Of a DNA stretch of 64,000 bases, positions 1-64,000 are shown piece after piece (position 1 is the first letter of the stretch; each line of letters starts with the position of its first letter). Source of the stretch: a virus (lineage: Duplodnaviria; Heunggongvirae; Uroviricota; Caudoviricetes); the IMG/VR virus record IMGVR_UViG_3300033489_000001, positions 318,023-382,022 of that record. The stretch is one strand, 5' to 3'. The translations under genes were made by a program, and so were the position numbers. The notes under the pieces are model-generated. The model had not been told where the DNA came from and searched no databases. It worked only from the letters and a program-made list of their open reading frames with translations.

Positions 1-47
1 GCCAATGCTCTCCGTTGCAGATCGGGCAAACAGGGTCAGCCATGGCC

Positions 48-1838
48 TTACCTACACTGAGTGCCCGAATCTTTTTCTACAGAGCGCAAACTCTTCATTA
101 ATTCGGTGGTGAAACTGCCTTCTGCTCCAAAATCAAGCGCCCCTACGGCGGATTCCCCTAGTACCTTGTCGATTAAATTTTTCTTCTTTTGCAGTATTTC
201 TAAAGTGTAACGGTCAATCGTCTTTCGTTGCTTAATGGTTTTTCCGGGACGTTCAGCAACGAGATGTACCGCAACCACATGTTGGTGAGGGGAACCGATT
301 CTAATTGCGCGGCCAACCGTCTGTACATAATTTCCCCATGACCACGGGGCATCATAAAAAATTAAGGCTTCTGCCGCTTGAAGATTGATGGCCTCTGATC
401 CAGCGTCGGTAATGAATATGATCCGGACCTTAGACCTTAGGTCTTGAAAAGCTTGCATCGCCCTTTGGCGAGCGGGATTACTTTTTGTGTCTACAACTTT
501 GCCCGTAACCGCTACGTTTGGAATCCCAATTTTTTCACATAACTTTTGAAGCCTTGGAACGAGTGACGCAAAACGTGTATATACAATTACTTTTGCATCA
601 TCAAATTCCCCGGTTAGTAAGTCCAAAAGCGCTTGTTCTTTAGAGCCAACAGCAGCAACTTCCGCTTGCTCCTCTCGGAACATATCCAAGTCGATACTAT
701 CCCCCTCTTCATAACGAAGAAGGGACAGTGAATCTACCGCTTGCTGGCAATAGATGAGCGCTACCAAACGCTTATGTTCCTCATACTCCCTAATTTCACC
801 GTCCCCTAAGGATAGTATCCCGGTAAGAGCTTCGGCATATTTAGCGTCTTCCGCCTCAGACAATTCCACTAAGACTTCTTTAGTGATCAACTTAGGAAGT
901 TCATCCGAAATCTCGTGCTTAGGCCGCCCTAAGAAAAAAGGGTCAATTTGATCTCGAAACTGTTGAAGATTTCTGTAACCTACAACGATAGGGATCTTAC
1001 GGCCACCCTTTACCGGTTGCATTTTTGTGACGCAGTAAGACTCTAAAAATTTTGTCTTAGTGCTGAACACTCCAGGGTAGATGCATTTATAAATTGAGAA
1101 CCCTTCGATCAAATTGTTCTTTAGAAGAGTTGCGGTCATCCCGTAACAACGATTAGCCCGATCAGACAGTTCTCGGCACACCTGCCAAGTCTTGGTTCGA
1201 TCTGACTTAAATGCTTGGCACTCGTCTGTCACTACTGTAAGATTTGGAATTCCACCTGTGATCCGATTTAGTAAACCCGGATTCAACGGAGCCTTCATAT
1301 TAGGTTGGCCGTTAGGTTTTAAGGGCCTAGAAGACCCCTCATTCCAATCCCGCACTAGGGAACTATAACCCATGATCATTACGGCTCTGTCGTGTCCTGC
1401 GTCCGTTGGATGCTCTGCAAAGGCATGATAGACGGCTTTACGTTCAGAAGGAGTTCCTTCTAATAAGAAAGTTTTAATCCCCAACGCAAACTTCTGAATT
1501 TCTGACTCCCATTGCCTCAAAGCTGATTTAGGAGCTATGATGATAACTTTGTTGGTTGGTTCTTTTTCCCAGGTGTAACAAAAGGAAGCAATAGCTACGA
1601 TCGTTTTTCCCGAACCGGCCGCATCACCAAGAACCATCCGCTTCATTGAGAGCAGGTGGAAAATTGCTTGAACTTGGTAATATCGAAGCCGAAAGGGCTG
1701 AACTTGTCCGTCTAGGCCGACAAATTCCGAACAAAGCATCGAAATAGGTTTGAGCGAAACAGTTTTGCTTGTACGAACTTTCTTGAGAATTTCGTAAACT
1801 TTTGCATGTTTCGCAAGGATATCTTCGTTTGACGGCAT
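48..1838 (-). CDS. SNF2-family (SF2) helicase/ATPase
   Basis: Q-motif LRYYQ, Walker A DAAGSGKT, Walker B variant VTDECQ, motif III MTAT, C-terminal GSEAINLQ and QTVGRAIRIG. Confidence 0.9.
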   Translation of the reverse strand: MPSNEDILAKHAKVYEILKKVRTSKTVSLKPISMLCSEFVGLDGQVQPFRLRYYQVQAIFHLLSMKRMVLGDAAGSGKTIVAIASFCYTWEKEPTNKVIIIAPKSALRQWESEIQKFALGIKTFLLEGTPSERKAVYHAFAEHPTDAGHDRAVMIMGYSSLVRDWNEGSSRPLKPNGQPNMKAPLNPGLLNRITGGIPNLTVVTDECQAFKSDRTKTWQVCRELSDRANRCYGMTATLLKNNLIEGFSIYKCIYPGVFSTKTKFLESYCVTKMQPVKGGRKIPIVVGYRNLQQFRDQIDPFFLGRPKHEISDELPKLITKEVLVELSEAEDAKYAEALTGILSLGDGEIREYEEHKRLVALIYCQQAVDSLSLLRYEEGDSIDLDMFREEQAEVAAVGSKEQALLDLLTGEFDDAKVIVYTRFASLVPRLQKLCEKIGIPNVAVTGKVVDTKSNPARQRAMQAFQDLRSKVRIIFITDAGSEAINLQAAEALIFYDAPWSWGNYVQTVGRAIRIGSPHQHVVAVHLVAERPGKTIKQRKTIDRYTLEILQKKKNLIDKVLGESAVGALDFGAEGSFTTELMKSLRSVEKDSGTQCR

Positions 1839-2089
1839 AGGAGCAGCACTACACCAATTTTTCAGGGTGCATTAGAATAAAAACAGGGTAGATTAAAAGT
1901 GTAGGATTCTAAGAACACGGCGTTGCCACCAATGCAAATCCACGAGGTGTGAATCCTACGTTTTCGAACGCACTTCGTGATCCTCAACCTTGGGTTGCCG
2001 GTTTGCCAGGGAAATTGGTGGACACCGGCACTTATAAGAGAATAAAAGCCAATAATTCAGGAGGAATCAGAGCAGCGATCGTATACGAA

Positions 2090-2386
2090 TCAGTAGGCAC
2101 TTCTAAATATCTCAAATTGATCAGGCTCTAAAAGTAGCTCAGCAGCCTTCATGACTTGTTCGTATAGCATGTGGCGATAGTCCATTAGAGGTTTAGGCAT
2201 ATGGCCTTCAAGTTTGTGCAACTCCAGTACCAGCCCAAGCTTTTTTACTAACTCTTTTTGACCAAGCATCGTTGCCCCAAGAATCAGAGCTTCAGGGTGT
2301 AGATTTCGATCCGTCATCTTAGTAATCTTCTTTACCGTTTCAGGATCAAACTTAGCAGCGGCGGTTTTCCACACTGAGTTATTCAT
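2090..2386 (-). CDS. hypothetical phage protein (start moved to MNNSV at 2386)
   Basis: ATG at 2386 lies just after the stop of the upstream gene and has a purine-rich RBS; the longer ORF call overlaps that gene. Confidence 0.6.
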   Translation of the reverse strand: MNNSVWKTAAAKFDPETVKKITKMTDRNLHPEALILGATMLGQKELVKKLGLVLELHKLEGHMPKPLMDYRHMLYEQVMKAAELLLEPDQFEIFRSAY

Positions 2387-2388
2387 AA

Positions 2389-3528
2389 TTACCCTTTTAC
2401 TTGCTCTTCGGCGGCTTTGAGAATCTCTGTCGCTTCCAGAGGCAAATCCGTAAATCTTTCTGCCATCCAACCAAGGATTTTTTTACCAGACTTTATACGG
2501 GTTAGTTGCTTGTGAGAGGCGTTATACTGATATGTACCAAAAATTACCTCCATAAGACGCTTACTACCTAACCGTGTAGAGGAGAACAATTTAAAATCTT
2601 TTTCCGAAACTATGTAAGAACGCCCGTCTAATGTCAAAATCATCTGGTAATATTGGCCATGATATTTACCGTCCCAGAAGTTCCCTCGATTATGCGCTTC
2701 CTCATAAAAACCGGAATCTGGCTTATAGGTTTCAAGGACTTTTAGCTCAGCCGTATGCTTGCGCCCGGCCACTGAAGGAGCATCCCCCGCAACCTCCCCG
2801 CTACCCACTAGCCAATGTTTGATAGAGGTAACGGTCCCTTCAGGTAGGCGACGATTAAATTTCCAGCCCTGAGCATCAAGGATCTTGGAGTTGAATCTAC
2901 CTTCGAATTTTAATCCCTTGAAAGATTTGACTACATTTCCGTAAAGCCAAGCTGGGTTTTTGCCCTCATCTTTTTGGATCGGGATCTCAATAGATTTAAT
3001 GGTCCAAGTATCGGTATCATTAGTCCCGCCAACGTAGAAATCTTGCCGTGTATAATGCCTGGCTCCAACAAAAACATGCTGCTGTTCCGTTCGTCCATAA
3101 GCCACAAAAGCAGAATCCCCTAAACTAGACTCATCTGAACTCCAAGTTGACTTGCCACGTTGGCTAGTAGTGACAAAAAACCATTGAACGCCGCTAGGTA
3201 TGCCTGCTTTGGTTTCAGCTTCCTCAAAGGTAACCTCTGCCTTCTTGGGCGGAACCCAACGACTTCCCCCTGGTCCAGGAGGTACCTCCGGATCAGAACG
3301 CCTATCATAGGTAGGAACGGTAAACTTACCCGTCAAGATATCATTAGCAATGTTAAGTCGCTTGATGGCTTCTAAATTGCCTCCCCGATCTGTGTGGGCC
3401 TCAAGAGCTTTTCGATGGTAAGCGGCTTTAATTTCGCTTGAACTCGGATGATCGTTGGGAAGGAAACCAAGGATTGCCTTAGCTTCATTCTCCGTCATGG
3501 GCATGGTTACTTCAGAAAAAAGATCCAT
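2389..3528 (-). CDS. J-domain (DnaJ-like N-terminus) protein; true start probably 3504 or 3498
   Basis: EAKAILG...EIKAAYHRKALEAHTDRGG...IKRLNIANDIL matches the J-domain pattern, with HTD in place of HPD. Confidence 0.75.
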   Translation of the reverse strand: MDLFSEVTMPMTENEAKAILGFLPNDHPSSSEIKAAYHRKALEAHTDRGGNLEAIKRLNIANDILTGKFTVPTYDRRSDPEVPPGPGGSRWVPPKKAEVTFEEAETKAGIPSGVQWFFVTTSQRGKSTWSSDESSLGDSAFVAYGRTEQQHVFVGARHYTRQDFYVGGTNDTDTWTIKSIEIPIQKDEGKNPAWLYGNVVKSFKGLKFEGRFNSKILDAQGWKFNRRLPEGTVTSIKHWLVGSGEVAGDAPSVAGRKHTAELKVLETYKPDSGFYEEAHNRGNFWDGKYHGQYYQMILTLDGRSYIVSEKDFKLFSSTRLGSKRLMEVIFGTYQYNASHKQLTRIKSGKKILGWMAERFTDLPLEATEILKAAEEQVKG

Positions 3529-3536
3529 TGAATGAG

Positions 3537-3977
3537 CTATTCTAAAAATGTACTATTCGATCTGAACAAGGGTTTATGTCTCTTCAAGACATGCACGTCT
3601 TCTAACGTGATTCCCATATGAGATTTAATAATGCTGAGAGCTTTCTCCGGCTCATACTCACCACACGAAAATACATCCATACTGAAAAATGCTTGTAGAG
3701 GCCAACAATGAATAGATATATGACTTTTACTTATTACGCATACAGCGGTCAGGCCACCTTCATCCGAAAAAACTCCTGTCTCTTGGGATTTTTTTAAAAT
3801 AACTGGATCTATAGGAACCTCATAAAAATTAGGTCCAGCAATGATCTTCATATCCAAAGCTGAAACTAACTTTTGAAAAAGTTCCTGAAAATGCGATACC
3901 GTAAATACCGCGTTGGGATCTTCTACGAAAGCGTCAACAGTGACATGGACTCCAGCGCTTTCAATAATTTGAGGCAT
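3537..3977 (-). CDS. speD: S-adenosylmethionine decarboxylase-like pyruvoyl proenzyme
   Basis: GGLTAVCVISKSHISIHCWP...MDVFSCG, class 1 AdoMetDC signature. Confidence 0.85.
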   Translation of the reverse strand: MPQIIESAGVHVTVDAFVEDPNAVFTVSHFQELFQKLVSALDMKIIAGPNFYEVPIDPVILKKSQETGVFSDEGGLTAVCVISKSHISIHCWPLQAFFSMDVFSCGEYEPEKALSIIKSHMGITLEDVHVLKRHKPLFRSNSTFLE

Positions 3978-4022
3978 GTCCTAAGACCTAACTAAGAAAC
4001 TAAGAAAAGCGTTTTGCTATTG

Positions 4023-4397
4023 CTACCTAAACGTGCCACAACCATTAGATTCCGCACATGACTTAGCCTTGATAATACAAGGGAAACGGGCTGAATAAAT
4101 AGGATTCTTAGCCGAGTTAGTAACAACCGTAACGCAAGGCACACCTTTCCCTGTACCCTGTGCCCCATCACAACCAAGCTTCACCCATGTAGCGCATACG
4201 CCCGCTGGATCAGCTTTAATCGGTTCCGGGGCCGGAGCGGCATCCACTACAGGCGTGGGGATAGGGGACGCATCTACTACCGGTGCAGGCCCCGCATCAA
4301 TGACCGTGGGTATTGGCTTAATGCCACCACAACCACAACCCTCACAACCCCAAATCATTATTGCGCAAAAAACTAATAATGCCGTTGTTTTTCTCAT
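4023..4397 (-). CDS. Pro/Cys-rich lipoprotein
   Basis: Basic N-terminus, hydrophobic stretch, lipobox-like IWGC, VDA(G/S/A)P repeats, Cys-rich C-terminus. Confidence 0.6.
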   Translation of the reverse strand: MRKTTALLVFCAIMIWGCEGCGCGGIKPIPTVIDAGPAPVVDASPIPTPVVDAAPAPEPIKADPAGVCATWVKLGCDGAQGTGKGVPCVTVVTNSAKNPIYSARFPCIIKAKSCAESNGCGTFR

Positions 4398-4407
4398 GGC
4401 TACCTCT

Positions 4408-5244
4408 TTACGGAATGATAGGGGCTTTACGCATGACTAGGAGAGAGCTAGTTTCGTCCCACTCGATATAGGATGAATCAAACAGAGCTACCCCATTGTC
4501 AAACATATTTGAACCCCAACTACCAACGTCTTTATGTGTATCTCCGTTGTATCCACCGAGAATCGTAAAATGCCCGCCGTAATCAGGGTCGTTATAGTTA
4601 AAATTAGTGGGTGGTTTAAGAGGGGGATCACCAGGTTTCCAATTTTCATACTCCGGACCTACCACAGTGGCGATCCCAACTAGATACCCTTCATCCTGAG
4701 CAATTTTAGTCTGGTCTACTTTCCTAGTGCCAGACGTTGTGATCCAGTTGAACTCGTATGGACCACGCTGATCATAGCCGTGATTCATTGCTTCATCAAT
4801 ACCCTCAGGAAGGAGTCCTCTTCTTAGATTTGGAAAGGTCGAAACATCATACGGCCAGTACAAATCTTCGTCGCATAACCCCCATTGGTTCAAGGCTGCC
4901 ATCGCGGTAACCGGGTCACACCCATAATCGTCGATGCCTTCCTTAGCCAAAACGAGAGTCCAGTAGTAGCCCATCATCCGCGATCCTAACGGATAATGTA
5001 AACCACTAGGCACATTTCCGTCTGGATAAGTGGATCTTACTCGCAAGCCACGAATCATCTGCGTAACGCCATGCCAGACGCAGCTTCCTAAGGACAACTG
5101 ATTTAATATACTCAGGATCTGCCACATATTATCGGCCCAGCCACGTGGAGTAGCCGCACCAATATGTGGAATAGCTCGCTGGATTTGAAACTTGTGTGCT
5201 AGCGGGTGTGGTTTTCTATAACCCTTAAAATGTTTTTCAGGCAT
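4408..5244 (-). CDS. papain-like (C1-type) cysteine peptidase
   Basis: NQLSLGSCVW (oxyanion Gln and catalytic Cys), GGHFTILGGY (His), VGSWG (NSWG-like). Confidence 0.75.
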   Translation of the reverse strand: MPEKHFKGYRKPHPLAHKFQIQRAIPHIGAATPRGWADNMWQILSILNQLSLGSCVWHGVTQMIRGLRVRSTYPDGNVPSGLHYPLGSRMMGYYWTLVLAKEGIDDYGCDPVTAMAALNQWGLCDEDLYWPYDVSTFPNLRRGLLPEGIDEAMNHGYDQRGPYEFNWITTSGTRKVDQTKIAQDEGYLVGIATVVGPEYENWKPGDPPLKPPTNFNYNDPDYGGHFTILGGYNGDTHKDVGSWGSNMFDNGVALFDSSYIEWDETSSLLVMRKAPIIP

Positions 5245-5278
5245 GATATACTTACCCTAAGAATCTAAAACCACAGCC

Positions 5279-5701
5279 CTACTTTTGTGCCATCAACATA
5301 GGTCTGTTAACGGTTAGAGTAGCCGGGGTTCCTTTATACTTACCACCAGCAACCTGACAACCTAGAGGGCCTACCAAATCCATCAAATCCAAGAATGCAG
5401 CCTGGAAATCTTTCATTGCTGCCTGCATGTTCTTGTTTTGTACATCTTGCCCGCCCTGAGCTGTTCGGTTTATTATGTTGAGAGCCTTGTTACACTTCTC
5501 AAAAGCAGTATCAATCTTGGCCTGTAGCTCTGGAGCCGGTTTAGTAGCAAAATATGTATCAACGAAGGAACTGACTTGGTCCAGAATAAGCATTGCATCC
5601 TGCACCCCAGAAATCGTTGCAGCTAAAATAGCGGCCAAACTGGCTCCACACCCCATGGTTAAAACCGCAACCATCAATACCATTCCTAATCTTTTCTTCA
5701 T
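5279..5701 (-). CDS. helical lipoprotein
   Basis: Signal peptide MKKRLGMVLMVAVLTMGC with lipobox. Confidence 0.6.
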   Translation of the reverse strand: MKKRLGMVLMVAVLTMGCGASLAAILAATISGVQDAMLILDQVSSFVDTYFATKPAPELQAKIDTAFEKCNKALNIINRTAQGGQDVQNKNMQAAMKDFQAAFLDLMDLVGPLGCQVAGGKYKGTPATLTVNRPMLMAQK

Positions 5702-5764
5702 TATATTTATCTCCGTTTAAAGGTTGACTCTCGTGATTACCGTTTACTAAAGAAGTTCCCCTGC

Positions 5765-6175
5765 CTACTTTTTCATCTGCTGGACTTGAGCTTCAATACG
5801 CCCAACAACAAATGCCTCTAGTTTGTCAGGATCAGTGAACCCTAGGTTTTTGCCAAGCTCATCCAAGCGCCCGCCCAAGTTGGATTTTGCTGCCGCTAAA
5901 GCTTCATTCCGAACTTGTTTAGCTCCCTCAGAGTCTAGTTTGCCGTTCTTGGCGTTCGCTTTAATTGAGGCAACAGTGGTTTGCTCGGTCTGTCTAACAG
6001 CCGTAGCAATGGCATCGTTTAGTTGAAGCAAAGCAGTTTGAAGCACTACATCTTTGGTATGAGCACGAATCCATACCGCTGCTTCTTTTGTTAGCCATCC
6101 AATTAGAGCTAATACGGCCGCCCCTATATAGGGTAGCATCTGTACGATATACGCAGACCAATCGAATTTAGTCAT
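5765..6175 (-). CDS. putative holin (LL-H-like)
   Basis: Single N-terminal TM helix, then AVRQTEQ and C-terminal RIEAQV, resembling LL-H-family holins. Confidence 0.55.
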   Translation of the reverse strand: MTKFDWSAYIVQMLPYIGAAVLALIGWLTKEAAVWIRAHTKDVVLQTALLQLNDAIATAVRQTEQTTVASIKANAKNGKLDSEGAKQVRNEALAAAKSNLGGRLDELGKNLGFTDPDKLEAFVVGRIEAQVQQMKK

Positions 6176-6289
6176 AAACTTTTCTCCTGAGTTGCTAGTT
6201 GCTGAAATACCTTGTAAAGGTGTTTTACATTTCAGCTAACGTATAGATTCTTTAGTAAATTAGGAGAAAGTAACGATAAATTCAGACTC

Positions 6290-6775
6290 CTATTTTATGG
6301 GAGGCTTAGATGTTTGGGGTGTAGGAAGCGGTGGAGGGAAAACAGGAGAGTGATCAGTAGGAAAGATAATAGGAGGAAGGATAGGAGGAGGATGATCAGA
6401 AGGAGGAATACTATCAATTCCAGGCAAATCCAGATTGATGCCTTTCTTTTTTGCAATGCCTTTTAGTAATTCGTAACCCCAGACGGAAAGTCCACCGGCG
6501 GTAGCAAAGTAGCCCATACGCGGAATCAATCTAACAATGTCAGGTTCCGGCTCCTTCCAAATAATGCCTAAGAGAATGCCCAACACAATTGGATGCAAAG
6601 GCAAGGTCTTTCGGCCCCACCACCAGAACCACACAGGTTTATTTTCTAAATGAGCGTTCTTCGTGAAGACGCTCTTGACCATGACTTGACCAGTCACCAT
6701 GAAAAATATTAAAGCTGAGAAGAAAGGCCAGTGAGGTAATACGTCAGAATTTATGAAGTCGCTTAAAGAATCCAC
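6290..6775 (-). CDS. multi-TM membrane protein, possible holin, with Pro-rich tail
   Basis: About three hydrophobic segments and a Pro-rich C-terminus; adjacent to a holin-like gene. Confidence 0.5.
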   Translation of the reverse strand: MDSLSDFINSDVLPHWPFFSALIFFMVTGQVMVKSVFTKNAHLENKPVWFWWWGRKTLPLHPIVLGILLGIIWKEPEPDIVRLIPRMGYFATAGGLSVWGYELLKGIAKKKGINLDLPGIDSIPPSDHPPPILPPIIFPTDHSPVFPPPLPTPQTSKPPIK

Positions 6776-6810
6776 TTAATTTGCACTCCGTAAATTTCTA
6801 CTGTAATATA

Positions 6811-6847
6811 CGGAGAAGGTTTTATGCCTTCTCCGTATAATTGAAAC
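6811..6847 (+). CRISPR. solitary CRISPR-like repeat
   Basis: CGGAGAAGGTTTTATGCCTTCTCCGTATAATTGAAAC, 37 nt, perfect hairpin with 3' ATTGAAAC; same architecture as the repeats at 16900-17082. Confidence 0.65.
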
Positions 6848-6858
6848 ACTGTGATATA

Positions 6859-6989
6859 TGCATGAATCCTTCTAAGATTTACAGCTCTTTGAAAAGATAT
6901 GCGGTTCTGAAAGAAAATCTTCTTTTGGATAAAATCTGAAAAGTAAGAGCTGTCAGGGAGAAGGTTTTACCTTCTCTGATAATTGAAAT
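6859..6989 (+). CRISPR. leader-like sequence plus solitary CRISPR-like repeat (6953-6989)
   Basis: Hairpin GAGAAGG-TTTTA-CCTTCTC ending ATTGAAAT; the upstream ~90 bp aligns with 25321-25420. Confidence 0.65.
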
Positions 6990-7001
6990 GATAATTGAAA
7001 T

Positions 7002-7100
7002 GTTGTCATCACCCGTCCGGTGATCATGAAGAACACCATCGCCGCAAAAAAACCAATGGGGAAGAATATAGGAATCAATTAGACCGGTTACTTCGTTCAT
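7002..7100 (-). pseudogene. truncated, frameshifted paralog of the 6290-6775 membrane protein
   Basis: MNEVTGLIDSYILPHW then, after a frameshift, FFAAMVFFMITGRVMTT aligns with MDSLSDFINSDVLPHWPFFSALIFFMVTGQVMVK; breaks off at the CRISPR-like unit. Confidence 0.7.
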
Positions 7101-7118
7101 GATTTGGATACAGTTTCC

Positions 7119-7307
7119 TCAGAGAGTCTTTCCTAAGGTCCCACCTTCCCATGCACTTAGCTTATGCAACCGTTCTTTAAGTTGCTGCTTTTGTTCTTGA
7201 GACAGGTTGGGATCGGATAAGGTGGCCTTAATACGCTCCCGGACTAGTCTTGCCCCTTCTTTACGTAAGTCAGGGGATAAATTTAAATAGTTTTGCCTTA
7301 TGATCAT
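7119..7307 (-). CDS. hypothetical protein
   Basis: 62-aa helical ORF with AGGAGAGG RBS, in operon orientation. Confidence 0.55.
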   Translation of the reverse strand: MIIRQNYLNLSPDLRKEGARLVRERIKATLSDPNLSQEQKQQLKERLHKLSAWEGGTLGKTL

Positions 7308-7378
7308 AGTGAGCCTCTCCTAAAGAAAACTGTAAAAAGGATTCTCAGCCTAGTTGGAGTCTTGCCCTATTGAATTCT

Positions 7379-9088
7379 TCATTCCTGAGGTAACTCAAGC
7401 ATGAGATTAAATATGCTCTCTTGCGTTTGTTTGTCCTTTATCTTTGTCAAAACAAGATTTCGGTTTTTATCGTGTACAATATCAGATGGAATTTTTGCCT
7501 TTGCAAATGGTTGAGCATCAGGATTAAAAATGTCTTCAACGCGAAGTATTTGAACACGATCAAAAACCCGTCTATCCCCCTCCACCCCCGTAGTAAATGT
7601 CCCCTTAGCCTTAGCCGCCGCTATCATGCCCGGAGTAATATACCTATCCCAAGCCACAAAAAGTCCTACAACTGCATCAGCCTCGTCAACGCTATTACAA
7701 AAAGCGCGTACTGCCCCAATATCTGTGTACCCACCTTTTACTTGGATAACTCCGGGACGACTCTTTTTGTCTGCAAATCCAATAACTGTAATATCCCCGT
7801 CAATTCCCCCATCATGACTACTCTTTCTTGGGATTCCGTCAAAATAATTCACTACCCAACAAGAGAAGGGATAATGTTGCTCAGCCAACTTCTGAGCTTC
7901 CTCAATATCTGTCGGTATGAAACTTTCATCAATCCAACAACCTTCTCCAAAAGTAGCATCTAACCTTTCTTTCGCTTTTTGTGCTACTTTATGAGTCAGT
8001 TCCATACCTAACCATTTTCTATTCAACTTCTGAGCCGCTATGGCAGTAGTACCGCTCCCCAAAAATGGATCTAAAACAAGATCTCCTGGATTAGAGCTGG
8101 CTTTAATTATGAGTTCAAGTAAAGCTAGCGGCTTTTGCCCATCAAAAACCACACATTCTTTTGAGTTTGGTCGAACTTGAATAATATCAAGCCACACCCC
8201 TTGCATAACAACCCCCTTCTCGGGATCTTCGTCTACATAGCACTTATACATTGGATGCCCACGCATTAAAATAAAGCCTGCTTCATACGCTTGATCTAAC
8301 ATTTCTTGGGGGGTGCCCGTAAGTTCTTTCCCGGTAACTCTCTGATAATTCTCTTTAAGATTTCTGCTTATCATCCAACTGTAGCCTCTTCCGACCTCGG
8401 TTGGATCAATCCCTCTCCAAGGTAAGCTGCTAGGGCCATTACTGACTCCACGCCCCATTGGATCTGCCCATCTCCATTTACGTCCATCAGTATCAATCCC
8501 ATCCCAATGGTCTTTGTACTTCTGCGTTGCAGTATGATAAACTTTATTCCAAGTATAGTTATTACTCTTGGTATAAAGAAAAATCATATCGTGATCAGAA
8601 GGTATTCTTCGAGCGTTATTATGTGCTGAAGTCCTTTTCCAAATTACTTGGTTACGAAAATTTTCTTCCCCAAAGATTAAATCAAGAAACACTTTCAAGT
8701 AGTGACCCGCATGTTGGTCACAATGCAGCCACAAAGATCCTTTTGATGTTAGGACCCTCTTGCACTCCCATGCTCTAGGGACCATTTGGATGAGATAAGC
8801 AACCGTACCACAACGACCTTTTGCTTTATAGATGGCTGTCAAATATTCCGCTACAACATCAGCGCCAGGCGGTACATGCTCAATAAAATCTCTATACGTC
8901 TTCTCAGCCTTCTCCCCAAAATTCCAGGTGTCTTCGTAGGCCCACTCATGGGCCATACTTTCAACTACGGTAATATTGTAGTCTCTACCCGAGTTAAAGG
9001 GAGGATCTAAATAAATTAGATCCACGGAAGCATCAGGCATAGCTCTTAAAGATATGAGGTTGTCTCCGACTTTGATTTTTTCGGTCAT
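7379..9088 (-). CDS. N6/N4 DNA methyltransferase (beta class) with C-terminal Mrr-like PD-(D/E)XK domain
   Basis: IYLDPPF catalytic motif, QKP..LL, LDPFLGSGTT SAM-binding motif; C-terminal DGGIDG...IQVKGG. Confidence 0.88.
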   Translation of the reverse strand: MTEKIKVGDNLISLRAMPDASVDLIYLDPPFNSGRDYNITVVESMAHEWAYEDTWNFGEKAEKTYRDFIEHVPPGADVVAEYLTAIYKAKGRCGTVAYLIQMVPRAWECKRVLTSKGSLWLHCDQHAGHYLKVFLDLIFGEENFRNQVIWKRTSAHNNARRIPSDHDMIFLYTKSNNYTWNKVYHTATQKYKDHWDGIDTDGRKWRWADPMGRGVSNGPSSLPWRGIDPTEVGRGYSWMISRNLKENYQRVTGKELTGTPQEMLDQAYEAGFILMRGHPMYKCYVDEDPEKGVVMQGVWLDIIQVRPNSKECVVFDGQKPLALLELIIKASSNPGDLVLDPFLGSGTTAIAAQKLNRKWLGMELTHKVAQKAKERLDATFGEGCWIDESFIPTDIEEAQKLAEQHYPFSCWVVNYFDGIPRKSSHDGGIDGDITVIGFADKKSRPGVIQVKGGYTDIGAVRAFCNSVDEADAVVGLFVAWDRYITPGMIAAAKAKGTFTTGVEGDRRVFDRVQILRVEDIFNPDAQPFAKAKIPSDIVHDKNRNLVLTKIKDKQTQESIFNLMLELPQE

Positions 9089-9573
9089 AATTAGCCTTTC
9101 CAGAAAAGCTCAGTCGATAAGTGATTTAATTTGGAGACTTTCCTTTTTTATAAGCTTACGGATTGTCTCTAGTGGAGAAATGTGAAAGTGTTTAGAACAG
9201 GAACAATGGCGTTGTTCCTTTATGGTACTAATTACACCGAAAATAGCTTTGTCTGAAAGAAGTTCGATAATTCTTTTGTGGAAGGATTTCACACGCGGAT
9301 GTGATAGGAGCTATTAATTTGCTCAGACGTTCTGAGGATAAACAAATTAATGGCTATGATGATCCATCCGAGGTGAAAACTCTCTTGAGAGAGCGATTTC
9401 GTTTTAAACGAACCAGTTCCTTGAGAGGGTTAAACGAGCCTTATGGCTAGGCCGGAAGCTTACTACCAAGGGATCTCTTAAGAGACGTTGGCATAGCTTC
9501 AAATGCTAAAAACAAAGCCACCGAAAATAGGTGTAAGTATTCCTAGGAGTTTCCAAATAGAAAGAGTCCCTTC

Positions 9574-9786
9574 ATGCAAATCCCCATTAACGTCATTGGC
9601 TATGAAGAAACCAGGAAAATCGCTGTTACCTATGATAAAGTGACTGGTAACGCTCTTGATTCCAAGCCGGTTCCTGACAGTGAACAAGCCCACCTTGATT
9701 TAGAACTTCCGTCCGGGCACGTTATACGAGCTGAAGTCCCTTATATTGATTTTTTAAGGCACATTGCGCCATTGATTACAGAATAG
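9574..9786 (+). CDS. hypothetical protein
   Basis: 70-aa ORF with protein-like composition and a GGTGTA motif upstream. Confidence 0.5.
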   Translation: MQIPINVIGYEETRKIAVTYDKVTGNALDSKPVPDSEQAHLDLELPSGHVIRAEVPYIDFLRHIAPLITE

Positions 9787-9952
9787 CTTGCTAGAAGTTG
9801 AGTCCCGAATAGCTACTTGATGGAGGTGTCCGTGGCTCCATTGATAAGCTTATCGGGGGCGGCGTAAGTTTTTTACCTACAAATCAACGCGATCCCTTTT
9901 GAAATCCTTGAATTTTTCCTCTCTCCGGTGTAGTAATAGATAAGGAGAGAAT

Positions 9953-12271
9953 ATGGAAAAATTCATTTTCATCATAACTTTAGTGATTCTTGGGGGTTGC
10001 GGAACGTCTAACCGTTTAGCTTCTCCTATAATAAATGAAGATGGAAGCACGCCGGACGAAGTTGTAACCGGTGACGCCTTTAATACATCAGATGGCGAAG
10101 TTTCCGAAGCGGCCGTCAACAAAGACGTAGAGGTTGTTGAAGCGGACCAGGATGCCGAGCCAAAAGATGCGGGCCAAGACTCAAGCTCCACGGATAGTCA
10201 AGTTTCTGACGCTGATGTAAAAGACGGCAGTCAAAATGTTGACAGCTCGGTCCAAGATTCAAGCTCCCTGGACGCTAATCAAGATTCAAGCTCCACGGAT
10301 GCTGGCCAAGACTCAACCACGCCGGACGCTAATCAAGATGCGGGTCAAGATGCCGCTCCAGTGTGCGTCCCGACCTGCTCGGGCCTTGTACCTCAGACTT
10401 GCAATGCTAACGGAAACCTCGTAAATGGCTCGCCTTGCCCTTATCTTTGTGCCGTTGGTTCTTGCATTGGCATTTGCACTCCTAATGATACTCAGTGCTC
10501 GGGCCTAAATTCGCAGACTTGTAACGCGGCCGGGCAATGGGTAACTAGCCAAACTTGCCCTTATACATGTTCGGGCGCTGGAGTTTGCAGTGGGAGTTGT
10601 GAAACCAATGCTACTCGATGTGACGGTAACAACTCTAAGACTTGTAACAGCTCGGGCCAATGGGAAACCACAGAAACTTGTCTTTACGTCTGTTCCGGGG
10701 CTGGAATTTGCTCAGGCTCATGTGTACCACAAACTACGCAATGCTCCGGTAATTACAATAATACCCCTCAGACGTGTGATGCTACCGGAAACTGGGTCTC
10801 AGGCACCACTTGTCCTTACGCTTGTATAAATGGGAGTTGTTACGGATCTTGTTTCTACGGAGCTACGCGCTGCTCGGGTAATGATTCTCAAACCTGTGGC
10901 TACGATATGCAATGGCATACCGATCATACATGCCCTTACGTTTGTAAAAATGGTGGGACTTGTTCCGGTAGTTGCGTTCCAGGGTCAAAACAGTGCAACG
11001 GAAACACCACTCAGACTTGTGACTCAACCGGTACTTGGCAGAATGTCTCAACTTGCCAGTTTATGTGCTCTAGCGGCTCTTGCACGGGCGTTTGCGTCCC
11101 CGGCAATACAATGTGCTCAGGGACTCAAATCCAGACTTGTAATGCCTCTGGGCAATGGAATACGGCTTCTAACTGTGCGGCGGTAGCCGGTGCCACTTCC
11201 TATTGCTCGAATGGGGCTTGTGAGTTCAACTGCAACCTCGATTACGATGACTGCGATGGCCTTCCCGGTAATGGTTGTGAGGTTAACCTAAATACGGACA
11301 AAGACAACTGCGGTCAATGCGAGCATAGTTGCTGCGGCGGGACTTGCGAGAATGGGAATTGTGGGATGTATGACACTGGGATTAATCCTGACAATACAGC
11401 CTATGATGTAGACTCAAACAACATTTACTGGTCTACGTCTACGGAACTCAACCAACGCCCACGTACCGGTGGTTCAACCACTGTGTTGGAAACAAATCAG
11501 CCTACAATCAAAGGTGTCACGGTGTCCGGGTCCAATGTGATTTGGAGTTGTGTAGGAACGAACCAAATCAATGGCGGCATCTTTTCTGAGCCAGTTGGCG
11601 GCGGAACGATGACCACTTATACTACGGAAGGTGACAAAGACTATATAACTGCTACAGCTAACGATATCTTCTATACGAGAGCCGACAAAGCAAGTGTTGA
11701 GTACGTTTCAAGGACGAGTAACTCTACGGGTGTGCTCCTTGGTAACACGCTTCCGGATGGCACTCCGGCTAACTTGACCTATGCCATTCCGTTTGTCTCG
11801 GACGGAACATACCTTTACACGAGTTATTCTAGCTATCCGACCGGCCAAAAGCCTATCGTGAAAGTTCCGGTGCATGGCGGCCAGATTACGACTTTTGCTA
11901 CTCCTACGACGCCGGGCTACTATCCTAATGGCCTCTCAATTGATAGCATCAATCTATACTATGTCCTTATCACTATCAATGGCTCAACAACTACTATGAC
12001 AGTTCAAAAACAACCTCTTGCCGGTGGCCCTGCTTCTTCCTTGACCCCGTCCAACTCGCAACTTGGAATATCTACAGCCACCGATGGAACTAATGTCTAC
12101 TATAGCACAAATAAGGCCATTCTAAAAGTTTCCACTAGTGGTAATACCCCTATTACGATTGCCACACTAAGCAGCACTACAACTATAAAAAACATCAAAG
12201 TCTCGAATCAATGTGTGTATTGGTATAACAGCTCGACCAGCACAATCCAAGCGGTAGCTGTCAATCCTTGA
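9953..12271 (+). CDS. Cys-rich repeat lipoprotein with C-terminal beta-propeller-like domain (myxobacterial style)
   Basis: RBS AAGGAG; lipobox LGGC; D/S-rich linker; ~42-aa C..CSG..QTC...G.W.....C repeats; DCDG...NGCE...D..NCG.C motif; D...(I/V)Y(W/Y) propeller blades. Confidence 0.8.
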   Translation: MEKFIFIITLVILGGCGTSNRLASPIINEDGSTPDEVVTGDAFNTSDGEVSEAAVNKDVEVVEADQDAEPKDAGQDSSSTDSQVSDADVKDGSQNVDSSVQDSSSLDANQDSSSTDAGQDSTTPDANQDAGQDAAPVCVPTCSGLVPQTCNANGNLVNGSPCPYLCAVGSCIGICTPNDTQCSGLNSQTCNAAGQWVTSQTCPYTCSGAGVCSGSCETNATRCDGNNSKTCNSSGQWETTETCLYVCSGAGICSGSCVPQTTQCSGNYNNTPQTCDATGNWVSGTTCPYACINGSCYGSCFYGATRCSGNDSQTCGYDMQWHTDHTCPYVCKNGGTCSGSCVPGSKQCNGNTTQTCDSTGTWQNVSTCQFMCSSGSCTGVCVPGNTMCSGTQIQTCNASGQWNTASNCAAVAGATSYCSNGACEFNCNLDYDDCDGLPGNGCEVNLNTDKDNCGQCEHSCCGGTCENGNCGMYDTGINPDNTAYDVDSNNIYWSTSTELNQRPRTGGSTTVLETNQPTIKGVTVSGSNVIWSCVGTNQINGGIFSEPVGGGTMTTYTTEGDKDYITATANDIFYTRADKASVEYVSRTSNSTGVLLGNTLPDGTPANLTYAIPFVSDGTYLYTSYSSYPTGQKPIVKVPVHGGQITTFATPTTPGYYPNGLSIDSINLYYVLITINGSTTTMTVQKQPLAGGPASSLTPSNSQLGISTATDGTNVYYSTNKAILKVSTSGNTPITIATLSSTTTIKNIKVSNQCVYWYNSSTSTIQAVAVNP
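10176..10359 (+). repeat. 27-bp coding tandem repeat (QDSSxxDAx)
   Basis: CAAGA(T/C)TCAAGCTCC units recur at 27-nt spacing. Confidence 0.7.
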
Positions 12272-13283
12272 CGTTAGGGACGCTAATTGAAAGCACATCG
12301 GGGATTTCAGCGAACTGTGGTATCTCTTGATCTAAGCGTTTCATGAAAACTTTCCAATTAGGTGCGTACTTCATAATCAACACTACTTTATCAAGATGAT
12401 GCCGCAGCCTTGATTGACCTGTGGTATCTGTTAGGCGCTGAAAAAGTCGATGTACTAAATTTCCTGATTCATCTCGAGGGGTCAGGCGACGAAGCTCAGC
12501 GAGGACTCCAGGTGCTAGCCGTTTGTAAACAATATTATTGGTCCAATGACCTATTACTTGTGGTTTCCCGTTTGAGGAATCGTTGTATTCCCAATTGTTT
12601 AAACGATAAATTTGCTGATAGAACTCCGGAGGAAATGTTCTAATCCAAGGGCGAAGTTCTTTAGCCACAAACGCCTCCAAAATTACAGTAAGTTCGTCAC
12701 GAGGTCGAAATTTTTGATAACCTGTGGCCTCATCAACTAAAGCAATAATGCCAACCGTAGCAAAACCATGTTGTAGTATCCGGCATCGTTCGGCAAGATG
12801 CTTTTGTTGGGATGCTAGCTTGCCCCTCATTCCCGCCTCGATAATGACATTACATATATCGGGGAGTATTGTTGCTTCATACCCATAAGCAATCTGCCCA
12901 TGAGGCGGAATAAATCTAATGGGAGAATCGCCGCGCGAATCTAAGTCTTTGATATCTATTCCTTTTTTACTCAAACGACCCATTAAAGTGACAACTCTCC
13001 GCGCACCCTTTTCACCACCACTGGTTGAAAGCCCAATCCCTACCTGAAGCCCTCTTTGAGAAAGCACTCGACGACCGTCCTCAAGGACATAGCAGGGGAT
13101 CTCAATAGTCCCTATGCGTAGGGGTCGATCAGGGGCTCCATATTTTGCTATCGCAGGGGGTTCCTTACCACTCCCAACCCATCGAGTTAGAGCGGCTTTG
13201 CTGGCAATTTCTGCTCGTCTCTCTGGTGTGAGATTACGGGCACGAGCTAAACCTCCAGATGATTTTTCAGCTATTGTAGGCAT
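12261..13283 (-). CDS. P63C-domain protein
   Basis: GGLARARNLTPERRAEIASKAALTRW N-terminus; IPCYVLEDGRRVLS; GIIALVDEATGYQ; W.RTFP.EFY; IVY.RLAPGVL.EL. Confidence 0.85.
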   Translation of the reverse strand: MPTIAEKSSGGLARARNLTPERRAEIASKAALTRWVGSGKEPPAIAKYGAPDRPLRIGTIEIPCYVLEDGRRVLSQRGLQVGIGLSTSGGEKGARRVVTLMGRLSKKGIDIKDLDSRGDSPIRFIPPHGQIAYGYEATILPDICNVIIEAGMRGKLASQQKHLAERCRILQHGFATVGIIALVDEATGYQKFRPRDELTVILEAFVAKELRPWIRTFPPEFYQQIYRLNNWEYNDSSNGKPQVIGHWTNNIVYKRLAPGVLAELRRLTPRDESGNLVHRLFQRLTDTTGQSRLRHHLDKVVLIMKYAPNWKVFMKRLDQEIPQFAEIPDVLSISVPNVKD

Positions 13284-13383
13284 ATATTCTCCTCCTTAGT
13301 TGTAGAGAAAACATGTATACAACATGCTTTGAGAGAAGGCAACAAAAAAAATGCTTACTTTGAGGGAAAGCAAGATAAATTAT

Positions 13384-13411
13384 TTGACAGATACCTTTCT
13401 GATGGTAAAAT
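13384..13411 (+). promoter_or_regulatory. sigma70-type promoter
   Basis: TTGACA-16 bp-TAAAAT with extended TGn; ATG 9 nt downstream. Confidence 0.7.
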
Positions 13412-13419
13412 GAGGTAAA

Positions 13420-13629
13420 ATGAAAGACTTCCCGCTTGAACAATGGTTTGATTTAACTAAGAAAATCAGTAAAGACGATGTAACTGACTGCTTATCTCAA
13501 ATGATGCTTTATGCTTACAAAGATGGTTCAAAGCTTAAGGGTAAAGAATGGCAAGAGACTAAAAGAGAATTACGTCAAGCAGTCAAGATCCATAACTGTT
13601 CTTTGTACCTTAAAAATCATAACTCATGA
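13420..13629 (+). CDS. hypothetical protein
   Basis: Follows a strong promoter; ATGA overlap with the next gene. Confidence 0.6.
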   Translation: MKDFPLEQWFDLTKKISKDDVTDCLSQMMLYAYKDGSKLKGKEWQETKRELRQAVKIHNCSLYLKNHNS

Positions 13630-14207
13630 AACAACCCAACAAACTTACGGCTCAACAAGTGGCTGAACGCTTCCAAAAACAAGCCATGCCCACAATCTTC
13701 TACCGGCTTACGGAAGAGATTTGCTGGGGGTTCTTTTCAGATGAACATCAACGAATGCATCTTCAAACCGTAGACTTAGAACATAAGACCAACAAGACCA
13801 AGATCCATGTATGGCTTGAAAATCTAGGCACACGCATATTTGAAGTTGCTCAATGCCCGAACGATCCTAAGTGCAAACAAGCGGTAAAAGACCTTCGGCA
13901 TAAACTCACTACAGAACGAGATGAAGTTGAAATTAAATGGACCGATCTAATGATCGAAAAGAACTGGATCAAAGCTGATTTACAAGGGAACCTTGTAGTA
14001 GTTACAGCCTACCCAAGGAGCAATACTAAGTTCACACGAACCGTGGACTTATGGCAAGAAGCTCCGGGCATGATGACGGACATAAAGCCAGGTGATCTCA
14101 AACAAAAAAATGTAAAGATTAAACGAGATATGGGGTCTTTGTCTGTGAGCGCTCTAGGTAGAGAGTTTGTAGATATCCGTTTAGATCATTTACTGTGGAT
14201 AGACTAA
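13626..14207 (+). CDS. DUF4160-related protein with N-terminal leader peptide
   Basis: MPTIF...FFSDEHQRMHLQ resembles the DUF4160 (E/D)H.P.H.H pattern; paralog of 14816-15310. Confidence 0.5.
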   Translation: MKQPNKLTAQQVAERFQKQAMPTIFYRLTEEICWGFFSDEHQRMHLQTVDLEHKTNKTKIHVWLENLGTRIFEVAQCPNDPKCKQAVKDLRHKLTTERDEVEIKWTDLMIEKNWIKADLQGNLVVVTAYPRSNTKFTRTVDLWQEAPGMMTDIKPGDLKQKNVKIKRDMGSLSVSALGREFVDIRLDHLLWID

Positions 14208-14224
14208 GTGGAAATGCCTACCAC

Positions 14225-14797
14225 ATGAAGCAATCTAACAAAATCGTCGCTAAATCTCTACTACGAATCATCGATGCTAAACCTTTAAAAGGCTTTGTAG
14301 TAGAGGCTCACCTTACAGATGGATCTATTCGAACTATAGACGTTACCTCTCTTCTTCAAGGTTATGGCCCTTTGCTCAAAGAGGTGCGCGAAAATCAAAA
14401 ACTATTTCGCCAAGTAAAAGCTGACCACGGAACCTTGACCTGGCCTAACGGCTTAGATTTCTGTCCGGACGTACTTCTAGAAACTAAAGTATTTCTTCAA
14501 GCTCGCCGAGTTTTAGCAAAATATTTCAAACAAGCTGCACCCCTTATTTGCAAATTTGAAGGGGCATCTGTTTATATCAATTCTGGGGATCACCCTCCAT
14601 TGCACGTTCATGTTAAAAAAGCTGAAGCTGATGCTTCGGTGGAAATCCTTACAGGAAAAATCATTGCCGGATCATTGCCGGTCTCACTAGAAAAAACGGC
14701 TAAAAGATGGCTGAAAAAACAACAGGCAGCCGTCCTAAGAGCCTATGCTCAAGTTCAGGCTGGACAATTACCTGATAAGGTACCGCCTCCAGATTAG
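14225..14797 (+). CDS. DUF2442-DUF4160 fusion (toxin-antitoxin-like); start probably MKQSNK at 14225
   Basis: N-half: TDGSIRTIDV...FRQVK..HGTLTWPNGLDFCPDVL (DUF2442). C-half: PLICKFEG...DHPPLHVHVK...I.TG.IIAG.LP...W (DUF4160). Confidence 0.8.
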   Translation: MKQSNKIVAKSLLRIIDAKPLKGFVVEAHLTDGSIRTIDVTSLLQGYGPLLKEVRENQKLFRQVKADHGTLTWPNGLDFCPDVLLETKVFLQARRVLAKYFKQAAPLICKFEGASVYINSGDHPPLHVHVKKAEADASVEILTGKIIAGSLPVSLEKTAKRWLKKQQAAVLRAYAQVQAGQLPDKVPPPD

Positions 14798-14815
14798 GCA
14801 AAAAACGAAATTAAA

Positions 14816-15310
14816 ATGATAATAAAGGACATTCCTAAAGGGCATAGTTGGGTCTTTATCACGTGTGGAAAAGATCAAAGAATGTGTCTTCAAAAAATTC
14901 CTCTTTATTCCAAGATTAAAGTCTGGCTTGAGGATTCTCACGGAAGACGAATTTTTAAGCCTGAAGGAAAGATATTGGCTAAAGTCTTGAAGGCTATTCA
15001 AGCTAAAGTAACTGCCGATCATCGAAAGATTGAGAGTGAATGGGTCAGAGTTATGATAGGTAAAGGCTGGCTTAAATTAAAATTAGAAGGCAGAGGGGTT
15101 AGAAGAAAAGCCATCTTGATAGCTTATCCTGATTCAGATCATTCTTTCAAACGTACCATAGAGTTGTCGGAATGGGGACCGCCTGAGACCTACGCAACTC
15201 GGCATGATGTAAAACTAGATATTGAAAATGCGGCGCTTATCTTAGATGCACAAAGAAGTGAGGATCGACAAATCTATCTAAGTCTGCCTAAAATCTTGTG
15301 GGTTGAGTAA
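14816..15310 (+). CDS. paralog of 13626-14207
   Basis: Shared QRM.LQ, KI.VWLE..G.RIF, E..W...MI.K.W.K..L.G, AYP....F.RT..L and terminal LW.(D/E). Confidence 0.7.
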   Translation: MIIKDIPKGHSWVFITCGKDQRMCLQKIPLYSKIKVWLEDSHGRRIFKPEGKILAKVLKAIQAKVTADHRKIESEWVRVMIGKGWLKLKLEGRGVRRKAILIAYPDSDHSFKRTIELSEWGPPETYATRHDVKLDIENAALILDAQRSEDRQIYLSLPKILWVE

Positions 15311-15341
15311 ACAGCACGGTTCAAGCGGTAGCGGTCAATCC

Positions 15342-15369
15342 TTGACCGGTATTTTCCCGATGGTAAGCT
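15342..15369 (+). promoter_or_regulatory. sigma70-type promoter
   Basis: TTGACC-16 bp-TAAGCT with TGn; spacer ends in GATGG as at 13384. Confidence 0.55.
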
Positions 15370-15372
15370 AAA

Positions 15373-15747
15373 ATGATTATGCCAAAGAAACCTACAGCCC
15401 AACAAGTTACCGCTCGATTCCAACTAGAAGCTATGGCTAGCCTGCGGCCTCAGACAACCGGAATTGAAGGAGCTGTTGTTTGGGTATCAGTCGGTGAGTT
15501 TGCCGGTTCTGAAGCACAACACGGGCCGAGAATCAAAGTTGTAGTGGGTAGCAAACTCACGTCCGAAAGCCTAAAAAATTCCGTAACCGTAACTCTCACA
15601 AAACCTCCAAAATTAATCGGGACGTTACCGGGAAAAATCAAAAAACAAATTTTAGAATTTGTAGAAAAAAATCGTGAAGCTTTGCTCCAACACTGGAATG
15701 CCGAAATCGATTCTATAGAGCTAGGTAGACAATTGAAAAAAGTATAA
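15373..15747 (+). CDS. DUF4160-like phage protein with leader peptide
   Basis: MASLRPQTTG...VWVS...HGPRIKV...FVEKNREALLQHWN, similar to the DUF4160 C-terminal N...L...W pattern. Confidence 0.6.
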   Translation: MIMPKKPTAQQVTARFQLEAMASLRPQTTGIEGAVVWVSVGEFAGSEAQHGPRIKVVVGSKLTSESLKNSVTVTLTKPPKLIGTLPGKIKKQILEFVEKNREALLQHWNAEIDSIELGRQLKKV

Positions 15748-15809
15748 AGCAACAGCTCAACCAGCACTATCCAAGCCGTGGCTGTGAGTCCATAACTCTA
15801 ACTTCCCCG

Positions 15810-15841
15810 AAAAGGTCAGGGATTAAGTCCTTGACCTTTTT
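15810..15841. terminator. bidirectional intrinsic terminator
   Basis: AAAAGGTCAGGGA-TTAAG-TCCTTGACCTTTTT hairpin with A and T tracts. Confidence 0.7.
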
Positions 15842-15866
15842 ACTTTTAACCAATGGAACACTGACT

Positions 15867-16300
15867 GTGCCTACTTTTCGCGAGATAAATGCTATAAACA
15901 TATTTGGTAGACTTGTTACGGTTTTAGAGATTCTAGATGATAATCATCAACCGGTTGGTGACGCTGAATTGAGCTTTGACGACTCAAAAATTGCTGTACT
16001 TGAAGATTTTTATATACGCCGGGCTCATCGTGGAAAACCCCATAATTACGGCAGAGCACTTCTAAAGGAGATCCTCGGGAGGGTTCAACGTCAAGGGGCA
16101 ACTATTTTACGTTGTCATCCCCGCACTTATGAACGGCGTTATGATGAACGGCGTGGTGCCCCCAAATTTTTAATTGTACTAAGAAAATGCCAGAAGCTAA
16201 ATTAATAGAATGGTATGCATCTCAAGGTTTCAGAGAAATTGATCAGGACTCAGATGAATTTCAGCAACATTGTTTAAGACTCTGCATAGCGTTAAGATGA
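15867..16300 (+). pseudogene. frameshifted GNAT acetyltransferase, paralog of 17163-17600
   Basis: ILDDNHQPVG.AELS and RAHRG..YG..LL are shared; the C-terminus PEAKLIEWYASQGF continues in the -1 frame after ~16170. Confidence 0.8.
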
Positions 16301-16314
16301 TGAGAGCAACTTAG

Positions 16315-16833
16315 TTACGCAACCATTTTTCCAGTAAAGAACTCGAATTTGGTTGGTAACTGTCTAATACAATCATTAAAATCATTAGTAGCGAACGTCG
16401 CCCGTTCTAAACACGGCTCTAGAGGAACGTTTGAACAACCTAAACCCATATCCCCCATCTGCCGTTGAAACCACCCATAGAAGCGCAAACCTTCTAAAAT
16501 ACCAAGCTTGTCAGCATACTTGGTCAGCCTCTTCATTTGATCCTCAATAGGGGCACACCAACCCTTCAATCTCTCTGGACCATCTGGGGTTTTTTCAAAC
16601 CCATCGAATTTAAACATGGGGAAATTGAACTCAGTTTTAGTTGGCGTCTCTATTAATTTTATTTCATTATTGGTGAAGCCTGAGGCCAAAACCAAGCCGA
16701 TCTCTGTGGCCTTAAAAAATGGGCGGCCATCACGTATCCACCGCCAACTTATTGGGATAGTATCAATAGTTGAAATTGCCTTAATCGTGTAAGTTTCAGG
16801 TTCTGCTTTAATTGGATTTGAACTTTGTTGCAT
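16315..16833 (-). CDS. hypothetical protein, paralog of 17578-18111
   Basis: Shared IPISW.W, ATE..LVLASG...NEIKLIE, LRFYG.F.R.MG.M.LGCSN.PL. Confidence 0.75.
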   Translation of the reverse strand: MQQSSNPIKAEPETYTIKAISTIDTIPISWRWIRDGRPFFKATEIGLVLASGFTNNEIKLIETPTKTEFNFPMFKFDGFEKTPDGPERLKGWCAPIEDQMKRLTKYADKLGILEGLRFYGWFQRQMGDMGLGCSNVPLEPCLERATFATNDFNDCIRQLPTKFEFFTGKMVA

Positions 16834-16899
16834 AGATGCCTCTTACACCAGCAAACATAGAAAAAGATCCTCTCGGTATTCATTCCGTGTACTCGACCG

Positions 16900-17082
16900 G
16901 TGAAAAGAACTAGAGGGAGGTTTTAGCTCCCTCTAGAAAATACCAAGGAGAGTTGACCCCCATCGTAGTCCAGTTTCAATTACAGAGGGATTTTTTTAGC
17001 TCCCTCTAGCCTTGCGAATTTGTCGTGCATTAGCATCGCCGTAGTGTTTCAATTACAGAAGGAGTTCTAGTTCCCTCTACAG
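16900..17082 (-). CRISPR. CRISPR mini-array: 3 divergent 37-bp repeats and 2 x 36-bp spacers, no cas in window
   Basis: Repeats at 17046-17082, 16973-17009 and 16900-16936 (exact 73-bp period); minus-strand repeat CTAGAGGGAGCTAAAAAAATCCCTCTGTAATTGAAAC; last repeat degenerate at its 3' end. Confidence 0.8.
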
Positions 17083-17128
17083 AGAGCTTACTTTTTAATT
17101 GCAACAACGGCAACAACTTAAATGATGA

Positions 17129-17156
17129 TTGACCTAAAATTATTAGGCTTTACATT
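17129..17156 (+). promoter_or_regulatory. sigma70-type promoter, probably leaderless GNAT transcript
   Basis: TTGACC-16 bp-TACATT, ATG 7 nt downstream. Confidence 0.55.
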
Positions 17157-17162
17157 TGGCCT

Positions 17163-17600
17163 ATGCCTTCTTTCCTTATAGAAGAGGTAAAAAAATCTGG
17201 TAGGCTTGTTGCTAGCATAAAAATCCTGGATGATAACCACCAACCAGTGGGCAATGCGGAATTGAGTCTTATCAACCCAAATACTGCCAGGCTTGATGAT
17301 ATTTACATATACCGGGCTCATCGCGGAAATAGCTATGGCGTTGAACTTCTAAAGAAGACTCTTGAAGAAGCAAGACGGCAGGGAGCTACTATTTTACGTT
17401 GTCACCCAAGCCCCTACGAATATGGACCTAATGAGTTGAAGGATAAAAGAACACTCCCTAGTCGCACGCCACAAGCCAAGTTAATAACGTGGTACGTGGC
17501 TCAAGGATTTAAAGAGCTTAACCTTAAACTAGAACAAGATCGTGATGAATTTGAACGATATTCTTGCAAACTTTACATTATGCTGAACTCGACCACTTGA
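17163..17600 (+). CDS. GNAT-family acetyltransferase
   Basis: LDDIYIYRAHRGNSYGVELL acetyl-CoA motif A; WYVAQGF. Confidence 0.85.
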   Translation: MPSFLIEEVKKSGRLVASIKILDDNHQPVGNAELSLINPNTARLDDIYIYRAHRGNSYGVELLKKTLEEARRQGATILRCHPSPYEYGPNELKDKRTLPSRTPQAKLITWYVAQGFKELNLKLEQDRDEFERYSCKLYIMLNSTT

Positions 17601-18111
17601 AGCTTTTTGGCAGCTTTTCTACAAACTCAAATGAGTCAAAGGTGAGCGGATTGGAACCTAAAGGAATATTTGAACAGCCTAAACTCATAAGCCCCATATG
17701 ACGCGCAAAAACCCCGTAAAACCGTAAACTTTCAAACATACCCAACCTAATTGCATATTGCACTAAGGTTTTCACCCGATCCTCAATAGCGTGCCAGGCT
17801 TCGGATTCTTCTATATCTGCTTTGGGTAACCAGGTTCCAGATTTCTCCACGCCCTCCTTAAATAATTCCGTTTCAAACATAGAGAGTCTAACCTCTTTTT
17901 GGACTTGGCCTTCGATTAGTTTTATTTCGTTACTAGCATATCCTGAAGCCAAAACGAGGTTATTTTCTGTCGCGCTAAAGACAGGAAAACCATTGGTCAT
18001 CCACCACCAACTTATTGGGATAATTATAGGGTCAGGAATGACATTTAGATATTCACTCATAGAGGCAAGAGAAACAGATCCCTTAGAATAAAGTTCTGTG
18101 TTCGTATCCAT
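17578..18111 (-). CDS. hypothetical protein, paralog of 16315-16833 (start MDTNTE at 18111)
   Basis: Paralogy; ATG immediately after the upstream stop. Confidence 0.7.
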   Translation of the reverse strand: MDTNTELYSKGSVSLASMSEYLNVIPDPIIIPISWWWMTNGFPVFSATENNLVLASGYASNEIKLIEGQVQKEVRLSMFETELFKEGVEKSGTWLPKADIEESEAWHAIEDRVKTLVQYAIRLGMFESLRFYGVFARHMGLMSLGCSNIPLGSNPLTFDSFEFVEKLPKSFKWSSSA

Positions 18112-18112
18112 T

Positions 18113-21100
18113 TTAGCTTCTCTTAGACAACGTAATAGTTGAAGGATCAATAGTTAGGCGAACGTTGTTTCTAACAAGTGGGTGGCCCTCTATTCTAGCT
18201 AGATCAGCGGCAGAGTAACCTTCATTCTTTCCGTTCGTCCCTATGGCTATATCCCCTGGAATCGGGGTTCCAACGGTAGGACGAACTACGTTGGTTATGA
18301 CTAGCATCATCAACTCATCCCCCGCAGAGACTTCAGTAGCGCCTACATTCGTTGGAGCGTTTCTAACAAGCATGGCTCTACCCATTAGAACGTTGGTGTG
18401 ATTATCAGAAGGTAGAAGGGACTGGCCTTGAAGTGAAATTTCGCCGCCTGGATGGGGTCCATTTCCAACAAAAACAGAACCGCCTCTGTTCACTCTGAAA
18501 TTAGTTAGAAGTGAGTAATTTCCTTGTTCACCATCAACATGAACAAGCACGTCTCCAGGGGAAACAACACCAGAGGATGCCGTGTCCAAAGGCATCTCAT
18601 CTTGTTCCATGTGGTTGACAGCTAAGCCCGTGGAATGGCCTGCCGCAACGTCGTTTGAAAACACTAACGGCGATTGAGTGATCCCAAATAGTTGACCTTT
18701 AAGATCTGAATCGCGAAAAAGTGCTCCCAAGGGAAGGACATCGCTTCCATGATATTCTGTTCCAATATCCGTTAGATTATAAGAGGAGAAAGTGTTTGGC
18801 AAAGACAACGGACGATCATCGTAACTATGAGCGGGCGGATAATTAGTTGGGTCCGCGAAAGCTACGTCCATAAAATGTAGTGGAGAAATAGAACCATCAC
18901 CCGCAAACCGACCAGTGCCTAATGTAGTTGCGAAAGAAGTAGAGGCTAAAACCTCTACCACTTTTTGGTTAGGTCGAGTAAGTGCAGCTTGATTCAATTG
19001 CGTATGAGAAAGTTGATATGCATCGCCGGATAGAAGAGGACCGGGTTTATAACCAGTATCTGCGTAGGATGTCTGTGAGCCCCAAGCATCGCCTTGATAC
19101 GAACTACGACTATGATTAATTACTACCTGGTCAGAGGATTGAGCCGGGCCGGGAAGAACAGCGGAAGGACCGGCTACGTACTTGTTGATGTTGTTATGAC
19201 GCCCGGTAATGGAAGTTTGATCTACCGGGCCGCCTTTAACCGATGACCAACTGTTTGAAAGAACACCCGATGGTTGCGTCATTACCAATCGGGCTTCTGA
19301 GTTAAGGTCAAACGTTCCACGATCAAAACCGAAGATAGAAGCTTCAATCACATAATTTCCTGACGCAAAAGAAGCTATTGGATTTGGAGAACGAGCAATA
19401 TCAATAGCATTTGCGTTTAGAATAAATGTGGAGTCCCCATCATCATCAATTTCTATCCACATAACTGGACCGTCTGATTGAGTCATGTTCTGGCGCAAGA
19501 GATTCGTGGCCCCTCCAGTAATAGGTGCTCTTGTACCTGCATCAAAAGCTGACCCTCCGTTTGGACCGGATGTAGTAAAGTAATTGGTAGCTTCATATAC
19601 AGCGAATAAACGAGCAACTCCGTAGAAAGGTGGTAATTCTAACCCTTGTCGGCCAAGACTTCTGGTGTCCGTGAAGAAACGCATCCCTGCATAATTATTA
19701 CTGTATATTGTTAGGGCCGCATTGTAAATCGCCGGTAGTGCCGTGGTGGGATCTATAGTTGTAAAAGCCGCGTAGGTACGAACCGAGCTTGGATTGTAAT
19801 TTACATAATTCTTGTCAGCGTCTCCGTAACTACTCCCACTTTTACTATCGGTAACAAAATTGATGCCTTGTGAAAAGACGGAACCAACGTCATTGGGTAG
19901 AATAGGAAGACGCAATTCGCCCCAACCGGGCACTAGATGGCGTGGAAGACTTACGTAGATACTACTATAAGCATCATTAGAAGCAGTTGTGCCACAGAAT
20001 AAACCCAGAGGATCGGTGGTTGTCCATTTAGCAGTAGTGCCATCTCGTTCATTAAGGGGCATCACACCCTGTGCTTGGTGTACCGCAAAAGTGACCGAAG
20101 TACTACCTTTAGCCTTAATCGGACGATCAACAGTAATTGAGGTAGAAGGTGTGATGCCAATAACAGTGTATCGACCAGCTCCAGGACCACTGGTAATAAC
20201 TACAGCGTCTCGTAATGCCGTAGTCCCTACACTCCCCACCGTTATAACAGGGGAGTTATCTGTACCTATAGTACCCGTCGTGGGGGCTCCAGCCTTAACC
20301 GCCGTGTAGGGATTAGCTGCCATCCCATCTATAGTAAGTAAACCGATTCCTGCATCATTGGGGAAATTGATTCTACGGAAAGGCGTCAATATGATAGATT
20401 TACTTCCGAGATCCGCATAAACCTCAGAGGTTACTGGGAGTAAATTATTAAAAGCGGCGCTTCTAAATTTGCTCCACAAAGGAGCCCAACTCACTCGTGA
20501 ACCTTGGTTGCTAGAAGGAATCCCTGATTGTTGGACAAGTAACTCGGCTGAAGGATTGATATAAGAAACTGAGTGAAGTGAATTCGGCCGCCTTGATAAC
20601 CCACGCCCCGCCCCATAAACTGCATGAAGTGTGATGTGAAGGATAGTTGGGGTCGCAGTCAAAGAGGTTTGCGTTGGGAAAGTGCCGCCGAAAGTAATGA
20701 CCAAATCATCTGATGGGGTTGGAACCGCCGGAGTCACTGTATACATTGTGGGAGGGATGGGGTCGGTCTCCCCGTCAAACCTAAGACTTACCGCACCAAC
20801 CACACTATCATTTAACCACCTTACTTGGTCAGTATCGCCTCCAGGAAGTCCATGCTGCAAATTCGAAACTGGGACGGAAATCACGTCACCACTTGCAAAG
20901 ACATCCCCAGTCACTTGGTTCGTCGTCTTAACCGTGAACCCTAAGCTCCATCCCACATTTATATCAGCCGTCCCCGGAGGGGTAACTGTAGAGCCATGTG
21001 GTTTTACAATGCACTCAATTGGCTGCACCACAGCGGCATCAGAGAACACCATACGGATGTTGTCAGGAGCGTCAAGCTTAGTCACCCCAAGGGCTACGGC

Positions 21101-22480
21101 GGACGCCGTGATGGCGTCTTGATAGATCACATAGGGGCCTTGAGGACCGGCTCCTGAGCGCTTCCAGTTAGCCCTTAGCTGCCCTTTTAGAAGCTTGTCT
21201 AGATTGCCCTTGAGAAGGGCATCGTAGTCAAAACCGTTAGGATTGACTACATGTCGCAAATCTAAGATGTCTGTCAAGGCAATCTGATCGGAGAAAAGCC
21301 CGTCAGGACGCCCTGACATGACCTTGACTATTGATCCTGCTTTGTGAAGCTCAGCCCTGGTTCCGTTTTGACCTCGAGCAGCAATGTTGAGAGTTGAGCC
21401 CGTGATTGATGAATAGGTCATCAACTCATCACCGATCTGAATTAGAACGGGAGTGGCCGGGTTGACCGGTAAGGGGATGTTAGCCACGGAAGTTAGCGCT
21501 ATGGACGTGGCCGAAGCGGACATGTCAGCAGCGAGAGTTGGAACTGTAGAAAAAGTCGCAATCCCCGTGCGATCTACAGCGGTGGGATTGCGATTGAACC
21601 CTCCGTTGAGATTCTGAGACGGAGATCCATTCCACGAAACGGAATTGCGGCGGAAAATAGCGGCAATGGGAATGGCGTAAACATAGCCATCAACCGTGCC
21701 AAGAGCGTTTTGAGTCCCATCTCCTGCCCGCCATAAGCCCGCATCACCGAGCACCTGTCTCATATTTGTGAAAGTGTAAGAAGTTGGAGCAGTGGCAGCG
21801 CCTTGAGCTTTAACAACTACGGGATCAAAACCGTCAGGATTTGAAGTCAAGCCTATCAAACCCTTTACAACACGTATCCGGTATTGAATTTGGGTGCGTT
21901 GACTTGTCTCAAAGCCTATAGCCGGATCGATCAAATCATCAGAAAGGAAGGCGAAGCCACCTTCAACGTTACCTAATTTCCAAATGCCGCTAGCCGCTGG
22001 CTTATTTGTGGTTGAAGGGTTAGGTTGAATTCGAGCTTTCCACACTTCAAGATAAGCAAAGTCGATTCTGAAATCTCCACTGGCCGAAGGCGGTGGATCT
22101 AGCGCAACAACGTTGGTTGTCTCGGTTGAAGGCGTGCCCGGCGGATTACCCGTTCTTGTCCCCGCAACGGGTATAAGATTTCCACCCACGTTTGCAAAAA
22201 CCACTGAGTTTTGCTCGCCCGTACGATGAGGACCGAACTTGAAATAGTTAGAATATGAGGGGTCAGTGGCGAAGATAGCTTGAAGGTTCGTCTCATTACC
22301 AAGCCATCCCGAAGGCATTCCTCGAAGGTTCGCCGATTTAATGGCACCAGCAGCGATACTATCCTTTAGATTCAATTCAGCATCGCATAACGGCTTCCCC
22401 TCTTCCGAAATTATATTCTCGAATTGGGTGCTTGTAGCATCAAGGACTCGTGATACCTCAGTACCAAAATATTCGCTCAT
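18113..22480 (-). CDS. large virion structural protein (baseplate/tail-fibre associated)
   Basis: 1455 aa, beta-rich; N-terminal LEVW...ETS.R.QIQYR.RV...GLW.AGDG...LGTVDGY.YA.P...FRRN...RPDGLF.D block shared with 28578-31166. Confidence 0.6.
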   Translation of the reverse strand: MSEYFGTEVSRVLDATSTQFENIISEEGKPLCDAELNLKDSIAAGAIKSANLRGMPSGWLGNETNLQAIFATDPSYSNYFKFGPHRTGEQNSVVFANVGGNLIPVAGTRTGNPPGTPSTETTNVVALDPPPSASGDFRIDFAYLEVWKARIQPNPSTTNKPAASGIWKLGNVEGGFAFLSDDLIDPAIGFETSQRTQIQYRIRVVKGLIGLTSNPDGFDPVVVKAQGAATAPTSYTFTNMRQVLGDAGLWRAGDGTQNALGTVDGYVYAIPIAAIFRRNSVSWNGSPSQNLNGGFNRNPTAVDRTGIATFSTVPTLAADMSASATSIALTSVANIPLPVNPATPVLIQIGDELMTYSSITGSTLNIAARGQNGTRAELHKAGSIVKVMSGRPDGLFSDQIALTDILDLRHVVNPNGFDYDALLKGNLDKLLKGQLRANWKRSGAGPQGPYVIYQDAITASAVALGVTKLDAPDNIRMVFSDAAVVQPIECIVKPHGSTVTPPGTADINVGWSLGFTVKTTNQVTGDVFASGDVISVPVSNLQHGLPGGDTDQVRWLNDSVVGAVSLRFDGETDPIPPTMYTVTPAVPTPSDDLVITFGGTFPTQTSLTATPTILHITLHAVYGAGRGLSRRPNSLHSVSYINPSAELLVQQSGIPSSNQGSRVSWAPLWSKFRSAAFNNLLPVTSEVYADLGSKSIILTPFRRINFPNDAGIGLLTIDGMAANPYTAVKAGAPTTGTIGTDNSPVITVGSVGTTALRDAVVITSGPGAGRYTVIGITPSTSITVDRPIKAKGSTSVTFAVHQAQGVMPLNERDGTTAKWTTTDPLGLFCGTTASNDAYSSIYVSLPRHLVPGWGELRLPILPNDVGSVFSQGINFVTDSKSGSSYGDADKNYVNYNPSSVRTYAAFTTIDPTTALPAIYNAALTIYSNNYAGMRFFTDTRSLGRQGLELPPFYGVARLFAVYEATNYFTTSGPNGGSAFDAGTRAPITGGATNLLRQNMTQSDGPVMWIEIDDDGDSTFILNANAIDIARSPNPIASFASGNYVIEASIFGFDRGTFDLNSEARLVMTQPSGVLSNSWSSVKGGPVDQTSITGRHNNINKYVAGPSAVLPGPAQSSDQVVINHSRSSYQGDAWGSQTSYADTGYKPGPLLSGDAYQLSHTQLNQAALTRPNQKVVEVLASTSFATTLGTGRFAGDGSISPLHFMDVAFADPTNYPPAHSYDDRPLSLPNTFSSYNLTDIGTEYHGSDVLPLGALFRDSDLKGQLFGITQSPLVFSNDVAAGHSTGLAVNHMEQDEMPLDTASSGVVSPGDVLVHVDGEQGNYSLLTNFRVNRGGSVFVGNGPHPGGEISLQGQSLLPSDNHTNVLMGRAMLVRNAPTNVGATEVSAGDELMMLVITNVVRPTVGTPIPGDIAIGTNGKNEGYSAADLARIEGHPLVRNNVRLTIDPSTITLSKRS

Positions 22481-22624
22481 GGTGTCTTCCTCTGATTTAA
22501 TTCAAGGGGCACAATAACCCATCAAAAGGGAAAGTTTATAGAGAGATCCGCGATTTCAAGATTTACACCAAATCTAGCTATTTTGACATCCGAAAAACAC
22601 CATTAACGGTCAATCTCTATTGGC

Positions 22625-22785
22625 ATTCGGGACTCAACTTACTAAACTTTCATTCAACAAGTTAAGATTTTGTTCCGATTCTTGCTTCATAGAAGACAGC
22701 CTACTACCACGCCTTGGCCCCTTCGGGGCTTCGGTCTTCTCATGAAGTCATACGTGCATAAGGGAGGATTTACAGTTGACGGAAC
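22625..22785 (-). ncRNA. putative TnpB omegaRNA-like / IS right-end remnant
   Basis: Nested stems CTTCATGAGAAGAC...GTCTTCTATGAAG and GCCCCGAAGGGGC; CTATGAAGCAAGAA matches CTATGAAGCAGGAA at the tnpB remnant. Confidence 0.4.
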
Positions 22786-23516
22786 TAATCAGAAATCTTG
22801 AATAAATTCAGATTGAAGTTCTTTACTGTATAATCTGTTGTGTCTGTACTATTCTTACCCGATATCCATAGCCGCTTTCCAACCGTTACAGTAATCAATC
22901 CACCGGCGGACATGGCCGCTAGAGTATTCGTACTATTGCGTTCTGTGACAATATTATCTGTGGGCGTAATTCCGATATTCAACTCCCACTTCCAATCCTT
23001 GTTAACATTTGCCGCTGTACCGTCAATTGTAAACCTTGCAACGTAAATCCCTGCTGCGGTTGAACCGGCTTGTAGATAGGCCGGAGCATAAACCACGCCA
23101 GCGGATGCTCCAGCTCCCGCAACATAAGTCACATCATCGCAGGAGAATTTGGTGGTATCCACATAGGTTACACGAGTAGCTTTATTGTGCCCCGCATTAT
23201 TCATATTAGCGAGCGTTACGATATCTCCAGTGACAAGTCCATGTACTGCCGAACACTCAACTTCAAGAAGACCCCCTACGTTTGCTTCATTAGTTATATC
23301 GGCGTCAACAATCCGTCCAGCGTTAAAAGTCCAATCAAGTAATAAACCTGCTACTATATCGCTAGCAGTACGCAACCCAAAGGCATGGTATACCCCTGCC
23401 GTAACGATGTTGAAAGCTATAGCTTTGTTGTACGCATACATCTCGCCGTAAGCTGGTTTAAGCTTAGAAAATGCGATGCTGGTATCTACTATGCTCTTAG
23501 CTGCCAACTTAGTCAT
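22785..23516 (-). CDS. virion/tail-fibre accessory protein
   Basis: HGLVTGDIVTL beta motif; position in the structural operon. Confidence 0.5.
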   Translation of the reverse strand: MTKLAAKSIVDTSIAFSKLKPAYGEMYAYNKAIAFNIVTAGVYHAFGLRTASDIVAGLLLDWTFNAGRIVDADITNEANVGGLLEVECSAVHGLVTGDIVTLANMNNAGHNKATRVTYVDTTKFSCDDVTYVAGAGASAGVVYAPAYLQAGSTAAGIYVARFTIDGTAANVNKDWKWELNIGITPTDNIVTERNSTNTLAAMSAGGLITVTVGKRLWISGKNSTDTTDYTVKNFNLNLFKISD

Positions 23517-23543
23517 CGTTTTATCTTTCCTGAGATCTAAATA

Positions 23544-24317
23544 TTACTTGTAATAGTCGATGATCAGAATATCATCCTCAGCAATTTCTTCTGATAGACC
23601 CGTAGCTACTACGTTAGCGATATGCACGCGATCAAAGTTAGGAGTGATTACATCAAAATCAGGAGTCGCGCCGGTAGCACCAACGCACTGTTTATTTACT
23701 TGCCGAAAGCCTCCAACTACAGTAACCGCTACAGATTGAGCATTAACTGAGGATGCGCTCAATGTAAAATATCCGGCAGTCACCTCTCCAGACGTGACTT
23801 TATGCATCTCTTGGACGTAATCAGAGATGGTTGTGAATTTATCCATCGTGAGATCATCAGTCCCAATGATTCCCGATCCGGTGTTATTTTTACAGTTCCA
23901 CCCGGTATCAGCGTCAGTTCCACGCTCGATAAAAACGACTGCACCGGCAAAGTCCATACCCACGGCCGCGTCATCCGTTCTAACCATTGGAACGGCGGCA
24001 CCTTTCCAAAGGTAAATACCATCTTGCGTTGCTGTGCCTTGCAGGTCACATAAGACACGCTCATCAAGCACCATTGTCTCACCGTCGATAGTCGCTCCAG
24101 GAGCGGCTATTGTGACGCTGGCTTGCGCTCGAACTTGAACAGGAGTTTTCCACTTCCCCGCATCGAGATCAGTTTTTCGCACTGGCTGATCTGGATCGGT
24201 GGGAGCAGCGACTTCAATAGTACAAGCTGAAAAATCATAATCTTGACCTGAAGCAACATTCAGCTTTGCAGCATCAATAGTAGAATCAGAAACGTATTTA
24301 CCATTCAGTTTTGACAT
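23544..24317 (-). CDS. tail-fibre-like structural protein
   Basis: WK.PV.V...TIDG......ERVL...Q....QDGIY......RT.DA........FIERGT motif typical of phage fibre N-terminal domains. Confidence 0.65.
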   Translation of the reverse strand: MSKLNGKYVSDSTIDAAKLNVASGQDYDFSACTIEVAAPTDPDQPVRKTDLDAGKWKTPVQVRAQASVTIAAPGATIDGETMVLDERVLCDLQGTATQDGIYLWKGAAVPMVRTDDAAVGMDFAGAVVFIERGTDADTGWNCKNNTGSGIIGTDDLTMDKFTTISDYVQEMHKVTSGEVTAGYFTLSASSVNAQSVAVTVVGGFRQVNKQCVGATGATPDFDVITPNFDRVHIANVVATGLSEEIAEDDILIIDYYK

Positions 24318-24335
24318 TTTAGTTCATTCCTCTCC

Positions 24336-24815
24336 CTAACAAATCACTTGAACAACATCCCCATCTTCCAAAAGTATGTACAAATCAGTCACAGAAGGAT
24401 TACTTCCCCCACTAAAACTCCCTCCGCCTGGAGCAGTACTCATAGGGTCAATACAGACATAATACCCTGGAGCTGAACCTCCAGTTACAGAACGAATCGT
24501 AAAATCTATTCCATATTGTTGTAGTATTCCGTCAATCGGATGTAAAAGAACGTTAGATAGTGTTAGAGTAGGAATAGTAAGGGGACCTATTACTCCATTT
24601 ATAGTATCTGTATATGTGTACTGTCTAACGCTTAAACCACCGTAAGGGGTTTGCCAGGCATAAGCAGTTGGACTGGTAGCCGTAGGCACTTGACCTACTG
24701 TGGGAGGGGCTGCCGCTGCACCTGAAACCGGGGCTCCGGTAGTAGCCAACTCTACAGCGCCCGTTTGGCCGGGTGCCTGTGGAATTGAACTAAATTGATT
24801 GTAGCGTGTTCCCAT
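24336..24815 (-). CDS. structural protein
   Basis: IDGILQQYGIDFTI motif common in large-phage virion proteins. Confidence 0.5.
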   Translation of the reverse strand: MGTRYNQFSSIPQAPGQTGAVELATTGAPVSGAAAAPPTVGQVPTATSPTAYAWQTPYGGLSVRQYTYTDTINGVIGPLTIPTLTLSNVLLHPIDGILQQYGIDFTIRSVTGGSAPGYYVCIDPMSTAPGGGSFSGGSNPSVTDLYILLEDGDVVQVIC

Positions 24816-24817
24816 CT

Positions 24818-25204
24818 TTATTGCTTTTGCACTTTCATAAGGGAGAGGCTTTCTAAGTTCCCACGGTCAACTCTAACTATCTCAAACTTTGAAGCTTGCA
24901 GACCTTCCCTAAGAACTTTGTGAGCTTCTTCAGGAATCCCTGAGCCACACGTATAAAAATCCACAGCAGCATACCCGTGCTCCGGCCAGGTATGAATAGA
25001 GAGATGGGACTCTTCAATAACTACGACTCCACTTACGCCCTGGGGATTAAAAGGATGAAAAACAGACGCAACGATGCGAGTTCTAGCTGCTAAGGCAGCT
25101 TTCTCCATCAGCTCTTTTATTTGAGCCATATCGTCAAGTGTGGCTTGATTGCACCCTATATACTCGACCAAGAGATGTTTGCCGTGCGTGTTCAATTTCC
25201 ACAA
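24818..25204 (-). CDS. speD: S-adenosylmethionine decarboxylase proenzyme
   Basis: GKHLLVE, F.PQGVSGVVVIEESHLSIHTWPEHGYAAVDFYTCG. Confidence 0.92.
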   Translation of the reverse strand: MWKLNTHGKHLLVEYIGCNQATLDDMAQIKELMEKAALAARTRIVASVFHPFNPQGVSGVVVIEESHLSIHTWPEHGYAAVDFYTCGSGIPEEAHKVLREGLQASKFEIVRVDRGNLESLSLMKVQKQ

Positions 25205-25320
25205 AATCTCCTATAAGTAATGTCTATCGGTGGTTCAGATCCCATCTTCTTTAGCATTATAAAATCTTGGCTCTTTATTTTAAATTTGCGTTTAGTGAAT
25301 TTTTGGGTTAATTTATTGTA

Positions 25321-25457
25321 GCAAGTCCTTTTTAAGGTTTTGAATTCTTTGAGAAAAGGTAAGCGGTTCTAAGAGATAGTCTTCTTTTAGGTAAAACCTG
25401 AAAAGCAAAAGGATTGACTGCCTAGGGAGGACTCTAAGTTCCTCCTGTAATTGAAAC
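25321..25457 (+). CRISPR. leader-like sequence plus solitary CRISPR-like repeat (25421-25457)
   Basis: CCTAGGGAGGACTCTAAGTTCCTCCTGTAATTGAAAC; the upstream sequence aligns with 6859-6950. Confidence 0.65.
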
Positions 25458-25466
25458 TAATTGAAA

Positions 25467-26093
25467 CTATAAGTAAAGCAATGCCCAAGATCCTAAATAT
25501 ATCCGCTTTCCAGAGGTATTTTGAAAACGAATGATAAAAGAAGTTCCTTGATCAGGGACGGGAATATTGAGAACTTCACCGTTAAGTACTGTGTTATAAG
25601 TACTACCTCCATTAAAACTGATCCCACAAACTAAATTGACTCCCGTTTCTTCAACATAGGTTCTCTGAAATCTATCAGCTTTGTCATCTGAATCTGTAAA
25701 TATGTATTCTTCCCAAACCAACACGCATTGAGTGGGAGCAAATCCAAGTACATGGGATACTGAAAAGCATAATCCTGCATCGAGGAGGAAAGCATTTACC
25801 CAACCTGAAGTAACGATAATTCCCGTAGTTCCAGATGCAGCCAGATTAAAACTAGCCCCACCCATACAGGTATCGGCAAGGATATCCGTAAAACCGGCAT
25901 AAGAAGCTAACAACCCATCATATTTGGCCGTCAATAAATCGGTAATATTAGTTGGATTGTTGTGTATAGCCACACCATCAGGAACGCGGATAACCGTTGA
26001 TCCTGTGGCTTCTGATTGACCAGTTTCTGCTGTAAGGACATCAGTAATGTCTCCAGCAGTTGTGAACGGATCTATTAAATAATGTATCGACAA
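25467..26093 (-). CDS. virion structural protein (original start displaced by an IS remnant)
   Basis: ISFNGGSTY...FIIRF..YLGSWALLY C-terminus; TTG start lies within the element end. Confidence 0.6.
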   Translation of the reverse strand: MSIHYLIDPFTTAGDITDVLTAETGQSEATGSTVIRVPDGVAIHNNPTNITDLLTAKYDGLLASYAGFTDILADTCMGGASFNLAASGTTGIIVTSGWVNAFLLDAGLCFSVSHVLGFAPTQCVLVWEEYIFTDSDDKADRFQRTYVEETGVNLVCGISFNGGSTYNTVLNGEVLNIPVPDQGTSFIIRFQNTSGKRIYLGSWALLYL

Positions 26094-26533
26094 TGCTTAT
26101 CCGGTTTGTTAGAACCGGCCTCCACAATACTTATACCAGAAATTGCTTTCTGATTGATCACTTCCTGCTTCATAGGTCCATAACTCGTAGACCAAGATAA
26201 TTCTTGCGTTCGCTCCAAAATTTCTTGAAAGCTTGATCTAAAGCTCGTAAAGCATATTGAGGACAATCTTTAGCAACTTCAAAAAGCCAAGCAAGTTCGT
26301 CTTTCTTGGCTTTTACCAATTCCTTATGCTCAGCAAAAGCATTAGTAAATTTGTTCTTCCCTTCTTTAGTATTAAATCTCTCAATTCGTCTGGCTAAAGA
26401 CCAATTCCAAGCAAATCTAGTTGCTCCAGCTGATCTAAATAAGAGAGTCCTAACCCTATTATTGGGAACTAACTCTACTCTTATGGCTTTATGACGTTCC
26501 ATTATTCTTTGTCGATTAATCGAATAAGAATGA
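26094..26533 (-). mobile_element. tnpB: internally deleted IS607/IS200-605-family tnpB element
   Basis: ORF 26170-26502 (HKAIRVELVPNN...AGATRFAWNW.L...WLFEVAKDCPQYALRALDQAF) is a TnpB N-terminus with no RuvC; followed by TATGAAGCAGGAA and hairpins. Confidence 0.8.
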
Positions 26534-26549
26534 TATTGACATAGGCTGT

Positions 26550-28565
26550 TTACGGGTATGTTATTGGATTTAATCTTCTCATTGAACGTGCTATATACAA
26601 ATTTTTAGTTGATAGGTACAGAGTGGCTATATAACTGTTATATTTATCCGTAGTCAAGGTATATGGAAAGAAAGAGTAACCACCTGAAGGAGCAAGCTTT
26701 GTATCAACAATATACCAACCCCCATCCAAACCATCCTTAACAATAAAAGTACTATAAGCTCCGGATGGCAATTTAACACCAATGGCATAATGGTGAGCCA
26801 TGTCTTTTCTACAAGTTATGGAATAAAAGGTATAATCACTTTGACTTCCCCATTCAGCAGATAACATTGTTACAAGAGAAAGATTCCAAGTTCCTGTAAC
26901 TGACTCAGCATAAACAAAGTTTCCCTTAGTACCTACTACATTCCAGTTATGGCCAATGGGATCAACATCTAAGTCCAAAAAATCAGGTGTTGGACTAGGG
27001 ACTGGAGATATAAGGCGTTGAGCCCATATTGCAGTTGCCGGATTACCAATACAAGTGTACAACAAACCCGCATTTCCAACGGCCACATTGGTTTGTGTAT
27101 AAGTTGTTTGAGATTTCACCTTGTTAAAAAGCCCAGATGAACCAGTATCAACTTCAACCGCAAAAGCCCAAGGAGAACCACTTGTAATTGTCAATATAAC
27201 TGCATAACCAGCAGGCATTGACATACCACAAGCAATAAATTGATTAGCAGTATAGCAAGACTTACAAAATCCATATAAAGCATAACCGGATATTGTAAGT
27301 ACTGAAGTCCAAGAAGCTGGATTACTTGGATCTGTGCTCGTGTAAATAAGAGAAGCAGAACCTAATGGGCCTACACCACATATGTAAAAGGTACCGTCAT
27401 AAAAGAACCCATCAGTAATAAGTACTGCACTAAGGGTAGTAACCAACGACCACTGCGTACCGTTGGGGCTATAAAATATTTTACCATTAGGGTCACTAGT
27501 ACACAGAACATAGCCCATATCATGCGTTGCATCAAAACCAGATATCAAAACTCCTGGGGGTGAAGAAGAAAAAGTTATTCCGGTGTCTACAGTTTCCCAA
27601 TTTAAAATAGTGGAACGATACGTGGCACGTATAAATTCAGCCATTGTTGATAAAGTGCTTATTCCCGTACCGTAACCAATAGTTATTGTTGGATCATAAT
27701 GAGTTAAGTCCGTTTTTAAATTAATATTGGGAGTGGATATCTTTCCTATCCCTCTTCCAACTCCTCTAGTATCATCTACTCGTGACAAATCACTAATAAT
27801 CCCATTTACTCTATTGGCTGCATGGCTAGCAGGATTTGTTTGGCCATCAGCCCAAGCAGAAGCAGCATTAGCACTTATTTTTCCTAAACCATAATAGGTA
27901 TCACTAGTTTTAGTTAGGTCAGCAATAATTCCAATTACTCTATTAGCTGCACTACCAGCTGGATTGGAAGAACCATCGGCCCAAGCAGAGGCAGCTGAAA
28001 TAGTGATCTTGCCTAAACCACGTCCAGTTAAGTCATGAGACGTAGTTGTCAAATCTGAAATTATCTTATCCAATCTAATTGCAGCATTACTAGCCGGATT
28101 TGTTTCACCATCGAGCCAATCAGGACCAGCTGCTGCTGATATCTTCCCTAAACCATAATAAGTATCAGAAGTAATAGTCAAATCAGTTATGATTTTATCA
28201 AATGCAGCATCGGCATTTGCCGCCGGATTAGTAGTACCATCCGCCCAAGCTGAACGAGCAGGAGCGGTTATTTTTCCTAACCCTCTTACAGTAGAGACGC
28301 TTGTCAAATCAGTTATGATTTTATCTAGCTGAGTCTCTGCATTGGCCGCTGGATTAGTAGTACCATCTGCCCAAGCAGATGACCCCGCTGTGCTAATAGC
28401 CGATGCTGCATGGGCTCCAACCGGATCGGTAATATGCGCGTGTAACGCGGCATCTGAGCTTCCGGAACCTGGAGGAAAGATCAAAGCATTTGCTGGAACC
28501 GTATCCGCCGGAAGGCGACCAGGCCCTGGGCTCACTGTTGTTACTGGATTTTTTGTTGATGGCAT
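26550..28565 (-). CDS. tail fibre / receptor-binding protein with ~40-aa repeats
   Basis: HITDPVGAHAASAIS motif; five W.DG..NPA..A....II.DLT...GLGKI repeats; lower-GC, propeller-like C-terminus. Confidence 0.7.
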   Translation of the reverse strand: MPSTKNPVTTVSPGPGRLPADTVPANALIFPPGSGSSDAALHAHITDPVGAHAASAISTAGSSAWADGTTNPAANAETQLDKIITDLTSVSTVRGLGKITAPARSAWADGTTNPAANADAAFDKIITDLTITSDTYYGLGKISAAAGPDWLDGETNPASNAAIRLDKIISDLTTTSHDLTGRGLGKITISAASAWADGSSNPAGSAANRVIGIIADLTKTSDTYYGLGKISANAASAWADGQTNPASHAANRVNGIISDLSRVDDTRGVGRGIGKISTPNINLKTDLTHYDPTITIGYGTGISTLSTMAEFIRATYRSTILNWETVDTGITFSSSPPGVLISGFDATHDMGYVLCTSDPNGKIFYSPNGTQWSLVTTLSAVLITDGFFYDGTFYICGVGPLGSASLIYTSTDPSNPASWTSVLTISGYALYGFCKSCYTANQFIACGMSMPAGYAVILTITSGSPWAFAVEVDTGSSGLFNKVKSQTTYTQTNVAVGNAGLLYTCIGNPATAIWAQRLISPVPSPTPDFLDLDVDPIGHNWNVVGTKGNFVYAESVTGTWNLSLVTMLSAEWGSQSDYTFYSITCRKDMAHHYAIGVKLPSGAYSTFIVKDGLDGGWYIVDTKLAPSGGYSFFPYTLTTDKYNSYIATLYLSTKNLYIARSMRRLNPITYP

Positions 28566-28577
28566 CTTAGTTAGCCT

Positions 28578-31166
28578 CTACGCTTGGCGTTTGCCCAAAA
28601 GGTTCCCTTTGATTCTAAACACGCTTGCAGTGGTTCGATTATTCGCAAGTACAGGGTCAAAGAAAACTCCGTTAGTCTCGTCAAAGATGGCGTACCGAAG
28701 AAGTAAAATAAGAACTAACTGCCCTCTATGACCTAATGAACTATCTGCTGCTAGTTCAGCTAAAATAGGAAAAATGTCTTTATGCCTATCGGGATCGCTT
28801 AGATCCTGAGCATAAGCATTTGGAACATAACCTGCGGGAACAGTTTTGAAATAACTACGTCCTTCGGAATCAATATCTCCAAGACCTCGAGTAAAGATCA
28901 AAGATTCCGGATTTACCACCATTGGAAGATAAACTGGAAGACTTAGAAAACCGGTTTGAGAATTAAAGTTGGCAACCGAAATGTCTGCATGACCGGACAG
29001 GTCAGATTCTCCTAAATAAGGAGGGGCAGAACCAGGATAGATACCTCCCGTTTGAACATAAGCATACGGGAAAGGATACCCCTCATCTTGAGAACCAGAC
29101 CCCGTTGTAAGAGCATACATGATTTTACTGGACAGCTTTGGAATGACCGTCAAGCTTGTGCTCAATAAAGCATTACGAGCCGCTTGTGGAGCCGCCATAC
29201 GGTAATAAACGGTTATCTGCTCCCCATTTTGAGGAAGAGGTCGAATAGCATTATACGTGACTACAATGTTATCCCCAGGACTAGTTGCGGATGCTAACGT
29301 AATAATACGGCCAGCTGTATCCAAAGTTCCTGCCCTAGGAACTGAATTTACTAAGATAGATAAACCAGCAGTTTGAGCCCGCTCTGGAAGATAAACCTTG
29401 TCTGTTAAACCAGAAACTTCCGCCGCTGCACTATAGGTAATAGGTACAGTCCCATATTCAAGATGTACTTCTCGATGGGGATAATCCAGTTCCTGACTTA
29501 CAATAGAGCTAAATGATACAGGGGCAGTTGCAGGTAATGCTGGCGGCCCTGGGTTATTAATTGAAAAACTAGCGGCACCAAAATCCGCAACAGGCGTGTG
29601 AGATAAACCAACTCCTGTTGGATAGCCTACAAGAAGAGTTACATATAAAGGCTCACTAGTTAAACCCCCCACCGCATGTGTGGTAATACTTAAAGAAGCA
29701 ATAGGAATTGCTCCCAATCCTGTAATGGAGATAATGTGAGGCAAAGCATCGGTTGTTATGCCTGGTGCAGTTGGTGCCCACCACTGAGCACTCAGAATAT
29801 CTAAAAAACGAACGTCAGCAGGAGCGTAGCTATCCCAGTTGAATGCTGCATAAGGATAAACCGCTAAGGGAGAGGGATTAATTGTAACTACGGAACCTTC
29901 TATCCAACCTCCCATGGGGGCATCTACAACGACTGTAACCGCCTCTAAAACTGAACGATCTGAAAATCGTCTACGAACAGCGTCAAACTCACCAATAAAA
30001 GGCCCTGACCCCGTATCTCCTGTAATAAAACCATCCCCACCATGGGCGTTTGTGATCCCTATCTCATTATCCATGAATACGGTAGTGCCCTGATAACCCC
30101 CACCATAAGGAGAGGTATCGGTGATCTCTGTACGCAACGAATTGTCTAACAGGAAGTTTACATTTTTCTCAAGTAATTCCGGCAGTGACCACCCTGAAGG
30201 CGACACTCCCATGCGGAGATCCACAATATCCCCTGCTGCAAAGATGTCATAAAATAGTCCATCAGGGCGATCTGACGGACCTGGAGAAGCTACGCCTCCA
30301 TTATGATTTTGACGTCGATCAAAAGCCGTAGTATTGCGCCTAAACACGGCCAAAAGAGGCACTGCATACATATAACCATCAACTGTTCCGAGGGCATGGG
30401 CTGGATTTCCGTCCCCCGCAATCCACAAGCCGGGGTCACCGTTGCTGGATTGATTTACATAGGGAAATGTTGTTGCAATGCCATTAGGAGCTGCGGCACT
30501 AACAGGAACGGAATTAGCAACTACCGTGGGATCATCTAGTCCGTAAGGAAAGGTAAAAAGATTGACACCTGGGATTACCCGAAGCCGGTATTGAATTTGG
30601 ACGCGCCTGGTTGTTTCTGAACCAACGAAGGTGTCTAAGAGATCATCGGCGTAGTTTAGAGCGACATCATTAGCGGGATCAGTAGCAACGTTACCTTCTT
30701 GCCAAATCCTAACTAAGACGCTCTTTCCTACTATGCTAGGAGAAGCGGAAATAAGCTGACGCCAAACTTCTAGCACCACAAGGTCAGTGCGCTGCGCTCC
30801 CGCTCCAGCCGGGCCTGCCCCAAGATCCAACTTATTAGATCCGGTGGCGTTGGTATGCTGAACTTTGATCAGCCAACCGTTGACATGAGCCTTGATGGCG
30901 TTCGGAATTTCTAACGTGTTAGCAACGGCGGAAGAAGAGAAAATGGCTGAGGTCGCATCCGAAGTAGTTAGGAAGTCATCAGAAAGCCAGCCGGAGGGGA
31001 TAGATGATCGAAGAGCAAGTTGCCCATAACCATCTGAAAGATCCTGCGAGAGTACGAGTTCCCGGTCAAGAATTGGCTTACCCGAGATGAAAACGCAACT
31101 TTCAAAAGCTCTTCCATCAGGAACATCATACCCACTAACTCCTGGACCTAAATACTTGATCGTCAT
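28578..31166 (-). CDS. virion structural protein, paralog of the 18113-22480 N-terminus
   Basis: Conserved N-terminal block shared with 18113-22480. Confidence 0.6.
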   Translation of the reverse strand: MTIKYLGPGVSGYDVPDGRAFESCVFISGKPILDRELVLSQDLSDGYGQLALRSSIPSGWLSDDFLTTSDATSAIFSSSAVANTLEIPNAIKAHVNGWLIKVQHTNATGSNKLDLGAGPAGAGAQRTDLVVLEVWRQLISASPSIVGKSVLVRIWQEGNVATDPANDVALNYADDLLDTFVGSETTRRVQIQYRLRVIPGVNLFTFPYGLDDPTVVANSVPVSAAAPNGIATTFPYVNQSSNGDPGLWIAGDGNPAHALGTVDGYMYAVPLLAVFRRNTTAFDRRQNHNGGVASPGPSDRPDGLFYDIFAAGDIVDLRMGVSPSGWSLPELLEKNVNFLLDNSLRTEITDTSPYGGGYQGTTVFMDNEIGITNAHGGDGFITGDTGSGPFIGEFDAVRRRFSDRSVLEAVTVVVDAPMGGWIEGSVVTINPSPLAVYPYAAFNWDSYAPADVRFLDILSAQWWAPTAPGITTDALPHIISITGLGAIPIASLSITTHAVGGLTSEPLYVTLLVGYPTGVGLSHTPVADFGAASFSINNPGPPALPATAPVSFSSIVSQELDYPHREVHLEYGTVPITYSAAAEVSGLTDKVYLPERAQTAGLSILVNSVPRAGTLDTAGRIITLASATSPGDNIVVTYNAIRPLPQNGEQITVYYRMAAPQAARNALLSTSLTVIPKLSSKIMYALTTGSGSQDEGYPFPYAYVQTGGIYPGSAPPYLGESDLSGHADISVANFNSQTGFLSLPVYLPMVVNPESLIFTRGLGDIDSEGRSYFKTVPAGYVPNAYAQDLSDPDRHKDIFPILAELAADSSLGHRGQLVLILLLRYAIFDETNGVFFDPVLANNRTTASVFRIKGNLLGKRQA

Positions 31167-31229
31167 CTTAAGCAGCCTCTTTCATTAGAGAATTATAAGG
31201 AGGGATTCCTCTGGCACTACGCTATGCTC

Positions 31230-31880
31230 TCAAAATGTAAGACGCCAGGTTATTGCAAGTGTTGATGTAGCAGGCTTGGATATTAAATTAAACGTCAAAT
31301 AATTTATGAGACAATCGAAATTAACTAGATTGACCGATGGGTCATAAGAACCATTTGGGGGCAGAACGGGATTTCTAACGGACATGTTAGTTGAACAATT
31401 TCCGCCGATTAACCCCATTTCTTTTAGTGGGCCAACTGCTTCGCTTTCGGCATAAGTCGTGGTGAAGTCTGCCACGTTCGTCGGGATAGCTGTAGGCATC
31501 CCATCGCCATCAATGAATTGAGTGCTTGTAAAAGTCTTACGCGCAAGTTCTGAATAAAGCGACCTTTGCGTCACAGTTGGAGCGGGGGGAGTAATTCCCC
31601 ATCCTGAATCTCCAGTACCAATTGCCAAGGCATAGATCCCGTGAGGAGGTTCTTGAGAATCTTTCATAAGACGACACAGAAGAATTGAGGCGTCCATTAC
31701 AACCAAATTTTTAAGTTCCCTGTGTTCTTGAATTTCCCCTGATACTCCATCTTTCATAGTAATGAAAACATCCCCTCGGATATGATGCTTACTAAAATCC
31801 TCAACTTGAAAGCTCCTAACCGCAAATGCGGGAGCTTTTTCAGCAACTTTTTTGAATGACTCAGAACTCTTCATTCTCAT
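31230..31880 (-). CDS. baseplate/tail-fibre attachment protein
   Basis: KNLVV, LAIGTG, L..ELARK, EA.GPLKEMGL, K......I.W.LTF pattern of myovirus fibre-anchor proteins. Confidence 0.65.
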   Translation of the reverse strand: MRMKSSESFKKVAEKAPAFAVRSFQVEDFSKHHIRGDVFITMKDGVSGEIQEHRELKNLVVMDASILLCRLMKDSQEPPHGIYALAIGTGDSGWGITPPAPTVTQRSLYSELARKTFTSTQFIDGDGMPTAIPTNVADFTTTYAESEAVGPLKEMGLIGGNCSTNMSVRNPVLPPNGSYDPSVNLVNFDCLINYLTFNLISKPATSTLAITWRLTF

Positions 31881-31944
31881 CTCCTCTGTCGCTCTACACC
31901 ATGGCTTTCCCCTCTAGCAACTACATAAGAAAAACCGTAGCGGT

Positions 31945-33177
31945 TTAGACGGTCGCTTCCGCACTCAGGCTAGAATCCCCACGCATACCAAACTGAAGGA
32001 CGGTGATGACTGTAGAAGGCCCCGGCGGAATAGGAGCTAGGTTGTTAGCCGTAATGAAATACCGAGGAGGTGTTCCCGCATTATCAAAAATTTTCCAAGC
32101 CACGTTATTCAAGAGCGAGACGTAATCCGGATCCCAAGGTTCCGCCATCGCAATTACGCAAGAATCTTCCACAGGCTTAGGAACTGCATCACTTAGATAA
32201 TTATGAAGCTCCAGGGTAGCTTCCATGAGCCGTGGGAATTTGGCCCATAAAACCGCCGTAGAGTTTGTAGTTGTGACGTTAGGAGTTGGAACAATCCCTG
32301 CCCCATGCGTGAATAATACTGGAGGATCTATAGCCGCCGGGAAATGATATTCATCGTAAGCCTTGGTACAAACTCCCACCTCGTCTACGTCAATGATCGA
32401 ATTGGCTGCTGCTGTCACTAATGCGGGGGAGAAAAATACAAGACCCCCATGTATGCCATACAAACCGTTCTGAACTTCTCCCGAGAAGCGTTCTAATGGA
32501 ATAGCTACTCGTAAAAGGTTTTCAATCCATTGAAAAACGAAAGTATCAGGGAATAAAGATTTTCCACTGACTGTGAGGATGCCACTTAGCGTTGTAAGCT
32601 TGTAATGACGCTCATCTCTCAAGTCAGCCCCAAGAGTTAGAACTACGGAACGAACCGGGCTTTGTTCCACCTCAACCGACAGGATAGAAACAGGAGTATT
32701 ACTCAAATCGGTCAGGGCATAATGCACAGGGTCCGTGAGCGCCGCATTTTGGAGCATGTTTTCTGAGAAAACCGCACGGACTCTGGTCTTTCTCGTAGCA
32801 ACTGCAAAAAAAGTCGGTGAAAGAGGAGTGCCTGTAAAGGTTACAGAATCTAATGTGGGGGCTAAAGGTTGACCCGAAAGTCCCCGAGCATCATCAATTG
32901 TCAGTGTGTAAACAATTTCAGCTTGTGGATCAGTGACTAGAAGTACGGTTTGAGCACTCTCAACTACAACGGAATGGACAACTAAGGTTGGAAAGATTGA
33001 GTAGTTCCCAACCGAGGCTAACGCTGGAAATGTTGTATCAAATAAATCCGTGTATCTTACACGAAGAAGGGTAGCACTAAGAGAAGTGGCTGATCCTAGA
33101 CCATAAGGTGAATAAGCACCTCCATAAGGCCCACTCCCGTATTCCCCGCTACCGTATGGTCCAAATAAATCAGTCAT
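31945..33177 (-). CDS. Ig-like structural protein
   Basis: YG.G.YG N-terminus; V.FSE...NY Ig-like repeats. Confidence 0.55.
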   Translation of the reverse strand: MTDLFGPYGSGEYGSGPYGGAYSPYGLGSATSLSATLLRVRYTDLFDTTFPALASVGNYSIFPTLVVHSVVVESAQTVLLVTDPQAEIVYTLTIDDARGLSGQPLAPTLDSVTFTGTPLSPTFFAVATRKTRVRAVFSENMLQNAALTDPVHYALTDLSNTPVSILSVEVEQSPVRSVVLTLGADLRDERHYKLTTLSGILTVSGKSLFPDTFVFQWIENLLRVAIPLERFSGEVQNGLYGIHGGLVFFSPALVTAAANSIIDVDEVGVCTKAYDEYHFPAAIDPPVLFTHGAGIVPTPNVTTTNSTAVLWAKFPRLMEATLELHNYLSDAVPKPVEDSCVIAMAEPWDPDYVSLLNNVAWKIFDNAGTPPRYFITANNLAPIPPGPSTVITVLQFGMRGDSSLSAEATV

Positions 33178-33186
33178 TAATAATAC

Positions 33187-36100
33187 CTAAGAATCGATGA
33201 AGATTTGAATTGCCGACAAACCAGGAACTCTAACCAACCTATAGTCATGGTAAAGATTGTCAAGAAAATCAAAAAGTACACCTCCGACCGTTTGACCGTT
33301 ATTTAAATCCACTACAAAGACATAACGTTCTCCTGATACCATTGTCACAAAAGCCAAACCTATTGTGCTTCCTGGAGATGAAAGTCCAACCCGGATTTGG
33401 CTGTCCCCAAGACCTCCGCTCGAGTCTTGAACCACTTTAAACCTAAACCGCACCTCTGTTTCTAAACTAATAGAATCAGGCAACGGAGTATTATTACGAT
33501 ATATCGTGCGGGTCCCAGTAGCATCCGTACCGTACCTTAAAATTCCCGCGAAAGCAGTGGCAAATTGATGTGAAGGATCGTCACTAACTCGTGACCACGG
33601 AGTAGGAGCCGAAGAATCATCTTCTGGAAGAACAGACCCATCATAATTGAGACAAACCAAGTTCTGAAACGATAACGTCCCTAAATCGTAGGGTTGAGAC
33701 TCATCGCTGAAAGGTGCAATCAATCCAGGGCTTCCCGTGGTGCTCTCAATAACTTTTAGACTATTGTAAAGGACATCATCAGGTACAACAATTTCAATCT
33801 TTTGCTCTGCATCGTTCAGTACAAATCCTTGGCTGTTTAGAACATCTTCCGGCCTATTGAGCCCCGCTACTGGGACTAAAACAGGTGTGGGCCTTCTCAC
33901 CTCATACGTTTGAGTACTTGGCACTAAAGGCGTTCCATCATTCAACAACGTGAAAGCTACGAGGTTTGGATCTCTAAGAAGATCCGGTTCAGTTTGAGGC
34001 GGGATCCCCTCAGATTCACTCCAAAAATCCGTATGGGTATGAGCAATGGTTGTTCGGTGATGCTCATAAGAAGCCATCACGTTACGCTGATTTAAAACTT
34101 GATGATGGGGAACAATTCCTAACTCTGATTGTGACCGAACGGCTCCAAACCTAACGTAATCCCAAGAAGTTTGGGAGATGTTCGTAGGATCAAAAGCACC
34201 CCAAAGGATGGACGGTAAGTTACCTGCAATTGTCCTAGCAATACCACTAGAGCAAGAAGGTAAATCTATAGAATTATATCCAACCAGAATAATTGGAGTA
34301 ACAAGGGTGTCAAGATAAACAGCCAGCCCACCGCTTGGATCTTTTGAAATTCGATACCGATGAGGGACAGACCAGTCGGTCTGGTATGCAATCCGATAAT
34401 CCACTTCGGAAGGCTGGAATGGAAATGGTGTTGCAACATCTACCGTAATAACCGTCGGGGTTACATTTGTAACTCTGTAAACGCCTTTATTAAGCCCAAT
34501 GTCAACAATGAGCTGATCATCTACTACAACGCCACTAGCTACAAAAGTTGCCACCAAATCTGTAAGGGTGTTTCCATTGACAGCCGCTCCTCTACCCGAA
34601 GTTCTAAGAGGTAAGTGATAACCCGTTAAAGCATTCGGATCATATCCTTTCCAAAATCCCACAAATCTCCGGTAACCGTAAACTGGATCCAAGTCATAGG
34701 TGCGATTAACTCTCCAGAAGTTGGAATAAGCCCATAAAACGGAACTTTGAGCTTGAAGACTAAGAGAAGTTGACGACCCAAAGGAAACTTGTCCTGAGGG
34801 AGTTGGTGGGGATGCCGTAAAAGAGCTGTAGGCTAAAGAACCTAAAAAAGCACCATCAACAAACAAAGAAACCAAATTGCCAGCAGTACTCTTAGTTGCT
34901 CGATATGTGTGAAACTCTCCGTCAAACCAATTAAAGAGAAATTGGACGCCCAAAACGTTTCCATCAGAATGGAACCGCACGTAACGATTCCCAGCTACTT
35001 CCTCAAGTAAAACACCTACGGAACGAGACCCATCATAGACTTGTGACATAACGCCACAAAAATCCGCCGGGTCCGGGGTATAAGTCAAAACTTTAGTTCT
35101 AAATTCCAAGTCGTAATCGATGATAGGTCCAACAATACGATTAGGATCTGTATCCACTACAGCATCATCAAGATGATAAACCAAGCCGTCTAAAGTTGAA
35201 GTGTCCTCAATCTTTAAGTACTGCCCTACCATTGATGCAGAAGCGCCACCGGTTTTATTCCAAAGGTAAGGAGCAAATTGCTCAGGCAAGGATCGTCCAC
35301 CGTAGCTAAACTTCGGAGCAGCTTTGTCTGGGAAGAAGCAAAGCTGCATAAGACGGTCCCCATCATCTATGGCGGCCAAAACAGCATTGGGGGTAATACC
35401 ATGTGTAAACGTCCGAAGAGCCACGTTCACATCTAAAATGGTATCAAAGGACGCTGCTAATAAAGGCTCAATTCGAGAGTAGCCTTTGAAGTCTCCACTA
35501 ATGAGTCCGGCCGCACTAGATGAAGGTAAATCAGTAGCACTGGTGGAATCTAAGAGTAGAAAATCCCCACCAACAATGGTCTCGGTACCATGAAATCCAA
35601 CAGGAGTCCAAGGTTGCGAAGCTTCCTCTGGTGGCGTTGTTCCTTCGTAGGAAACAAACATTGAAGGAGCTGCTTGCAATGGATTTAGAGGTATTGCTGA
35701 GTACCGAACAAAACTCCAGGTAGAAGTATTCTCCGCTGCACGAGATATAGACCCAAAGAAAACACCTTGCAGCTCATCAAAAGGAACATTCAACTCTTCT
35801 AAGTAGGGTATCTCCGTAGGTAATGCTCTCAAGGATTCTACAATGGAACCATCAACATAGAAGTAAATAACCCCTGAACGATCACGGAAAATACGATAAC
35901 TATGCAAGAGAGCCCAATCAAGTTCTATGGGCGCTCCAGTAGAAACCCCTAAAGAATCCACGCCTCCGGTCCAAGCGGTAATGTTCGAAGGATCATTACC
36001 TGCTCCGGCTTTCAGAAAGCCTACTTTTTTAGTGGTCCCATCAAGAAGGAAGCCCACAATCACGGCTTTCTCATCATCTGAATAACCAGATATTACCCCT

Positions 36101-38193
36101 GTAAATACTCCTTCGGTAACTGGTGCGGCATCAAGGGTCATCCGCCAAGCAGTGGCAAAAACATGTGGAAAAGTTAGATCAACATCGCGAGACCAAAAGA
36201 TGGGGTTGCCCCCCGGAAATGGTCCGGTCGTGTTATCAACCACCACGAGATCTGTACCACCAACAATTGAAGCTGACCCTGTACCGTGACGTACCCAGGG
36301 ATAAGTCAAACTTGCTTCTGGTAAAACAGTGGCTTGGTAATTTACGAAGATTGAACTTACTTGCCGAGACATCGGAGGGAAGGCAATTCGATGCGTCGGG
36401 GAGTTCAAAAGAAACGTATTCGGATCATTAAGTAAAGCCGAATAAGCTCGTTCATACGCCCTATACTTTAAGTCACGTTGTAACGGCTGATCAACTTTAG
36501 CCCTTAAATCTAAGGGAACAAACGTCTCAGGTCTGATGAGCGTATTGTTATAGCGGTACTTATGCTGAGAAGCATCCGTTGGACGACCGGTATCTCTGTT
36601 CCAATTATTGAGCCGAAATTCTTTAGAGTTCAATCTACGGAAATCAACTACCGGGTTACAAATCCAACAATAATCAACGTCTACCGTATCCGTAGCTGTT
36701 GGAACAGCAGGTAATACAATTTGACCTAAGAGCCCAATGACAGCGTCAGCCGTAATGGGGGAACCATTAACCCGCACGGTCACATCAGATGGATCATCTG
36801 CTATCTCTCCGTCTCGAGGATCGAATATTTCCCAAACGATGGCTCCGTCCGCTGCATCTGGAACCGAAAAACTAGCCACTACTCCTACATACCAACCGGT
36901 CAAAGGAAGAACGGCGGCTGCCCTCGATGTGATTCTGAATGTCCCCGAATTAATAGTCCCCGTAAGCGTAATGTACTTCCCGATCATTGAAAGCGTTACG
37001 GTTGCCGTTGGCAGGTATAAAGTTGTCGCGTCTTCAACAGAGGCTGTACTTCCCGTTTGAAGGGTAAGGGCTGGCTTAGTAATTGGACCGTGATCTGTAA
37101 ATACACTCCTAGAAGATAAAGCTGGGCTTCCACTAAACACTGCCAGATTAAACGTAGGGTCAATTGGATTGCCCGCAACGTCATGAGGAGTGCCTGTTGC
37201 ATTTACTTCAAGCTGATAGGAGCCATTCTCAAAGCCCACCGTTGTAAGCAGAATCTGTGTTGGGGAAATTGTACCAACGGTTTTGACTTGTACGGGGCCT
37301 TCGGCACCTAATCCCGTGATTGCGTACTCTCCCGGATTCTGCAAAACGGAATCTATCCGCATGGCTTCCGAAAAAGTAATAACAACTTGTCCTTCATCTA
37401 AAAGATCAGCACTTACAACTTGCGGCTTCGGGGCACTTGCAACAAAGCTCTGGGAAACGACAAAAGGATGCCCTGTGAGGTCTTGCAAACCATTTATATT
37501 CAAAACGTAGGTCTTAATACCCGTAGGTTTGTTAATGGTAAGGGTGACCCCCTCAAGCCCTGTAGTGTGCGTCCAAGATATGTGCCCATTCTGAGGATCC
37601 AGTAGAAACAACTGCCGATCTAATCTCAATGTACCATCTGAATAAACTACCAAGACCTTAGCAAATGGGACATAATTTCCAGTGCTCTGAAGGGAAATGA
37701 AATCTCCAACATAAATAGGAGTCGCAGCTCCGTATGGGAAAAACAAGTTAGTAAATACACTTGGGACACGAGTTAGATCAGCTAAGAATCCTGACTCACC
37801 ATTTAAGTGTGCTTCAGGGTGATTAACCAAGTTAGATATACCTATCAAACTAGAGCTACCAGTTATAGTGGCCTGCGCTTCTCTCCTACGTGCAAGAGCT
37901 GCTGAAAATGTGGAATTGGCCAACATAGCCGCTCCATTGGCATCGGTCAGATTAGCTGAAAATTCCGAAGTACCCTCCATGATTACAACAGGGGTTTCAG
38001 GATCAGAAACCACAAATCCAACACCAGACTGAATCGTAGTGTAATTTAGGGCCACATCTTGCACTACCACGGGGACGGCATCCGAGGGTTGTGCGATTAC
38101 ATAGTTGGACGGATCTGCGGCTTCTTGAAAGCCGAGAATGCTTCCGAAAGTCACCTCGAGTGAGGTTCCGTCACTGTGGATAAGCATTGCCAT
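33187..38193 (-). CDS. large baseplate/fibre protein with Ig-like and lectin-like domains
   Basis: 1668 aa; repeated W....H.YR.......FVD (LamG/ConA-like) motifs. Confidence 0.55.
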   Translation of the reverse strand: MAMLIHSDGTSLEVTFGSILGFQEAADPSNYVIAQPSDAVPVVVQDVALNYTTIQSGVGFVVSDPETPVVIMEGTSEFSANLTDANGAAMLANSTFSAALARRREAQATITGSSSLIGISNLVNHPEAHLNGESGFLADLTRVPSVFTNLFFPYGAATPIYVGDFISLQSTGNYVPFAKVLVVYSDGTLRLDRQLFLLDPQNGHISWTHTTGLEGVTLTINKPTGIKTYVLNINGLQDLTGHPFVVSQSFVASAPKPQVVSADLLDEGQVVITFSEAMRIDSVLQNPGEYAITGLGAEGPVQVKTVGTISPTQILLTTVGFENGSYQLEVNATGTPHDVAGNPIDPTFNLAVFSGSPALSSRSVFTDHGPITKPALTLQTGSTASVEDATTLYLPTATVTLSMIGKYITLTGTINSGTFRITSRAAAVLPLTGWYVGVVASFSVPDAADGAIVWEIFDPRDGEIADDPSDVTVRVNGSPITADAVIGLLGQIVLPAVPTATDTVDVDYCWICNPVVDFRRLNSKEFRLNNWNRDTGRPTDASQHKYRYNNTLIRPETFVPLDLRAKVDQPLQRDLKYRAYERAYSALLNDPNTFLLNSPTHRIAFPPMSRQVSSIFVNYQATVLPEASLTYPWVRHGTGSASIVGGTDLVVVDNTTGPFPGGNPIFWSRDVDLTFPHVFATAWRMTLDAAPVTEGVFTGVISGYSDDEKAVIVGFLLDGTTKKVGFLKAGAGNDPSNITAWTGGVDSLGVSTGAPIELDWALLHSYRIFRDRSGVIYFYVDGSIVESLRALPTEIPYLEELNVPFDELQGVFFGSISRAAENTSTWSFVRYSAIPLNPLQAAPSMFVSYEGTTPPEEASQPWTPVGFHGTETIVGGDFLLLDSTSATDLPSSSAAGLISGDFKGYSRIEPLLAASFDTILDVNVALRTFTHGITPNAVLAAIDDGDRLMQLCFFPDKAAPKFSYGGRSLPEQFAPYLWNKTGGASASMVGQYLKIEDTSTLDGLVYHLDDAVVDTDPNRIVGPIIDYDLEFRTKVLTYTPDPADFCGVMSQVYDGSRSVGVLLEEVAGNRYVRFHSDGNVLGVQFLFNWFDGEFHTYRATKSTAGNLVSLFVDGAFLGSLAYSSFTASPPTPSGQVSFGSSTSLSLQAQSSVLWAYSNFWRVNRTYDLDPVYGYRRFVGFWKGYDPNALTGYHLPLRTSGRGAAVNGNTLTDLVATFVASGVVVDDQLIVDIGLNKGVYRVTNVTPTVITVDVATPFPFQPSEVDYRIAYQTDWSVPHRYRISKDPSGGLAVYLDTLVTPIILVGYNSIDLPSCSSGIARTIAGNLPSILWGAFDPTNISQTSWDYVRFGAVRSQSELGIVPHHQVLNQRNVMASYEHHRTTIAHTHTDFWSESEGIPPQTEPDLLRDPNLVAFTLLNDGTPLVPSTQTYEVRRPTPVLVPVAGLNRPEDVLNSQGFVLNDAEQKIEIVVPDDVLYNSLKVIESTTGSPGLIAPFSDESQPYDLGTLSFQNLVCLNYDGSVLPEDDSSAPTPWSRVSDDPSHQFATAFAGILRYGTDATGTRTIYRNNTPLPDSISLETEVRFRFKVVQDSSGGLGDSQIRVGLSSPGSTIGLAFVTMVSGERYVFVVDLNNGQTVGGVLFDFLDNLYHDYRLVRVPGLSAIQIFIDS

Positions 38194-39418
38194 AAGTAAA
38201 TCGAACCATTACACGCTGAGCTAAAGATTCTTCCTTGAGATCGCTTGAAGCCAACACTGACCGGAACGATTCAACCTGGTCTCTACTCATATCCTTTCCC
38301 ATAATGTAATGTTCAAATGCTTCTGCAAAAGCTTCTTCAGCGTTACTCTTTCCATAACCACTCACTGGAGACACGGGTTTTTCAACCCCATCTTCCATAG
38401 GACCTGAGCCTTTGCTTTCAGAAAGATTTGTCCTAATAAGAGAATTGAATCTAGCGCGTTGTTCCGAATGCATGAATCTAAACCATTTTCGATGACCCAG
38501 TTCATGCACCACTGCACCTGACAACCATTCAGTTGGAGGAGCTGTCATCTCCATGACATCAGATCCACTATGATATGCTCCGGCCCGGCTTTGAAGATCC
38601 TTGTACCCTAACTTTCGATAAGCTTCTTTAGCATTTTCATCCAAAACATGAAAATTTCGGGACACAAACAGCACTCCGTACCACAGTTTTTCAAACCCCT
38701 TTTGATGTATAAGTTGATGGGCTTTATCTAGCCATTTAATATATTCTTTTGAACCTTTGGGATCCACTACAACAACCTTCATATGCCCAAGATTAAACTC
38801 TTTAAATGCAGGTTCTTCATGTTCTTCCCGCGTCGGGGAATAGCCTAAATTAGCTTCTTCTGCTTTAATCGCTTCTTCTAAACGTTTGGCGTCTATTCGC
38901 AACAAATCCAGAATTTTATCCAAAAGCTCAGTCAAATTAGCTTCCCGCTGCGTACGGTAAGGACTCTCAGGCACACCTCTCGCCTTAACATAAGTTGTAA
39001 GAAGTTCAGCAAACTTGGTCTTATACAGACCAAACATCTTCTCTCCATCAGCCTTAGTAAATGTCCCCCGGCTATATACTTCCGGTTCAGTATCCACCTG
39101 CATCCAATGTTCAGCACCTCGACGCTTATCGTTTAAAGCATCTCTCAACTCTTTGAATGCTGCTTGAACCTTCTGACCCTCCGGCATACCTTCTAAAGAA
39201 GTCAGTGGCCCCCTACGAACGAAATAAACTTGCTGTTCTAAATTGTCTACAAATTCTAACAAACGATAAAAAGCCTTAAATACATCGGACCAGTTATTAA
39301 TAGTGGGATGCAGTAAGGACAGCCAGCCTCTTCGGACTCCCATAAGCCAAGACTTTGTAAGAAGTTCAGCCCTCTTATATGTGTAAGGTTCAAAAATCAT
39401 TGGAATGATTCTCCCCAC
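38171..39418 (-). CDS. zincin metallopeptidase-like protein
   Basis: VVHELGH (HExxH), then SGYGKSNAEEAFAEAF. Confidence 0.7.
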   Translation of the reverse strand: MGRIIPMIFEPYTYKRAELLTKSWLMGVRRGWLSLLHPTINNWSDVFKAFYRLLEFVDNLEQQVYFVRRGPLTSLEGMPEGQKVQAAFKELRDALNDKRRGAEHWMQVDTEPEVYSRGTFTKADGEKMFGLYKTKFAELLTTYVKARGVPESPYRTQREANLTELLDKILDLLRIDAKRLEEAIKAEEANLGYSPTREEHEEPAFKEFNLGHMKVVVVDPKGSKEYIKWLDKAHQLIHQKGFEKLWYGVLFVSRNFHVLDENAKEAYRKLGYKDLQSRAGAYHSGSDVMEMTAPPTEWLSGAVVHELGHRKWFRFMHSEQRARFNSLIRTNLSESKGSGPMEDGVEKPVSPVSGYGKSNAEEAFAEAFEHYIMGKDMSRDQVESFRSVLASSDLKEESLAQRVMVRFTYGNAYPQ

Positions 39419-40205
39419 TCACATATCGGTTGACTTTTTTACCTAACCGATCTCTATCTCGTATGCCCTGCCAATAAGAGCGAAAATCATCATAGTAATA
39501 GATTCCCATATGCCAACGCATAGCATCCAAGATTCTGCCAATTGTGTCATTAGGTAAATAATGATCGGTAAAAATGTAACGGACATTAAAGAGCGTATGA
39601 GCGGGGCGAACGAGGTCTAAAACTTGTCTGATTGCGGAATCAGCGTTGAAAACATCTACCGGGAAACCACCCCCAGAAGGGGCTAAGTAATCAATTTGAA
39701 AGACAAACTCATCCGAGATGTCTAAGCCACTTGCCCCTCGACGAACCAAGAGAAAATCTTCTGTAACCTGAATATTCCCTGACATGAACAGGTTTATTAC
39801 ATCCCGCATAGAAGCAGGAGTAGAACCTTGAAAATAGATGGCGATTAGGTTCAGGAAGAAATTCCGAAACTCTTCATCATTCCACCCCAAATCAGGTAAT
39901 TTGCTATTGACTAAAACTAAATAACCAACTATGGAATAAAGAAAATCAGATCTTGTAGTTGAAAACTGGCGGTCACGATCAATGTCTTCTAGTGCCAACT
40001 CAATTCGAGCAAGTTCTACCGATACCGCCTTAAGCGCTTGGCTATAATTACTGCCTTGTACAGCACTCGTATAATTTGACGGCAAAAGATTGAGGAGCGT
40101 CGAGAATATGGTTTGCGCCCGTTGTATAAGCCTTAACTGATACTCTTTCCCCGTTTGGGAAGTTGTGGAATTTAACCTAGTAGGATCGAAAACAAAGCGT
40201 GCCAT
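39390..40205 (-). CDS. baseplate wedge protein (P2 gpI-like)
   Basis: Directly follows baseplate J; FR.F...I...YFQGST and LVRPAHT motifs. Confidence 0.65.
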   Translation of the reverse strand: MARFVFDPTRLNSTTSQTGKEYQLRLIQRAQTIFSTLLNLLPSNYTSAVQGSNYSQALKAVSVELARIELALEDIDRDRQFSTTRSDFLYSIVGYLVLVNSKLPDLGWNDEEFRNFFLNLIAIYFQGSTPASMRDVINLFMSGNIQVTEDFLLVRRGASGLDISDEFVFQIDYLAPSGGGFPVDVFNADSAIRQVLDLVRPAHTLFNVRYIFTDHYLPNDTIGRILDAMRWHMGIYYYDDFRSYWQGIRDRDRLGKKVNRYVSGENHSNDF

Positions 40206-43200
40206 TAGACCTCAGTAAAAGCTCTCCAGGTTAATACAAGTAGCCCTAAGTCAATCACTTCCATTGGGGCAACGTTAATGTCATGAGAACCAGAATCTCC
40301 ACGTATTACATAGCTCGCCGAAAATTCATGCTTTGACGGATCATCCGGGGGAACTCCTGAACCGAGCAAAGACACAACTACGTGATTGGCCGTCCTTCGT
40401 AATCGTTCCGCAGCATACTGATCGGGTAAGAATCCTTCAGCAGCCAATGTGGCGTCATCTGAATATCCTGTAATAATAGCGCCTCCAGACCCAATGATGT
40501 ACGCCTGATTTGAAGCGGAACACAAAAGAGCCAACGAAGAGGCTATTGTCATTGCTTCATCGTCTTGAAAAACGCCCTTATGTTCCGTTTCCAACCCGCC
40601 TCCATCAGTTGTCGGAAACTCCAAAGCATCTGCCAAGATGTAAGCAATATTCCCCCCAATATCTAGAGAAGGCAATTGAGTGTAGGTCGAAAGTATCGTT
40701 TCCCGAAGCTTTTGACTCCCATCAGCGTAAGCCATTTTAGCCATGGGAAGGACATTAAATTGAACCCCAACGCTGTCATTTATTGCTGAATCTACATTGG
40801 ACTGAGCTACATCTTCACCGATGAGCTTCTTGTCTAAAACAAGGGATACATTATTGCGTACAGCCGGATCAGTTTTTTCTTTAGTGGCCCCCTTCTTAAG
40901 CTGAACCGTTGTCTCAATATCAATGGCGTTCAGTATAGATTGTTTCACAAGAACATCTGCTGTCACATGCCGCTTACCATTAATGATGGACTGCAACTGT
41001 TGTAAGAGATCATTTATGACATACGATACAAAAAAGTTTTCATCATGGGTATAATCAATGGATACTTCTTGCCCACTTGCTATTAGAGAAGCAGAAGTTC
41101 GCACAACTCTGGCAGGCGTTGTAGAGGTGCCTTGAATGATGTCATAATCCGGTGCAGTAGATCCCGGAGCACTATACTCTACAGTTCGCAATTCATTAAA
41201 AACACGAATTGTTGCTGTATTAATTCCAATAGAGTCCAACGGCTCTTGCTCAAATCCGATCAGCACATGAAGTTCATCATTAACCGTAATGGTGTCACCA
41301 CTTGGAATGCCTCCCGATGGAGTGATCGCCACATAGTTTCGAGCAATTGTACTTTCCTCATCTAAGAGAGGATCATCAGTTTTGTATAGCTGGTAGTGGA
41401 CACCCGAAGTCAGTGCTCCTGAGACTTCACCAACAACCGAAGTAACACGGCGCACAGGTTGTAGAGTCATGTACAACCGATTCAAAACTTGGAAACGATA
41501 ATCAGCCGTAACTATGTCATCTAGGGCTGTGATGGGTTGAGCAATCGCCGTATTGAGTTGGAAAGTATTGTAGGTTAGGATAACCACTCCGGTCAAATCA
41601 TAATCACTCCCCGTGGTTACGTTCCTAACACCCAACCCCGAAGAAAGATTGTCTAAAATTTCAATGATAGGGGTTGTAGTCGTTACGCGAGAATCTAAGA
41701 CTTTGAATTGCAGATTAACTACGTCAATAATTTGACACTGAATATCGCGAGCTATCTCAAAAGTAAAAGCGAACTTGTCCTGAACCTGCCTCTCTTGTAC
41801 CCCTTGTACCCAAATATCAACCTTTCCTCCAATGTGCTTTTTCCTTACATCATCATAATCTCGCATCATGAGCGCATCTCCGCTCTTGATGATTCTACTT
41901 TTAATAATGCCAATCTTCGCAGCACTAGTTGCGGAATAACCGGTTTCCGTTCCAGTATCTACAGAGGCAAAGGCTAACATAGACCGGGTAGCTAAATCAG
42001 CATTTGATTCTTGATTGTCCCCCCAAACGGTGGCTGATTCGTTAATGGCCTGAAGCCCACTAACTCCGGTTACCGTCTTAATAGCACCAGCCGGAACGTT
42101 ACCCGCTGAACCTGACTGCTCCGCTACAATGGCGACTTGTATCTCGTAACGCCTAGCTTCAAAATTATAATAAGCTTCCGCGTTTATCGTAGGAAGTACA
42201 AACGAGCCTCCAATCCGAAAACGCTGAGCTGTAATACCCGTTGTTGCGTCCGCTGTTGAGATAGCGAAGGAACCAGCCGGTACTGAAATATCTTTTGTGG
42301 GCCTAGTTGTTGTGTAAAGAGTAAGAGATCCAACTGCTTGCCGTCCCGGAAGACGGGTTATATTTACATTGGCGGCTAACTTATCAAATTGTTGATCAAT
42401 TAATCCCTGTACAGATGAATCGTTTGTATACCCAAGAGCGGCCTTAAGAGCCTGCTTATAAGCACTGCTCGCTACAGGGTCAGAAACACCATTTCCACTT
42501 ACGTTGTCAATCGCAAGCAAAGTCAAAAAACTTTGGCTACGATGCACAAAATCTACCAAAAACCAAATACGTTCGGCTTCCGACGCAAAGGGATCAATAT
42601 CCACATCACGAGAAACGGAACCGGGAACCAGAGAAATCTCAGCATTTATCCTGAGAACGGCGCTCATGTAGTCCGTAACGATTTGCGTTTGCGTCCGACC
42701 TGGAAGATCTCGGATAGTTGTATCAATAATTAGCGGTGTACCAAGGACTTCTTGTGAATAAGGAGTTTCTACCTCCATGTTAGTTGCTGGATCAAAATAA
42801 ACACCGGTCACCACGTAATAAAGAGGATCAGTATCTGGAACGCTGATGAATTGGTCCGTGTTGATAATCCCAGTTCCCCCGGCCCGATTGTGATTAAAAA
42901 CAAGGAATTCATTGAATGTGTAGTTTTGGATAGTTCCAGTAAACCTAATTTTTCCAGCTAAAGAAGCATTATCATGAAAAGAATCCAGACGAACTGCTAG
43001 TTCCTTACCAAACTCATCTTCTTCAGAGATTCTAAGACGTATGTTCTTATTTGAACTCACGTCCCATATGGCAAGATCATCGTAGGCTACAATGTCATCT
43101 TCTTCAAACTCACTAGGGGAAGTCAGAGGTTTTTCATTAATTTTATAGTATCCTGTTGCTCCTGCGGCTGTTACTGAGGCATAAAAATTGAAACCTAAAA

Positions 43201-43636
43201 AAGTTGCGATAGTGAGTAAAGGATTGGGTTTGGCGACTAGTATATCAATGGAATTTCTGTTACGACGCACTCTAATCCCCGTAGGAGTTTGCGTTCCCGG
43301 AGTATCTTCTTCTGTAACCCGTGTCACAACCACGGAGGAAGTTGCCGAAACGCCTCCTACAAGGTCAATTGTACGAATGAGGATTGTGTTAACCCCAAAC
43401 TCTAACGGTAATCCAGTTGGATAAATCGTCAGATTAGGAATTGTGAAAGTTAGAAGAGAGAACGTAACTAAATTTGGGTCAGAAACAAATACTCCCCCAT
43501 TTATTGAAACCTGTATCGAGACGGTAGTTACATCGACGATGCCTTCAATATAAATCGCTTCTTCATTGGTCGTAAAAACCAAATTTTCAGTCGTACTTGA
43601 TCCATCTCTTAATAAAATTTGAGGAGTGGTGGCCAT
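40205..43636 (-). CDS. baseplate J-like wedge protein
   Basis: PGSVSRD, R.....A.G......VPAG, A...G..GNVPAGAI, N......G...ESNADL..R, GGKVDIWV. Confidence 0.85.
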   Translation of the reverse strand: MATTPQILLRDGSSTTENLVFTTNEEAIYIEGIVDVTTVSIQVSINGGVFVSDPNLVTFSLLTFTIPNLTIYPTGLPLEFGVNTILIRTIDLVGGVSATSSVVVTRVTEEDTPGTQTPTGIRVRRNRNSIDILVAKPNPLLTIATFLGFNFYASVTAAGATGYYKINEKPLTSPSEFEEDDIVAYDDLAIWDVSSNKNIRLRISEEDEFGKELAVRLDSFHDNASLAGKIRFTGTIQNYTFNEFLVFNHNRAGGTGIINTDQFISVPDTDPLYYVVTGVYFDPATNMEVETPYSQEVLGTPLIIDTTIRDLPGRTQTQIVTDYMSAVLRINAEISLVPGSVSRDVDIDPFASEAERIWFLVDFVHRSQSFLTLLAIDNVSGNGVSDPVASSAYKQALKAALGYTNDSSVQGLIDQQFDKLAANVNITRLPGRQAVGSLTLYTTTRPTKDISVPAGSFAISTADATTGITAQRFRIGGSFVLPTINAEAYYNFEARRYEIQVAIVAEQSGSAGNVPAGAIKTVTGVSGLQAINESATVWGDNQESNADLATRSMLAFASVDTGTETGYSATSAAKIGIIKSRIIKSGDALMMRDYDDVRKKHIGGKVDIWVQGVQERQVQDKFAFTFEIARDIQCQIIDVVNLQFKVLDSRVTTTTPIIEILDNLSSGLGVRNVTTGSDYDLTGVVILTYNTFQLNTAIAQPITALDDIVTADYRFQVLNRLYMTLQPVRRVTSVVGEVSGALTSGVHYQLYKTDDPLLDEESTIARNYVAITPSGGIPSGDTITVNDELHVLIGFEQEPLDSIGINTATIRVFNELRTVEYSAPGSTAPDYDIIQGTSTTPARVVRTSASLIASGQEVSIDYTHDENFFVSYVINDLLQQLQSIINGKRHVTADVLVKQSILNAIDIETTVQLKKGATKEKTDPAVRNNVSLVLDKKLIGEDVAQSNVDSAINDSVGVQFNVLPMAKMAYADGSQKLRETILSTYTQLPSLDIGGNIAYILADALEFPTTDGGGLETEHKGVFQDDEAMTIASSLALLCSASNQAYIIGSGGAIITGYSDDATLAAEGFLPDQYAAERLRRTANHVVVSLLGSGVPPDDPSKHEFSASYVIRGDSGSHDINVAPMEVIDLGLLVLTWRAFTEV

Positions 43637-43647
43637 TTATAAATTCC

Positions 43648-44772
43648 TTACCCGGATAAAACAGTACTACTTAAAGATTGTCTAATCGTTCCTTGAGTCA
43701 GGGCCAAACTTTGAGGTGATCTTAATCCTCGTGTGAATTGGATTGACTTATTAGATCTATTCTGAACCGTTATGTCAACAAATATGACGGTGGGATCTTG
43801 ATCCGATTTTTGAAGGTTTACAGAAAGGAGCCTAAAAGGAAACTCTTCATCTGTCACAAGTTGACCAACATCCTCTTCTTGCTGACGCTTAATCGATTGC
43901 CACCGATTGAATGCTTGATAGAGATCTGACACAACCATGTTTTGTGCAAACCCACTAGCTGACAGTTTCTTGCCAATGGACTCAATAAGCTGTGTGCCAT
44001 ACCAGGTGTGGAATTGATTGCTGCCTTGCATGGTGTAAAAATCTTTTTGCAGTTCTTGAATAAGTAAAGCTTCATCTCTGACTTCAACGATGTCCCCATT
44101 CAAATCATAGCGCCAATCATTCTCATACCCAGTACCCCCACAACGACGGCACTCTTCCCGTAGTGTGACATAAGAAATCTCCACAAAGTTAGAATCACTT
44201 TTTAGAGGTTCATCAAATATGATCAGCCTTGCTGGACGATCTGCAAGCGTGGTAGGGTCACTAACAAGGGTCCATCCCGGAACCGATTGCTGACCTCGAT
44301 AATTGCGGTTAGTTGTAAAACCAAACACGCTCGCCGCTGTACTGGTAGCTTTCAAGAAAATACTAGCTGAAGGCCCTGAATTTCTTGTAGTAAACACTAA
44401 ACGCTCATTTACAACCGAAAAGAATATTCCCGTAAACTGTTGATTCAGTAAGTCTACAACACGAGAAGCAGTCATCTGATTTAGAGCTGGAAGCGTAACT
44501 GTTTGTAAGGCCCCTTCATTCACCGTCAATTCTAAAATATCGTTGACACCGGTTGTAATGCTAAAAGGACCACGTCTTGTTCCTGAAGAAGTGGCAGGTA
44601 AAAAAACGCCAGATGAAGGTACAGGAATTAGGTTATTGAGCAAAACCTTAACTGAAGAAGCCGATGAAATGGGCCTTAAAGGACTTACAGTTTGCCGATC
44701 AGAAGCTGGAAAGAGAGCTTCCTCGGTTACTGCATGGGGACAAACTTGATCTAGTAAGCGGTCGGCTGACAC
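43648..44772 (-). CDS. baseplate protein with gp25-like C-terminus
   Basis: Upstream of J; CRRCGG; L.Q...K...T..GSN.FH.WYGT.L...IG. Confidence 0.6.
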   Translation of the reverse strand: MSADRLLDQVCPHAVTEEALFPASDRQTVSPLRPISSASSVKVLLNNLIPVPSSGVFLPATSSGTRRGPFSITTGVNDILELTVNEGALQTVTLPALNQMTASRVVDLLNQQFTGIFFSVVNERLVFTTRNSGPSASIFLKATSTAASVFGFTTNRNYRGQQSVPGWTLVSDPTTLADRPARLIIFDEPLKSDSNFVEISYVTLREECRRCGGTGYENDWRYDLNGDIVEVRDEALLIQELQKDFYTMQGSNQFHTWYGTQLIESIGKKLSASGFAQNMVVSDLYQAFNRWQSIKRQQEEDVGQLVTDEEFPFRLLSVNLQKSDQDPTVIFVDITVQNRSNKSIQFTRGLRSPQSLALTQGTIRQSLSSTVLSG

Positions 44773-44782
44773 TTTATTTTCC

Positions 44783-45517
44783 TTAAACTTGAGGTTTTAC
44801 GGGGCCATCTAAGGTACGTTCATAAGAAGTAGCTGTAGCTCCTTTTTCACTAGGCGTGTAACCTGCCATTGGAGCCCTGGCCAATTTTCCATGTGGATCG
44901 AGGTTAGCCTCGTCATTCGTGGCAGCCATATATGCACTATCAGTAATTAAGGTGCCCATTTCCTTAATGTAAAATTCCAAAGACCCCTCAGTATCTACGC
45001 TGGCTTTAAGTAATTTTAACTCTTTGATTTCAGCATCTAACTGTTCTGCGTAATCAACAGCCCTGCGAATCTTTCGCTCTAGGTAGTCACGCCGTCTATG
45101 TAAATCTCCTTCGATCCACTTCCGCATCTTTTGCATAATGGTAGCGGATGGGGCATCGGCCATACCCAAAACGCTTATTACTTCACCGTTGCTCAATAAT
45201 TGAGCCGGTTGGGTTTCACTTCCTTCTAATCTAAAAACCGGTTGGGAAGCGTTACGAACTTGCAAATCAAACTCAGCATCCCCACCAAGAGCTTCATAAG
45301 CCCCGAAAAGTTTACCACAGTAGGTATTTGGGGGATCATCTTTAAAAGCCGTAGGCAAGCCCCCTGAATCGTACGCAAAAGCCAAATTCCCAACGCGATC
45401 ACGTTCCGCTTGAAGATGAGCTATCCGAGCATCAATAAGCTGCACCTGATTGCGCACGTAGGTCTGGAACCGCGCAAACTGACTGGCAGTGAACGTTCCC
45501 TGAATGTCGTGGCTCAT
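44783..45517 (-). CDS. hypothetical virion protein
   Basis: 244-aa ORF in the structural operon. Confidence 0.6.
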   Translation of the reverse strand: MSHDIQGTFTASQFARFQTYVRNQVQLIDARIAHLQAERDRVGNLAFAYDSGGLPTAFKDDPPNTYCGKLFGAYEALGGDAEFDLQVRNASQPVFRLEGSETQPAQLLSNGEVISVLGMADAPSATIMQKMRKWIEGDLHRRRDYLERKIRRAVDYAEQLDAEIKELKLLKASVDTEGSLEFYIKEMGTLITDSAYMAATNDEANLDPHGKLARAPMAGYTPSEKGATATSYERTLDGPVKPQV

Positions 45518-45564
45518 TTTTAAAAACTCTCAACCTTTTCTTTAGAACTATGATAAGAGAGTTT

Positions 45565-47733
45565 TCAGAAGATCAACTTAAAGGCCGCCGAATAAAGGCT
45601 TACATTCGGAGCCACATAAGCAAAAGCAACACCTCCTGTATATCCGCCCGGCCCGCTCGGAGGCGGAGTTCCTCCTGCATTGTCAATAAGGGAAGCCCAT
45701 TCATTAATATCGCCCTCTGTCTCAGAAACGCTGAGGATATAAAAACCAGCGGACAGATTAAGGATAAAATCCAAGATAGAGATCAAATATTGCAGGAACT
45801 GTTCCAGGGTGTTGATCTTCCGTTCGATGAGGTCAATGAACGCTTTAAGCTCATCTACAACTCCCGAATAAGCATCAAGAAGGGCTTGCATTTTTGCCAG
45901 CAATTCATACAAAAGTTGACCAGACCACGGAACGATATCCCGCAAAATGCTGATCTGAATCCAGTCAGGAGAAGTACCAACTAGCGTAAAAGCTTTGCAG
46001 AACTCTACGGCCGCTAATACATTCAAACGAACCAAGGGATCTTCAAAAACCTCTCCGTACAGAACCCCTGCGTCTTGAACGGCTTGCTTCCCGGCTGATT
46101 GAGGAACATTAGTAATTTCAAAAACCATGTCACTTAACGTCTTGGCCGTAAGATCCTTCGAATCTGTAGGGTCACCCTTTGGATAGGTGCCTTCCATGAG
46201 AGCCTTGAATGCCACAGCAGAATTAGCTTGCAGCATTGCCCCGGCTACCATGATAGCTAAACGAGAGGAATTCCTCCGAACCAAAGTATTGTTCCAAGGA
46301 TTTTCAGGCAGCTTCCCCTCAAAATCGGGCTGAAAAATTGCTGTTACAGCAGTACTGTTTACGGCATTGCCTACTAACGGAACAGCTTGAAATGACGTAA
46401 GTGGCCCTGCCAAAGAAACAAGGGAACCCTTTCCAATATCAGAAATCACCGAAGGCTCCACAACTGCCCCTGTATTGGGATTCCACTTGTGCCCAGGTGT
46501 CAACTGCAAATGAAAGTTAAAAGAAAAAGCCGTTTGAAATAATCGCCTAAGATTTTCAATGACATCGAACTTATCAGGGTAGGTGGGGATTCGTATGGGC
46601 GCTACCGGAGTGGCCTTACCCATAACAGGGTTATCTCCCGGCCATTTTAGGTAGTGACTTGAATCGACTACGTCCGTTTCTGGCGCTCCAAGAACTAGAG
46701 TTGTTCCTGAAACTGCTAAGTCCCCGCTAAAAGCTCGCACTCGATAATAGTAGGTCTTATCTAACTCAACATCCGTATCAATATACCGGAAGGTTCCTAA
46801 CTGTCCTAAAATAAAAGTAGCCGTAGCTGTAGTGGCATCAATGACGATGTACTTTTGAAATTTAAAGAAAGGGTCATGATACTCATCTGTAAGTCTGACT
46901 TTACAAACAACCGGAACCCCCGGTTTTCCTCGTTGCTCAAACTTTGTAGGGAGCATAGCAGTAACCTGACCCGCTGCATCAGCATCCCCTAAGTTTGCTA
47001 TGTCAACTTCACCCACGGCCGGATTGACTTCACTCTTCTCAATCAAAAACTTCGGGGGAATAAAGTTTACTGCAAGGGCTCCAAATAAGTCTGAGAAACC
47101 AGGGTCACCGGGAACCGTGGAAGGGGGTAAGGACCATTCTACCACAACTGACTCAGGTTGATCTTGAAAGAGTTTTACAACTGAAAGGATGGGATCTCCA
47201 CTGGTTCCAAGAGGAAGCACTTTGAAGCTAGCAGGAGCTAAATATTGAGGGGTAAGAAATTGTTTTCCAAAGAAGTTAAGTAGAATCTGAATCAGATGAA
47301 CGAGGCCATTAGCGCTTTCCGCATCTGCCACAATAATAGTAAAGCCACTTTGATTTAATCCTGCAACTGGTTGAGGACGGTTTGGGTCACGAGAATCATA
47401 TAGTCCTGCCTTGAAACGAGTAACAAATGCGGAAAAACCACCTACGAAACGATTAAAATTGGGATCTTTTAACGGATTAGGAACATCAAACCAACCATAA
47501 ACCCCCGTTTGTTGGAGTGACGCAAATAGTTCTTGGATAAGCTGAAGGAGCGCTTCAACGAGGGCTTTAATTGGGTTTCCAAAATCAATGAGAAACGCTT
47601 TTACAGTTTCCAGGATAGTCTTAAGAACTTCTAAGAAAAGCGTAAGGGTCTCTAAGATATTCCTAGCGCCTTCCAACAAATCCTGTCCCGGAAGCTGGAT
47701 TGAAAAGGATTCCCAATTTGGAGTAGTGGCCAT
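45565..47733 (-). CDS. structural protein (helical ends, FN3-like middle)
   Basis: YIDTDVELDKTYYYRVRA FN3-like motif; amphipathic helices. Confidence 0.55.
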   Translation of the reverse strand: MATTPNWESFSIQLPGQDLLEGARNILETLTLFLEVLKTILETVKAFLIDFGNPIKALVEALLQLIQELFASLQQTGVYGWFDVPNPLKDPNFNRFVGGFSAFVTRFKAGLYDSRDPNRPQPVAGLNQSGFTIIVADAESANGLVHLIQILLNFFGKQFLTPQYLAPASFKVLPLGTSGDPILSVVKLFQDQPESVVVEWSLPPSTVPGDPGFSDLFGALAVNFIPPKFLIEKSEVNPAVGEVDIANLGDADAAGQVTAMLPTKFEQRGKPGVPVVCKVRLTDEYHDPFFKFQKYIVIDATTATATFILGQLGTFRYIDTDVELDKTYYYRVRAFSGDLAVSGTTLVLGAPETDVVDSSHYLKWPGDNPVMGKATPVAPIRIPTYPDKFDVIENLRRLFQTAFSFNFHLQLTPGHKWNPNTGAVVEPSVISDIGKGSLVSLAGPLTSFQAVPLVGNAVNSTAVTAIFQPDFEGKLPENPWNNTLVRRNSSRLAIMVAGAMLQANSAVAFKALMEGTYPKGDPTDSKDLTAKTLSDMVFEITNVPQSAGKQAVQDAGVLYGEVFEDPLVRLNVLAAVEFCKAFTLVGTSPDWIQISILRDIVPWSGQLLYELLAKMQALLDAYSGVVDELKAFIDLIERKINTLEQFLQYLISILDFILNLSAGFYILSVSETEGDINEWASLIDNAGGTPPPSGPGGYTGGVAFAYVAPNVSLYSAAFKLIF

Positions 47734-47739
47734 TTTAGC

Positions 47740-47925
47740 TTAGCTTCCGTATTGAAGCTTACTCAATTTTTTCTTCAGGCTTGTGATCTCAGCTTGGGTC
47801 GCAACGATACTAAGTTTACATACTTCTTTCATTTTACTGTTGATGGCAAACTCTCTCTTTTCCCATTCTACTTTGGGTTTTTGCGGTTCTTCCGGCATTT
47901 CTTCTGAGATTAGCTTTTCGCTCAT
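47740..47925 (-). CDS. hypothetical protein
   Basis: ATGA-coupled to the upstream gene; coiled-coil. Confidence 0.55.
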   Translation of the reverse strand: MSEKLISEEMPEEPQKPKVEWEKREFAINSKMKEVCKLSIVATQAEITSLKKKLSKLQYGS

Positions 47926-50900
47926 GACTCCTCAACGGCAAGTAACTTGACTAATTGATTGTAGATGTCAGCTTGTGCTTTAATCCGGTTTGCAATAGCT
48001 GTAGCTTGTTTCACAACCAAACCAGATTCCAAATCTATCCTGCTGTCAATCCAGATCCATCGTTTATCGTAAAGCGTATCCGTGCTAATTAAAATGTTGA
48101 CTACCGTATCAACGTCGGTAGGGAATGCCGTCCGACGAGCATCTACAATGGTATCTCTTACATTTAGGTCCGACACAAGAGTTGCCCTAGCAAATGAAGT
48201 AGTATCAGATGCACCACCCCGAACTACTGGAACCGGGGTTGTAATAAGCGCTTTGAATGTTGTGGCACTAACCAGCAAAGAGGTAAGCCCTGAATAAATA
48301 GTGAAGAGATCCACAAGGGATTCTTTTGAGACCCCAAAAACACTTACGATACGGTAAGCTACGCCTGAAATGATGGGGAAAGAAGGATCTACAAAAAGAC
48401 GAGTCTCTGAAAAAACACTTTGAACTTGATAGATTCCGGCATCGCTTCCCGATTCAATAAAAACGTAATGAGTGGAATTAATTTCAGAGGTTATAAATGT
48501 ACCATTAGGATCATCTAACCTATTTGAAGTAGCTATACCTGTACTACTTACAAAAATATCCGTAAACACTTGATTAAAGAAGTTTAGAATAGCGGCTTGC
48601 TCTCCAGTATAAACTACTAACTCCTCTGCTAACGCCGTTTCTAATGTAGTAAGCCAATCTCCAGAAGTTCCTCCATAAGTAGCTAAAGAGTTGTCAATTC
48701 GATAAGTACAGCCGGTCATTGAAGGAAGAGCTGGGGTCAGGGTCAAAGACACATTGCTGTTAATCGCCGAAATCTGTCTACGTTCTCCATTGTTAGTACT
48801 ACTTGTACAAACAACTGTATATCCAACCTTTGCCAAGACTAAAAATAAAGCTGAAAGATCAACGAGTGTAGTTGTATTTGGAAATGTAGCTGTACCTGTA
48901 ACGGCTAATGAACTTAGTGCTATCTCATAAGTGAACCCTGAATCCACAGAATTGAAAGGTGTGTCTACCGTTACCGTATCTGCTCCAACCGATGTGATAC
49001 GGACAAATGATGACGAAGCATTTAGCCCTGTTAAAATTCTCACTAAGTCATGAACTTGTGGAAGGGGTGCTCCGAAGGGTGTGGAATTAGTAATGGTAGT
49101 TCTTGCCAAATCAAGACTCCCTGTTCCAATAAAAGGATCAGTTGTGAAAGGAGGTCTGATCGTCCCAGAAGAATTATGAATGATGCTATCCTCAATAGCT
49201 AAACTCACATCTTCGCTCACCGGATTAGGACTTTGAATCGGAAAACCCATTTCTCCATCGTCATCTTCAATGCCCCCATAAAGAGCCGGGAACTTGAGAG
49301 GAGCTGTCAAAGTGTTATTGAGATTAATCTTACCGGATAAAGCTTGAGCTTCTACCAAAGGGATGTTCAACGTTGGATCAGAGGGTGCGCTAATATAGGT
49401 TACTTGCCCTGTCTCCCCATTGAAAGAGTAATCCCGGCTCAAAAGGTAATAGTTGAGTACATCCGCCCCGGTTTGAGAAGAGTCGTCAATAGGGGAACGA
49501 TAAACAGTTGTGCCTATATCCGACACTCCAGCCAAGCCAGAAACCGTCAACGTATTTCCTGAAATACTTGAAATGGTAATTGGAGAAGAAACATTGTTGA
49601 TAAATGTTCCGTCTCTACGTTGTACCACACATTTCATCCCATTCTTGAAGGGAGGTCTTGCATAAACATCTGACCCATCAGCATCATCTATTTTTAGTTT
49701 TGTAGCACCTGAAGTTGCAGTGGACTCAGTAAGAACACCCCACGCCAATCTCGTATGAAGGTTAGATACAAGAGTTATATTCGTAGCCTTTGTGTCTAGT
49801 ACCTCATCCCCAGTTTCTGATTCATCCGTGACCGCAGAAACGCCAAAGAAGTTCTTTACAGTCGGATAGAATCGACTAAGCGGACCAGTCATATAGTACT
49901 TCTTATATGTCCCGATAGAAGTAACGGCAAAAGGAGGAAAAGTAATTGTGTAAGGAGCTGGTGAAACCTGAATCAGGTCATCAATTTGATTTAACGCTAA
50001 AACTCGATACTTACCAGCATCAGTGGTTGGCAAAGCTGTGTTTAGAGTAAGCCGTGTGGCTAACGGAACGGCTATAATCTGCCGCTTTAGAGCTTTGTTA
50101 TCCCCACTAAGAATCTCTACCGTACGCCCTATCAAAACGGACGTGAAACTTGCCGAAGCATCATTCAAGGTAACGGTATCCGAAAAGGTTGCCGATCCAG
50201 AAGGGTTGACAATACCCGTAGTTCCATCAAACAAGAAACGCCCATCGTTGTTACCTACAACACGGCCATCCAAGTATTGGAGAAGATCTTCAAGGTAATT
50301 GACCGCATCGTTATAAAATAAGAGACTCGACCGAGCTACAATATCTTGATTAGCTAAATGCTTCTCATCAAAATATAGAGAAGTACGCCCTTGCTCAAAA
50401 AGATTTGGTTGAGAAGAATTCGAGGTCTGCGGCCCGGAAGAACCGCTGCTAGCTTTAGACGCAATTTCAGCGGCGTACTCCCCACGGAAATTGGTCATCG
50501 TTTCAACACGATAAAAGAACGTGTCTAGAGCCAAAAGGAAGTAATCAGCTTTGAGGATCTGCCCCTTTAGCCCGTTCGTGCTGTTAGGTGCAATTTGGCA
50601 AGTATAAGAAGCTTGTAAACTTGACCCCGCCTGTATCACTCGTGAGCCTGTATAAAAGATAGCAAACTCTTCTGCAAGGCGAAGTTCCGTTGCTAAAACT
50701 AACCTTCCCGAAGCATCTAAAGTATAATCGAGCGGGGAACTCAGGATAATACCAGCTTGCCCACTCACACGACGGTAAACGGTGTACGTCTGTGTCAAAA
50801 TCGGGACGCCACTGGTTTGGACTTCAAGAGCAGGAGGTTCAAAAACAGGACGAACGGAGTACAGTAAAATTTGTGACCCTGGATTGTATTGACGAATTAC

Positions 50901-53900
50901 ATTGGTTGTCAGAGTCACTTCTGTACGATTAGTAGTTGCATCAAACTTAGACCCAGATACTTCAAAGAAATCCGTAAAACTAGAAGACCCATCAGTGAAA
51001 AGAACTACCGTTCCAACTTTATAAAAAGGCGTCCTATCCTCGGGAACCAAAAATCTGTTCATACCCCGAGCGACAACTTCGTAGGTTTGAAGTTCTGGGG
51101 TGAAGTAAGCCGGAATCAAAGGAGCGCTAGTGATCGGCGTAGGACCTGAAGACACATAAACTTTGGGATCAGTATAGGAATTTTGAAAAACTTGACGCTT
51201 ATCTGTTCCTGTATCGTAAAGAGTGACCGTTGTCTCATTCGTACCTGAATCGTAGGTCGAACCTCCAAGGAGATAGACCTCTTGTTGTTCAATACGAAGC
51301 AGATACCCCGCCGGGAAAACTAAAGTCTGATCCCCATGCACAACGAAACTATTACTAGGCAACCCAGTATCCGGATCAGTTTCGTAGATATCTACTTCGG
51401 CCGTCAATAAGGGCGGGTTTAGGATTGTGATGGTCTTTTCCCCGCCCACGGCTTGCGTAACGTAATAGTCAATATAAACCCGCTCGCTTGGACCTATTAC
51501 AGCGCCGTGGGGCAAAGCATCCGTGATTTGGCTATCTGAAAGAAAAGTGATGGTAGAGCTGCTCGTATCTACAACACACTGAACCCCAAGCTGCTGCGGA
51601 CGGCCTCCTCTAAATACGGCCGGAGGTGGATTTGAGGCCACAGGAAGACCCGCCGTATTGAAGCTCAAAGTCGAAGTAGGGCTAGGATGATCTTGTGTAA
51701 CTTCTTTTCGGATCAAAAAAGTAGCGTATTCTTGAACCGGCGGCCCCGGTAATGTGGGAGGGGTTGTAGACGGGGGCGCTGTTGTGTAAGTAACAAGTAC
51801 CTCTTCAAGCGCAAGCATCCGATCCGTAAACTGAATCAAACCTAGTCCGGCCGAAAGCTGATAATCCGTCTTGGGGGTTAGAGCCCGAACCCAATAAACC
51901 GTCTTACCCAAATCAGCCGTAGCAAAATTCAAGTTGCCCGTAGCTTGGCTAATTTGAACGGTACCCGTAGACGGAGTCGTAAAATCCCCATCGGTAGCCA
52001 CCAAAACAACCGATGAAAATTGACCACTTGATGCAGGCCCAAAACGAAAACGTGAGACGCCCACGTAAGCCACGGGGATGTTCAAACGAGGCGAATTTGA
52101 AGCTGTTCCAAGGAACCGGATACGCTCTACACTCGTGGAGGGATCAAGAAGTACCACTTCATTGAAGAAGCGATCAGCCAATACTTCCCGTTCTTCCTTG
52201 ACACTATAAGCTGCTCCCGTAACAGTAACCGGAACTGGTGGACCTGACAAACTCGGGGTTTGGGCAATTACATCCGTTGTCAAGACGTGTTGAGTAACAA
52301 CCGTAATGGTATAGACGCCCTTAGCCGTTGTGCTGCTTACTTCAAGCAAATGGCCTGGTAAAACCCCGGCGATTACAAAATCCGCTGTGCTATCGGTGAA
52401 AATTGTACCGGAAAAAGAAGCATTAGTACCTTCAGCCAAGATAGTCCCATGATTGGTGATGAATGAGACAATACCAGAAAGACTATCCAGTAAATAGTCT
52501 TCTCCAAGAACTAATGGAACGGTATCTAAGCTTACAGAAACGTTACTGGATAGAAGAAGAGGGTCGGGAAGAGGGACAGCTATTGTTGGTTGAACTATCG
52601 GAACAGTTACGGTTTTTCGCTGAGCAAAATAAAAAGTTTGAGTGTCAAAATTAATGAAATAGCCAAGACTTGTAGGAGGTGAAGTTACATCCAAACGCGG
52701 AAAGTTATCCGATGTATATGATCCTTGGCCTTGAATAACTTTAACCGTGAAAGGATACTTCGAATTATCAATAGGGATAGCCGGTAAGAAAACCTGAGGT
52801 GATTCAATAATCGGATCGGCCCATGTGGATCCTATGGTTTGATAGATGAGCGAAACATCCTTAGGATCAGCCCAAGTTGAAGGCGGAACCGTTGTTACGA
52901 TTTGAGTACGACTGGCATCTAAATTTACGGGAGTCCTAAAGAGACGTAACGAAATGCCACGCTCAATAGGCAAATCTCCGAAGATAACCGTAACTGATTG
53001 ACCTGAGTAGGTTGCTTGATCCGCCGCAGAAAATTGGATTGTTCCATCACTTTGCTTGACTTGAACTACGCCAGTTTCTCCCGGTGGAGTCAAAGCTGTG
53101 ACGTAAGAAAACTTTGGGAACTGATGATAAGTAGGAGCGCCGGGTAGAGCAAAGATCAAATCCCCGCCCGCCGGAGGGAGCCCCGAGATAGCCGAGGGAC
53201 TTGCAATGTTCCCCAAGACCTGTCTAGGCAAGACTAAGTCCCGAGCGAACACAACCCCATCATAGTAAACTGGAATGCCAGCATAATTAGTCGCATCGGT
53301 CGAATTAAATTTCAAGCGACCCGTTGCCAATGACCATTGCACGGTGCCCACCGAAGGAGTCGTAAAGGAAGCTTCGTTAGGAACCTCTACCGTCTGCAAA
53401 TAGAAACCATAACCAAAACGCAAGAGGGGATGCTGCCCGGTCCCCGGCTTAGGGTTTAGAAAAACTAAGGGATCAGTGAGAGCAATCGGAGCAAATCCAA
53501 TATTCCCCGTGGATTCATCGAAACCAAAAAACTGTTGCTGTTGGAAACGAACGAATTGCCCATTATATGTGACTAAATCCGTAGTGTTCCAATTCAACTC
53601 GCCACTATCTAAAGCCAATTGTACTGTCAACGAAGGAGGAGAGGTGAAAGAGGCACTTGTTGGAACGATAGCAACCGTAAACGTCCCATAAGTATCCGTA
53701 CCCCCCGTAAGTCCTACGGAAAGGCGATAAGGAGCATCAGCCCAAGGGGCGGCTTGAACGGGCGGTTTAACCTTAAGCCGAGTTGTGTTGGAATCAGATC
53801 CCAACGTTCCGGCTACCGTGATGGCACTTCCGGGGAGTGGTTTGAAGCACCCTTGACGGGAGTTGTAGTCAAACCTGTTGAAAGTAGGCCCAATGTTGGT

Positions 53901-54149
53901 GGTGCCTTCATTCTTGACCCACGCAAAATTTGCATTCGCTAGAAGTCCTGCGACCTCAGAAAGCGTACCGGCACCTTCATCAAAGACGAAAATCAGGTAT
54001 TCAGTACGAGGATTGGTCTCACTTGAAGGGTACGCTGCATTGTAAGCAGCCTGATCCGAAATATAGTCGTCAGGAGTCTGCGTAAATAAAGAATTAGATT
54101 GACTTACACGGGGAGCCTCAAGCACAAAACCAGTTATCGAAAAACCCAT
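47922..54149 (-). CDS. very large virion structural protein (2075 aa)
   Basis: Repeated DY.(L/I)...G.(I/L).F beta motifs; baseplate context. Confidence 0.6.
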   Translation of the reverse strand: MGFSITGFVLEAPRVSQSNSLFTQTPDDYISDQAAYNAAYPSSETNPRTEYLIFVFDEGAGTLSEVAGLLANANFAWVKNEGTTNIGPTFNRFDYNSRQGCFKPLPGSAITVAGTLGSDSNTTRLKVKPPVQAAPWADAPYRLSVGLTGGTDTYGTFTVAIVPTSASFTSPPSLTVQLALDSGELNWNTTDLVTYNGQFVRFQQQQFFGFDESTGNIGFAPIALTDPLVFLNPKPGTGQHPLLRFGYGFYLQTVEVPNEASFTTPSVGTVQWSLATGRLKFNSTDATNYAGIPVYYDGVVFARDLVLPRQVLGNIASPSAISGLPPAGGDLIFALPGAPTYHQFPKFSYVTALTPPGETGVVQVKQSDGTIQFSAADQATYSGQSVTVIFGDLPIERGISLRLFRTPVNLDASRTQIVTTVPPSTWADPKDVSLIYQTIGSTWADPIIESPQVFLPAIPIDNSKYPFTVKVIQGQGSYTSDNFPRLDVTSPPTSLGYFINFDTQTFYFAQRKTVTVPIVQPTIAVPLPDPLLLSSNVSVSLDTVPLVLGEDYLLDSLSGIVSFITNHGTILAEGTNASFSGTIFTDSTADFVIAGVLPGHLLEVSSTTAKGVYTITVVTQHVLTTDVIAQTPSLSGPPVPVTVTGAAYSVKEEREVLADRFFNEVVLLDPSTSVERIRFLGTASNSPRLNIPVAYVGVSRFRFGPASSGQFSSVVLVATDGDFTTPSTGTVQISQATGNLNFATADLGKTVYWVRALTPKTDYQLSAGLGLIQFTDRMLALEEVLVTYTTAPPSTTPPTLPGPPVQEYATFLIRKEVTQDHPSPTSTLSFNTAGLPVASNPPPAVFRGGRPQQLGVQCVVDTSSSTITFLSDSQITDALPHGAVIGPSERVYIDYYVTQAVGGEKTITILNPPLLTAEVDIYETDPDTGLPSNSFVVHGDQTLVFPAGYLLRIEQQEVYLLGGSTYDSGTNETTVTLYDTGTDKRQVFQNSYTDPKVYVSSGPTPITSAPLIPAYFTPELQTYEVVARGMNRFLVPEDRTPFYKVGTVVLFTDGSSSFTDFFEVSGSKFDATTNRTEVTLTTNVIRQYNPGSQILLYSVRPVFEPPALEVQTSGVPILTQTYTVYRRVSGQAGIILSSPLDYTLDASGRLVLATELRLAEEFAIFYTGSRVIQAGSSLQASYTCQIAPNSTNGLKGQILKADYFLLALDTFFYRVETMTNFRGEYAAEIASKASSGSSGPQTSNSSQPNLFEQGRTSLYFDEKHLANQDIVARSSLLFYNDAVNYLEDLLQYLDGRVVGNNDGRFLFDGTTGIVNPSGSATFSDTVTLNDASASFTSVLIGRTVEILSGDNKALKRQIIAVPLATRLTLNTALPTTDAGKYRVLALNQIDDLIQVSPAPYTITFPPFAVTSIGTYKKYYMTGPLSRFYPTVKNFFGVSAVTDESETGDEVLDTKATNITLVSNLHTRLAWGVLTESTATSGATKLKIDDADGSDVYARPPFKNGMKCVVQRRDGTFINNVSSPITISSISGNTLTVSGLAGVSDIGTTVYRSPIDDSSQTGADVLNYYLLSRDYSFNGETGQVTYISAPSDPTLNIPLVEAQALSGKINLNNTLTAPLKFPALYGGIEDDDGEMGFPIQSPNPVSEDVSLAIEDSIIHNSSGTIRPPFTTDPFIGTGSLDLARTTITNSTPFGAPLPQVHDLVRILTGLNASSSFVRITSVGADTVTVDTPFNSVDSGFTYEIALSSLAVTGTATFPNTTTLVDLSALFLVLAKVGYTVVCTSSTNNGERRQISAINSNVSLTLTPALPSMTGCTYRIDNSLATYGGTSGDWLTTLETALAEELVVYTGEQAAILNFFNQVFTDIFVSSTGIATSNRLDDPNGTFITSEINSTHYVFIESGSDAGIYQVQSVFSETRLFVDPSFPIISGVAYRIVSVFGVSKESLVDLFTIYSGLTSLLVSATTFKALITTPVPVVRGGASDTTSFARATLVSDLNVRDTIVDARRTAFPTDVDTVVNILISTDTLYDKRWIWIDSRIDLESGLVVKQATAIANRIKAQADIYNQLVKLLAVEES

Positions 54150-54154
54150 GTATC

Positions 54155-54883
54155 TTAGCCCTCCTTCCTAAGTAAAGGAAGAACAATTTTGGTACCCTTT
54201 TTTGAATTACATGCTCGACAAGCCGGAACGATATTGGTTGAATCATGTGCGCCCCCTTTGGATAGGGCTAGTACATGATCCATATGCACTTGTTTAGACG
54301 GAAGACCTGTGAGGTCGCAACCACAATAAGCACATGTCCAATTCCATTTTTTAAGGGTGTCCATCTCATCTTGAACTGTGAAGCCTCTACCAGGAGCATT
54401 ATTCTTAAATGCTTGATATCTCCTCCAGTAGGCCCTTTTTCTTTCTGGGTGTTTCTTACCCCAGTCAGATATGCGGGTTCGCACCTTATCTCGATTGGCC
54501 GTGCGGTACTTTGCACAAGCATCTAGACGTTCATCTAGATGCGTCAGATAGTATTTAGCGCTCCTAGCCCTCTCTTCGTCAAGATGACTAATATAATATT
54601 CACGACTCTTAGTTAGGGTACAAGCCCTACACCTAATATTTAGGTTATCAGGCCTACTAATGTCCATTCCAAATTTGCTTCTCTCTTTCCAAACTTTACA
54701 TACACAGCATCGCTTGAGATTAGGATCAGCGGAAACCTCACGCTTACGAGGGCGACGATGAGCATCCGCAATTTTGGTGCAAGCTCTGCACGTAGGAGAT
54801 AAGCCATCGGAACGGCTTTTATTACTTCCGAAAGCACCTAATGCCTTCCTGAGCTTACACCTACAGCAACGCTTCTCAGACAT
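54155..54883 (-). CDS. HNH homing endonuclease with N-terminal zinc-finger repeats
   Basis: CAYCG...HMDHVLALSKGGAHDSTNIVPACRACNSKKG; two C..C...K...F.......C..C units. Confidence 0.9.
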   Translation of the reverse strand: MSEKRCCRCKLRKALGAFGSNKSRSDGLSPTCRACTKIADAHRRPRKREVSADPNLKRCCVCKVWKERSKFGMDISRPDNLNIRCRACTLTKSREYYISHLDEERARSAKYYLTHLDERLDACAKYRTANRDKVRTRISDWGKKHPERKRAYWRRYQAFKNNAPGRGFTVQDEMDTLKKWNWTCAYCGCDLTGLPSKQVHMDHVLALSKGGAHDSTNIVPACRACNSKKGTKIVLPLLRKEG

Positions 54884-54925
54884 TACAACCTCTACTGGCT
54901 ACAACGAATACTAAACATATTCAAT

Positions 54926-55504
54926 TCAACTTATCTTTCCAAAACCAGAACCTGCTCCGGCAACTGGAGAAGCTGGGCCTACAATTGGAATAGGTAACGT
55001 AAAGCCAGCAAAGGTAATATCTAAAGCCATTCCAATAGCAGTGGCCAGTTTAATGCTACCTACCCCAGTCATTCCCATAGAGGAGAAACCTTGAAGCATG
55101 GCCGGAACCGCTGAAGGGCCTACAATCCTCGCTATACCACTACCTACTCCAACACTAGGATGATTTGTTTGAAGCAAAGCTAAGGCGGTAAGTCCAGTTA
55201 CAAGACCGTTAGTGACTCCAGTTATGGTCAATGGAGAAAACACCCCGATTATGCCCATGGATGAAAAACCAGTATATAATCCTCCTTGTAACAATGGAGG
55301 AGGAACAACAAGAGGCATGATCGAGGTACCAACACCAAAGGTACCAACATCTACAGTGATAGCTTTAGCTTGGGAAGTAAGAAATTGGCATACCCCCATT
55401 GCAATTCCGAGCGCTAATTTTGGCGTCCCAATTCCAATATGTGCCACCGAAAATAAATTTGGGGTGAGGAAACCAACTGCCAGGGCTGAGGGATTAAGAG
55501 GCAT
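54926..55504 (-). CDS. Gly-rich spike-associated protein
   Basis: Directly downstream of the spike gene; internal duplication; ends GSGFGKIS. Confidence 0.5.
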   Translation of the reverse strand: MPLNPSALAVGFLTPNLFSVAHIGIGTPKLALGIAMGVCQFLTSQAKAITVDVGTFGVGTSIMPLVVPPPLLQGGLYTGFSSMGIIGVFSPLTITGVTNGLVTGLTALALLQTNHPSVGVGSGIARIVGPSAVPAMLQGFSSMGMTGVGSIKLATAIGMALDITFAGFTLPIPIVGPASPVAGAGSGFGKIS

Positions 55505-57682
55505 TTATAAAGTTGACCTAAATAACGCTGAACCTAAGTACGGAATTCCCAAAATAAAGTCAATTGAAGGCGTCCCTGGGGGCAAAACGGGAGTGCCTCT
55601 GATTACACCTAATGCTGCCGCAGGGCTTCCAATCAAAACTTGAGCAGAATTCAATGCAATTGATACAGGAGCGGACAACGTCATAGAGGCCCCTGCCGTC
55701 AAACTCATAGCTAGTCCCGCTGTTATGGAGATGGCACCAGCCGCCGCTGATAAACTTAAGGCTCCCGCCGCCGTGGAGATTGATATTGCGCCACTCCCCA
55801 CCGTGACCGTATAAGCCCCTGCCGCCACGTTGGTTGACATTGCTCCCCCGGCAACAACGATTGACCTAGCCCCGGCTGCTAAAGTTTCTGTGAGCCCGCC
55901 AGCGAGTATGGTGGAGGTCTTCCCACCCAAGATAATTGTCTCAAGAACTTGCATGGCATACTGGTACTGACTCTTACCAGAATTTAGAAAGTCGTACCCA
56001 CCCGTATTAACGGCCATTCCCGATTGAGCATTGATGGAAAAGCGGTCAGCAAGAATTCTATATCCACCATTAACCGTAGTGGCCTTTGCCCCGGCCACGT
56101 TCTCAATTGAATCACCTGACGAATAAACTTGTTTAGTCCCTTGAAGATTTTCACTATACGCTATGTTGTTATTATCTGGGACACCTTGAGCTTCAATCAC
56201 GTACGAGGAGTGCGTACGGAAGATAAGAGCGGCACCAGAGGAGCCCCCACGAAAATCAAAAATTGCTCCACCTTCTAAAGTTAGATGCAAAGCAATACCG
56301 TCCGGCGTAGAAGCTCCCAAACGCATCTTGAGAGCCCCGTCCATATTGATCTCAGCCGAAACATTCTTTGTTCCAGAAGAGTACTTCTCAACCCGTGACC
56401 CTGGGATGTTCACAAAAAGCTTGCCTTGCTTTGAAACGGACATAGCAAAAGCGCTAGTTGTATCTGATCTTCCAGCAGGGTTAGGAGGGGGTATGATCCG
56501 GAGCAAATAAGCGCCCGCCGTAGTATAAGCTTCGCTATCATCTAAAGGAGACCTTGCTATAGGCTCCGTCACAAAGCTCGCTGGCCCTGTAGCTAAGAAA
56601 TCATCAAAAAGCTTAGGTCTTAGGACCTGGCCATATTGCTTCAACCCCGTATCCGAAGAGGTGTCATTCCCCACTAAAGTGCCTAACACACGTTCAATAT
56701 AAACAGGCTTTCGATCCATTTGAAAGCCATCAACCTCTTCAAGGACTTCTTGAACAAGGTCCGTTGTGTGCGTCAGTTCAATTCGATCTTCTGTGTAAAC
56801 TTCTCCAACGCCCGCATCAGGGTCTTCAAAGTTTACAGGGATTCCGTTGGAATCAGTTTGGTCGGGTAAAATGGCTGGATAGTAAGCTTGGCGGCCATTG
56901 GAGTAGGTAATTGGAGGAAAAGTTACTGTGTCGTTGATACTATCAAGAACAGTATCAGTACTCACTGTAAAACGTTTGAGAACTGTATTTCCAAAATACC
57001 GATCTCCAGAGTTTTTTAGTGTCTTTCCTTTTGAAAAGATATCTGGAGGCAGATAACTCCCACTTCTACGTGTTGGCCCTGAAAGTCTAAGAACGCCTGC
57101 ATCACTTTCCACACGATGAATGGTCTGTGAAACTAAAGTCCGATCGGAATCCCGAAGTTCAAATAAGTCCCCCGCCCGATTGACCATCTTGACATCTTTA
57201 GTCAACGCAAACTCTGCCCCAGATGAAGACATACCTCCTACATCGCCGGGTTTAAGTTGTAAGCGCTTATACCGCGTTTGCGGAGTGAAGGTCTTACTAT
57301 AAAGGTCCGCATCTTCGGGATCGATTGCGGATGGGTCAGAAGAAGACATGGGATCAAAACGCATCCCTGTCCGTTTACCAACGGGGATGTACCCAATAAT
57401 CATGGCTTCGTAGAGTTGCTTATGCCGCCTACGGTAGCCTATGATGACCATTGAGTTGACTTCTGGGATACCACCCCAAAAGCTACGAGGTCCCGCCATA
57501 GCCTGCGTTAGGTCAATCTCAAAACGTTCCCCACCGCCGGTAAGAATCTTGATATCAGCCTTTAATTCAAATTCATCTACGCGGGTAATGATGCCAACTT
57601 TAAGACCGAAAGGTGCTCCGGAGTCAACAAACTCAGCTCCATGCACATAACCGGACGGGTTTCTAGGTTTGAAATCAGACAT
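55505..57682 (-). CDS. baseplate central spike (gp5/gpV/VgrG-like)
   Basis: N-terminal OB-fold GIITRVD...GGIPEVNSMVIIGY; C-terminal beta-helix repeats. Confidence 0.7.
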   Translation of the reverse strand: MSDFKPRNPSGYVHGAEFVDSGAPFGLKVGIITRVDEFELKADIKILTGGGERFEIDLTQAMAGPRSFWGGIPEVNSMVIIGYRRRHKQLYEAMIIGYIPVGKRTGMRFDPMSSSDPSAIDPEDADLYSKTFTPQTRYKRLQLKPGDVGGMSSSGAEFALTKDVKMVNRAGDLFELRDSDRTLVSQTIHRVESDAGVLRLSGPTRRSGSYLPPDIFSKGKTLKNSGDRYFGNTVLKRFTVSTDTVLDSINDTVTFPPITYSNGRQAYYPAILPDQTDSNGIPVNFEDPDAGVGEVYTEDRIELTHTTDLVQEVLEEVDGFQMDRKPVYIERVLGTLVGNDTSSDTGLKQYGQVLRPKLFDDFLATGPASFVTEPIARSPLDDSEAYTTAGAYLLRIIPPPNPAGRSDTTSAFAMSVSKQGKLFVNIPGSRVEKYSSGTKNVSAEINMDGALKMRLGASTPDGIALHLTLEGGAIFDFRGGSSGAALIFRTHSSYVIEAQGVPDNNNIAYSENLQGTKQVYSSGDSIENVAGAKATTVNGGYRILADRFSINAQSGMAVNTGGYDFLNSGKSQYQYAMQVLETIILGGKTSTILAGGLTETLAAGARSIVVAGGAMSTNVAAGAYTVTVGSGAISISTAAGALSLSAAAGAISITAGLAMSLTAGASMTLSAPVSIALNSAQVLIGSPAAALGVIRGTPVLPPGTPSIDFILGIPYLGSALFRSTL

Positions 57683-60600
57683 TTGTACTCAACCTAGCTT
57701 GGTTGTTTGCCACTTCTTGTTGCAACTTGGCTATCTGTTGGTTAAGCGATTCAATAATCTTTGAAACGCTTGAGCCTGGTATAACTACAGTTGTTGATGG
57801 TGCTCCTTGCTGTCTTAAAAGTTGATCACGAGTAGCCGTAAGGCGTTGAATACTGGCTTGATCCTGACTGATTTGAGTTGATAACTTGGACCGTTCCGAA
57901 TTCTTACGTAAATCATTTCCGAAATTACTCCACGCCTTTGAAATGCCCTGTGCATTTGTCTGAATTGCTCCTAATGTAGCCTTAGGATCGCCCAACATAT
58001 AACGATTGCCGGGATTAAAAGGTGGAGCAAATTCCGATGGGGGGTTGATCTGATCTGCATTAAGTCCCGATGCGTTTCTGGGAGATATAGGTAATAAATC
58101 CCCTCTAATAGCACTTTCAAATTGTTGATGGGGCTCGTCGAGAGCTGCGTAAAGGTTGACTAAAAATTGGTCTATTTTCGAAATAACTTCCGCATTTGTT
58201 TGGGTGAGTATAGAGTTTGCAGGCGAGCTATATTGAGTTTGTAAACCACTGAATTTCTTTTGTGCCTCAGCAAGATTCCGCTCCAAGATGGTGTTATTCC
58301 AATCTTGTTCTAAGACAGCTTGCTGTTTCGCCTGATTTTCTGGATCTTCAAAAGCTTCTTTTTGAAGCTCTGCCAACTGGTTTTGTCCTTGACTAAGTTG
58401 GGTCGCTGCTAAAGTAACGGCTGATTCGGCTTGTTTTACAGCACTACTATTAGTATTGATGGGGCCTCCCCCGGCCTCTAATGATGTTAAAATCGAGGCG
58501 TCTCCGGTTGAGGTTCCAGACAATGTTTTTACTTGATACCCGGAATTAATCCACGCCAGCTCCTGCCTTCCCGTTATACATGCACAATCTTCATCACTCT
58601 TTGTTGACGAATCTTTCACAGACATTTCCATCAAAGTCAAAGCACGAGACAGTTGGGAAGCTTCAACTGATGGAGAACCTTTATCTTCTTGTGATCCAAG
58701 AGTGGGAGAACTAACAAAATTATCCCCTACGTCTACGAACTTAGGCTCCCTATTGTCTGGGGTTACGGGAACCAAAGCCGCCGCCGTTTGACGATCATCC
58801 GGGGTCAAAGTTGAGAGAGTGGAAGCAGGACTTTGATACCCAGTAGTTACCGTAACAAGTCCTTGAGATTGAGCTGTCAGCATCTCCTGTAAGCCGCCTT
58901 TGCCACCTGAAAGGGCTAGCTGTACGTCTACCGTCGCCCGTGTTCCCGTAGCGCTATTAGTAATCAACCGGCCGTCTTTCAAGAAAAGACGACGCCCATA
59001 TTGGAAATGTCCAATGACTTCAAAACCGCGTTCATCGCTCACAGGACGAATTAAGGCAGTCTTACCCCGAAGAGCAGCAAGAGCTGCATCATCTTTTGGT
59101 TTAACGTTTAGATTCTTTTGAGGCAAGAGAAGAATCTCACTAATAACCCCACCACCGGCTGAAGAATCGCGTGCATAGACATAGACACCGGCTGAATTAA
59201 GTCCGTATTGATAGCGGTTAGTTAGATATTTGTCGAGGATAGTGCTTGTTTTGTTAGCTACAAGAGAGGCAAAAACTTGCTGGTTATCTTCACTCAATAC
59301 TGCTTGTTGCGCTTCCTGATTCTTTTTAGCAACGTTAGGATTTGGACCTGTCTTTTGTCCTGCTGCCTTCGCTACAGAATCAAGATCTGATGGAGCAAAT
59401 GGTCGAGTATAGACCATAACGACATTAGGATATCCAACAATACGCCCTGTCTTTGGGTGCCGCAAAATAAGGGGTTCGTAAGGATTATCTGTCCCCGCTT
59501 TAGCTTCAAAAGCATCTGCCGAAGGAGGCAAAGAGGCTGTGTGTGAAGCATCAAGCTTAAACATGCTCTTGGAAAGCTGCTTAGAGCTGTAGCGAAAGGA
59601 ACGAGGAATATTTTCTTTATTCGCTTCCGTTTCACCTTTGGGGCCAGAAGAAAGTTTTAGATCCCCGATACCTCTTGGAGCGATAAACTTAGAACGTTTA
59701 GCCGTTAGAGTCAGAGAAGTTGTGGCTCTACCCCCAAATTGTATACTGTGACTGATTCCTGATACGTACCAGATTTGATCTTTAGGAGCAATATAGATAG
59801 GAAACCCGAGGCGTAGTTCGGGTCTCATCGGAATAGTCACAGTCCCTCTGTGCCTACGGGAATTAATACGGTCCAACGTATCAAGACCCCAATAGAACAT
59901 AAGTTGAAGATCAGACAAGAATTCCGAATTCAAAGATTGCGAACGCCAACCATATTTTCGCAACAGATGATAATCTGTGACGGAGGTAAAAGGACTTATC
60001 TCAGCCGATACTCCTATATCAACAGTACCCGCAAAGGAACCTTGTAGAATAAGTTGTGTAACAACTTCCGACTCGGATTCTGAGAAATCCCAATCTATAA
60101 CGTCAATGTCTTGTATCCATGAAAGAGGCTTATTACTAATAACATCCAAATTATAAAAAGGGGGCTTAAATACAATGTCCCCAGTTACGTCCATATAAAA
60201 TTCAAAACCAATGGCGTTTTTAGCTGCATTAGCTAGCTCTAACTTTGTTTGGTACTCGGATTGCCACAGATCAACTTGACCAGCATTTGACATTACCTGT
60301 TTATACGCAACGACATTAGGAGAAGCAGGATCAAATATCGCTTGACCGCCACCATGAGTACCTGCACCTATAGCTCTTGAAGCAACCTTATTTGCCACTA
60401 CTTGGCCACTCTGATGATACCTTGGGTATTTCTGGTATAAAGTATCCCCCCGTACAGAGTTGCCTTGTGTCCCATACAAAACAAGATTGCTTCGCATACG
60501 GGTAAAGCGCTTTTCCCAATAAGCCATCATATCGGAAAGCGCATTTTGAAACGTAGGTCTCTGTGCAGACTCTTTAACTAATTGCTGCATAGACCCCGTT

Positions 60601-61181
60601 GCAACTATTATGTCACCAAAAGATTGTAGGGCTAATGAATAAATTAGATCGTAAGGATTTACCTGAGCGTAAACACCACCTCTAGCGTAATCTTTGCCAA
60701 GTTGCCCATCAGGAGCCGTATAGGCAGGATTGATATTCATCTTGCAAATATCCCACCACTTCAATATATCTTGGCAGTGGGTAGATACTGTATGCTCCCC
60801 ACCTGAATAATTGTCAGTAACTTCTGTAACAATGCCCCAAAAGATAGGATAGTACTGCGGAACGCCCTCAACTAAGTAGTACCCTTTGGCATAGATCTCA
60901 ACTTCCATCATTGGAGTAATGAGAGCTTCCCCATCGAAGTAGAATTGATCTATAGAATGACGTGGGATGGACAAGTTTATGGAAGCGCTTCCAGGAGAAC
61001 TGTCCACGCTCAAATCAGTTTGGATAGAGGTAATATACCGGTTCAGGTTAAATGAACGCTGGCAACGAGGGCATCCGATTACGTCAATCTGTCCATTGAT
61101 ATAAACAACAGCGTCCGGAGCCGTAACTACAGTAGGCCGGATGTTCGGTTGGAAAGTGCCTTGGAAGGGACTGCGAGCCAT
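57675..61181 (-). CDS. baseplate hub (gp27/gpD-like)
   Basis: FWG.VT.V.......G, EFYMD..GDIVFKPPFYN, GTVTIPMRPELRLGFP, YV.GISH. Confidence 0.7.
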   Translation of the reverse strand: MARSPFQGTFQPNIRPTVVTAPDAVVYINGQIDVIGCPRCQRSFNLNRYITSIQTDLSVDSSPGSASINLSIPRHSIDQFYFDGEALITPMMEVEIYAKGYYLVEGVPQYYPIFWGIVTEVTDNYSGGEHTVSTHCQDILKWWDICKMNINPAYTAPDGQLGKDYARGGVYAQVNPYDLIYSLALQSFGDIIVATGSMQQLVKESAQRPTFQNALSDMMAYWEKRFTRMRSNLVLYGTQGNSVRGDTLYQKYPRYHQSGQVVANKVASRAIGAGTHGGGQAIFDPASPNVVAYKQVMSNAGQVDLWQSEYQTKLELANAAKNAIGFEFYMDVTGDIVFKPPFYNLDVISNKPLSWIQDIDVIDWDFSESESEVVTQLILQGSFAGTVDIGVSAEISPFTSVTDYHLLRKYGWRSQSLNSEFLSDLQLMFYWGLDTLDRINSRRHRGTVTIPMRPELRLGFPIYIAPKDQIWYVSGISHSIQFGGRATTSLTLTAKRSKFIAPRGIGDLKLSSGPKGETEANKENIPRSFRYSSKQLSKSMFKLDASHTASLPPSADAFEAKAGTDNPYEPLILRHPKTGRIVGYPNVVMVYTRPFAPSDLDSVAKAAGQKTGPNPNVAKKNQEAQQAVLSEDNQQVFASLVANKTSTILDKYLTNRYQYGLNSAGVYVYARDSSAGGGVISEILLLPQKNLNVKPKDDAALAALRGKTALIRPVSDERGFEVIGHFQYGRRLFLKDGRLITNSATGTRATVDVQLALSGGKGGLQEMLTAQSQGLVTVTTGYQSPASTLSTLTPDDRQTAAALVPVTPDNREPKFVDVGDNFVSSPTLGSQEDKGSPSVEASQLSRALTLMEMSVKDSSTKSDEDCACITGRQELAWINSGYQVKTLSGTSTGDASILTSLEAGGGPINTNSSAVKQAESAVTLAATQLSQGQNQLAELQKEAFEDPENQAKQQAVLEQDWNNTILERNLAEAQKKFSGLQTQYSSPANSILTQTNAEVISKIDQFLVNLYAALDEPHQQFESAIRGDLLPISPRNASGLNADQINPPSEFAPPFNPGNRYMLGDPKATLGAIQTNAQGISKAWSNFGNDLRKNSERSKLSTQISQDQASIQRLTATRDQLLRQQGAPSTTVVIPGSSVSKIIESLNQQIAKLQQEVANNQARLSTNV

Positions 61182-62932
61182 TAAGTCCCCCCTTCAAAAA
61201 CGCCGCCCTCAGCAAAATCCGAAGGACCAACTGGACCTAACCCATCAGGAGCCGTAGGCAACTGTACATTAGGGCTTAGTTGGGCATTATTAGCACCTGA
61301 CAATGCCGGAGTGTTTGAGCTTGTTGTAGCTAAAGAAGGAACTTTTGCCTGACCATAAGTGTATTGAGCGTCCCCTAAGTGGTCGAGAAGGAATGTGGCT
61401 CTGACCGTGAAAGAAAACGAATACTCTAATGAAAAGGGCGCGGTCTCTGACTCAGTGAGGGAAAATGAATCGAAGGAACCTACGTAAAGAAAATTATCAT
61501 AATACAGGTATACACTTCCGACTACGGAAAGGTTTTTTGCCTTTGACCCCGCTGGAACAAGAGGGTCGGGAAACCAAACCCCTCCATTATTCTTATAGAT
61601 GAGCCAGAGGGCTAACAAATTCTGATAGCTTGTTGAAAACTGACGCGCGGTACGGGTCAAACCAGGGCCGGTAGCATCAAGAACGGACATTGAATAAAAG
61701 CCCGCTACTTTTCCAGAGCCTTCAATCTTATCTTGGGAGTCGCCCCAGAACTCAATTATTGGACCACTTCGTCCCCAGTTACCATCGGAGATTATCTTCT
61801 CGGCTGATACCCTAAACGATTGTGGATTTACCAAGAGCCTGAGTGGGGGTGTGTCAGCCATTTGCTCTAAAGCATTGATCATCTGATTGATCATGACTTG
61901 CTGTTGAGCCATGAACTTTTTACCTAAATTAGTCTGATTCAAATCTTTGTTGGCTACTTGAGAAGCCGTTTTAGATGCCTGTTGGGCGTTATCAGAACCC
62001 TTAGTAGCCCACTTAGAAGCTGTCTCCCCATCTTGATCAACAGCACAAGAGGGAACTATTTCTTTATCAGCTTTCGCATTAGCAATAGCCGCCCCATTTT
62101 GCTGTAACCATTTTACAGGATCAAGACGTTGGGGTACTCCAACATAACTAGGGGAAGTACCTTTATTAGCAACGATGCCGGATGATCTAGGAAAACCTTC
62201 AACACGCTTAGACAAGACTTCAAAATGTAAATGAGTTGCAGGAGCAAATTTACTATTTACAACAGGAGTGTCAGTATTCCCCACATAACCAATTACGGTA
62301 CCAGCCGTAACCTTAGTTCCAACCGCCATCCCCGGTCCAAAATCATCCATATGAGCATAGAGGGTTATATTGCCATTGGCGTGCTCGACCATGATTACGT
62401 GGCCGTAACCAAGCCTAGTTCCATTTGGAGAAATATCTACTACAGTACCATCAAGTGGCACCCTGATTTCAGACCCTTGTTTTGCACCAATATCAATGCC
62501 CTGATGCAGTTTAGTACCCCCTCCTTGTACCTCACGTACTTCATGAAACGGCCTAGTGAGACATCCATTTTGAACAAGTCCTGAACCAGGCCTGACTACA
62601 AAATCTGCTGGGCGAGTGTCATCCGTTTGCGGAGTTTCTGGGTCTAAATCAAATTTAGTATCATCTCCTTGTCCCAAAGCCTGAACCGACGCAGACCGGT
62701 CTAGTAACCGGCCTGACACATTAGATGAAGGGGGGATCAATCCTACGGCAAAGAGTAAAGCCCGATCAGGGCCATAAGACTGAACTGTGGTTAGAGGAAT
62801 AAATTGTCCGTCCAAAGGCTCTTGTTGGTTTTCCAAAGAATGATAAAAAGATAGCAACTCGTAAACAGCGGGCTGATAGAAATCCGCAGATTGTTCTATC
62901 TGTAAATAGACCTTATTTTCACTAGTAGCCAT
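61181..62932 (-). CDS. tail/baseplate protein with internal M23 peptidase
   Basis: HQGIDIG, YAHM, G..IGYVGNT, HLHFEV; C-terminal LLVNP...YVGSFDSF...F.YSF.F tube-initiator-like domain. Confidence 0.8.
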   Translation of the reverse strand: MATSENKVYLQIEQSADFYQPAVYELLSFYHSLENQQEPLDGQFIPLTTVQSYGPDRALLFAVGLIPPSSNVSGRLLDRSASVQALGQGDDTKFDLDPETPQTDDTRPADFVVRPGSGLVQNGCLTRPFHEVREVQGGGTKLHQGIDIGAKQGSEIRVPLDGTVVDISPNGTRLGYGHVIMVEHANGNITLYAHMDDFGPGMAVGTKVTAGTVIGYVGNTDTPVVNSKFAPATHLHFEVLSKRVEGFPRSSGIVANKGTSPSYVGVPQRLDPVKWLQQNGAAIANAKADKEIVPSCAVDQDGETASKWATKGSDNAQQASKTASQVANKDLNQTNLGKKFMAQQQVMINQMINALEQMADTPPLRLLVNPQSFRVSAEKIISDGNWGRSGPIIEFWGDSQDKIEGSGKVAGFYSMSVLDATGPGLTRTARQFSTSYQNLLALWLIYKNNGGVWFPDPLVPAGSKAKNLSVVGSVYLYYDNFLYVGSFDSFSLTESETAPFSLEYSFSFTVRATFLLDHLGDAQYTYGQAKVPSLATTSSNTPALSGANNAQLSPNVQLPTAPDGLGPVGPSDFAEGGVFEGGT

Positions 62933-63606
62933 TAGGTATGGGTATTCAACGACTTAGTTGTGTTATTCTGTGTTTGAAAGTTAGCATAATTAGAGACCCC
63001 TCTGGCAGCTGGATTAATACTTAATCCGGGGATTTTCATTAGCTCTTCTTCCACTTTGAAAGTCCACGAGATCCGAAAAGCAAAAGGCTGGTCAGCAGTT
63101 TCTTCAACTTCAAAAGTTCGGAAGTATCCTATATACGTCCCCCGATCATACATGAGCATTATGTTCCCTTGAAGAACAATATTGCCGTAAGGATCATAGA
63201 CGCTTCCATTATTACGGTATAGATCTTGTAAATCACGGTAACGATCCCAAGCAATTGTCTTTTGCCTGAGTACCGATGATAACCCAGTATAGACATTCAT
63301 AAATGCTCCTGTAGAACCATCGGCGCTTATGTCTGTCAATTCCTCTCCCCAAAATTGTTCGACCCATCCACCCCGAGTCTGAATACGATCAACCTTCTTA
63401 GTGTGATTCTCAGTATAATTTTGGGGATTAATGTGAAGCACTAAGGAATGAGGCAATAAAACTCTTAGACTATTAAATGGACTCGTTACTTGAAAAGCCA
63501 TTGGGATAAAAGACTTCCGCTGCTCAAGCCCATGCGTATAGTTAGGGCTCTCCGAAGGAACCTGTAAAAGGTCAGAATCAGTATTAGCTGACGGGATATG
63601 AGGCAT
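62932..63606 (-). CDS. tail tube initiator/baseplate protein
   Basis: HINP, IQTRGGWVEQFWG, YIGYF..F...E....PF...W.F; paralogous to the C-terminus of 61181-62932. Confidence 0.6.
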   Translation of the reverse strand: MPHIPSANTDSDLLQVPSESPNYTHGLEQRKSFIPMAFQVTSPFNSLRVLLPHSLVLHINPQNYTENHTKKVDRIQTRGGWVEQFWGEELTDISADGSTGAFMNVYTGLSSVLRQKTIAWDRYRDLQDLYRNNGSVYDPYGNIVLQGNIMLMYDRGTYIGYFRTFEVEETADQPFAFRISWTFKVEEELMKIPGLSINPAARGVSNYANFQTQNNTTKSLNTHT

Positions 63607-63617
63607 TCAAGCTACCT

Positions 63618-64000
63618 TTAATGAAGACGTTTGTTTTGTTCAAACTTAGCTGAGCCCTCTACCACTCTGGCTTCGATAAACCTACGAAGATCACCCTTCA
63701 ACTCCAACTCAACTTTTACATTTCCACCGCCTCTACCTCCACCGGCACCGGCCGGAAGAATCTTTTCCCCCATGCCTATCGGAGTCCAACCTTCTCCTGG
63801 AGGCAGTTTAGACAAGTTGGCCCGGCCATTGGTTATACTAGCTACCACACCTCCAGAAGCTTTAGGTGCAGCTTTTTCAGCATCAGCTATTGCTTTAGCT
63901 AAAGCCGCTTGCGGACTACCTAAATCCGCAGCTCCTCCAGCCACCTTTTGACCTATTGTGGTAGCATCAAAAGCCCCTGTCTTTAAACCTTTAGCCACTT
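63618..64000 (-). CDS. C-terminal end of tape measure protein (partial)
   Basis: Open to the window edge; ASGGVV...GEKILP...VKVELEL pattern; upstream of the hub genes. Confidence 0.55.
   Translation of the reverse strand, partial: VAKGLKTGAFDATTIGQKVAGGAADLGSPQAALAKAIADAEKAAPKASGGVVASITNGRANLSKLPPGEGWTPIGMGEKILPAGAGGGRGGGNVKVELELKGDLRRFIEARVVEGSAKFEQNKRLH

Follow-up and report, generated by a model that had tools for sequence, protein, structure and literature searches.

The hairpins scattered through the 64-kb stretch of DNA analysed here (the window) are satellite single-repeat and mini-array units belonging to a type I-C-like CRISPR system that the phage itself carries. The window comes from a complete phage genome of 411,618 bp (a virus record with terminal repeats), which encodes cas5c-cas8c-cas7c and an SF2 helicase about 125 kb upstream of the window and carries a large array of the same repeat family. 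Sequence analysis shows the repeat family and how it folds, the matching cas genes with their array, and a conserved leader. The family is larger than the six members given in a preliminary description of the window, with at least 13 dispersed members genome-wide, at least eight of them outside the window. The favoured, though tentative, reading of their role is that they are separately transcribed satellite CRISPR loci, which would give fixed crRNA-like guides to the phage's nuclease-less Cascade.

Repeat units in the window

The window contains five hairpin repeats that end in TAATTGAAAY and a sixth, terminal hairpin without this handle (Table 1). The window has seven copies of the motif where 0.6 would be expected, a number that none of 100 shuffles reaches. 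A covariance model (model R1), built only from repeats of the distant main array and then scanned over the window, recovers all five handle-bearing repeats and has no comparable match in the rest of the window. The repeats are where the preliminary description had placed them, the sixth with a hairpin but no handle. Its view that they are class 1 CRISPR repeats is supported, and one locus (16900–17076, minus strand) is, as it proposed, a mini-array, which has two spacers. The 8-nt handle it described is too short, as the conserved tail measures 10–11 nt and is in addition tandemly duplicated at two sites.

Table 1. Positions of repeats, spacers, leaders and duplicated handles in the window.
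Feature	Position	Strand	Description
Solitary repeat w6847	6810..6847	+	13-bp hairpin, then TATAATTGAAAC; upstream of a leader A copy; model R1, 17.2 bits; MFE -22.8
Leader A, copy 1	6885..6946	+	~62 nt; nhmmer E 4e-18
Solitary repeat w6989	6955..6989	+	Hairpin, then GATAATTGAAAT; model R1, 20.8 bits
Tandem second copy of 12-nt handle	6990..7001	+	GATAATTGAAAT, from sequence
Mini-array terminal degenerate repeat R3	16900..16936	-	10-bp hairpin, no handle, then TTCTTTTC; MFE -16.5
Mini-array spacer 2	16937..16972	-	36 nt
Mini-array repeat R2	16973..17008 (model match 16973-17005)	-	25.3 bits
Mini-array spacer 1	17009..17045	-	About 36-37 nt
Mini-array repeat R1	17046..17076	-	Covariance model, 22.3 bits
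Leader A, copy 2	25346..25408	+	nhmmer E 3.7e-19
Solitary repeat w25457	25423..25457	+	Hairpin, then GTAATTGAAAC; model R1, 25.2 bits
Tandem second copy of 10-nt handle	25458..25467	+	TAATTGAAAC, from sequence

Under the same model the satellites score 12–25 bits and the array repeats 33–62. With scores so far below those of the array, recognition of the satellites by Cas5c is not assured. Repeats R1 and R2 of the mini-array differ from each other, indicating that its spacers are old and not recently acquired. Its R3 hairpin scores as a terminator-like site (16936–16910, minus strand) and is likely to be the terminator of the mini-array. An Rfam scan of the window gave no family at gathering score.

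Main array and cas operon

The main array (genome positions 189,027–193,627, minus strand) has about 65 repeats. Their consensus is a 9-bp hairpin, purine-rich on one side and pyrimidine-rich on the other, followed by an unpaired 11-nt tail, GTAATTGAAAC, and this architecture is common to the array and the window units. Type I-C repeats consist of a stem-loop and an unpaired 3' tail of about 11 nt ending in ATTGAAAC, which becomes the 5' handle of the guide. Both the array consensus and the window units have this form, and the cognate Cas5c, Cas8c and Cas7c are encoded in the same genome, with no Cas6. In type I-C systems the repeat is cut by a Cas5 protein (Cas5c) and not by Cas6 (PMC7162821, PMC10651486). 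A full-length alignment links the phage Cas5c to the pre-crRNA endonuclease of the D. vulgaris I-C system, whose structure is solved (E about 1e-15).

A ResIII/DEAD helicase, Cas5c, Cas8c and Cas7c are encoded directly upstream of the array. The phage cas gene scores are below the NCBIfam trusted cut-offs, indicating that the phage I-C system is a divergent variant. Searches of the whole phage genome for Cas1, Cas3_HD and Cas6 were all without a match; the system is without Cas1/2/4, a Cas3 HD nuclease and Cas6, and its effector comprises Cas5c, Cas8c, Cas7c and the SF2 helicase. Canonical type I-C systems have a Cas3 with an HD nuclease and a Cas1-Cas2-Cas4 adaptation module, neither of which the phage has, and the absence of Cas3_HD and Cas1 from a complete genome identifies it as the published I-C 'variant'. 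In the helicase the ResIII motif begins at residue 9, and no solved-structure relative was found by sequence. A 256-aa protein of the cas locus resembles a SAM-methyltransferase fold and not a nuclease, in a low-confidence model.

These genes change how the window is to be described. The earlier statement that no cas gene lies in the 64 kb holds for Cas1, Cas3-HD, Cas6 and Cas7, but the same genome has a cas operon and a large array, and 'Cas-less' is not appropriate for a phage that encodes Cas5c, Cas8c, Cas7c, a helicase and about 65 repeats of the same family. The 'Cas6-type' processing signature must likewise be given up, as the genome has no Cas6 match, the unpaired tail is 11 nt long, and the effector genes are of I-C type.

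The repeats of the main array are unusually heterogeneous in sequence with their structure conserved: its stems covary, with 45 cells changed on both sides, a number that none of 500 shuffles reaches. Duplication of the handle is also present after 6–7 of these repeats. No other array, and no CasPhi-type second array, was found in the whole phage genome. The main array had only chance-level matches in GenBank phages (blastn with the whole array), and no match among the Rfam CRISPR-DR families even at E ≤ 1.

Hairpin divergence and leader A

Each of the 13 satellite units genome-wide folds as a hairpin whose stem is immediately followed by the handle, with an MFE of -9 kcal/mol or lower in 11 of them (vs 5% of random windows). 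The handle strand is more stable than its complement in every unit (13/13), and G-U pairs favour the handle strand, again in all 13. In the satellite alignment, which is fitted to the model and leans towards the structure, 95.7% of stem cells pair and seven of nine pairs are changed on both sides. The earlier observation that the stems diverge while their pairing is kept is upheld.

Leader A is present in only four copies in the genome (nhmmer), 81–92% identical to one another, the two in the window being 82% identical. The shared leader noted previously is real, but about 62–75 nt long rather than ~100. The handle marks the exact end of the homology. Identity between the adjoining hairpins is down to about 40%, yet they still pair, and this combination with a leader conserved at four loci suggests that selection acts on the module. 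Alignment and alifold predict a nested hairpin, CTGAAAGA/TCTTTTGG within AGAT/ATCT, in copy 1, and the leader is apparently structured. Scans of the leaders for sigma-70-type promoters gave weak or no support, and the leader A pattern was not found in IMG/VR or JGI metagenome contigs.

Downstream segments and a possible guide function

Under the guide reading, each satellite would be a small separate transcription unit made up of a leader, one repeat and a unique downstream segment, and the mini-array would have the same plan with two repeats and a terminal one. Cas5c would cut at the 3' base of the hairpin, and Cascade would take up the downstream RNA, which keeps the 11-nt handle, as a crRNA-like guide that is fixed and inherited. 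As no nuclease is recognisable, such a complex would be expected to bind its target (silencing or exclusion) and not to cut it.

The mini-array, closed by its terminator-like R3, and two satellites outside the window have an organization consistent with this. In u140k a promoter-like TTACGC-16-TATACT precedes a repeat, which a 36-nt spacer separates from a degenerate second one; in u143k about 33 nt lie between the repeat and a strong terminator hairpin. Spacer-like segments with a 3' hairpin or a second repeat are present in at least four units. A hairpin starts at +28 to +50 downstream in 5 of 12 units (u143k being counted by eye, since its loop is longer than the script's limit), compared with 12% of random sites. 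In the three leader A units w6989, w25457 and u218k, neither a hairpin nor a second repeat follows that could set the 3' end of a guide. Also counting against the guide reading, it leaves the duplicated handle without explanation, and a pure guide model has no need of a conserved, apparently structured leader upstream of the cut site.

Within the phage's own genome, near-full matches are absent both for the array spacers and for the segments downstream of the satellites, and 14/16 seed matches are as many as in shuffled controls. The best genome-wide partial match of the u218k guide is 15/17 nt, 286 nt away at the divergent neighbour, and that of the u140k guide is 25/36 nt, 311 nt away. The short array spacer sp39 matches 18/19 nt at the putative cas5c promoter, in the cas5c upstream region. 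These three partial matches hint at a possible guide activity; their flanks (TTA, TTT and TCC) show no consistent PAM. Segments downstream of the solitary units in the window have no genome match above background. The two mini-array spacers have no match in the own genome. In searches that required exact or near-exact matches, they have no exact 22-nt match in IMG/VR, and spacer 1 has no match in GenBank phages.

A wider proposal, which we consider rather unlikely, is that a phage unable to acquire spacers runs a hard-wired, nuclease-free Cascade regulon. Its inherited guides would come from a dozen or more loci, each with its own control, and a single conserved structured leader would serve four of these. 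The stems would have been driven apart, with only the hairpin and 11-nt handle kept, preventing recombination and the loss of irreplaceable spacers, and the targets silenced by some guides would include adjacent phage genes or the cas operon itself.

Alternative explanations

Transcribed solitary repeats might instead be Racr-type RNA decoys, binding Cas5c/Cas7c in dead-end complexes in place of guides, directed at a type I-C system of the host or a rival phage, or buffering the phage's own. SRUs and Racrs are typified by just such solitary repeats between phage genes, one type I-C Racr has been validated (PMC10651486), and several of the present units are without a downstream repeat or hairpin; the duplicated handles (6990–7001, 25458–25467) would add Cas5c binding sites, and the varied stems could suit several Cas5c variants. 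We nevertheless regard decoys as improbable, because the phage's cognate Cascade and its 65-repeat array, which has the same handle, would be poisoned as well, no bacterial array of this repeat type was found in GTDB, and at least four units have the spacer-like segments described above. With a cognate effector in cis and no matching host array found, decoying or hijacking of a host Cas complex, as first proposed, is possible but no longer the simplest reading.

It is also doubtful that the units are empty or relic arrays with little or no present function, that is, a leader and one repeat remaining after an array broke up or recombined, or arrays in a ground state, open to spacer insertion by a host Cas1-Cas2-Cas4. 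The phage is without Cas1, the differing repeats of the mini-array imply old spacers, and the neutral decay of recent copies does not predict a leader 81–92% identical next to hairpins that are ~40% identical and still pair. On the other hand, a leader with a single repeat is a minimal array, one locus contains two spacers, and in another phage contig (G001) a solitary repeat bears the same leader motif as the arrays of that contig. The handle duplications of 10, 11 and 12 nt, found in the main array too, resemble off-register integration scars, and the low satellite scores with the array model point the same way.

Functions unrelated to guides, with the hairpins as Cas5c cleavage sites or terminators shaping neighbouring mRNAs or as the ends of small mobile elements, are very unlikely: six antisense units abut the 3' ends of genes (for example, the handle copy ending at 25467 abuts the stop codon of a convergent 208-aa ORF at 25467–26093, minus strand), R3 is terminator-like and 11-bp direct repeats flanking 6811–6847 are visible in the sequence, but the gene contexts are mixed (antisense, divergent and co-directional), no transposase was seen, and a conserved 10–11-nt tail at a fixed distance from the hairpin is not a terminator feature. 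Plain terminators and MITE ends, which the preliminary description had allowed for, were rejected, as the solitary hairpins lack a T-run behind them and are not predicted as terminators in either orientation, no terminal inverted repeats were seen and the tail is conserved. The window contains no tRNA, and tRNA-related elements were likewise discarded.

Comparison with known systems

A type I-C variant with a helicase replacing Cas3 has already been published for huge phages (Al-Shayeb et al. 2020, PMC7162821). That variant resembles the present system in its Cas5d-like, Csd1-like and Csd2-like proteins, the helicase in place of Cas3, the lack of Cas1/Cas2 and Cas6, and its occurrence in a phage of >200 kb. 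The part of the account concerned makes no mention of single-repeat units scattered through the genome, of a leader common to them or of heterogeneity among repeats, and gives phage arrays as compact, with a median of six repeats, compared to ~65 here.

By definition, Racrs have no associated cas genes and mimic the repeats of the host (Camara-Wilpert et al. 2023, PMC10651486). Like SRUs and Racrs, including RacrIC1, the window units are single intergenic repeats in a mobile element, with an I-C-compatible hairpin and a ATTGAAAC-type tail. Unlike them, they occur in a phage with its own cognate cas operon and array, at least 13 such units genome-wide and a conserved leader. As for host mimicry, no GTDB array with this hairpin type was found among those sharing the tail.

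Virus-borne mini-arrays in inter-virus conflict are carried by viruses without cas genes, which borrow those of the host and have spacers with matches in related viruses (Medvedeva et al. 2019, PMC6858448). Such arrays have one or two spacers between repeats, as the mini-array in the window has two, fixed and not recently acquired, but the phage has its own cas genes and no target was found for its spacers. CreA/CreR and 'standalone repeats' (Shmakov et al. 2023, PMC10120712; Liu et al. 2023, bioRxiv 10.1101/2023.03.10.532045) and viral Cracr RNAs (bioRxiv 10.1101/2024.10.29.618823) share with this phage diverged repeats and a short spacer partly complementary to a putative promoter (sp39 and cas5c; u218k and its divergent neighbour), and u202k sits, as such RNAs do, in the cas neighbourhood. 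Most of the units, in contrast, lie 50–150 kb from the cas genes, and the partial self-matches of the window units are not above background. No type I-C example is among the cases described in the part of this literature drawn on here.

Phage-borne CRISPR systems without adaptation genes and nuclease are already known. This genome is a tractable case, having one effector, one large array of heterogeneous repeats and at least 13 satellites, some sharing a leader. If the satellites make guides, the virus uses CRISPR as inherited multi-locus gene silencing and not as adaptive immunity, and the diversity of the stems would define the minimal RNA features needed by a type I-C Cas5; if they are decoys, one phage combines a CRISPR system with RNA anti-CRISPRs of matching type. 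In both cases the reading of solitary viral repeats is refined: they should not be termed 'Cas-less' until a cognate system has been looked for in the entire genome.

Relatives in bacteria and other phages

A megablast search with 20 kb of the window gave no match in GenBank phages, and a Cas7c protein-based search for related loci gave no close relative. The helicase has a single homologue (35%), on a 2.8-kb contig. Searches of GTDB genomes with a handle-pair pattern found no bacterial array of this repeat and hairpin type and no match to model R1; GTDB arrays with the same 11-nt tail belong to another repeat family, including unrelated cyanobacterial GTTTCAAT-type repeats. A 453-kb huge-phage relative, in which no autoregulatory spacer comparable to sp39 was found, has the same cas operon and a heterogeneous array. 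A second huge-phage contig carries four arrays and four solitary repeats with the same 11-nt tail.

Main array and cas locus

The phage record represents a single virus of 411,618 bp, with direct terminal repeats, and is rated complete; the window spans its bases 318,023–382,022. A genome-wide scan for the handle (TAATTGAAAY) located the main array on the minus strand at 189,027–193,627, some 125 kb upstream of the window. It contains about 65 repeats, scoring 33–62 bits with a covariance model (model R1), and no second array was found anywhere in the 411,618-bp genome. The genes directly upstream share its strand and are listed in the table. The preliminary description regarded the window's repeat units as Cas-less, and proposed a search for cas genes elsewhere in the genome. 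These are present upstream of the array, and the term does not apply to a genome that encodes Cas5c, Cas8c, Cas7c and a helicase together with some 65 repeats.

The array consensus folds into a 9-bp stem followed by an unpaired 11-nt tail, GTAATTGAAAC. In the Cas5d literature, the 5' handle of type I-C is 11 nt long. The units had also been described as Cas6-type, which is contradicted by the tail length, the presence of Cas5c, and the absence of Cas6 from the complete genome. Cas1 and a Cas3 HD domain are likewise absent. Cas5c aligns over its full length with the solved type I-C pre-crRNA endonuclease of D. vulgaris. Passages in Al-Shayeb et al. 2020 (PMC7162821) and Camara-Wilpert et al. 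2023 (PMC10651486) give Cas5 as the processing enzyme of type I-C and, for the cas variant of huge phages, the former takes a Cas5d-like protein in this role. The 256-aa protein had no match in Pfam, and its Atlas model, of low pLDDT, resembles class I SAM-dependent methyltransferases (TM 0.55–0.67). A 453-kb relative has a 198-aa gene at the equivalent position.

Stems in the main array come in several subtypes, and their changes are compensatory: 45 cells are altered on both sides (reached in 0 of 500 shuffles). The five leader-proximal repeats are identical to each other. Repeats of a normal CRISPR array are near-identical, and heterogeneity of this kind is unusual. Spacers are 19–54 nt, mostly 31–40 nt.

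Genes of the cas locus, repeat units and solitary repeats (window coordinates where stated, otherwise positions in the phage genome; L005 is a locus in that genome, G001 another viral contig)
Feature	Position	Strand	Remarks
Myb-like protein		-	cas locus
Cas5c		-	cas locus
Cas8c (Csd1)		-	cas locus
Cas7c (Csd2)		-	cas locus
771-aa ResIII/DEAD helicase		-	cas locus; helicase motifs from residue 9
256-aa protein	L005 1044–1814	-	cas locus, between helicase and array; methyltransferase-like predicted fold
66-aa protein		-	cas locus; weak FaeA-like match
Window unit	window 6810–6847	+	model R1
Window unit	window 6955–6989	+	model R1
Duplicated handle	window 6990–7001		tandem, 12 nt, after unit 6955–6989
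Window unit, mini-array	window 17046–17076	-	model R1
Window unit, mini-array	window 16973–17005	-	model R1
Window unit	window 25423–25457	+	model R1
Duplicated handle	window 25458–25467		tandem, 10 nt, after unit 25423–25457
Satellite unit	139,082	+
Satellite unit	140,794	+
Satellite unit	143,377	+
Satellite unit	154,079	-
Satellite unit	164,197	-
Satellite unit	165,298	-
Satellite unit	202,158	-
Satellite unit	218,441	-
G001 solitary repeat	10.7 kb
G001 solitary repeat	223.8 kb
G001 solitary repeat	286.0 kb
G001 solitary repeat	322.4 kb

Units within the window

Inspection of the window confirmed the repeat sequences as first described. TAATTGAAAY occurs 7 times, against 0.6 expected, and none of 100 shuffles reached 7. 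Model R1 was trained solely on the repeats of the distant array. Run without filters, it picks up five units in the window, and the other 40 kb gave no comparable match. A sixth repeat (16910–16936, minus strand) is a perfect 10-bp hairpin that has lost its handle and is followed by TTCTTTTC, a site called terminator-like in the terminator scan. The mini-array consists of repeat R1, a 36–37-nt spacer, R2, a 36-nt spacer and the terminator-like R3. These three repeats are mutually different, which argues that the spacers are old. Tandem handle duplications occur after two window units, and also after six or seven main-array repeats, mostly those with the first handle mutated.

The mini-array lies exactly between both copies of a two-gene cassette duplicated in tandem (15831–18150, ~70% identity), comprising, according to Pfam, a GNAT acetyltransferase (plus strand) and a 172/190-aa gene of unknown function (minus strand). 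A 73-aa ORF (6879–7100, minus strand) crosses the solitary repeat at 6955–6989 and its leader; its N-terminal half looks like a genuine small protein, and its C-terminal half is read from the unit. Five tandem copies with a ~129-nt period (27784–28379, 61–84% identical) sit inside a 671-aa ORF (26550–28565, minus strand), and are probably a repeated protein domain.

Satellite units across the genome

Besides those in the window, hairpin-plus-handle units occur at eight further places. Because units were found via the handle, its invariance among them is partly built in. On folding, the hairpin ends just before the handle in 13/13 units, and in all 13 the named strand is more stable than its complement, as fits an RNA with G-U pairs. 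The MFE is -9 kcal/mol or lower in 11 of 13, compared with 5% of random windows. In a model-fitted satellite alignment, pairing is kept in 95.7% of stem cells, and both sides have changed in 7 of 9 pairs; this alignment is biased towards structure, and three of its low-scoring rows are spurious. Satellites score 12–25 bits with model R1, and their hairpin part is 56–64% identical to the nearest array repeat, so that they diverge further than main-array repeats do. Their context is mixed, six being antisense to local genes and five intergenic, divergent or co-directional. The units very probably derive from CRISPR repeats and are cognate to the type I-C variant that the phage itself encodes. 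In a phage without spacer re-acquisition, divergence of the stems may be selected for, as it would keep repeats from recombining and so prevent the loss of spacers.

Leaders and downstream elements

The leader homology noted earlier was recovered by nhmmer (window 6885–6946 and 25346–25408), and in the alignment it breaks off exactly where the handle ends. This segment (leader A) has exactly four copies in the genome, the other two being at genome positions 138,977 and 218,535. Its copies are 81–92% identical and the adjoining hairpins about 40%; a leader kept while hairpins diverged makes the module unlike recent neutral copies. In the RNAalifold prediction, leader A folds into a hairpin enclosed by a second helix, where one pair is compensatory (AGAT/ATCT vs AGGT/ACCT); this weakly suggests that leader A could be part of the RNA. 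A different leader (leader B, ~160 nt, ~88% identical) is common to the 164-kb and 165-kb units (164197–165500, locus L033). They form direct repeats around a 302-aa gene of unknown family, which resembles a gene-sized "spacer". Leaders A and B have a CTCYTTGAAAAG box in common, and the leaders of the main array and of the 453-kb relative share GTTCTTTGACAAT; this may be a common -35-like element. Support for promoters in the leaders from sigma-70 scans is weak.

At the 140,794 unit, a promoter-like TTACGC-16-TATACT is followed by the repeat, which a 36-nt spacer separates from a second, degenerate one (hairpin, ATTGAAGA, T-rich run). At 143,377 the repeat is followed by ~33 nt and a strong terminator hairpin, and the 202,158 unit has a terminator-like hairpin at its 3' end. 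A hairpin starts at +28 to +50 in 5 of 12 units (counting 143,377 by eye, as its loop is longer than the script allows), compared with 12% of random sites; no such 3' element was found downstream of the window's leader-A units. The 218,441 unit is convergent with tRNA-Tyr (218302–218385), and the ORF called over this region is probably not a gene. The region 217595–250649 contains 36 tRNA genes, along with a tmRNA (tag ANDNAALPLAIAA).

Possible targets

Array spacers and satellite downstream segments gave no near-full match within the phage genome itself, where seed matches of 14/16 nt are as frequent as in shuffled controls. Exact or near-exact matching found no external targets in GenBank phages or IMG/VR, and the window's own units had no partial match above background in their own genome. 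Three partial self-matches, picked out by position and not by score, hint at CreR/CreA-like regulation by partial complementarity; their flanks (TTA, TTT, TCC) show no consistent PAM. The 25-nt array spacer at 190839–190863 matches 200675–200699 (L005 7675–7699, minus strand) in 18 of 19 PAM-proximal nt, over a putative promoter (TTTACA-17-TATCGT) immediately in front of cas5c, making it a candidate for CreR-like autoregulation within the main array. A second short spacer of similar kind lies at 191704–191729. For the putative guide of the 218,441 unit, the best genome-wide partial match is 286 nt off (218688–218727; 15/17 nt, mismatches wobble-compatible), immediately before the start codon of a 65-aa gene that runs divergently. 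The spacer of the 140,794 unit has its best partial match, 25 of 36 nt, at 141070–141105, 311 nt off, inside the neighbouring 210-aa gene.

Possible function

Our favoured, though tentative, reading is that the satellites would be separately transcribed loci supplying fixed crRNA-like guides, the recipient being a nuclease-free Cascade. It is less probable that they are Racr-type decoys; the bacterial arrays in which this tail recurs are of another repeat family, and mimicry of a host array is therefore not evident. Empty or relic arrays are an equally doubtful explanation, and processing sites, terminators or a mobile element a distinctly improbable one. The conserved leader and the recurrent 10–12-nt handle duplications are explained by none of these four readings. 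Phage solitary repeats (Camara-Wilpert et al. 2023, PMC10651486) and mini-arrays have been published, as have regulatory crRNA-like RNAs and, in passages of Al-Shayeb et al. 2020 (PMC7162821), the cas variant in huge phages. What appears to be new is the combination in one genome of the number of satellites, a shared structured leader, and structure-only repeat conservation in array and satellites.

Related and unrelated viral contigs

A Cas7c homologue (49% identity) is found on the 453-kb JGI contig of the relative, where the operon order is the same. Its array (L073 14478–17900) likewise holds several repeat subtypes, and has no spacer equivalent to the one matching upstream of cas5c. An unrelated 323-kb viral contig, G001 (IMGVR_UViG_3300037722_000745), carries four arrays and four perfect solitary repeats, so this phage is not alone in having scattered solitary repeats alongside arrays. 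The G001 fragment is 68% complete, and no Cas7c was found in it. The 36-nt G001 repeat has a GAGGGAGG..CCTCCCTC hairpin followed by the same 11-nt tail as here, and one of the solitary repeats bears the leader motif of the G001 arrays.

Follow-up and report, generated by a model that had tools for sequence, protein, structure and literature searches.

It was asked whether three short repeats in the genome of a huge phage form a CRISPR array of their own and, if so, which Cas proteins such an array would serve. The analyzed window is a stretch of 64,000 nucleotides, corresponding to bases 318,023-382,022 of a 411,618-bp IMG/VR virus record that has direct terminal repeats and is rated complete. 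At window positions 16900-17082, the minus strand carries a two-spacer CRISPR mini-array composed of three related repeats of ~37 nt and two spacers of ~36 nt, following one another on the plus strand in the order repeat, spacer, repeat, spacer, repeat (Table 1). The original prediction had described a two-spacer mini-array here, and the repeats and both minus-strand spacers that it quoted were confirmed in place. The exact 37/36/37/36/37 spacing that it gave has the right coordinates but is slightly idealised, being partly set by where the boundaries are drawn. When repeats 1 and 2 are put in register, the distance from tail to tail is 73 nt, and the 5' halves of the stems are 71 and 73 nt apart because the loop of repeat 1 is 2 nt shorter.

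Table 1. Features of the mini-array and its neighborhood (window positions) and the cas genes of the main CRISPR locus (genome positions).
Feature	Position	Strand	Description
Leader-like end before repeat 1	17083..17102	minus	A-rich motif; upstream sequences compared by eye
Repeat 1	17046..17082 (in register 17046-17080)	minus	7-bp stem with one G-U pair, 8-nt loop, intact 11-nt tail ending ATTGAAAC
Spacer 1	17010..17045	minus	36 nt as originally parsed; 38 nt in the 35-nt repeat frame
Repeat 2	16973..17009	minus	2-nt overhang, 7-bp stem, 10-nt loop, 11-nt tail; best copy
Spacer 2	16937..16972	minus	36 nt as first drawn; 38 nt in the 35-nt repeat frame
Repeat 3, terminal	16900..16936	minus	Hairpin kept and extended to 10 bp; T-rich run in place of the tail
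GNAT acetyltransferase, module copy A	15831..16205	plus	Pfam PF00583, E 8e-5
Partner gene, module copy A	16315..16833	minus	172 aa, orphan; start 66 nt downstream of repeat 3
GNAT acetyltransferase, module copy B	17163..17600	plus	Pfam PF00583, E 1.1e-8; divergent from the array
Partner gene, module copy B	17578..18150	minus	190 aa, orphan; overlaps the end of the 1455-aa tail-fibre-like gene
cas5c	genome 199,981-200,691	same as main array (minus)	NCBIfam, Pfam and PADLOC matches
cas8c	genome 198,280-199,980	same as main array (minus)	NCBIfam, Pfam and PADLOC matches
cas7	genome 197,232-198,167	same as main array (minus)	NCBIfam, Pfam and PADLOC matches

The repeats differ from one another, as had been predicted. 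According to repeat finding, a 16-mer is exact in repeats 2 and 3 (lower coordinates) and 81% conserved in repeat 1, and a second repeated block, which includes the tail, is common to repeats 1 and 2 (higher coordinates). The tails of repeats 1 and 2 match at 11 of 11 positions, while the loops and flanks have drifted. In canonical I-C repeats (PMC8524198), a 2-nt overhang is followed by a stem of ~7 bp and then by an 11-nt 3' tail, which ends in ATTGAAAC/T. Repeats 1 and 2 both show this layout, with a stem of exactly 7 bp and the tail ending in ATTGAAAC. Their predicted folds have energies of -9.1 kcal/mol (repeat 1) and -11.6 kcal/mol (repeat 2, z -4.2). Unique spacers of near-constant length thus lie between direct repeats with a period of 73/73 nt, which is the arrangement of a CRISPR array; the two spacers are unrelated beyond chance to each other and to every spacer of the main array of this phage. 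An Rfam search gave nothing relevant, and the repeat variant common to repeats 2 and 3 has no other occurrence in IMG/VR.

The main array was located by scanning the phage genome for an 8-nt part of the tail. This yielded 118 sites, most of them in one minus-strand block at ~189,000-193,650 with a hairpin before each site. The block (L003:527-5126, minus strand) was parsed into ~63-65 repeats with a period of mostly 67-75 nt (mode 72-73 nt) and a median spacer of 37 nt. The five cas-proximal repeats are identical, and the others occur in several stem variants, in which compensatory changes have preserved the pairing: in an alignment of 53 main-array repeats, a 9-bp stem is 95% paired, and both sides change in seven of the nine pairs. 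Six repeats carry a tandem copy of the 11-nt tail. Such heterogeneity is odd for an array without Cas1/Cas2 and suggests that the repeats came together from different sources or have drifted for long while the structure was constrained. Tandem duplication of the tail (10-12 nt) is also seen at window positions 6977-7002 and 25448-25469.

A covariance model, R1, was trained on the main-array repeats alone, with the mini-array left out, and was run on the 64-kb window with the filters off. On the minus strand, it found repeat 2 with 26.9 bits (E 2.5e-5) and repeat 1 with 22.3 bits (E 5e-4), and a chance origin of the likeness between the two arrays is excluded. Repeat 3 was missed by the model because its tail is absent. 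Across the phage genome outside the main array, R1 gave about a dozen matches, and the mini-array is the only site there with two matches less than 100 nt apart on one strand. In the frame of a 35-nt repeat, both mini-array spacers are 38 nt long and the period of 73 nt equals the main-array mode. The model matches, together with the shared period and spacer length, therefore place the mini-array in the family of repeats for which the phage itself has the Cascade genes, and at the level of the genome it is not an orphan array. The minus orientation that had been proposed for it is backed by the lost tail of the last repeat, by the strand of the model matches and by the tail of the mini-array repeats, which is the same as that of the main array, itself located downstream of the cas genes on their strand. 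The plus-strand orientation was considered and rejected, since the model matches, the tail and the logic of the terminal repeat all favor the minus strand.

The main CRISPR locus occupies genome positions 189,027-200,691, ~141 kb from the mini-array. Immediately upstream of the main array, on the same strand, the genes are arranged in the order Cas5c, Cas8c, Cas7, a 771-aa helicase and a 256-aa protein, and the cognate effector genes of an I-C array (cas5c, cas8c and cas7) are therefore present in the same genome as the mini-array. The helicase (ResIII/DEAD) belongs to SF2 and is not Cas3; a sequence search gave no solved relative for it. Cas1, the Cas3 core and Cas6 were all not found in the phage genome, and a search for the HD domain returned one weak sub-threshold match away from the cas locus. 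The set of adaptation genes and Cas3 nuclease-helicase was thus not recovered, the adaptation-gene search having covered Cas1. With no Cas1 or Cas3 core and a non-Cas3 helicase, the locus is assigned to the reduced phage variant and not to canonical I-C. When the phage Cas5c was aligned to the D. vulgaris Cas5c structures, the invariant Lys was found to be kept and two of the three catalytic positions to be replaced (Met at the position before Trp51 and Phe for His, in the D. vulgaris reference), which counts against processing. According to the paper on S. mutans Cas5c, the two replaced triad positions vary among active enzymes.

A similar system has been described before. In Al-Shayeb et al. 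(2020, Nature, PMC7162821), the huge-phage type I-C variant is presented as having no Cas1/Cas2, a helicase in place of Cas3 and a Cas5d-like protein with an altered proposed active site. The present system is alike in being Cas6-less, in having Cas8c and Cas7, a helicase replacing Cas3, no Cas1 found and a Cas5d/Cas5c-like protein with altered active-site residues, and in being carried by a phage genome of several hundred kb. The arrays described there (PMC7162821) are compact and lie beside the cas genes, whereas here a main array of ~65 repeats is accompanied by a satellite 141 kb off and by about ten solitary repeats. Judging by these sequence features, the locus is a small I-C-class CRISPR array tied to a reduced phage I-C system of an already described kind.

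Taken with the anatomy and the kinship described above, these data favor the reading that the stretch is a satellite CRISPR array of the phage's own reduced type I-C system, to which a probability of about 0.6 is assigned. Against it count the rather weak match of repeat 1 to the family, the failure to find in the phage genome a Cas3 nuclease for the interference step, the lack of a consensus promoter on the minus strand, and the negative outcome of the protospacer searches in all collections.

The terminal repeat bears on how such an array would end. Repeat 3 has a predicted fold of -16.4 kcal/mol (z -4.3) and is the top terminator-like site of the region, with 10 pairs, of which 6 are G-C, and T at 5 of 8 positions. 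It departs from repeat 2 exactly past the 3' half of the stem, and its stem has three additional base pairs. In type I arrays, the tail of a repeat turns into the 5' handle of the spacer that follows, and the last repeat therefore requires a hairpin alone. Maturation in vivo has been described for crRNA-like RNAs of I-C systems that begin with a repeat and have just a hairpin at the 3' end (bioRxiv 10.1101/2024.12.27.630466). Since a hairpin would suffice for the last repeat and such hairpin-ended RNAs mature, repeat 3 is read in both roles: it looks like the 3' hairpin of the second crRNA and, at the same time, like an intrinsic terminator.

As for the start of transcription, the last ~16 bases before repeat 1 resemble the bases that precede the main array and the solitary repeat at window position 6956, and an A-rich hexamer upstream of repeat 1 sits where these two have a -10-like hexamer. 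A scan of the minus strand at the mini-array for sigma-70 consensus promoters found none, and it is therefore only by inference that we take the mini-array to be transcribed. The conserved leader of ~60 nt that precedes four solitary repeats is absent from it. Alternatively, transcripts of the 1455-aa tail-fibre-like gene and of the copy B partner gene, which lie on the same strand, may run on into the mini-array. It may be speculated that read-through past repeat 3 would couple the array to the 172-aa partner gene of copy A, because this gene starts 66 nt beyond repeat 3 on the same strand and has its own ribosome-binding site.

Under the satellite-array reading, transcription of the minus strand would either start at the weak leader just before repeat 1 or continue into the array from the tail-fibre-like operon. 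Cas5c would cut repeats 1 and 2 at the stem's 3' base, so that each spacer would bear an 11-nt 5' handle and end in the hairpin of the following repeat. Repeat 3, with no spacer after it, would need no handle; its hairpin and T-run would stop the transcript and give the second crRNA its 3' hairpin. The two crRNAs would enter a Cas5c-Cas8c-Cas7 Cascade and steer it to DNA outside this phage, either that of another phage or that of the host, where the adjacent helicase would act or Cascade would just block transcription.

The original prediction had also put the mini-array at the junction of a duplicated module. The duplication proved to be real, and the array lies in the 329-nt gap between the copies. 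The module consists of a GNAT acetyltransferase and a convergent orphan protein and is present in two diverged copies, with 56% protein identity between the GNAT copies A and B and ~43% between the partner genes. The possibility that the array was itself part of the duplicated unit was rejected, since the corresponding place upstream of copy A contains no remnant of an array. For the orphan partner protein, IMG/VR yielded no relatives and the protein atlas gave no information. An accessory island can be delimited at window positions 12261-18150, containing a P63C-domain gene, a DUF2442-DUF4160 fusion, the two GNAT-plus-orphan modules and the mini-array.

Four relatives were retrieved through the 1455-aa neighbor gene (53-69% protein identity in this gene). 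The mini-array, the GNAT modules and the island as a whole were not found beside the 1455-aa gene in any of the four, and repeats of the mini-array family were not found in the loci of these relatives. Two of the relatives, L007 and L008, have homologues of the 161-aa and the 1455-aa flanking genes, with no island separating them. This absence from the retrieved relatives also counts against a satellite array.

Sequences matching the spacers were sought in several collections. A blastn-short comparison of both spacers with the phage's own genome found no match beyond chance. In a seed scan of this genome (positions 6, 12 and 18 ignored, no more than 3 mismatches per 15), the two mini-array spacers had 2 and 3 matches against 7.4 and 9.1 for shuffled guides, and none of the matches was local. 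The mini-array therefore has no self-targets, which agrees with the earlier impression that neither spacer has an obvious match within the window. Seed matches being fewer than for shuffled guides, the scan argues against autoregulation of the CreA/crlRNA type inside the phage.

Outside this genome, both spacers gave no match in INPHARED (cultured phages) or PLSDB (plasmids). A BLAST comparison of the mini-array with five other huge-phage records matched the repeats alone, in one 323-kb phage, and revealed no protospacer. Nor was there a match to either spacer in IMG/VR, the JGI metagenome contigs or the GTDB species genomes (exact pattern with N at every sixth position), or to the 3' halves of both spacers in an exact scan of IMG/VR. 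No protospacer was thus found in any of these collections, and the originally proposed targeting of competing phages or host genes is still a conjecture; the collection scans demand an exact match over 20-25 specified bases, which misses diverged targets, and mask records near-identical to this genome, and the negative result is therefore weak. The spacers of the main array likewise have no significant match, either in INPHARED or among five other phage records, of which four are distant relatives and the fifth is an unrelated fragment that bears an array.

These results can be taken to mean that the locus is a decaying relic, that is, a fragment of an older array which recombined into the accessory island and provides no working guides. 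The relic explanation agrees with the divergence of the repeats from each other and from the main consensus, the lost tail of repeat 3, the missing adaptation module that would renew the arrays (Cas1 search), the lack of targets found and of a clear promoter, and the island missing in the relatives. Nevertheless, it appears unlikely. The two tails needed for two guides are identical at all 11 positions amid drifted loops and flanks, the change in the stem of repeat 1 preserves pairing through a G-U pair, and the tail was lost solely in the repeat that does not need one, which gained a stronger stem and a T-run. In addition, heterogeneous repeats are the norm in the main array too.

Besides the main array and the mini-array, the phage genome contains about ten solitary repeats, three of which were found by R1 on the plus strand of the window (25424-25457, 6956-6989 and 6811-6847). 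Four solitary repeats are preceded by a conserved leader of ~60 nt, which contains a -10-like hexamer and, internally, an inverted repeat; they are those at window positions 6956-6989 (plus) and 25424-25457 (plus) and at genome positions 139075 (plus) and 218448 (minus). These four are candidates for promoter-driven crRNA-like RNAs or for decoys of the Racr type. The solitary repeat at window 6811-6847 has near-identical 11-nt direct repeats on both sides (window 6800-6858), which resembles a target-site duplication.

In two cases, the sequence following a solitary repeat has a match nearby. The sequence after the repeat at 218448 (genome 218,441-218,730, minus strand; L067:4941-5230) has a counterpart on that strand, 279 nt upstream, which differs at 1 of 15 seed positions and has a TTT motif at the PAM position; this could be a cis target in the style of crlRNAs or a local duplication. 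After the repeat at genome position 140787, the next 36 nt (140,795-140,830, plus) are identical at 26 of 36 positions to an inverted site 300 nt away (141,070-141,105, minus). The inverted site looks like coding sequence (locus L005), and it is possible that the repeat provides a guide against a paralogous gene or is followed by a gene fragment.

The solitary repeats lend some substance to a regulatory explanation, in which the mini-array encodes a pair of crRNA-like RNAs of the crlRNA/CreA type that recognize promoters by partial complementarity and repress them without cleavage, a role that would suit a Cascade devoid of Cas3. Repeat-like units are known to be used in this way by I-C systems (bioRxiv 10.1101/2024.12.27.630466), the system has no Cas3 nuclease, the ~ten solitary repeats were counted as promoter-preceded, and the one at 218448 has the seed match with a T-rich PAM mentioned above. 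The locus itself does not behave accordingly: the whole-genome seed scan gave 2-3 matches against 7-9 for shuffled guides, with none near the locus, and in length and period both spacers are ordinary. With fewer seed matches in the phage than for shuffled guides, any regulated promoter would have to be in the host. Such a regulatory pair is considered very unlikely. The mini-array does share with I-C crlRNAs and with CreA of CreTA the degenerate repeat, the 11-nt 5' handle and a 3' hairpin that can fall short of a full repeat (bioRxiv 10.1101/2024.12.27.630466). However, crlRNA and CreA guides have a PAM-flanked match of 10-16 bp to a promoter in cis (bioRxiv 10.1101/2024.12.27.630466), whereas the seed scan found no cis promoter match for the mini-array spacers in this genome.

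The hairpins could also act without any guiding, as an RNA anti-CRISPR decoy that soaks up the Cas proteins of a host I-C system. The tail ending ATTGAAAC is common to I-C repeats generally, and host proteins could therefore bind it. Although phage-encoded solitary repeats, I-C ones included, act as such Racrs (Camara-Wilpert et al. 2023, PMC10651486), with which the mini-array shares its character of a phage-encoded repeat mimic, and the same tail also ends the arrays of two other phage records, the decoy explanation is highly improbable, since Racrs are solitary and have no canonical spacers, whereas the locus has two regular spacers at exactly the main-array period, the phage's own matching Cascade would be titrated too, and no acr homologue was recognized near the mini-array, the neighbors being GNAT acetyltransferases and orphan proteins.

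The satellite-array reading can be extended to the genome as a whole. In this distinctly unlikely but broader version, a single I-C Cascade devoid of Cas1/2/3 would serve a distributed network of CRISPR RNAs made up of the main array, a satellite with two hard-wired guides expressed on the late schedule of the tail-fibre operon, which would differ from that of the main array, and the ~ten promoter-equipped solitary repeats. The two satellite guides would silence genes of the host or of a competitor by binding and not by cutting, and remodelling would have turned the terminal repeat of the satellite into a crRNA 3' hairpin that is also a terminator.

A comparable dispersal of arrays was noted in a second phage. 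In the record IMGVR_UViG_3300037722_000745 (323 kb, 68% complete), arrays occur in several separate places (loci L017, L028, L033 and L051-L058); their 11-nt tail is the same, and their stem is similar and likewise G-rich. An R1 search of this phage gave nothing at E 0.01, and no Cas7 homologue was found in the recovered 68% of the record. As this record is multi-locus too, arrays spread over several loci may be common in huge phages of this sort.

Virus-borne mini-arrays are reportedly Cas-less, dependent on host Cas proteins and provided with demonstrable targets in closely related viruses. The satellite array proposed here differs from them, as the phage holds cognate Cas genes and no target was found in the four distant relatives or in IMG/VR. 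It is like them in having few spacers and in being carried by a virus, the mini-CRISPR arrays of Medvedeva et al. (2019, PMC6858448) having one or two spacers.

Taken alone and known here from its sequence, the mini-array is a modest addition to the knowledge of phage CRISPR systems. Its significance lies in showing that guides are kept at more than one locus by a huge phage whose type I-C system is reduced and non-adapting, and that a structure-aware model of the main array can tie a small, divergent satellite array, which standard finders would miss, to its Cas genes. If the two guides are made, they would be candidates for fixed-function targeting or repression, and the repeat turned terminator would be a neat example of the engineering of an array end.
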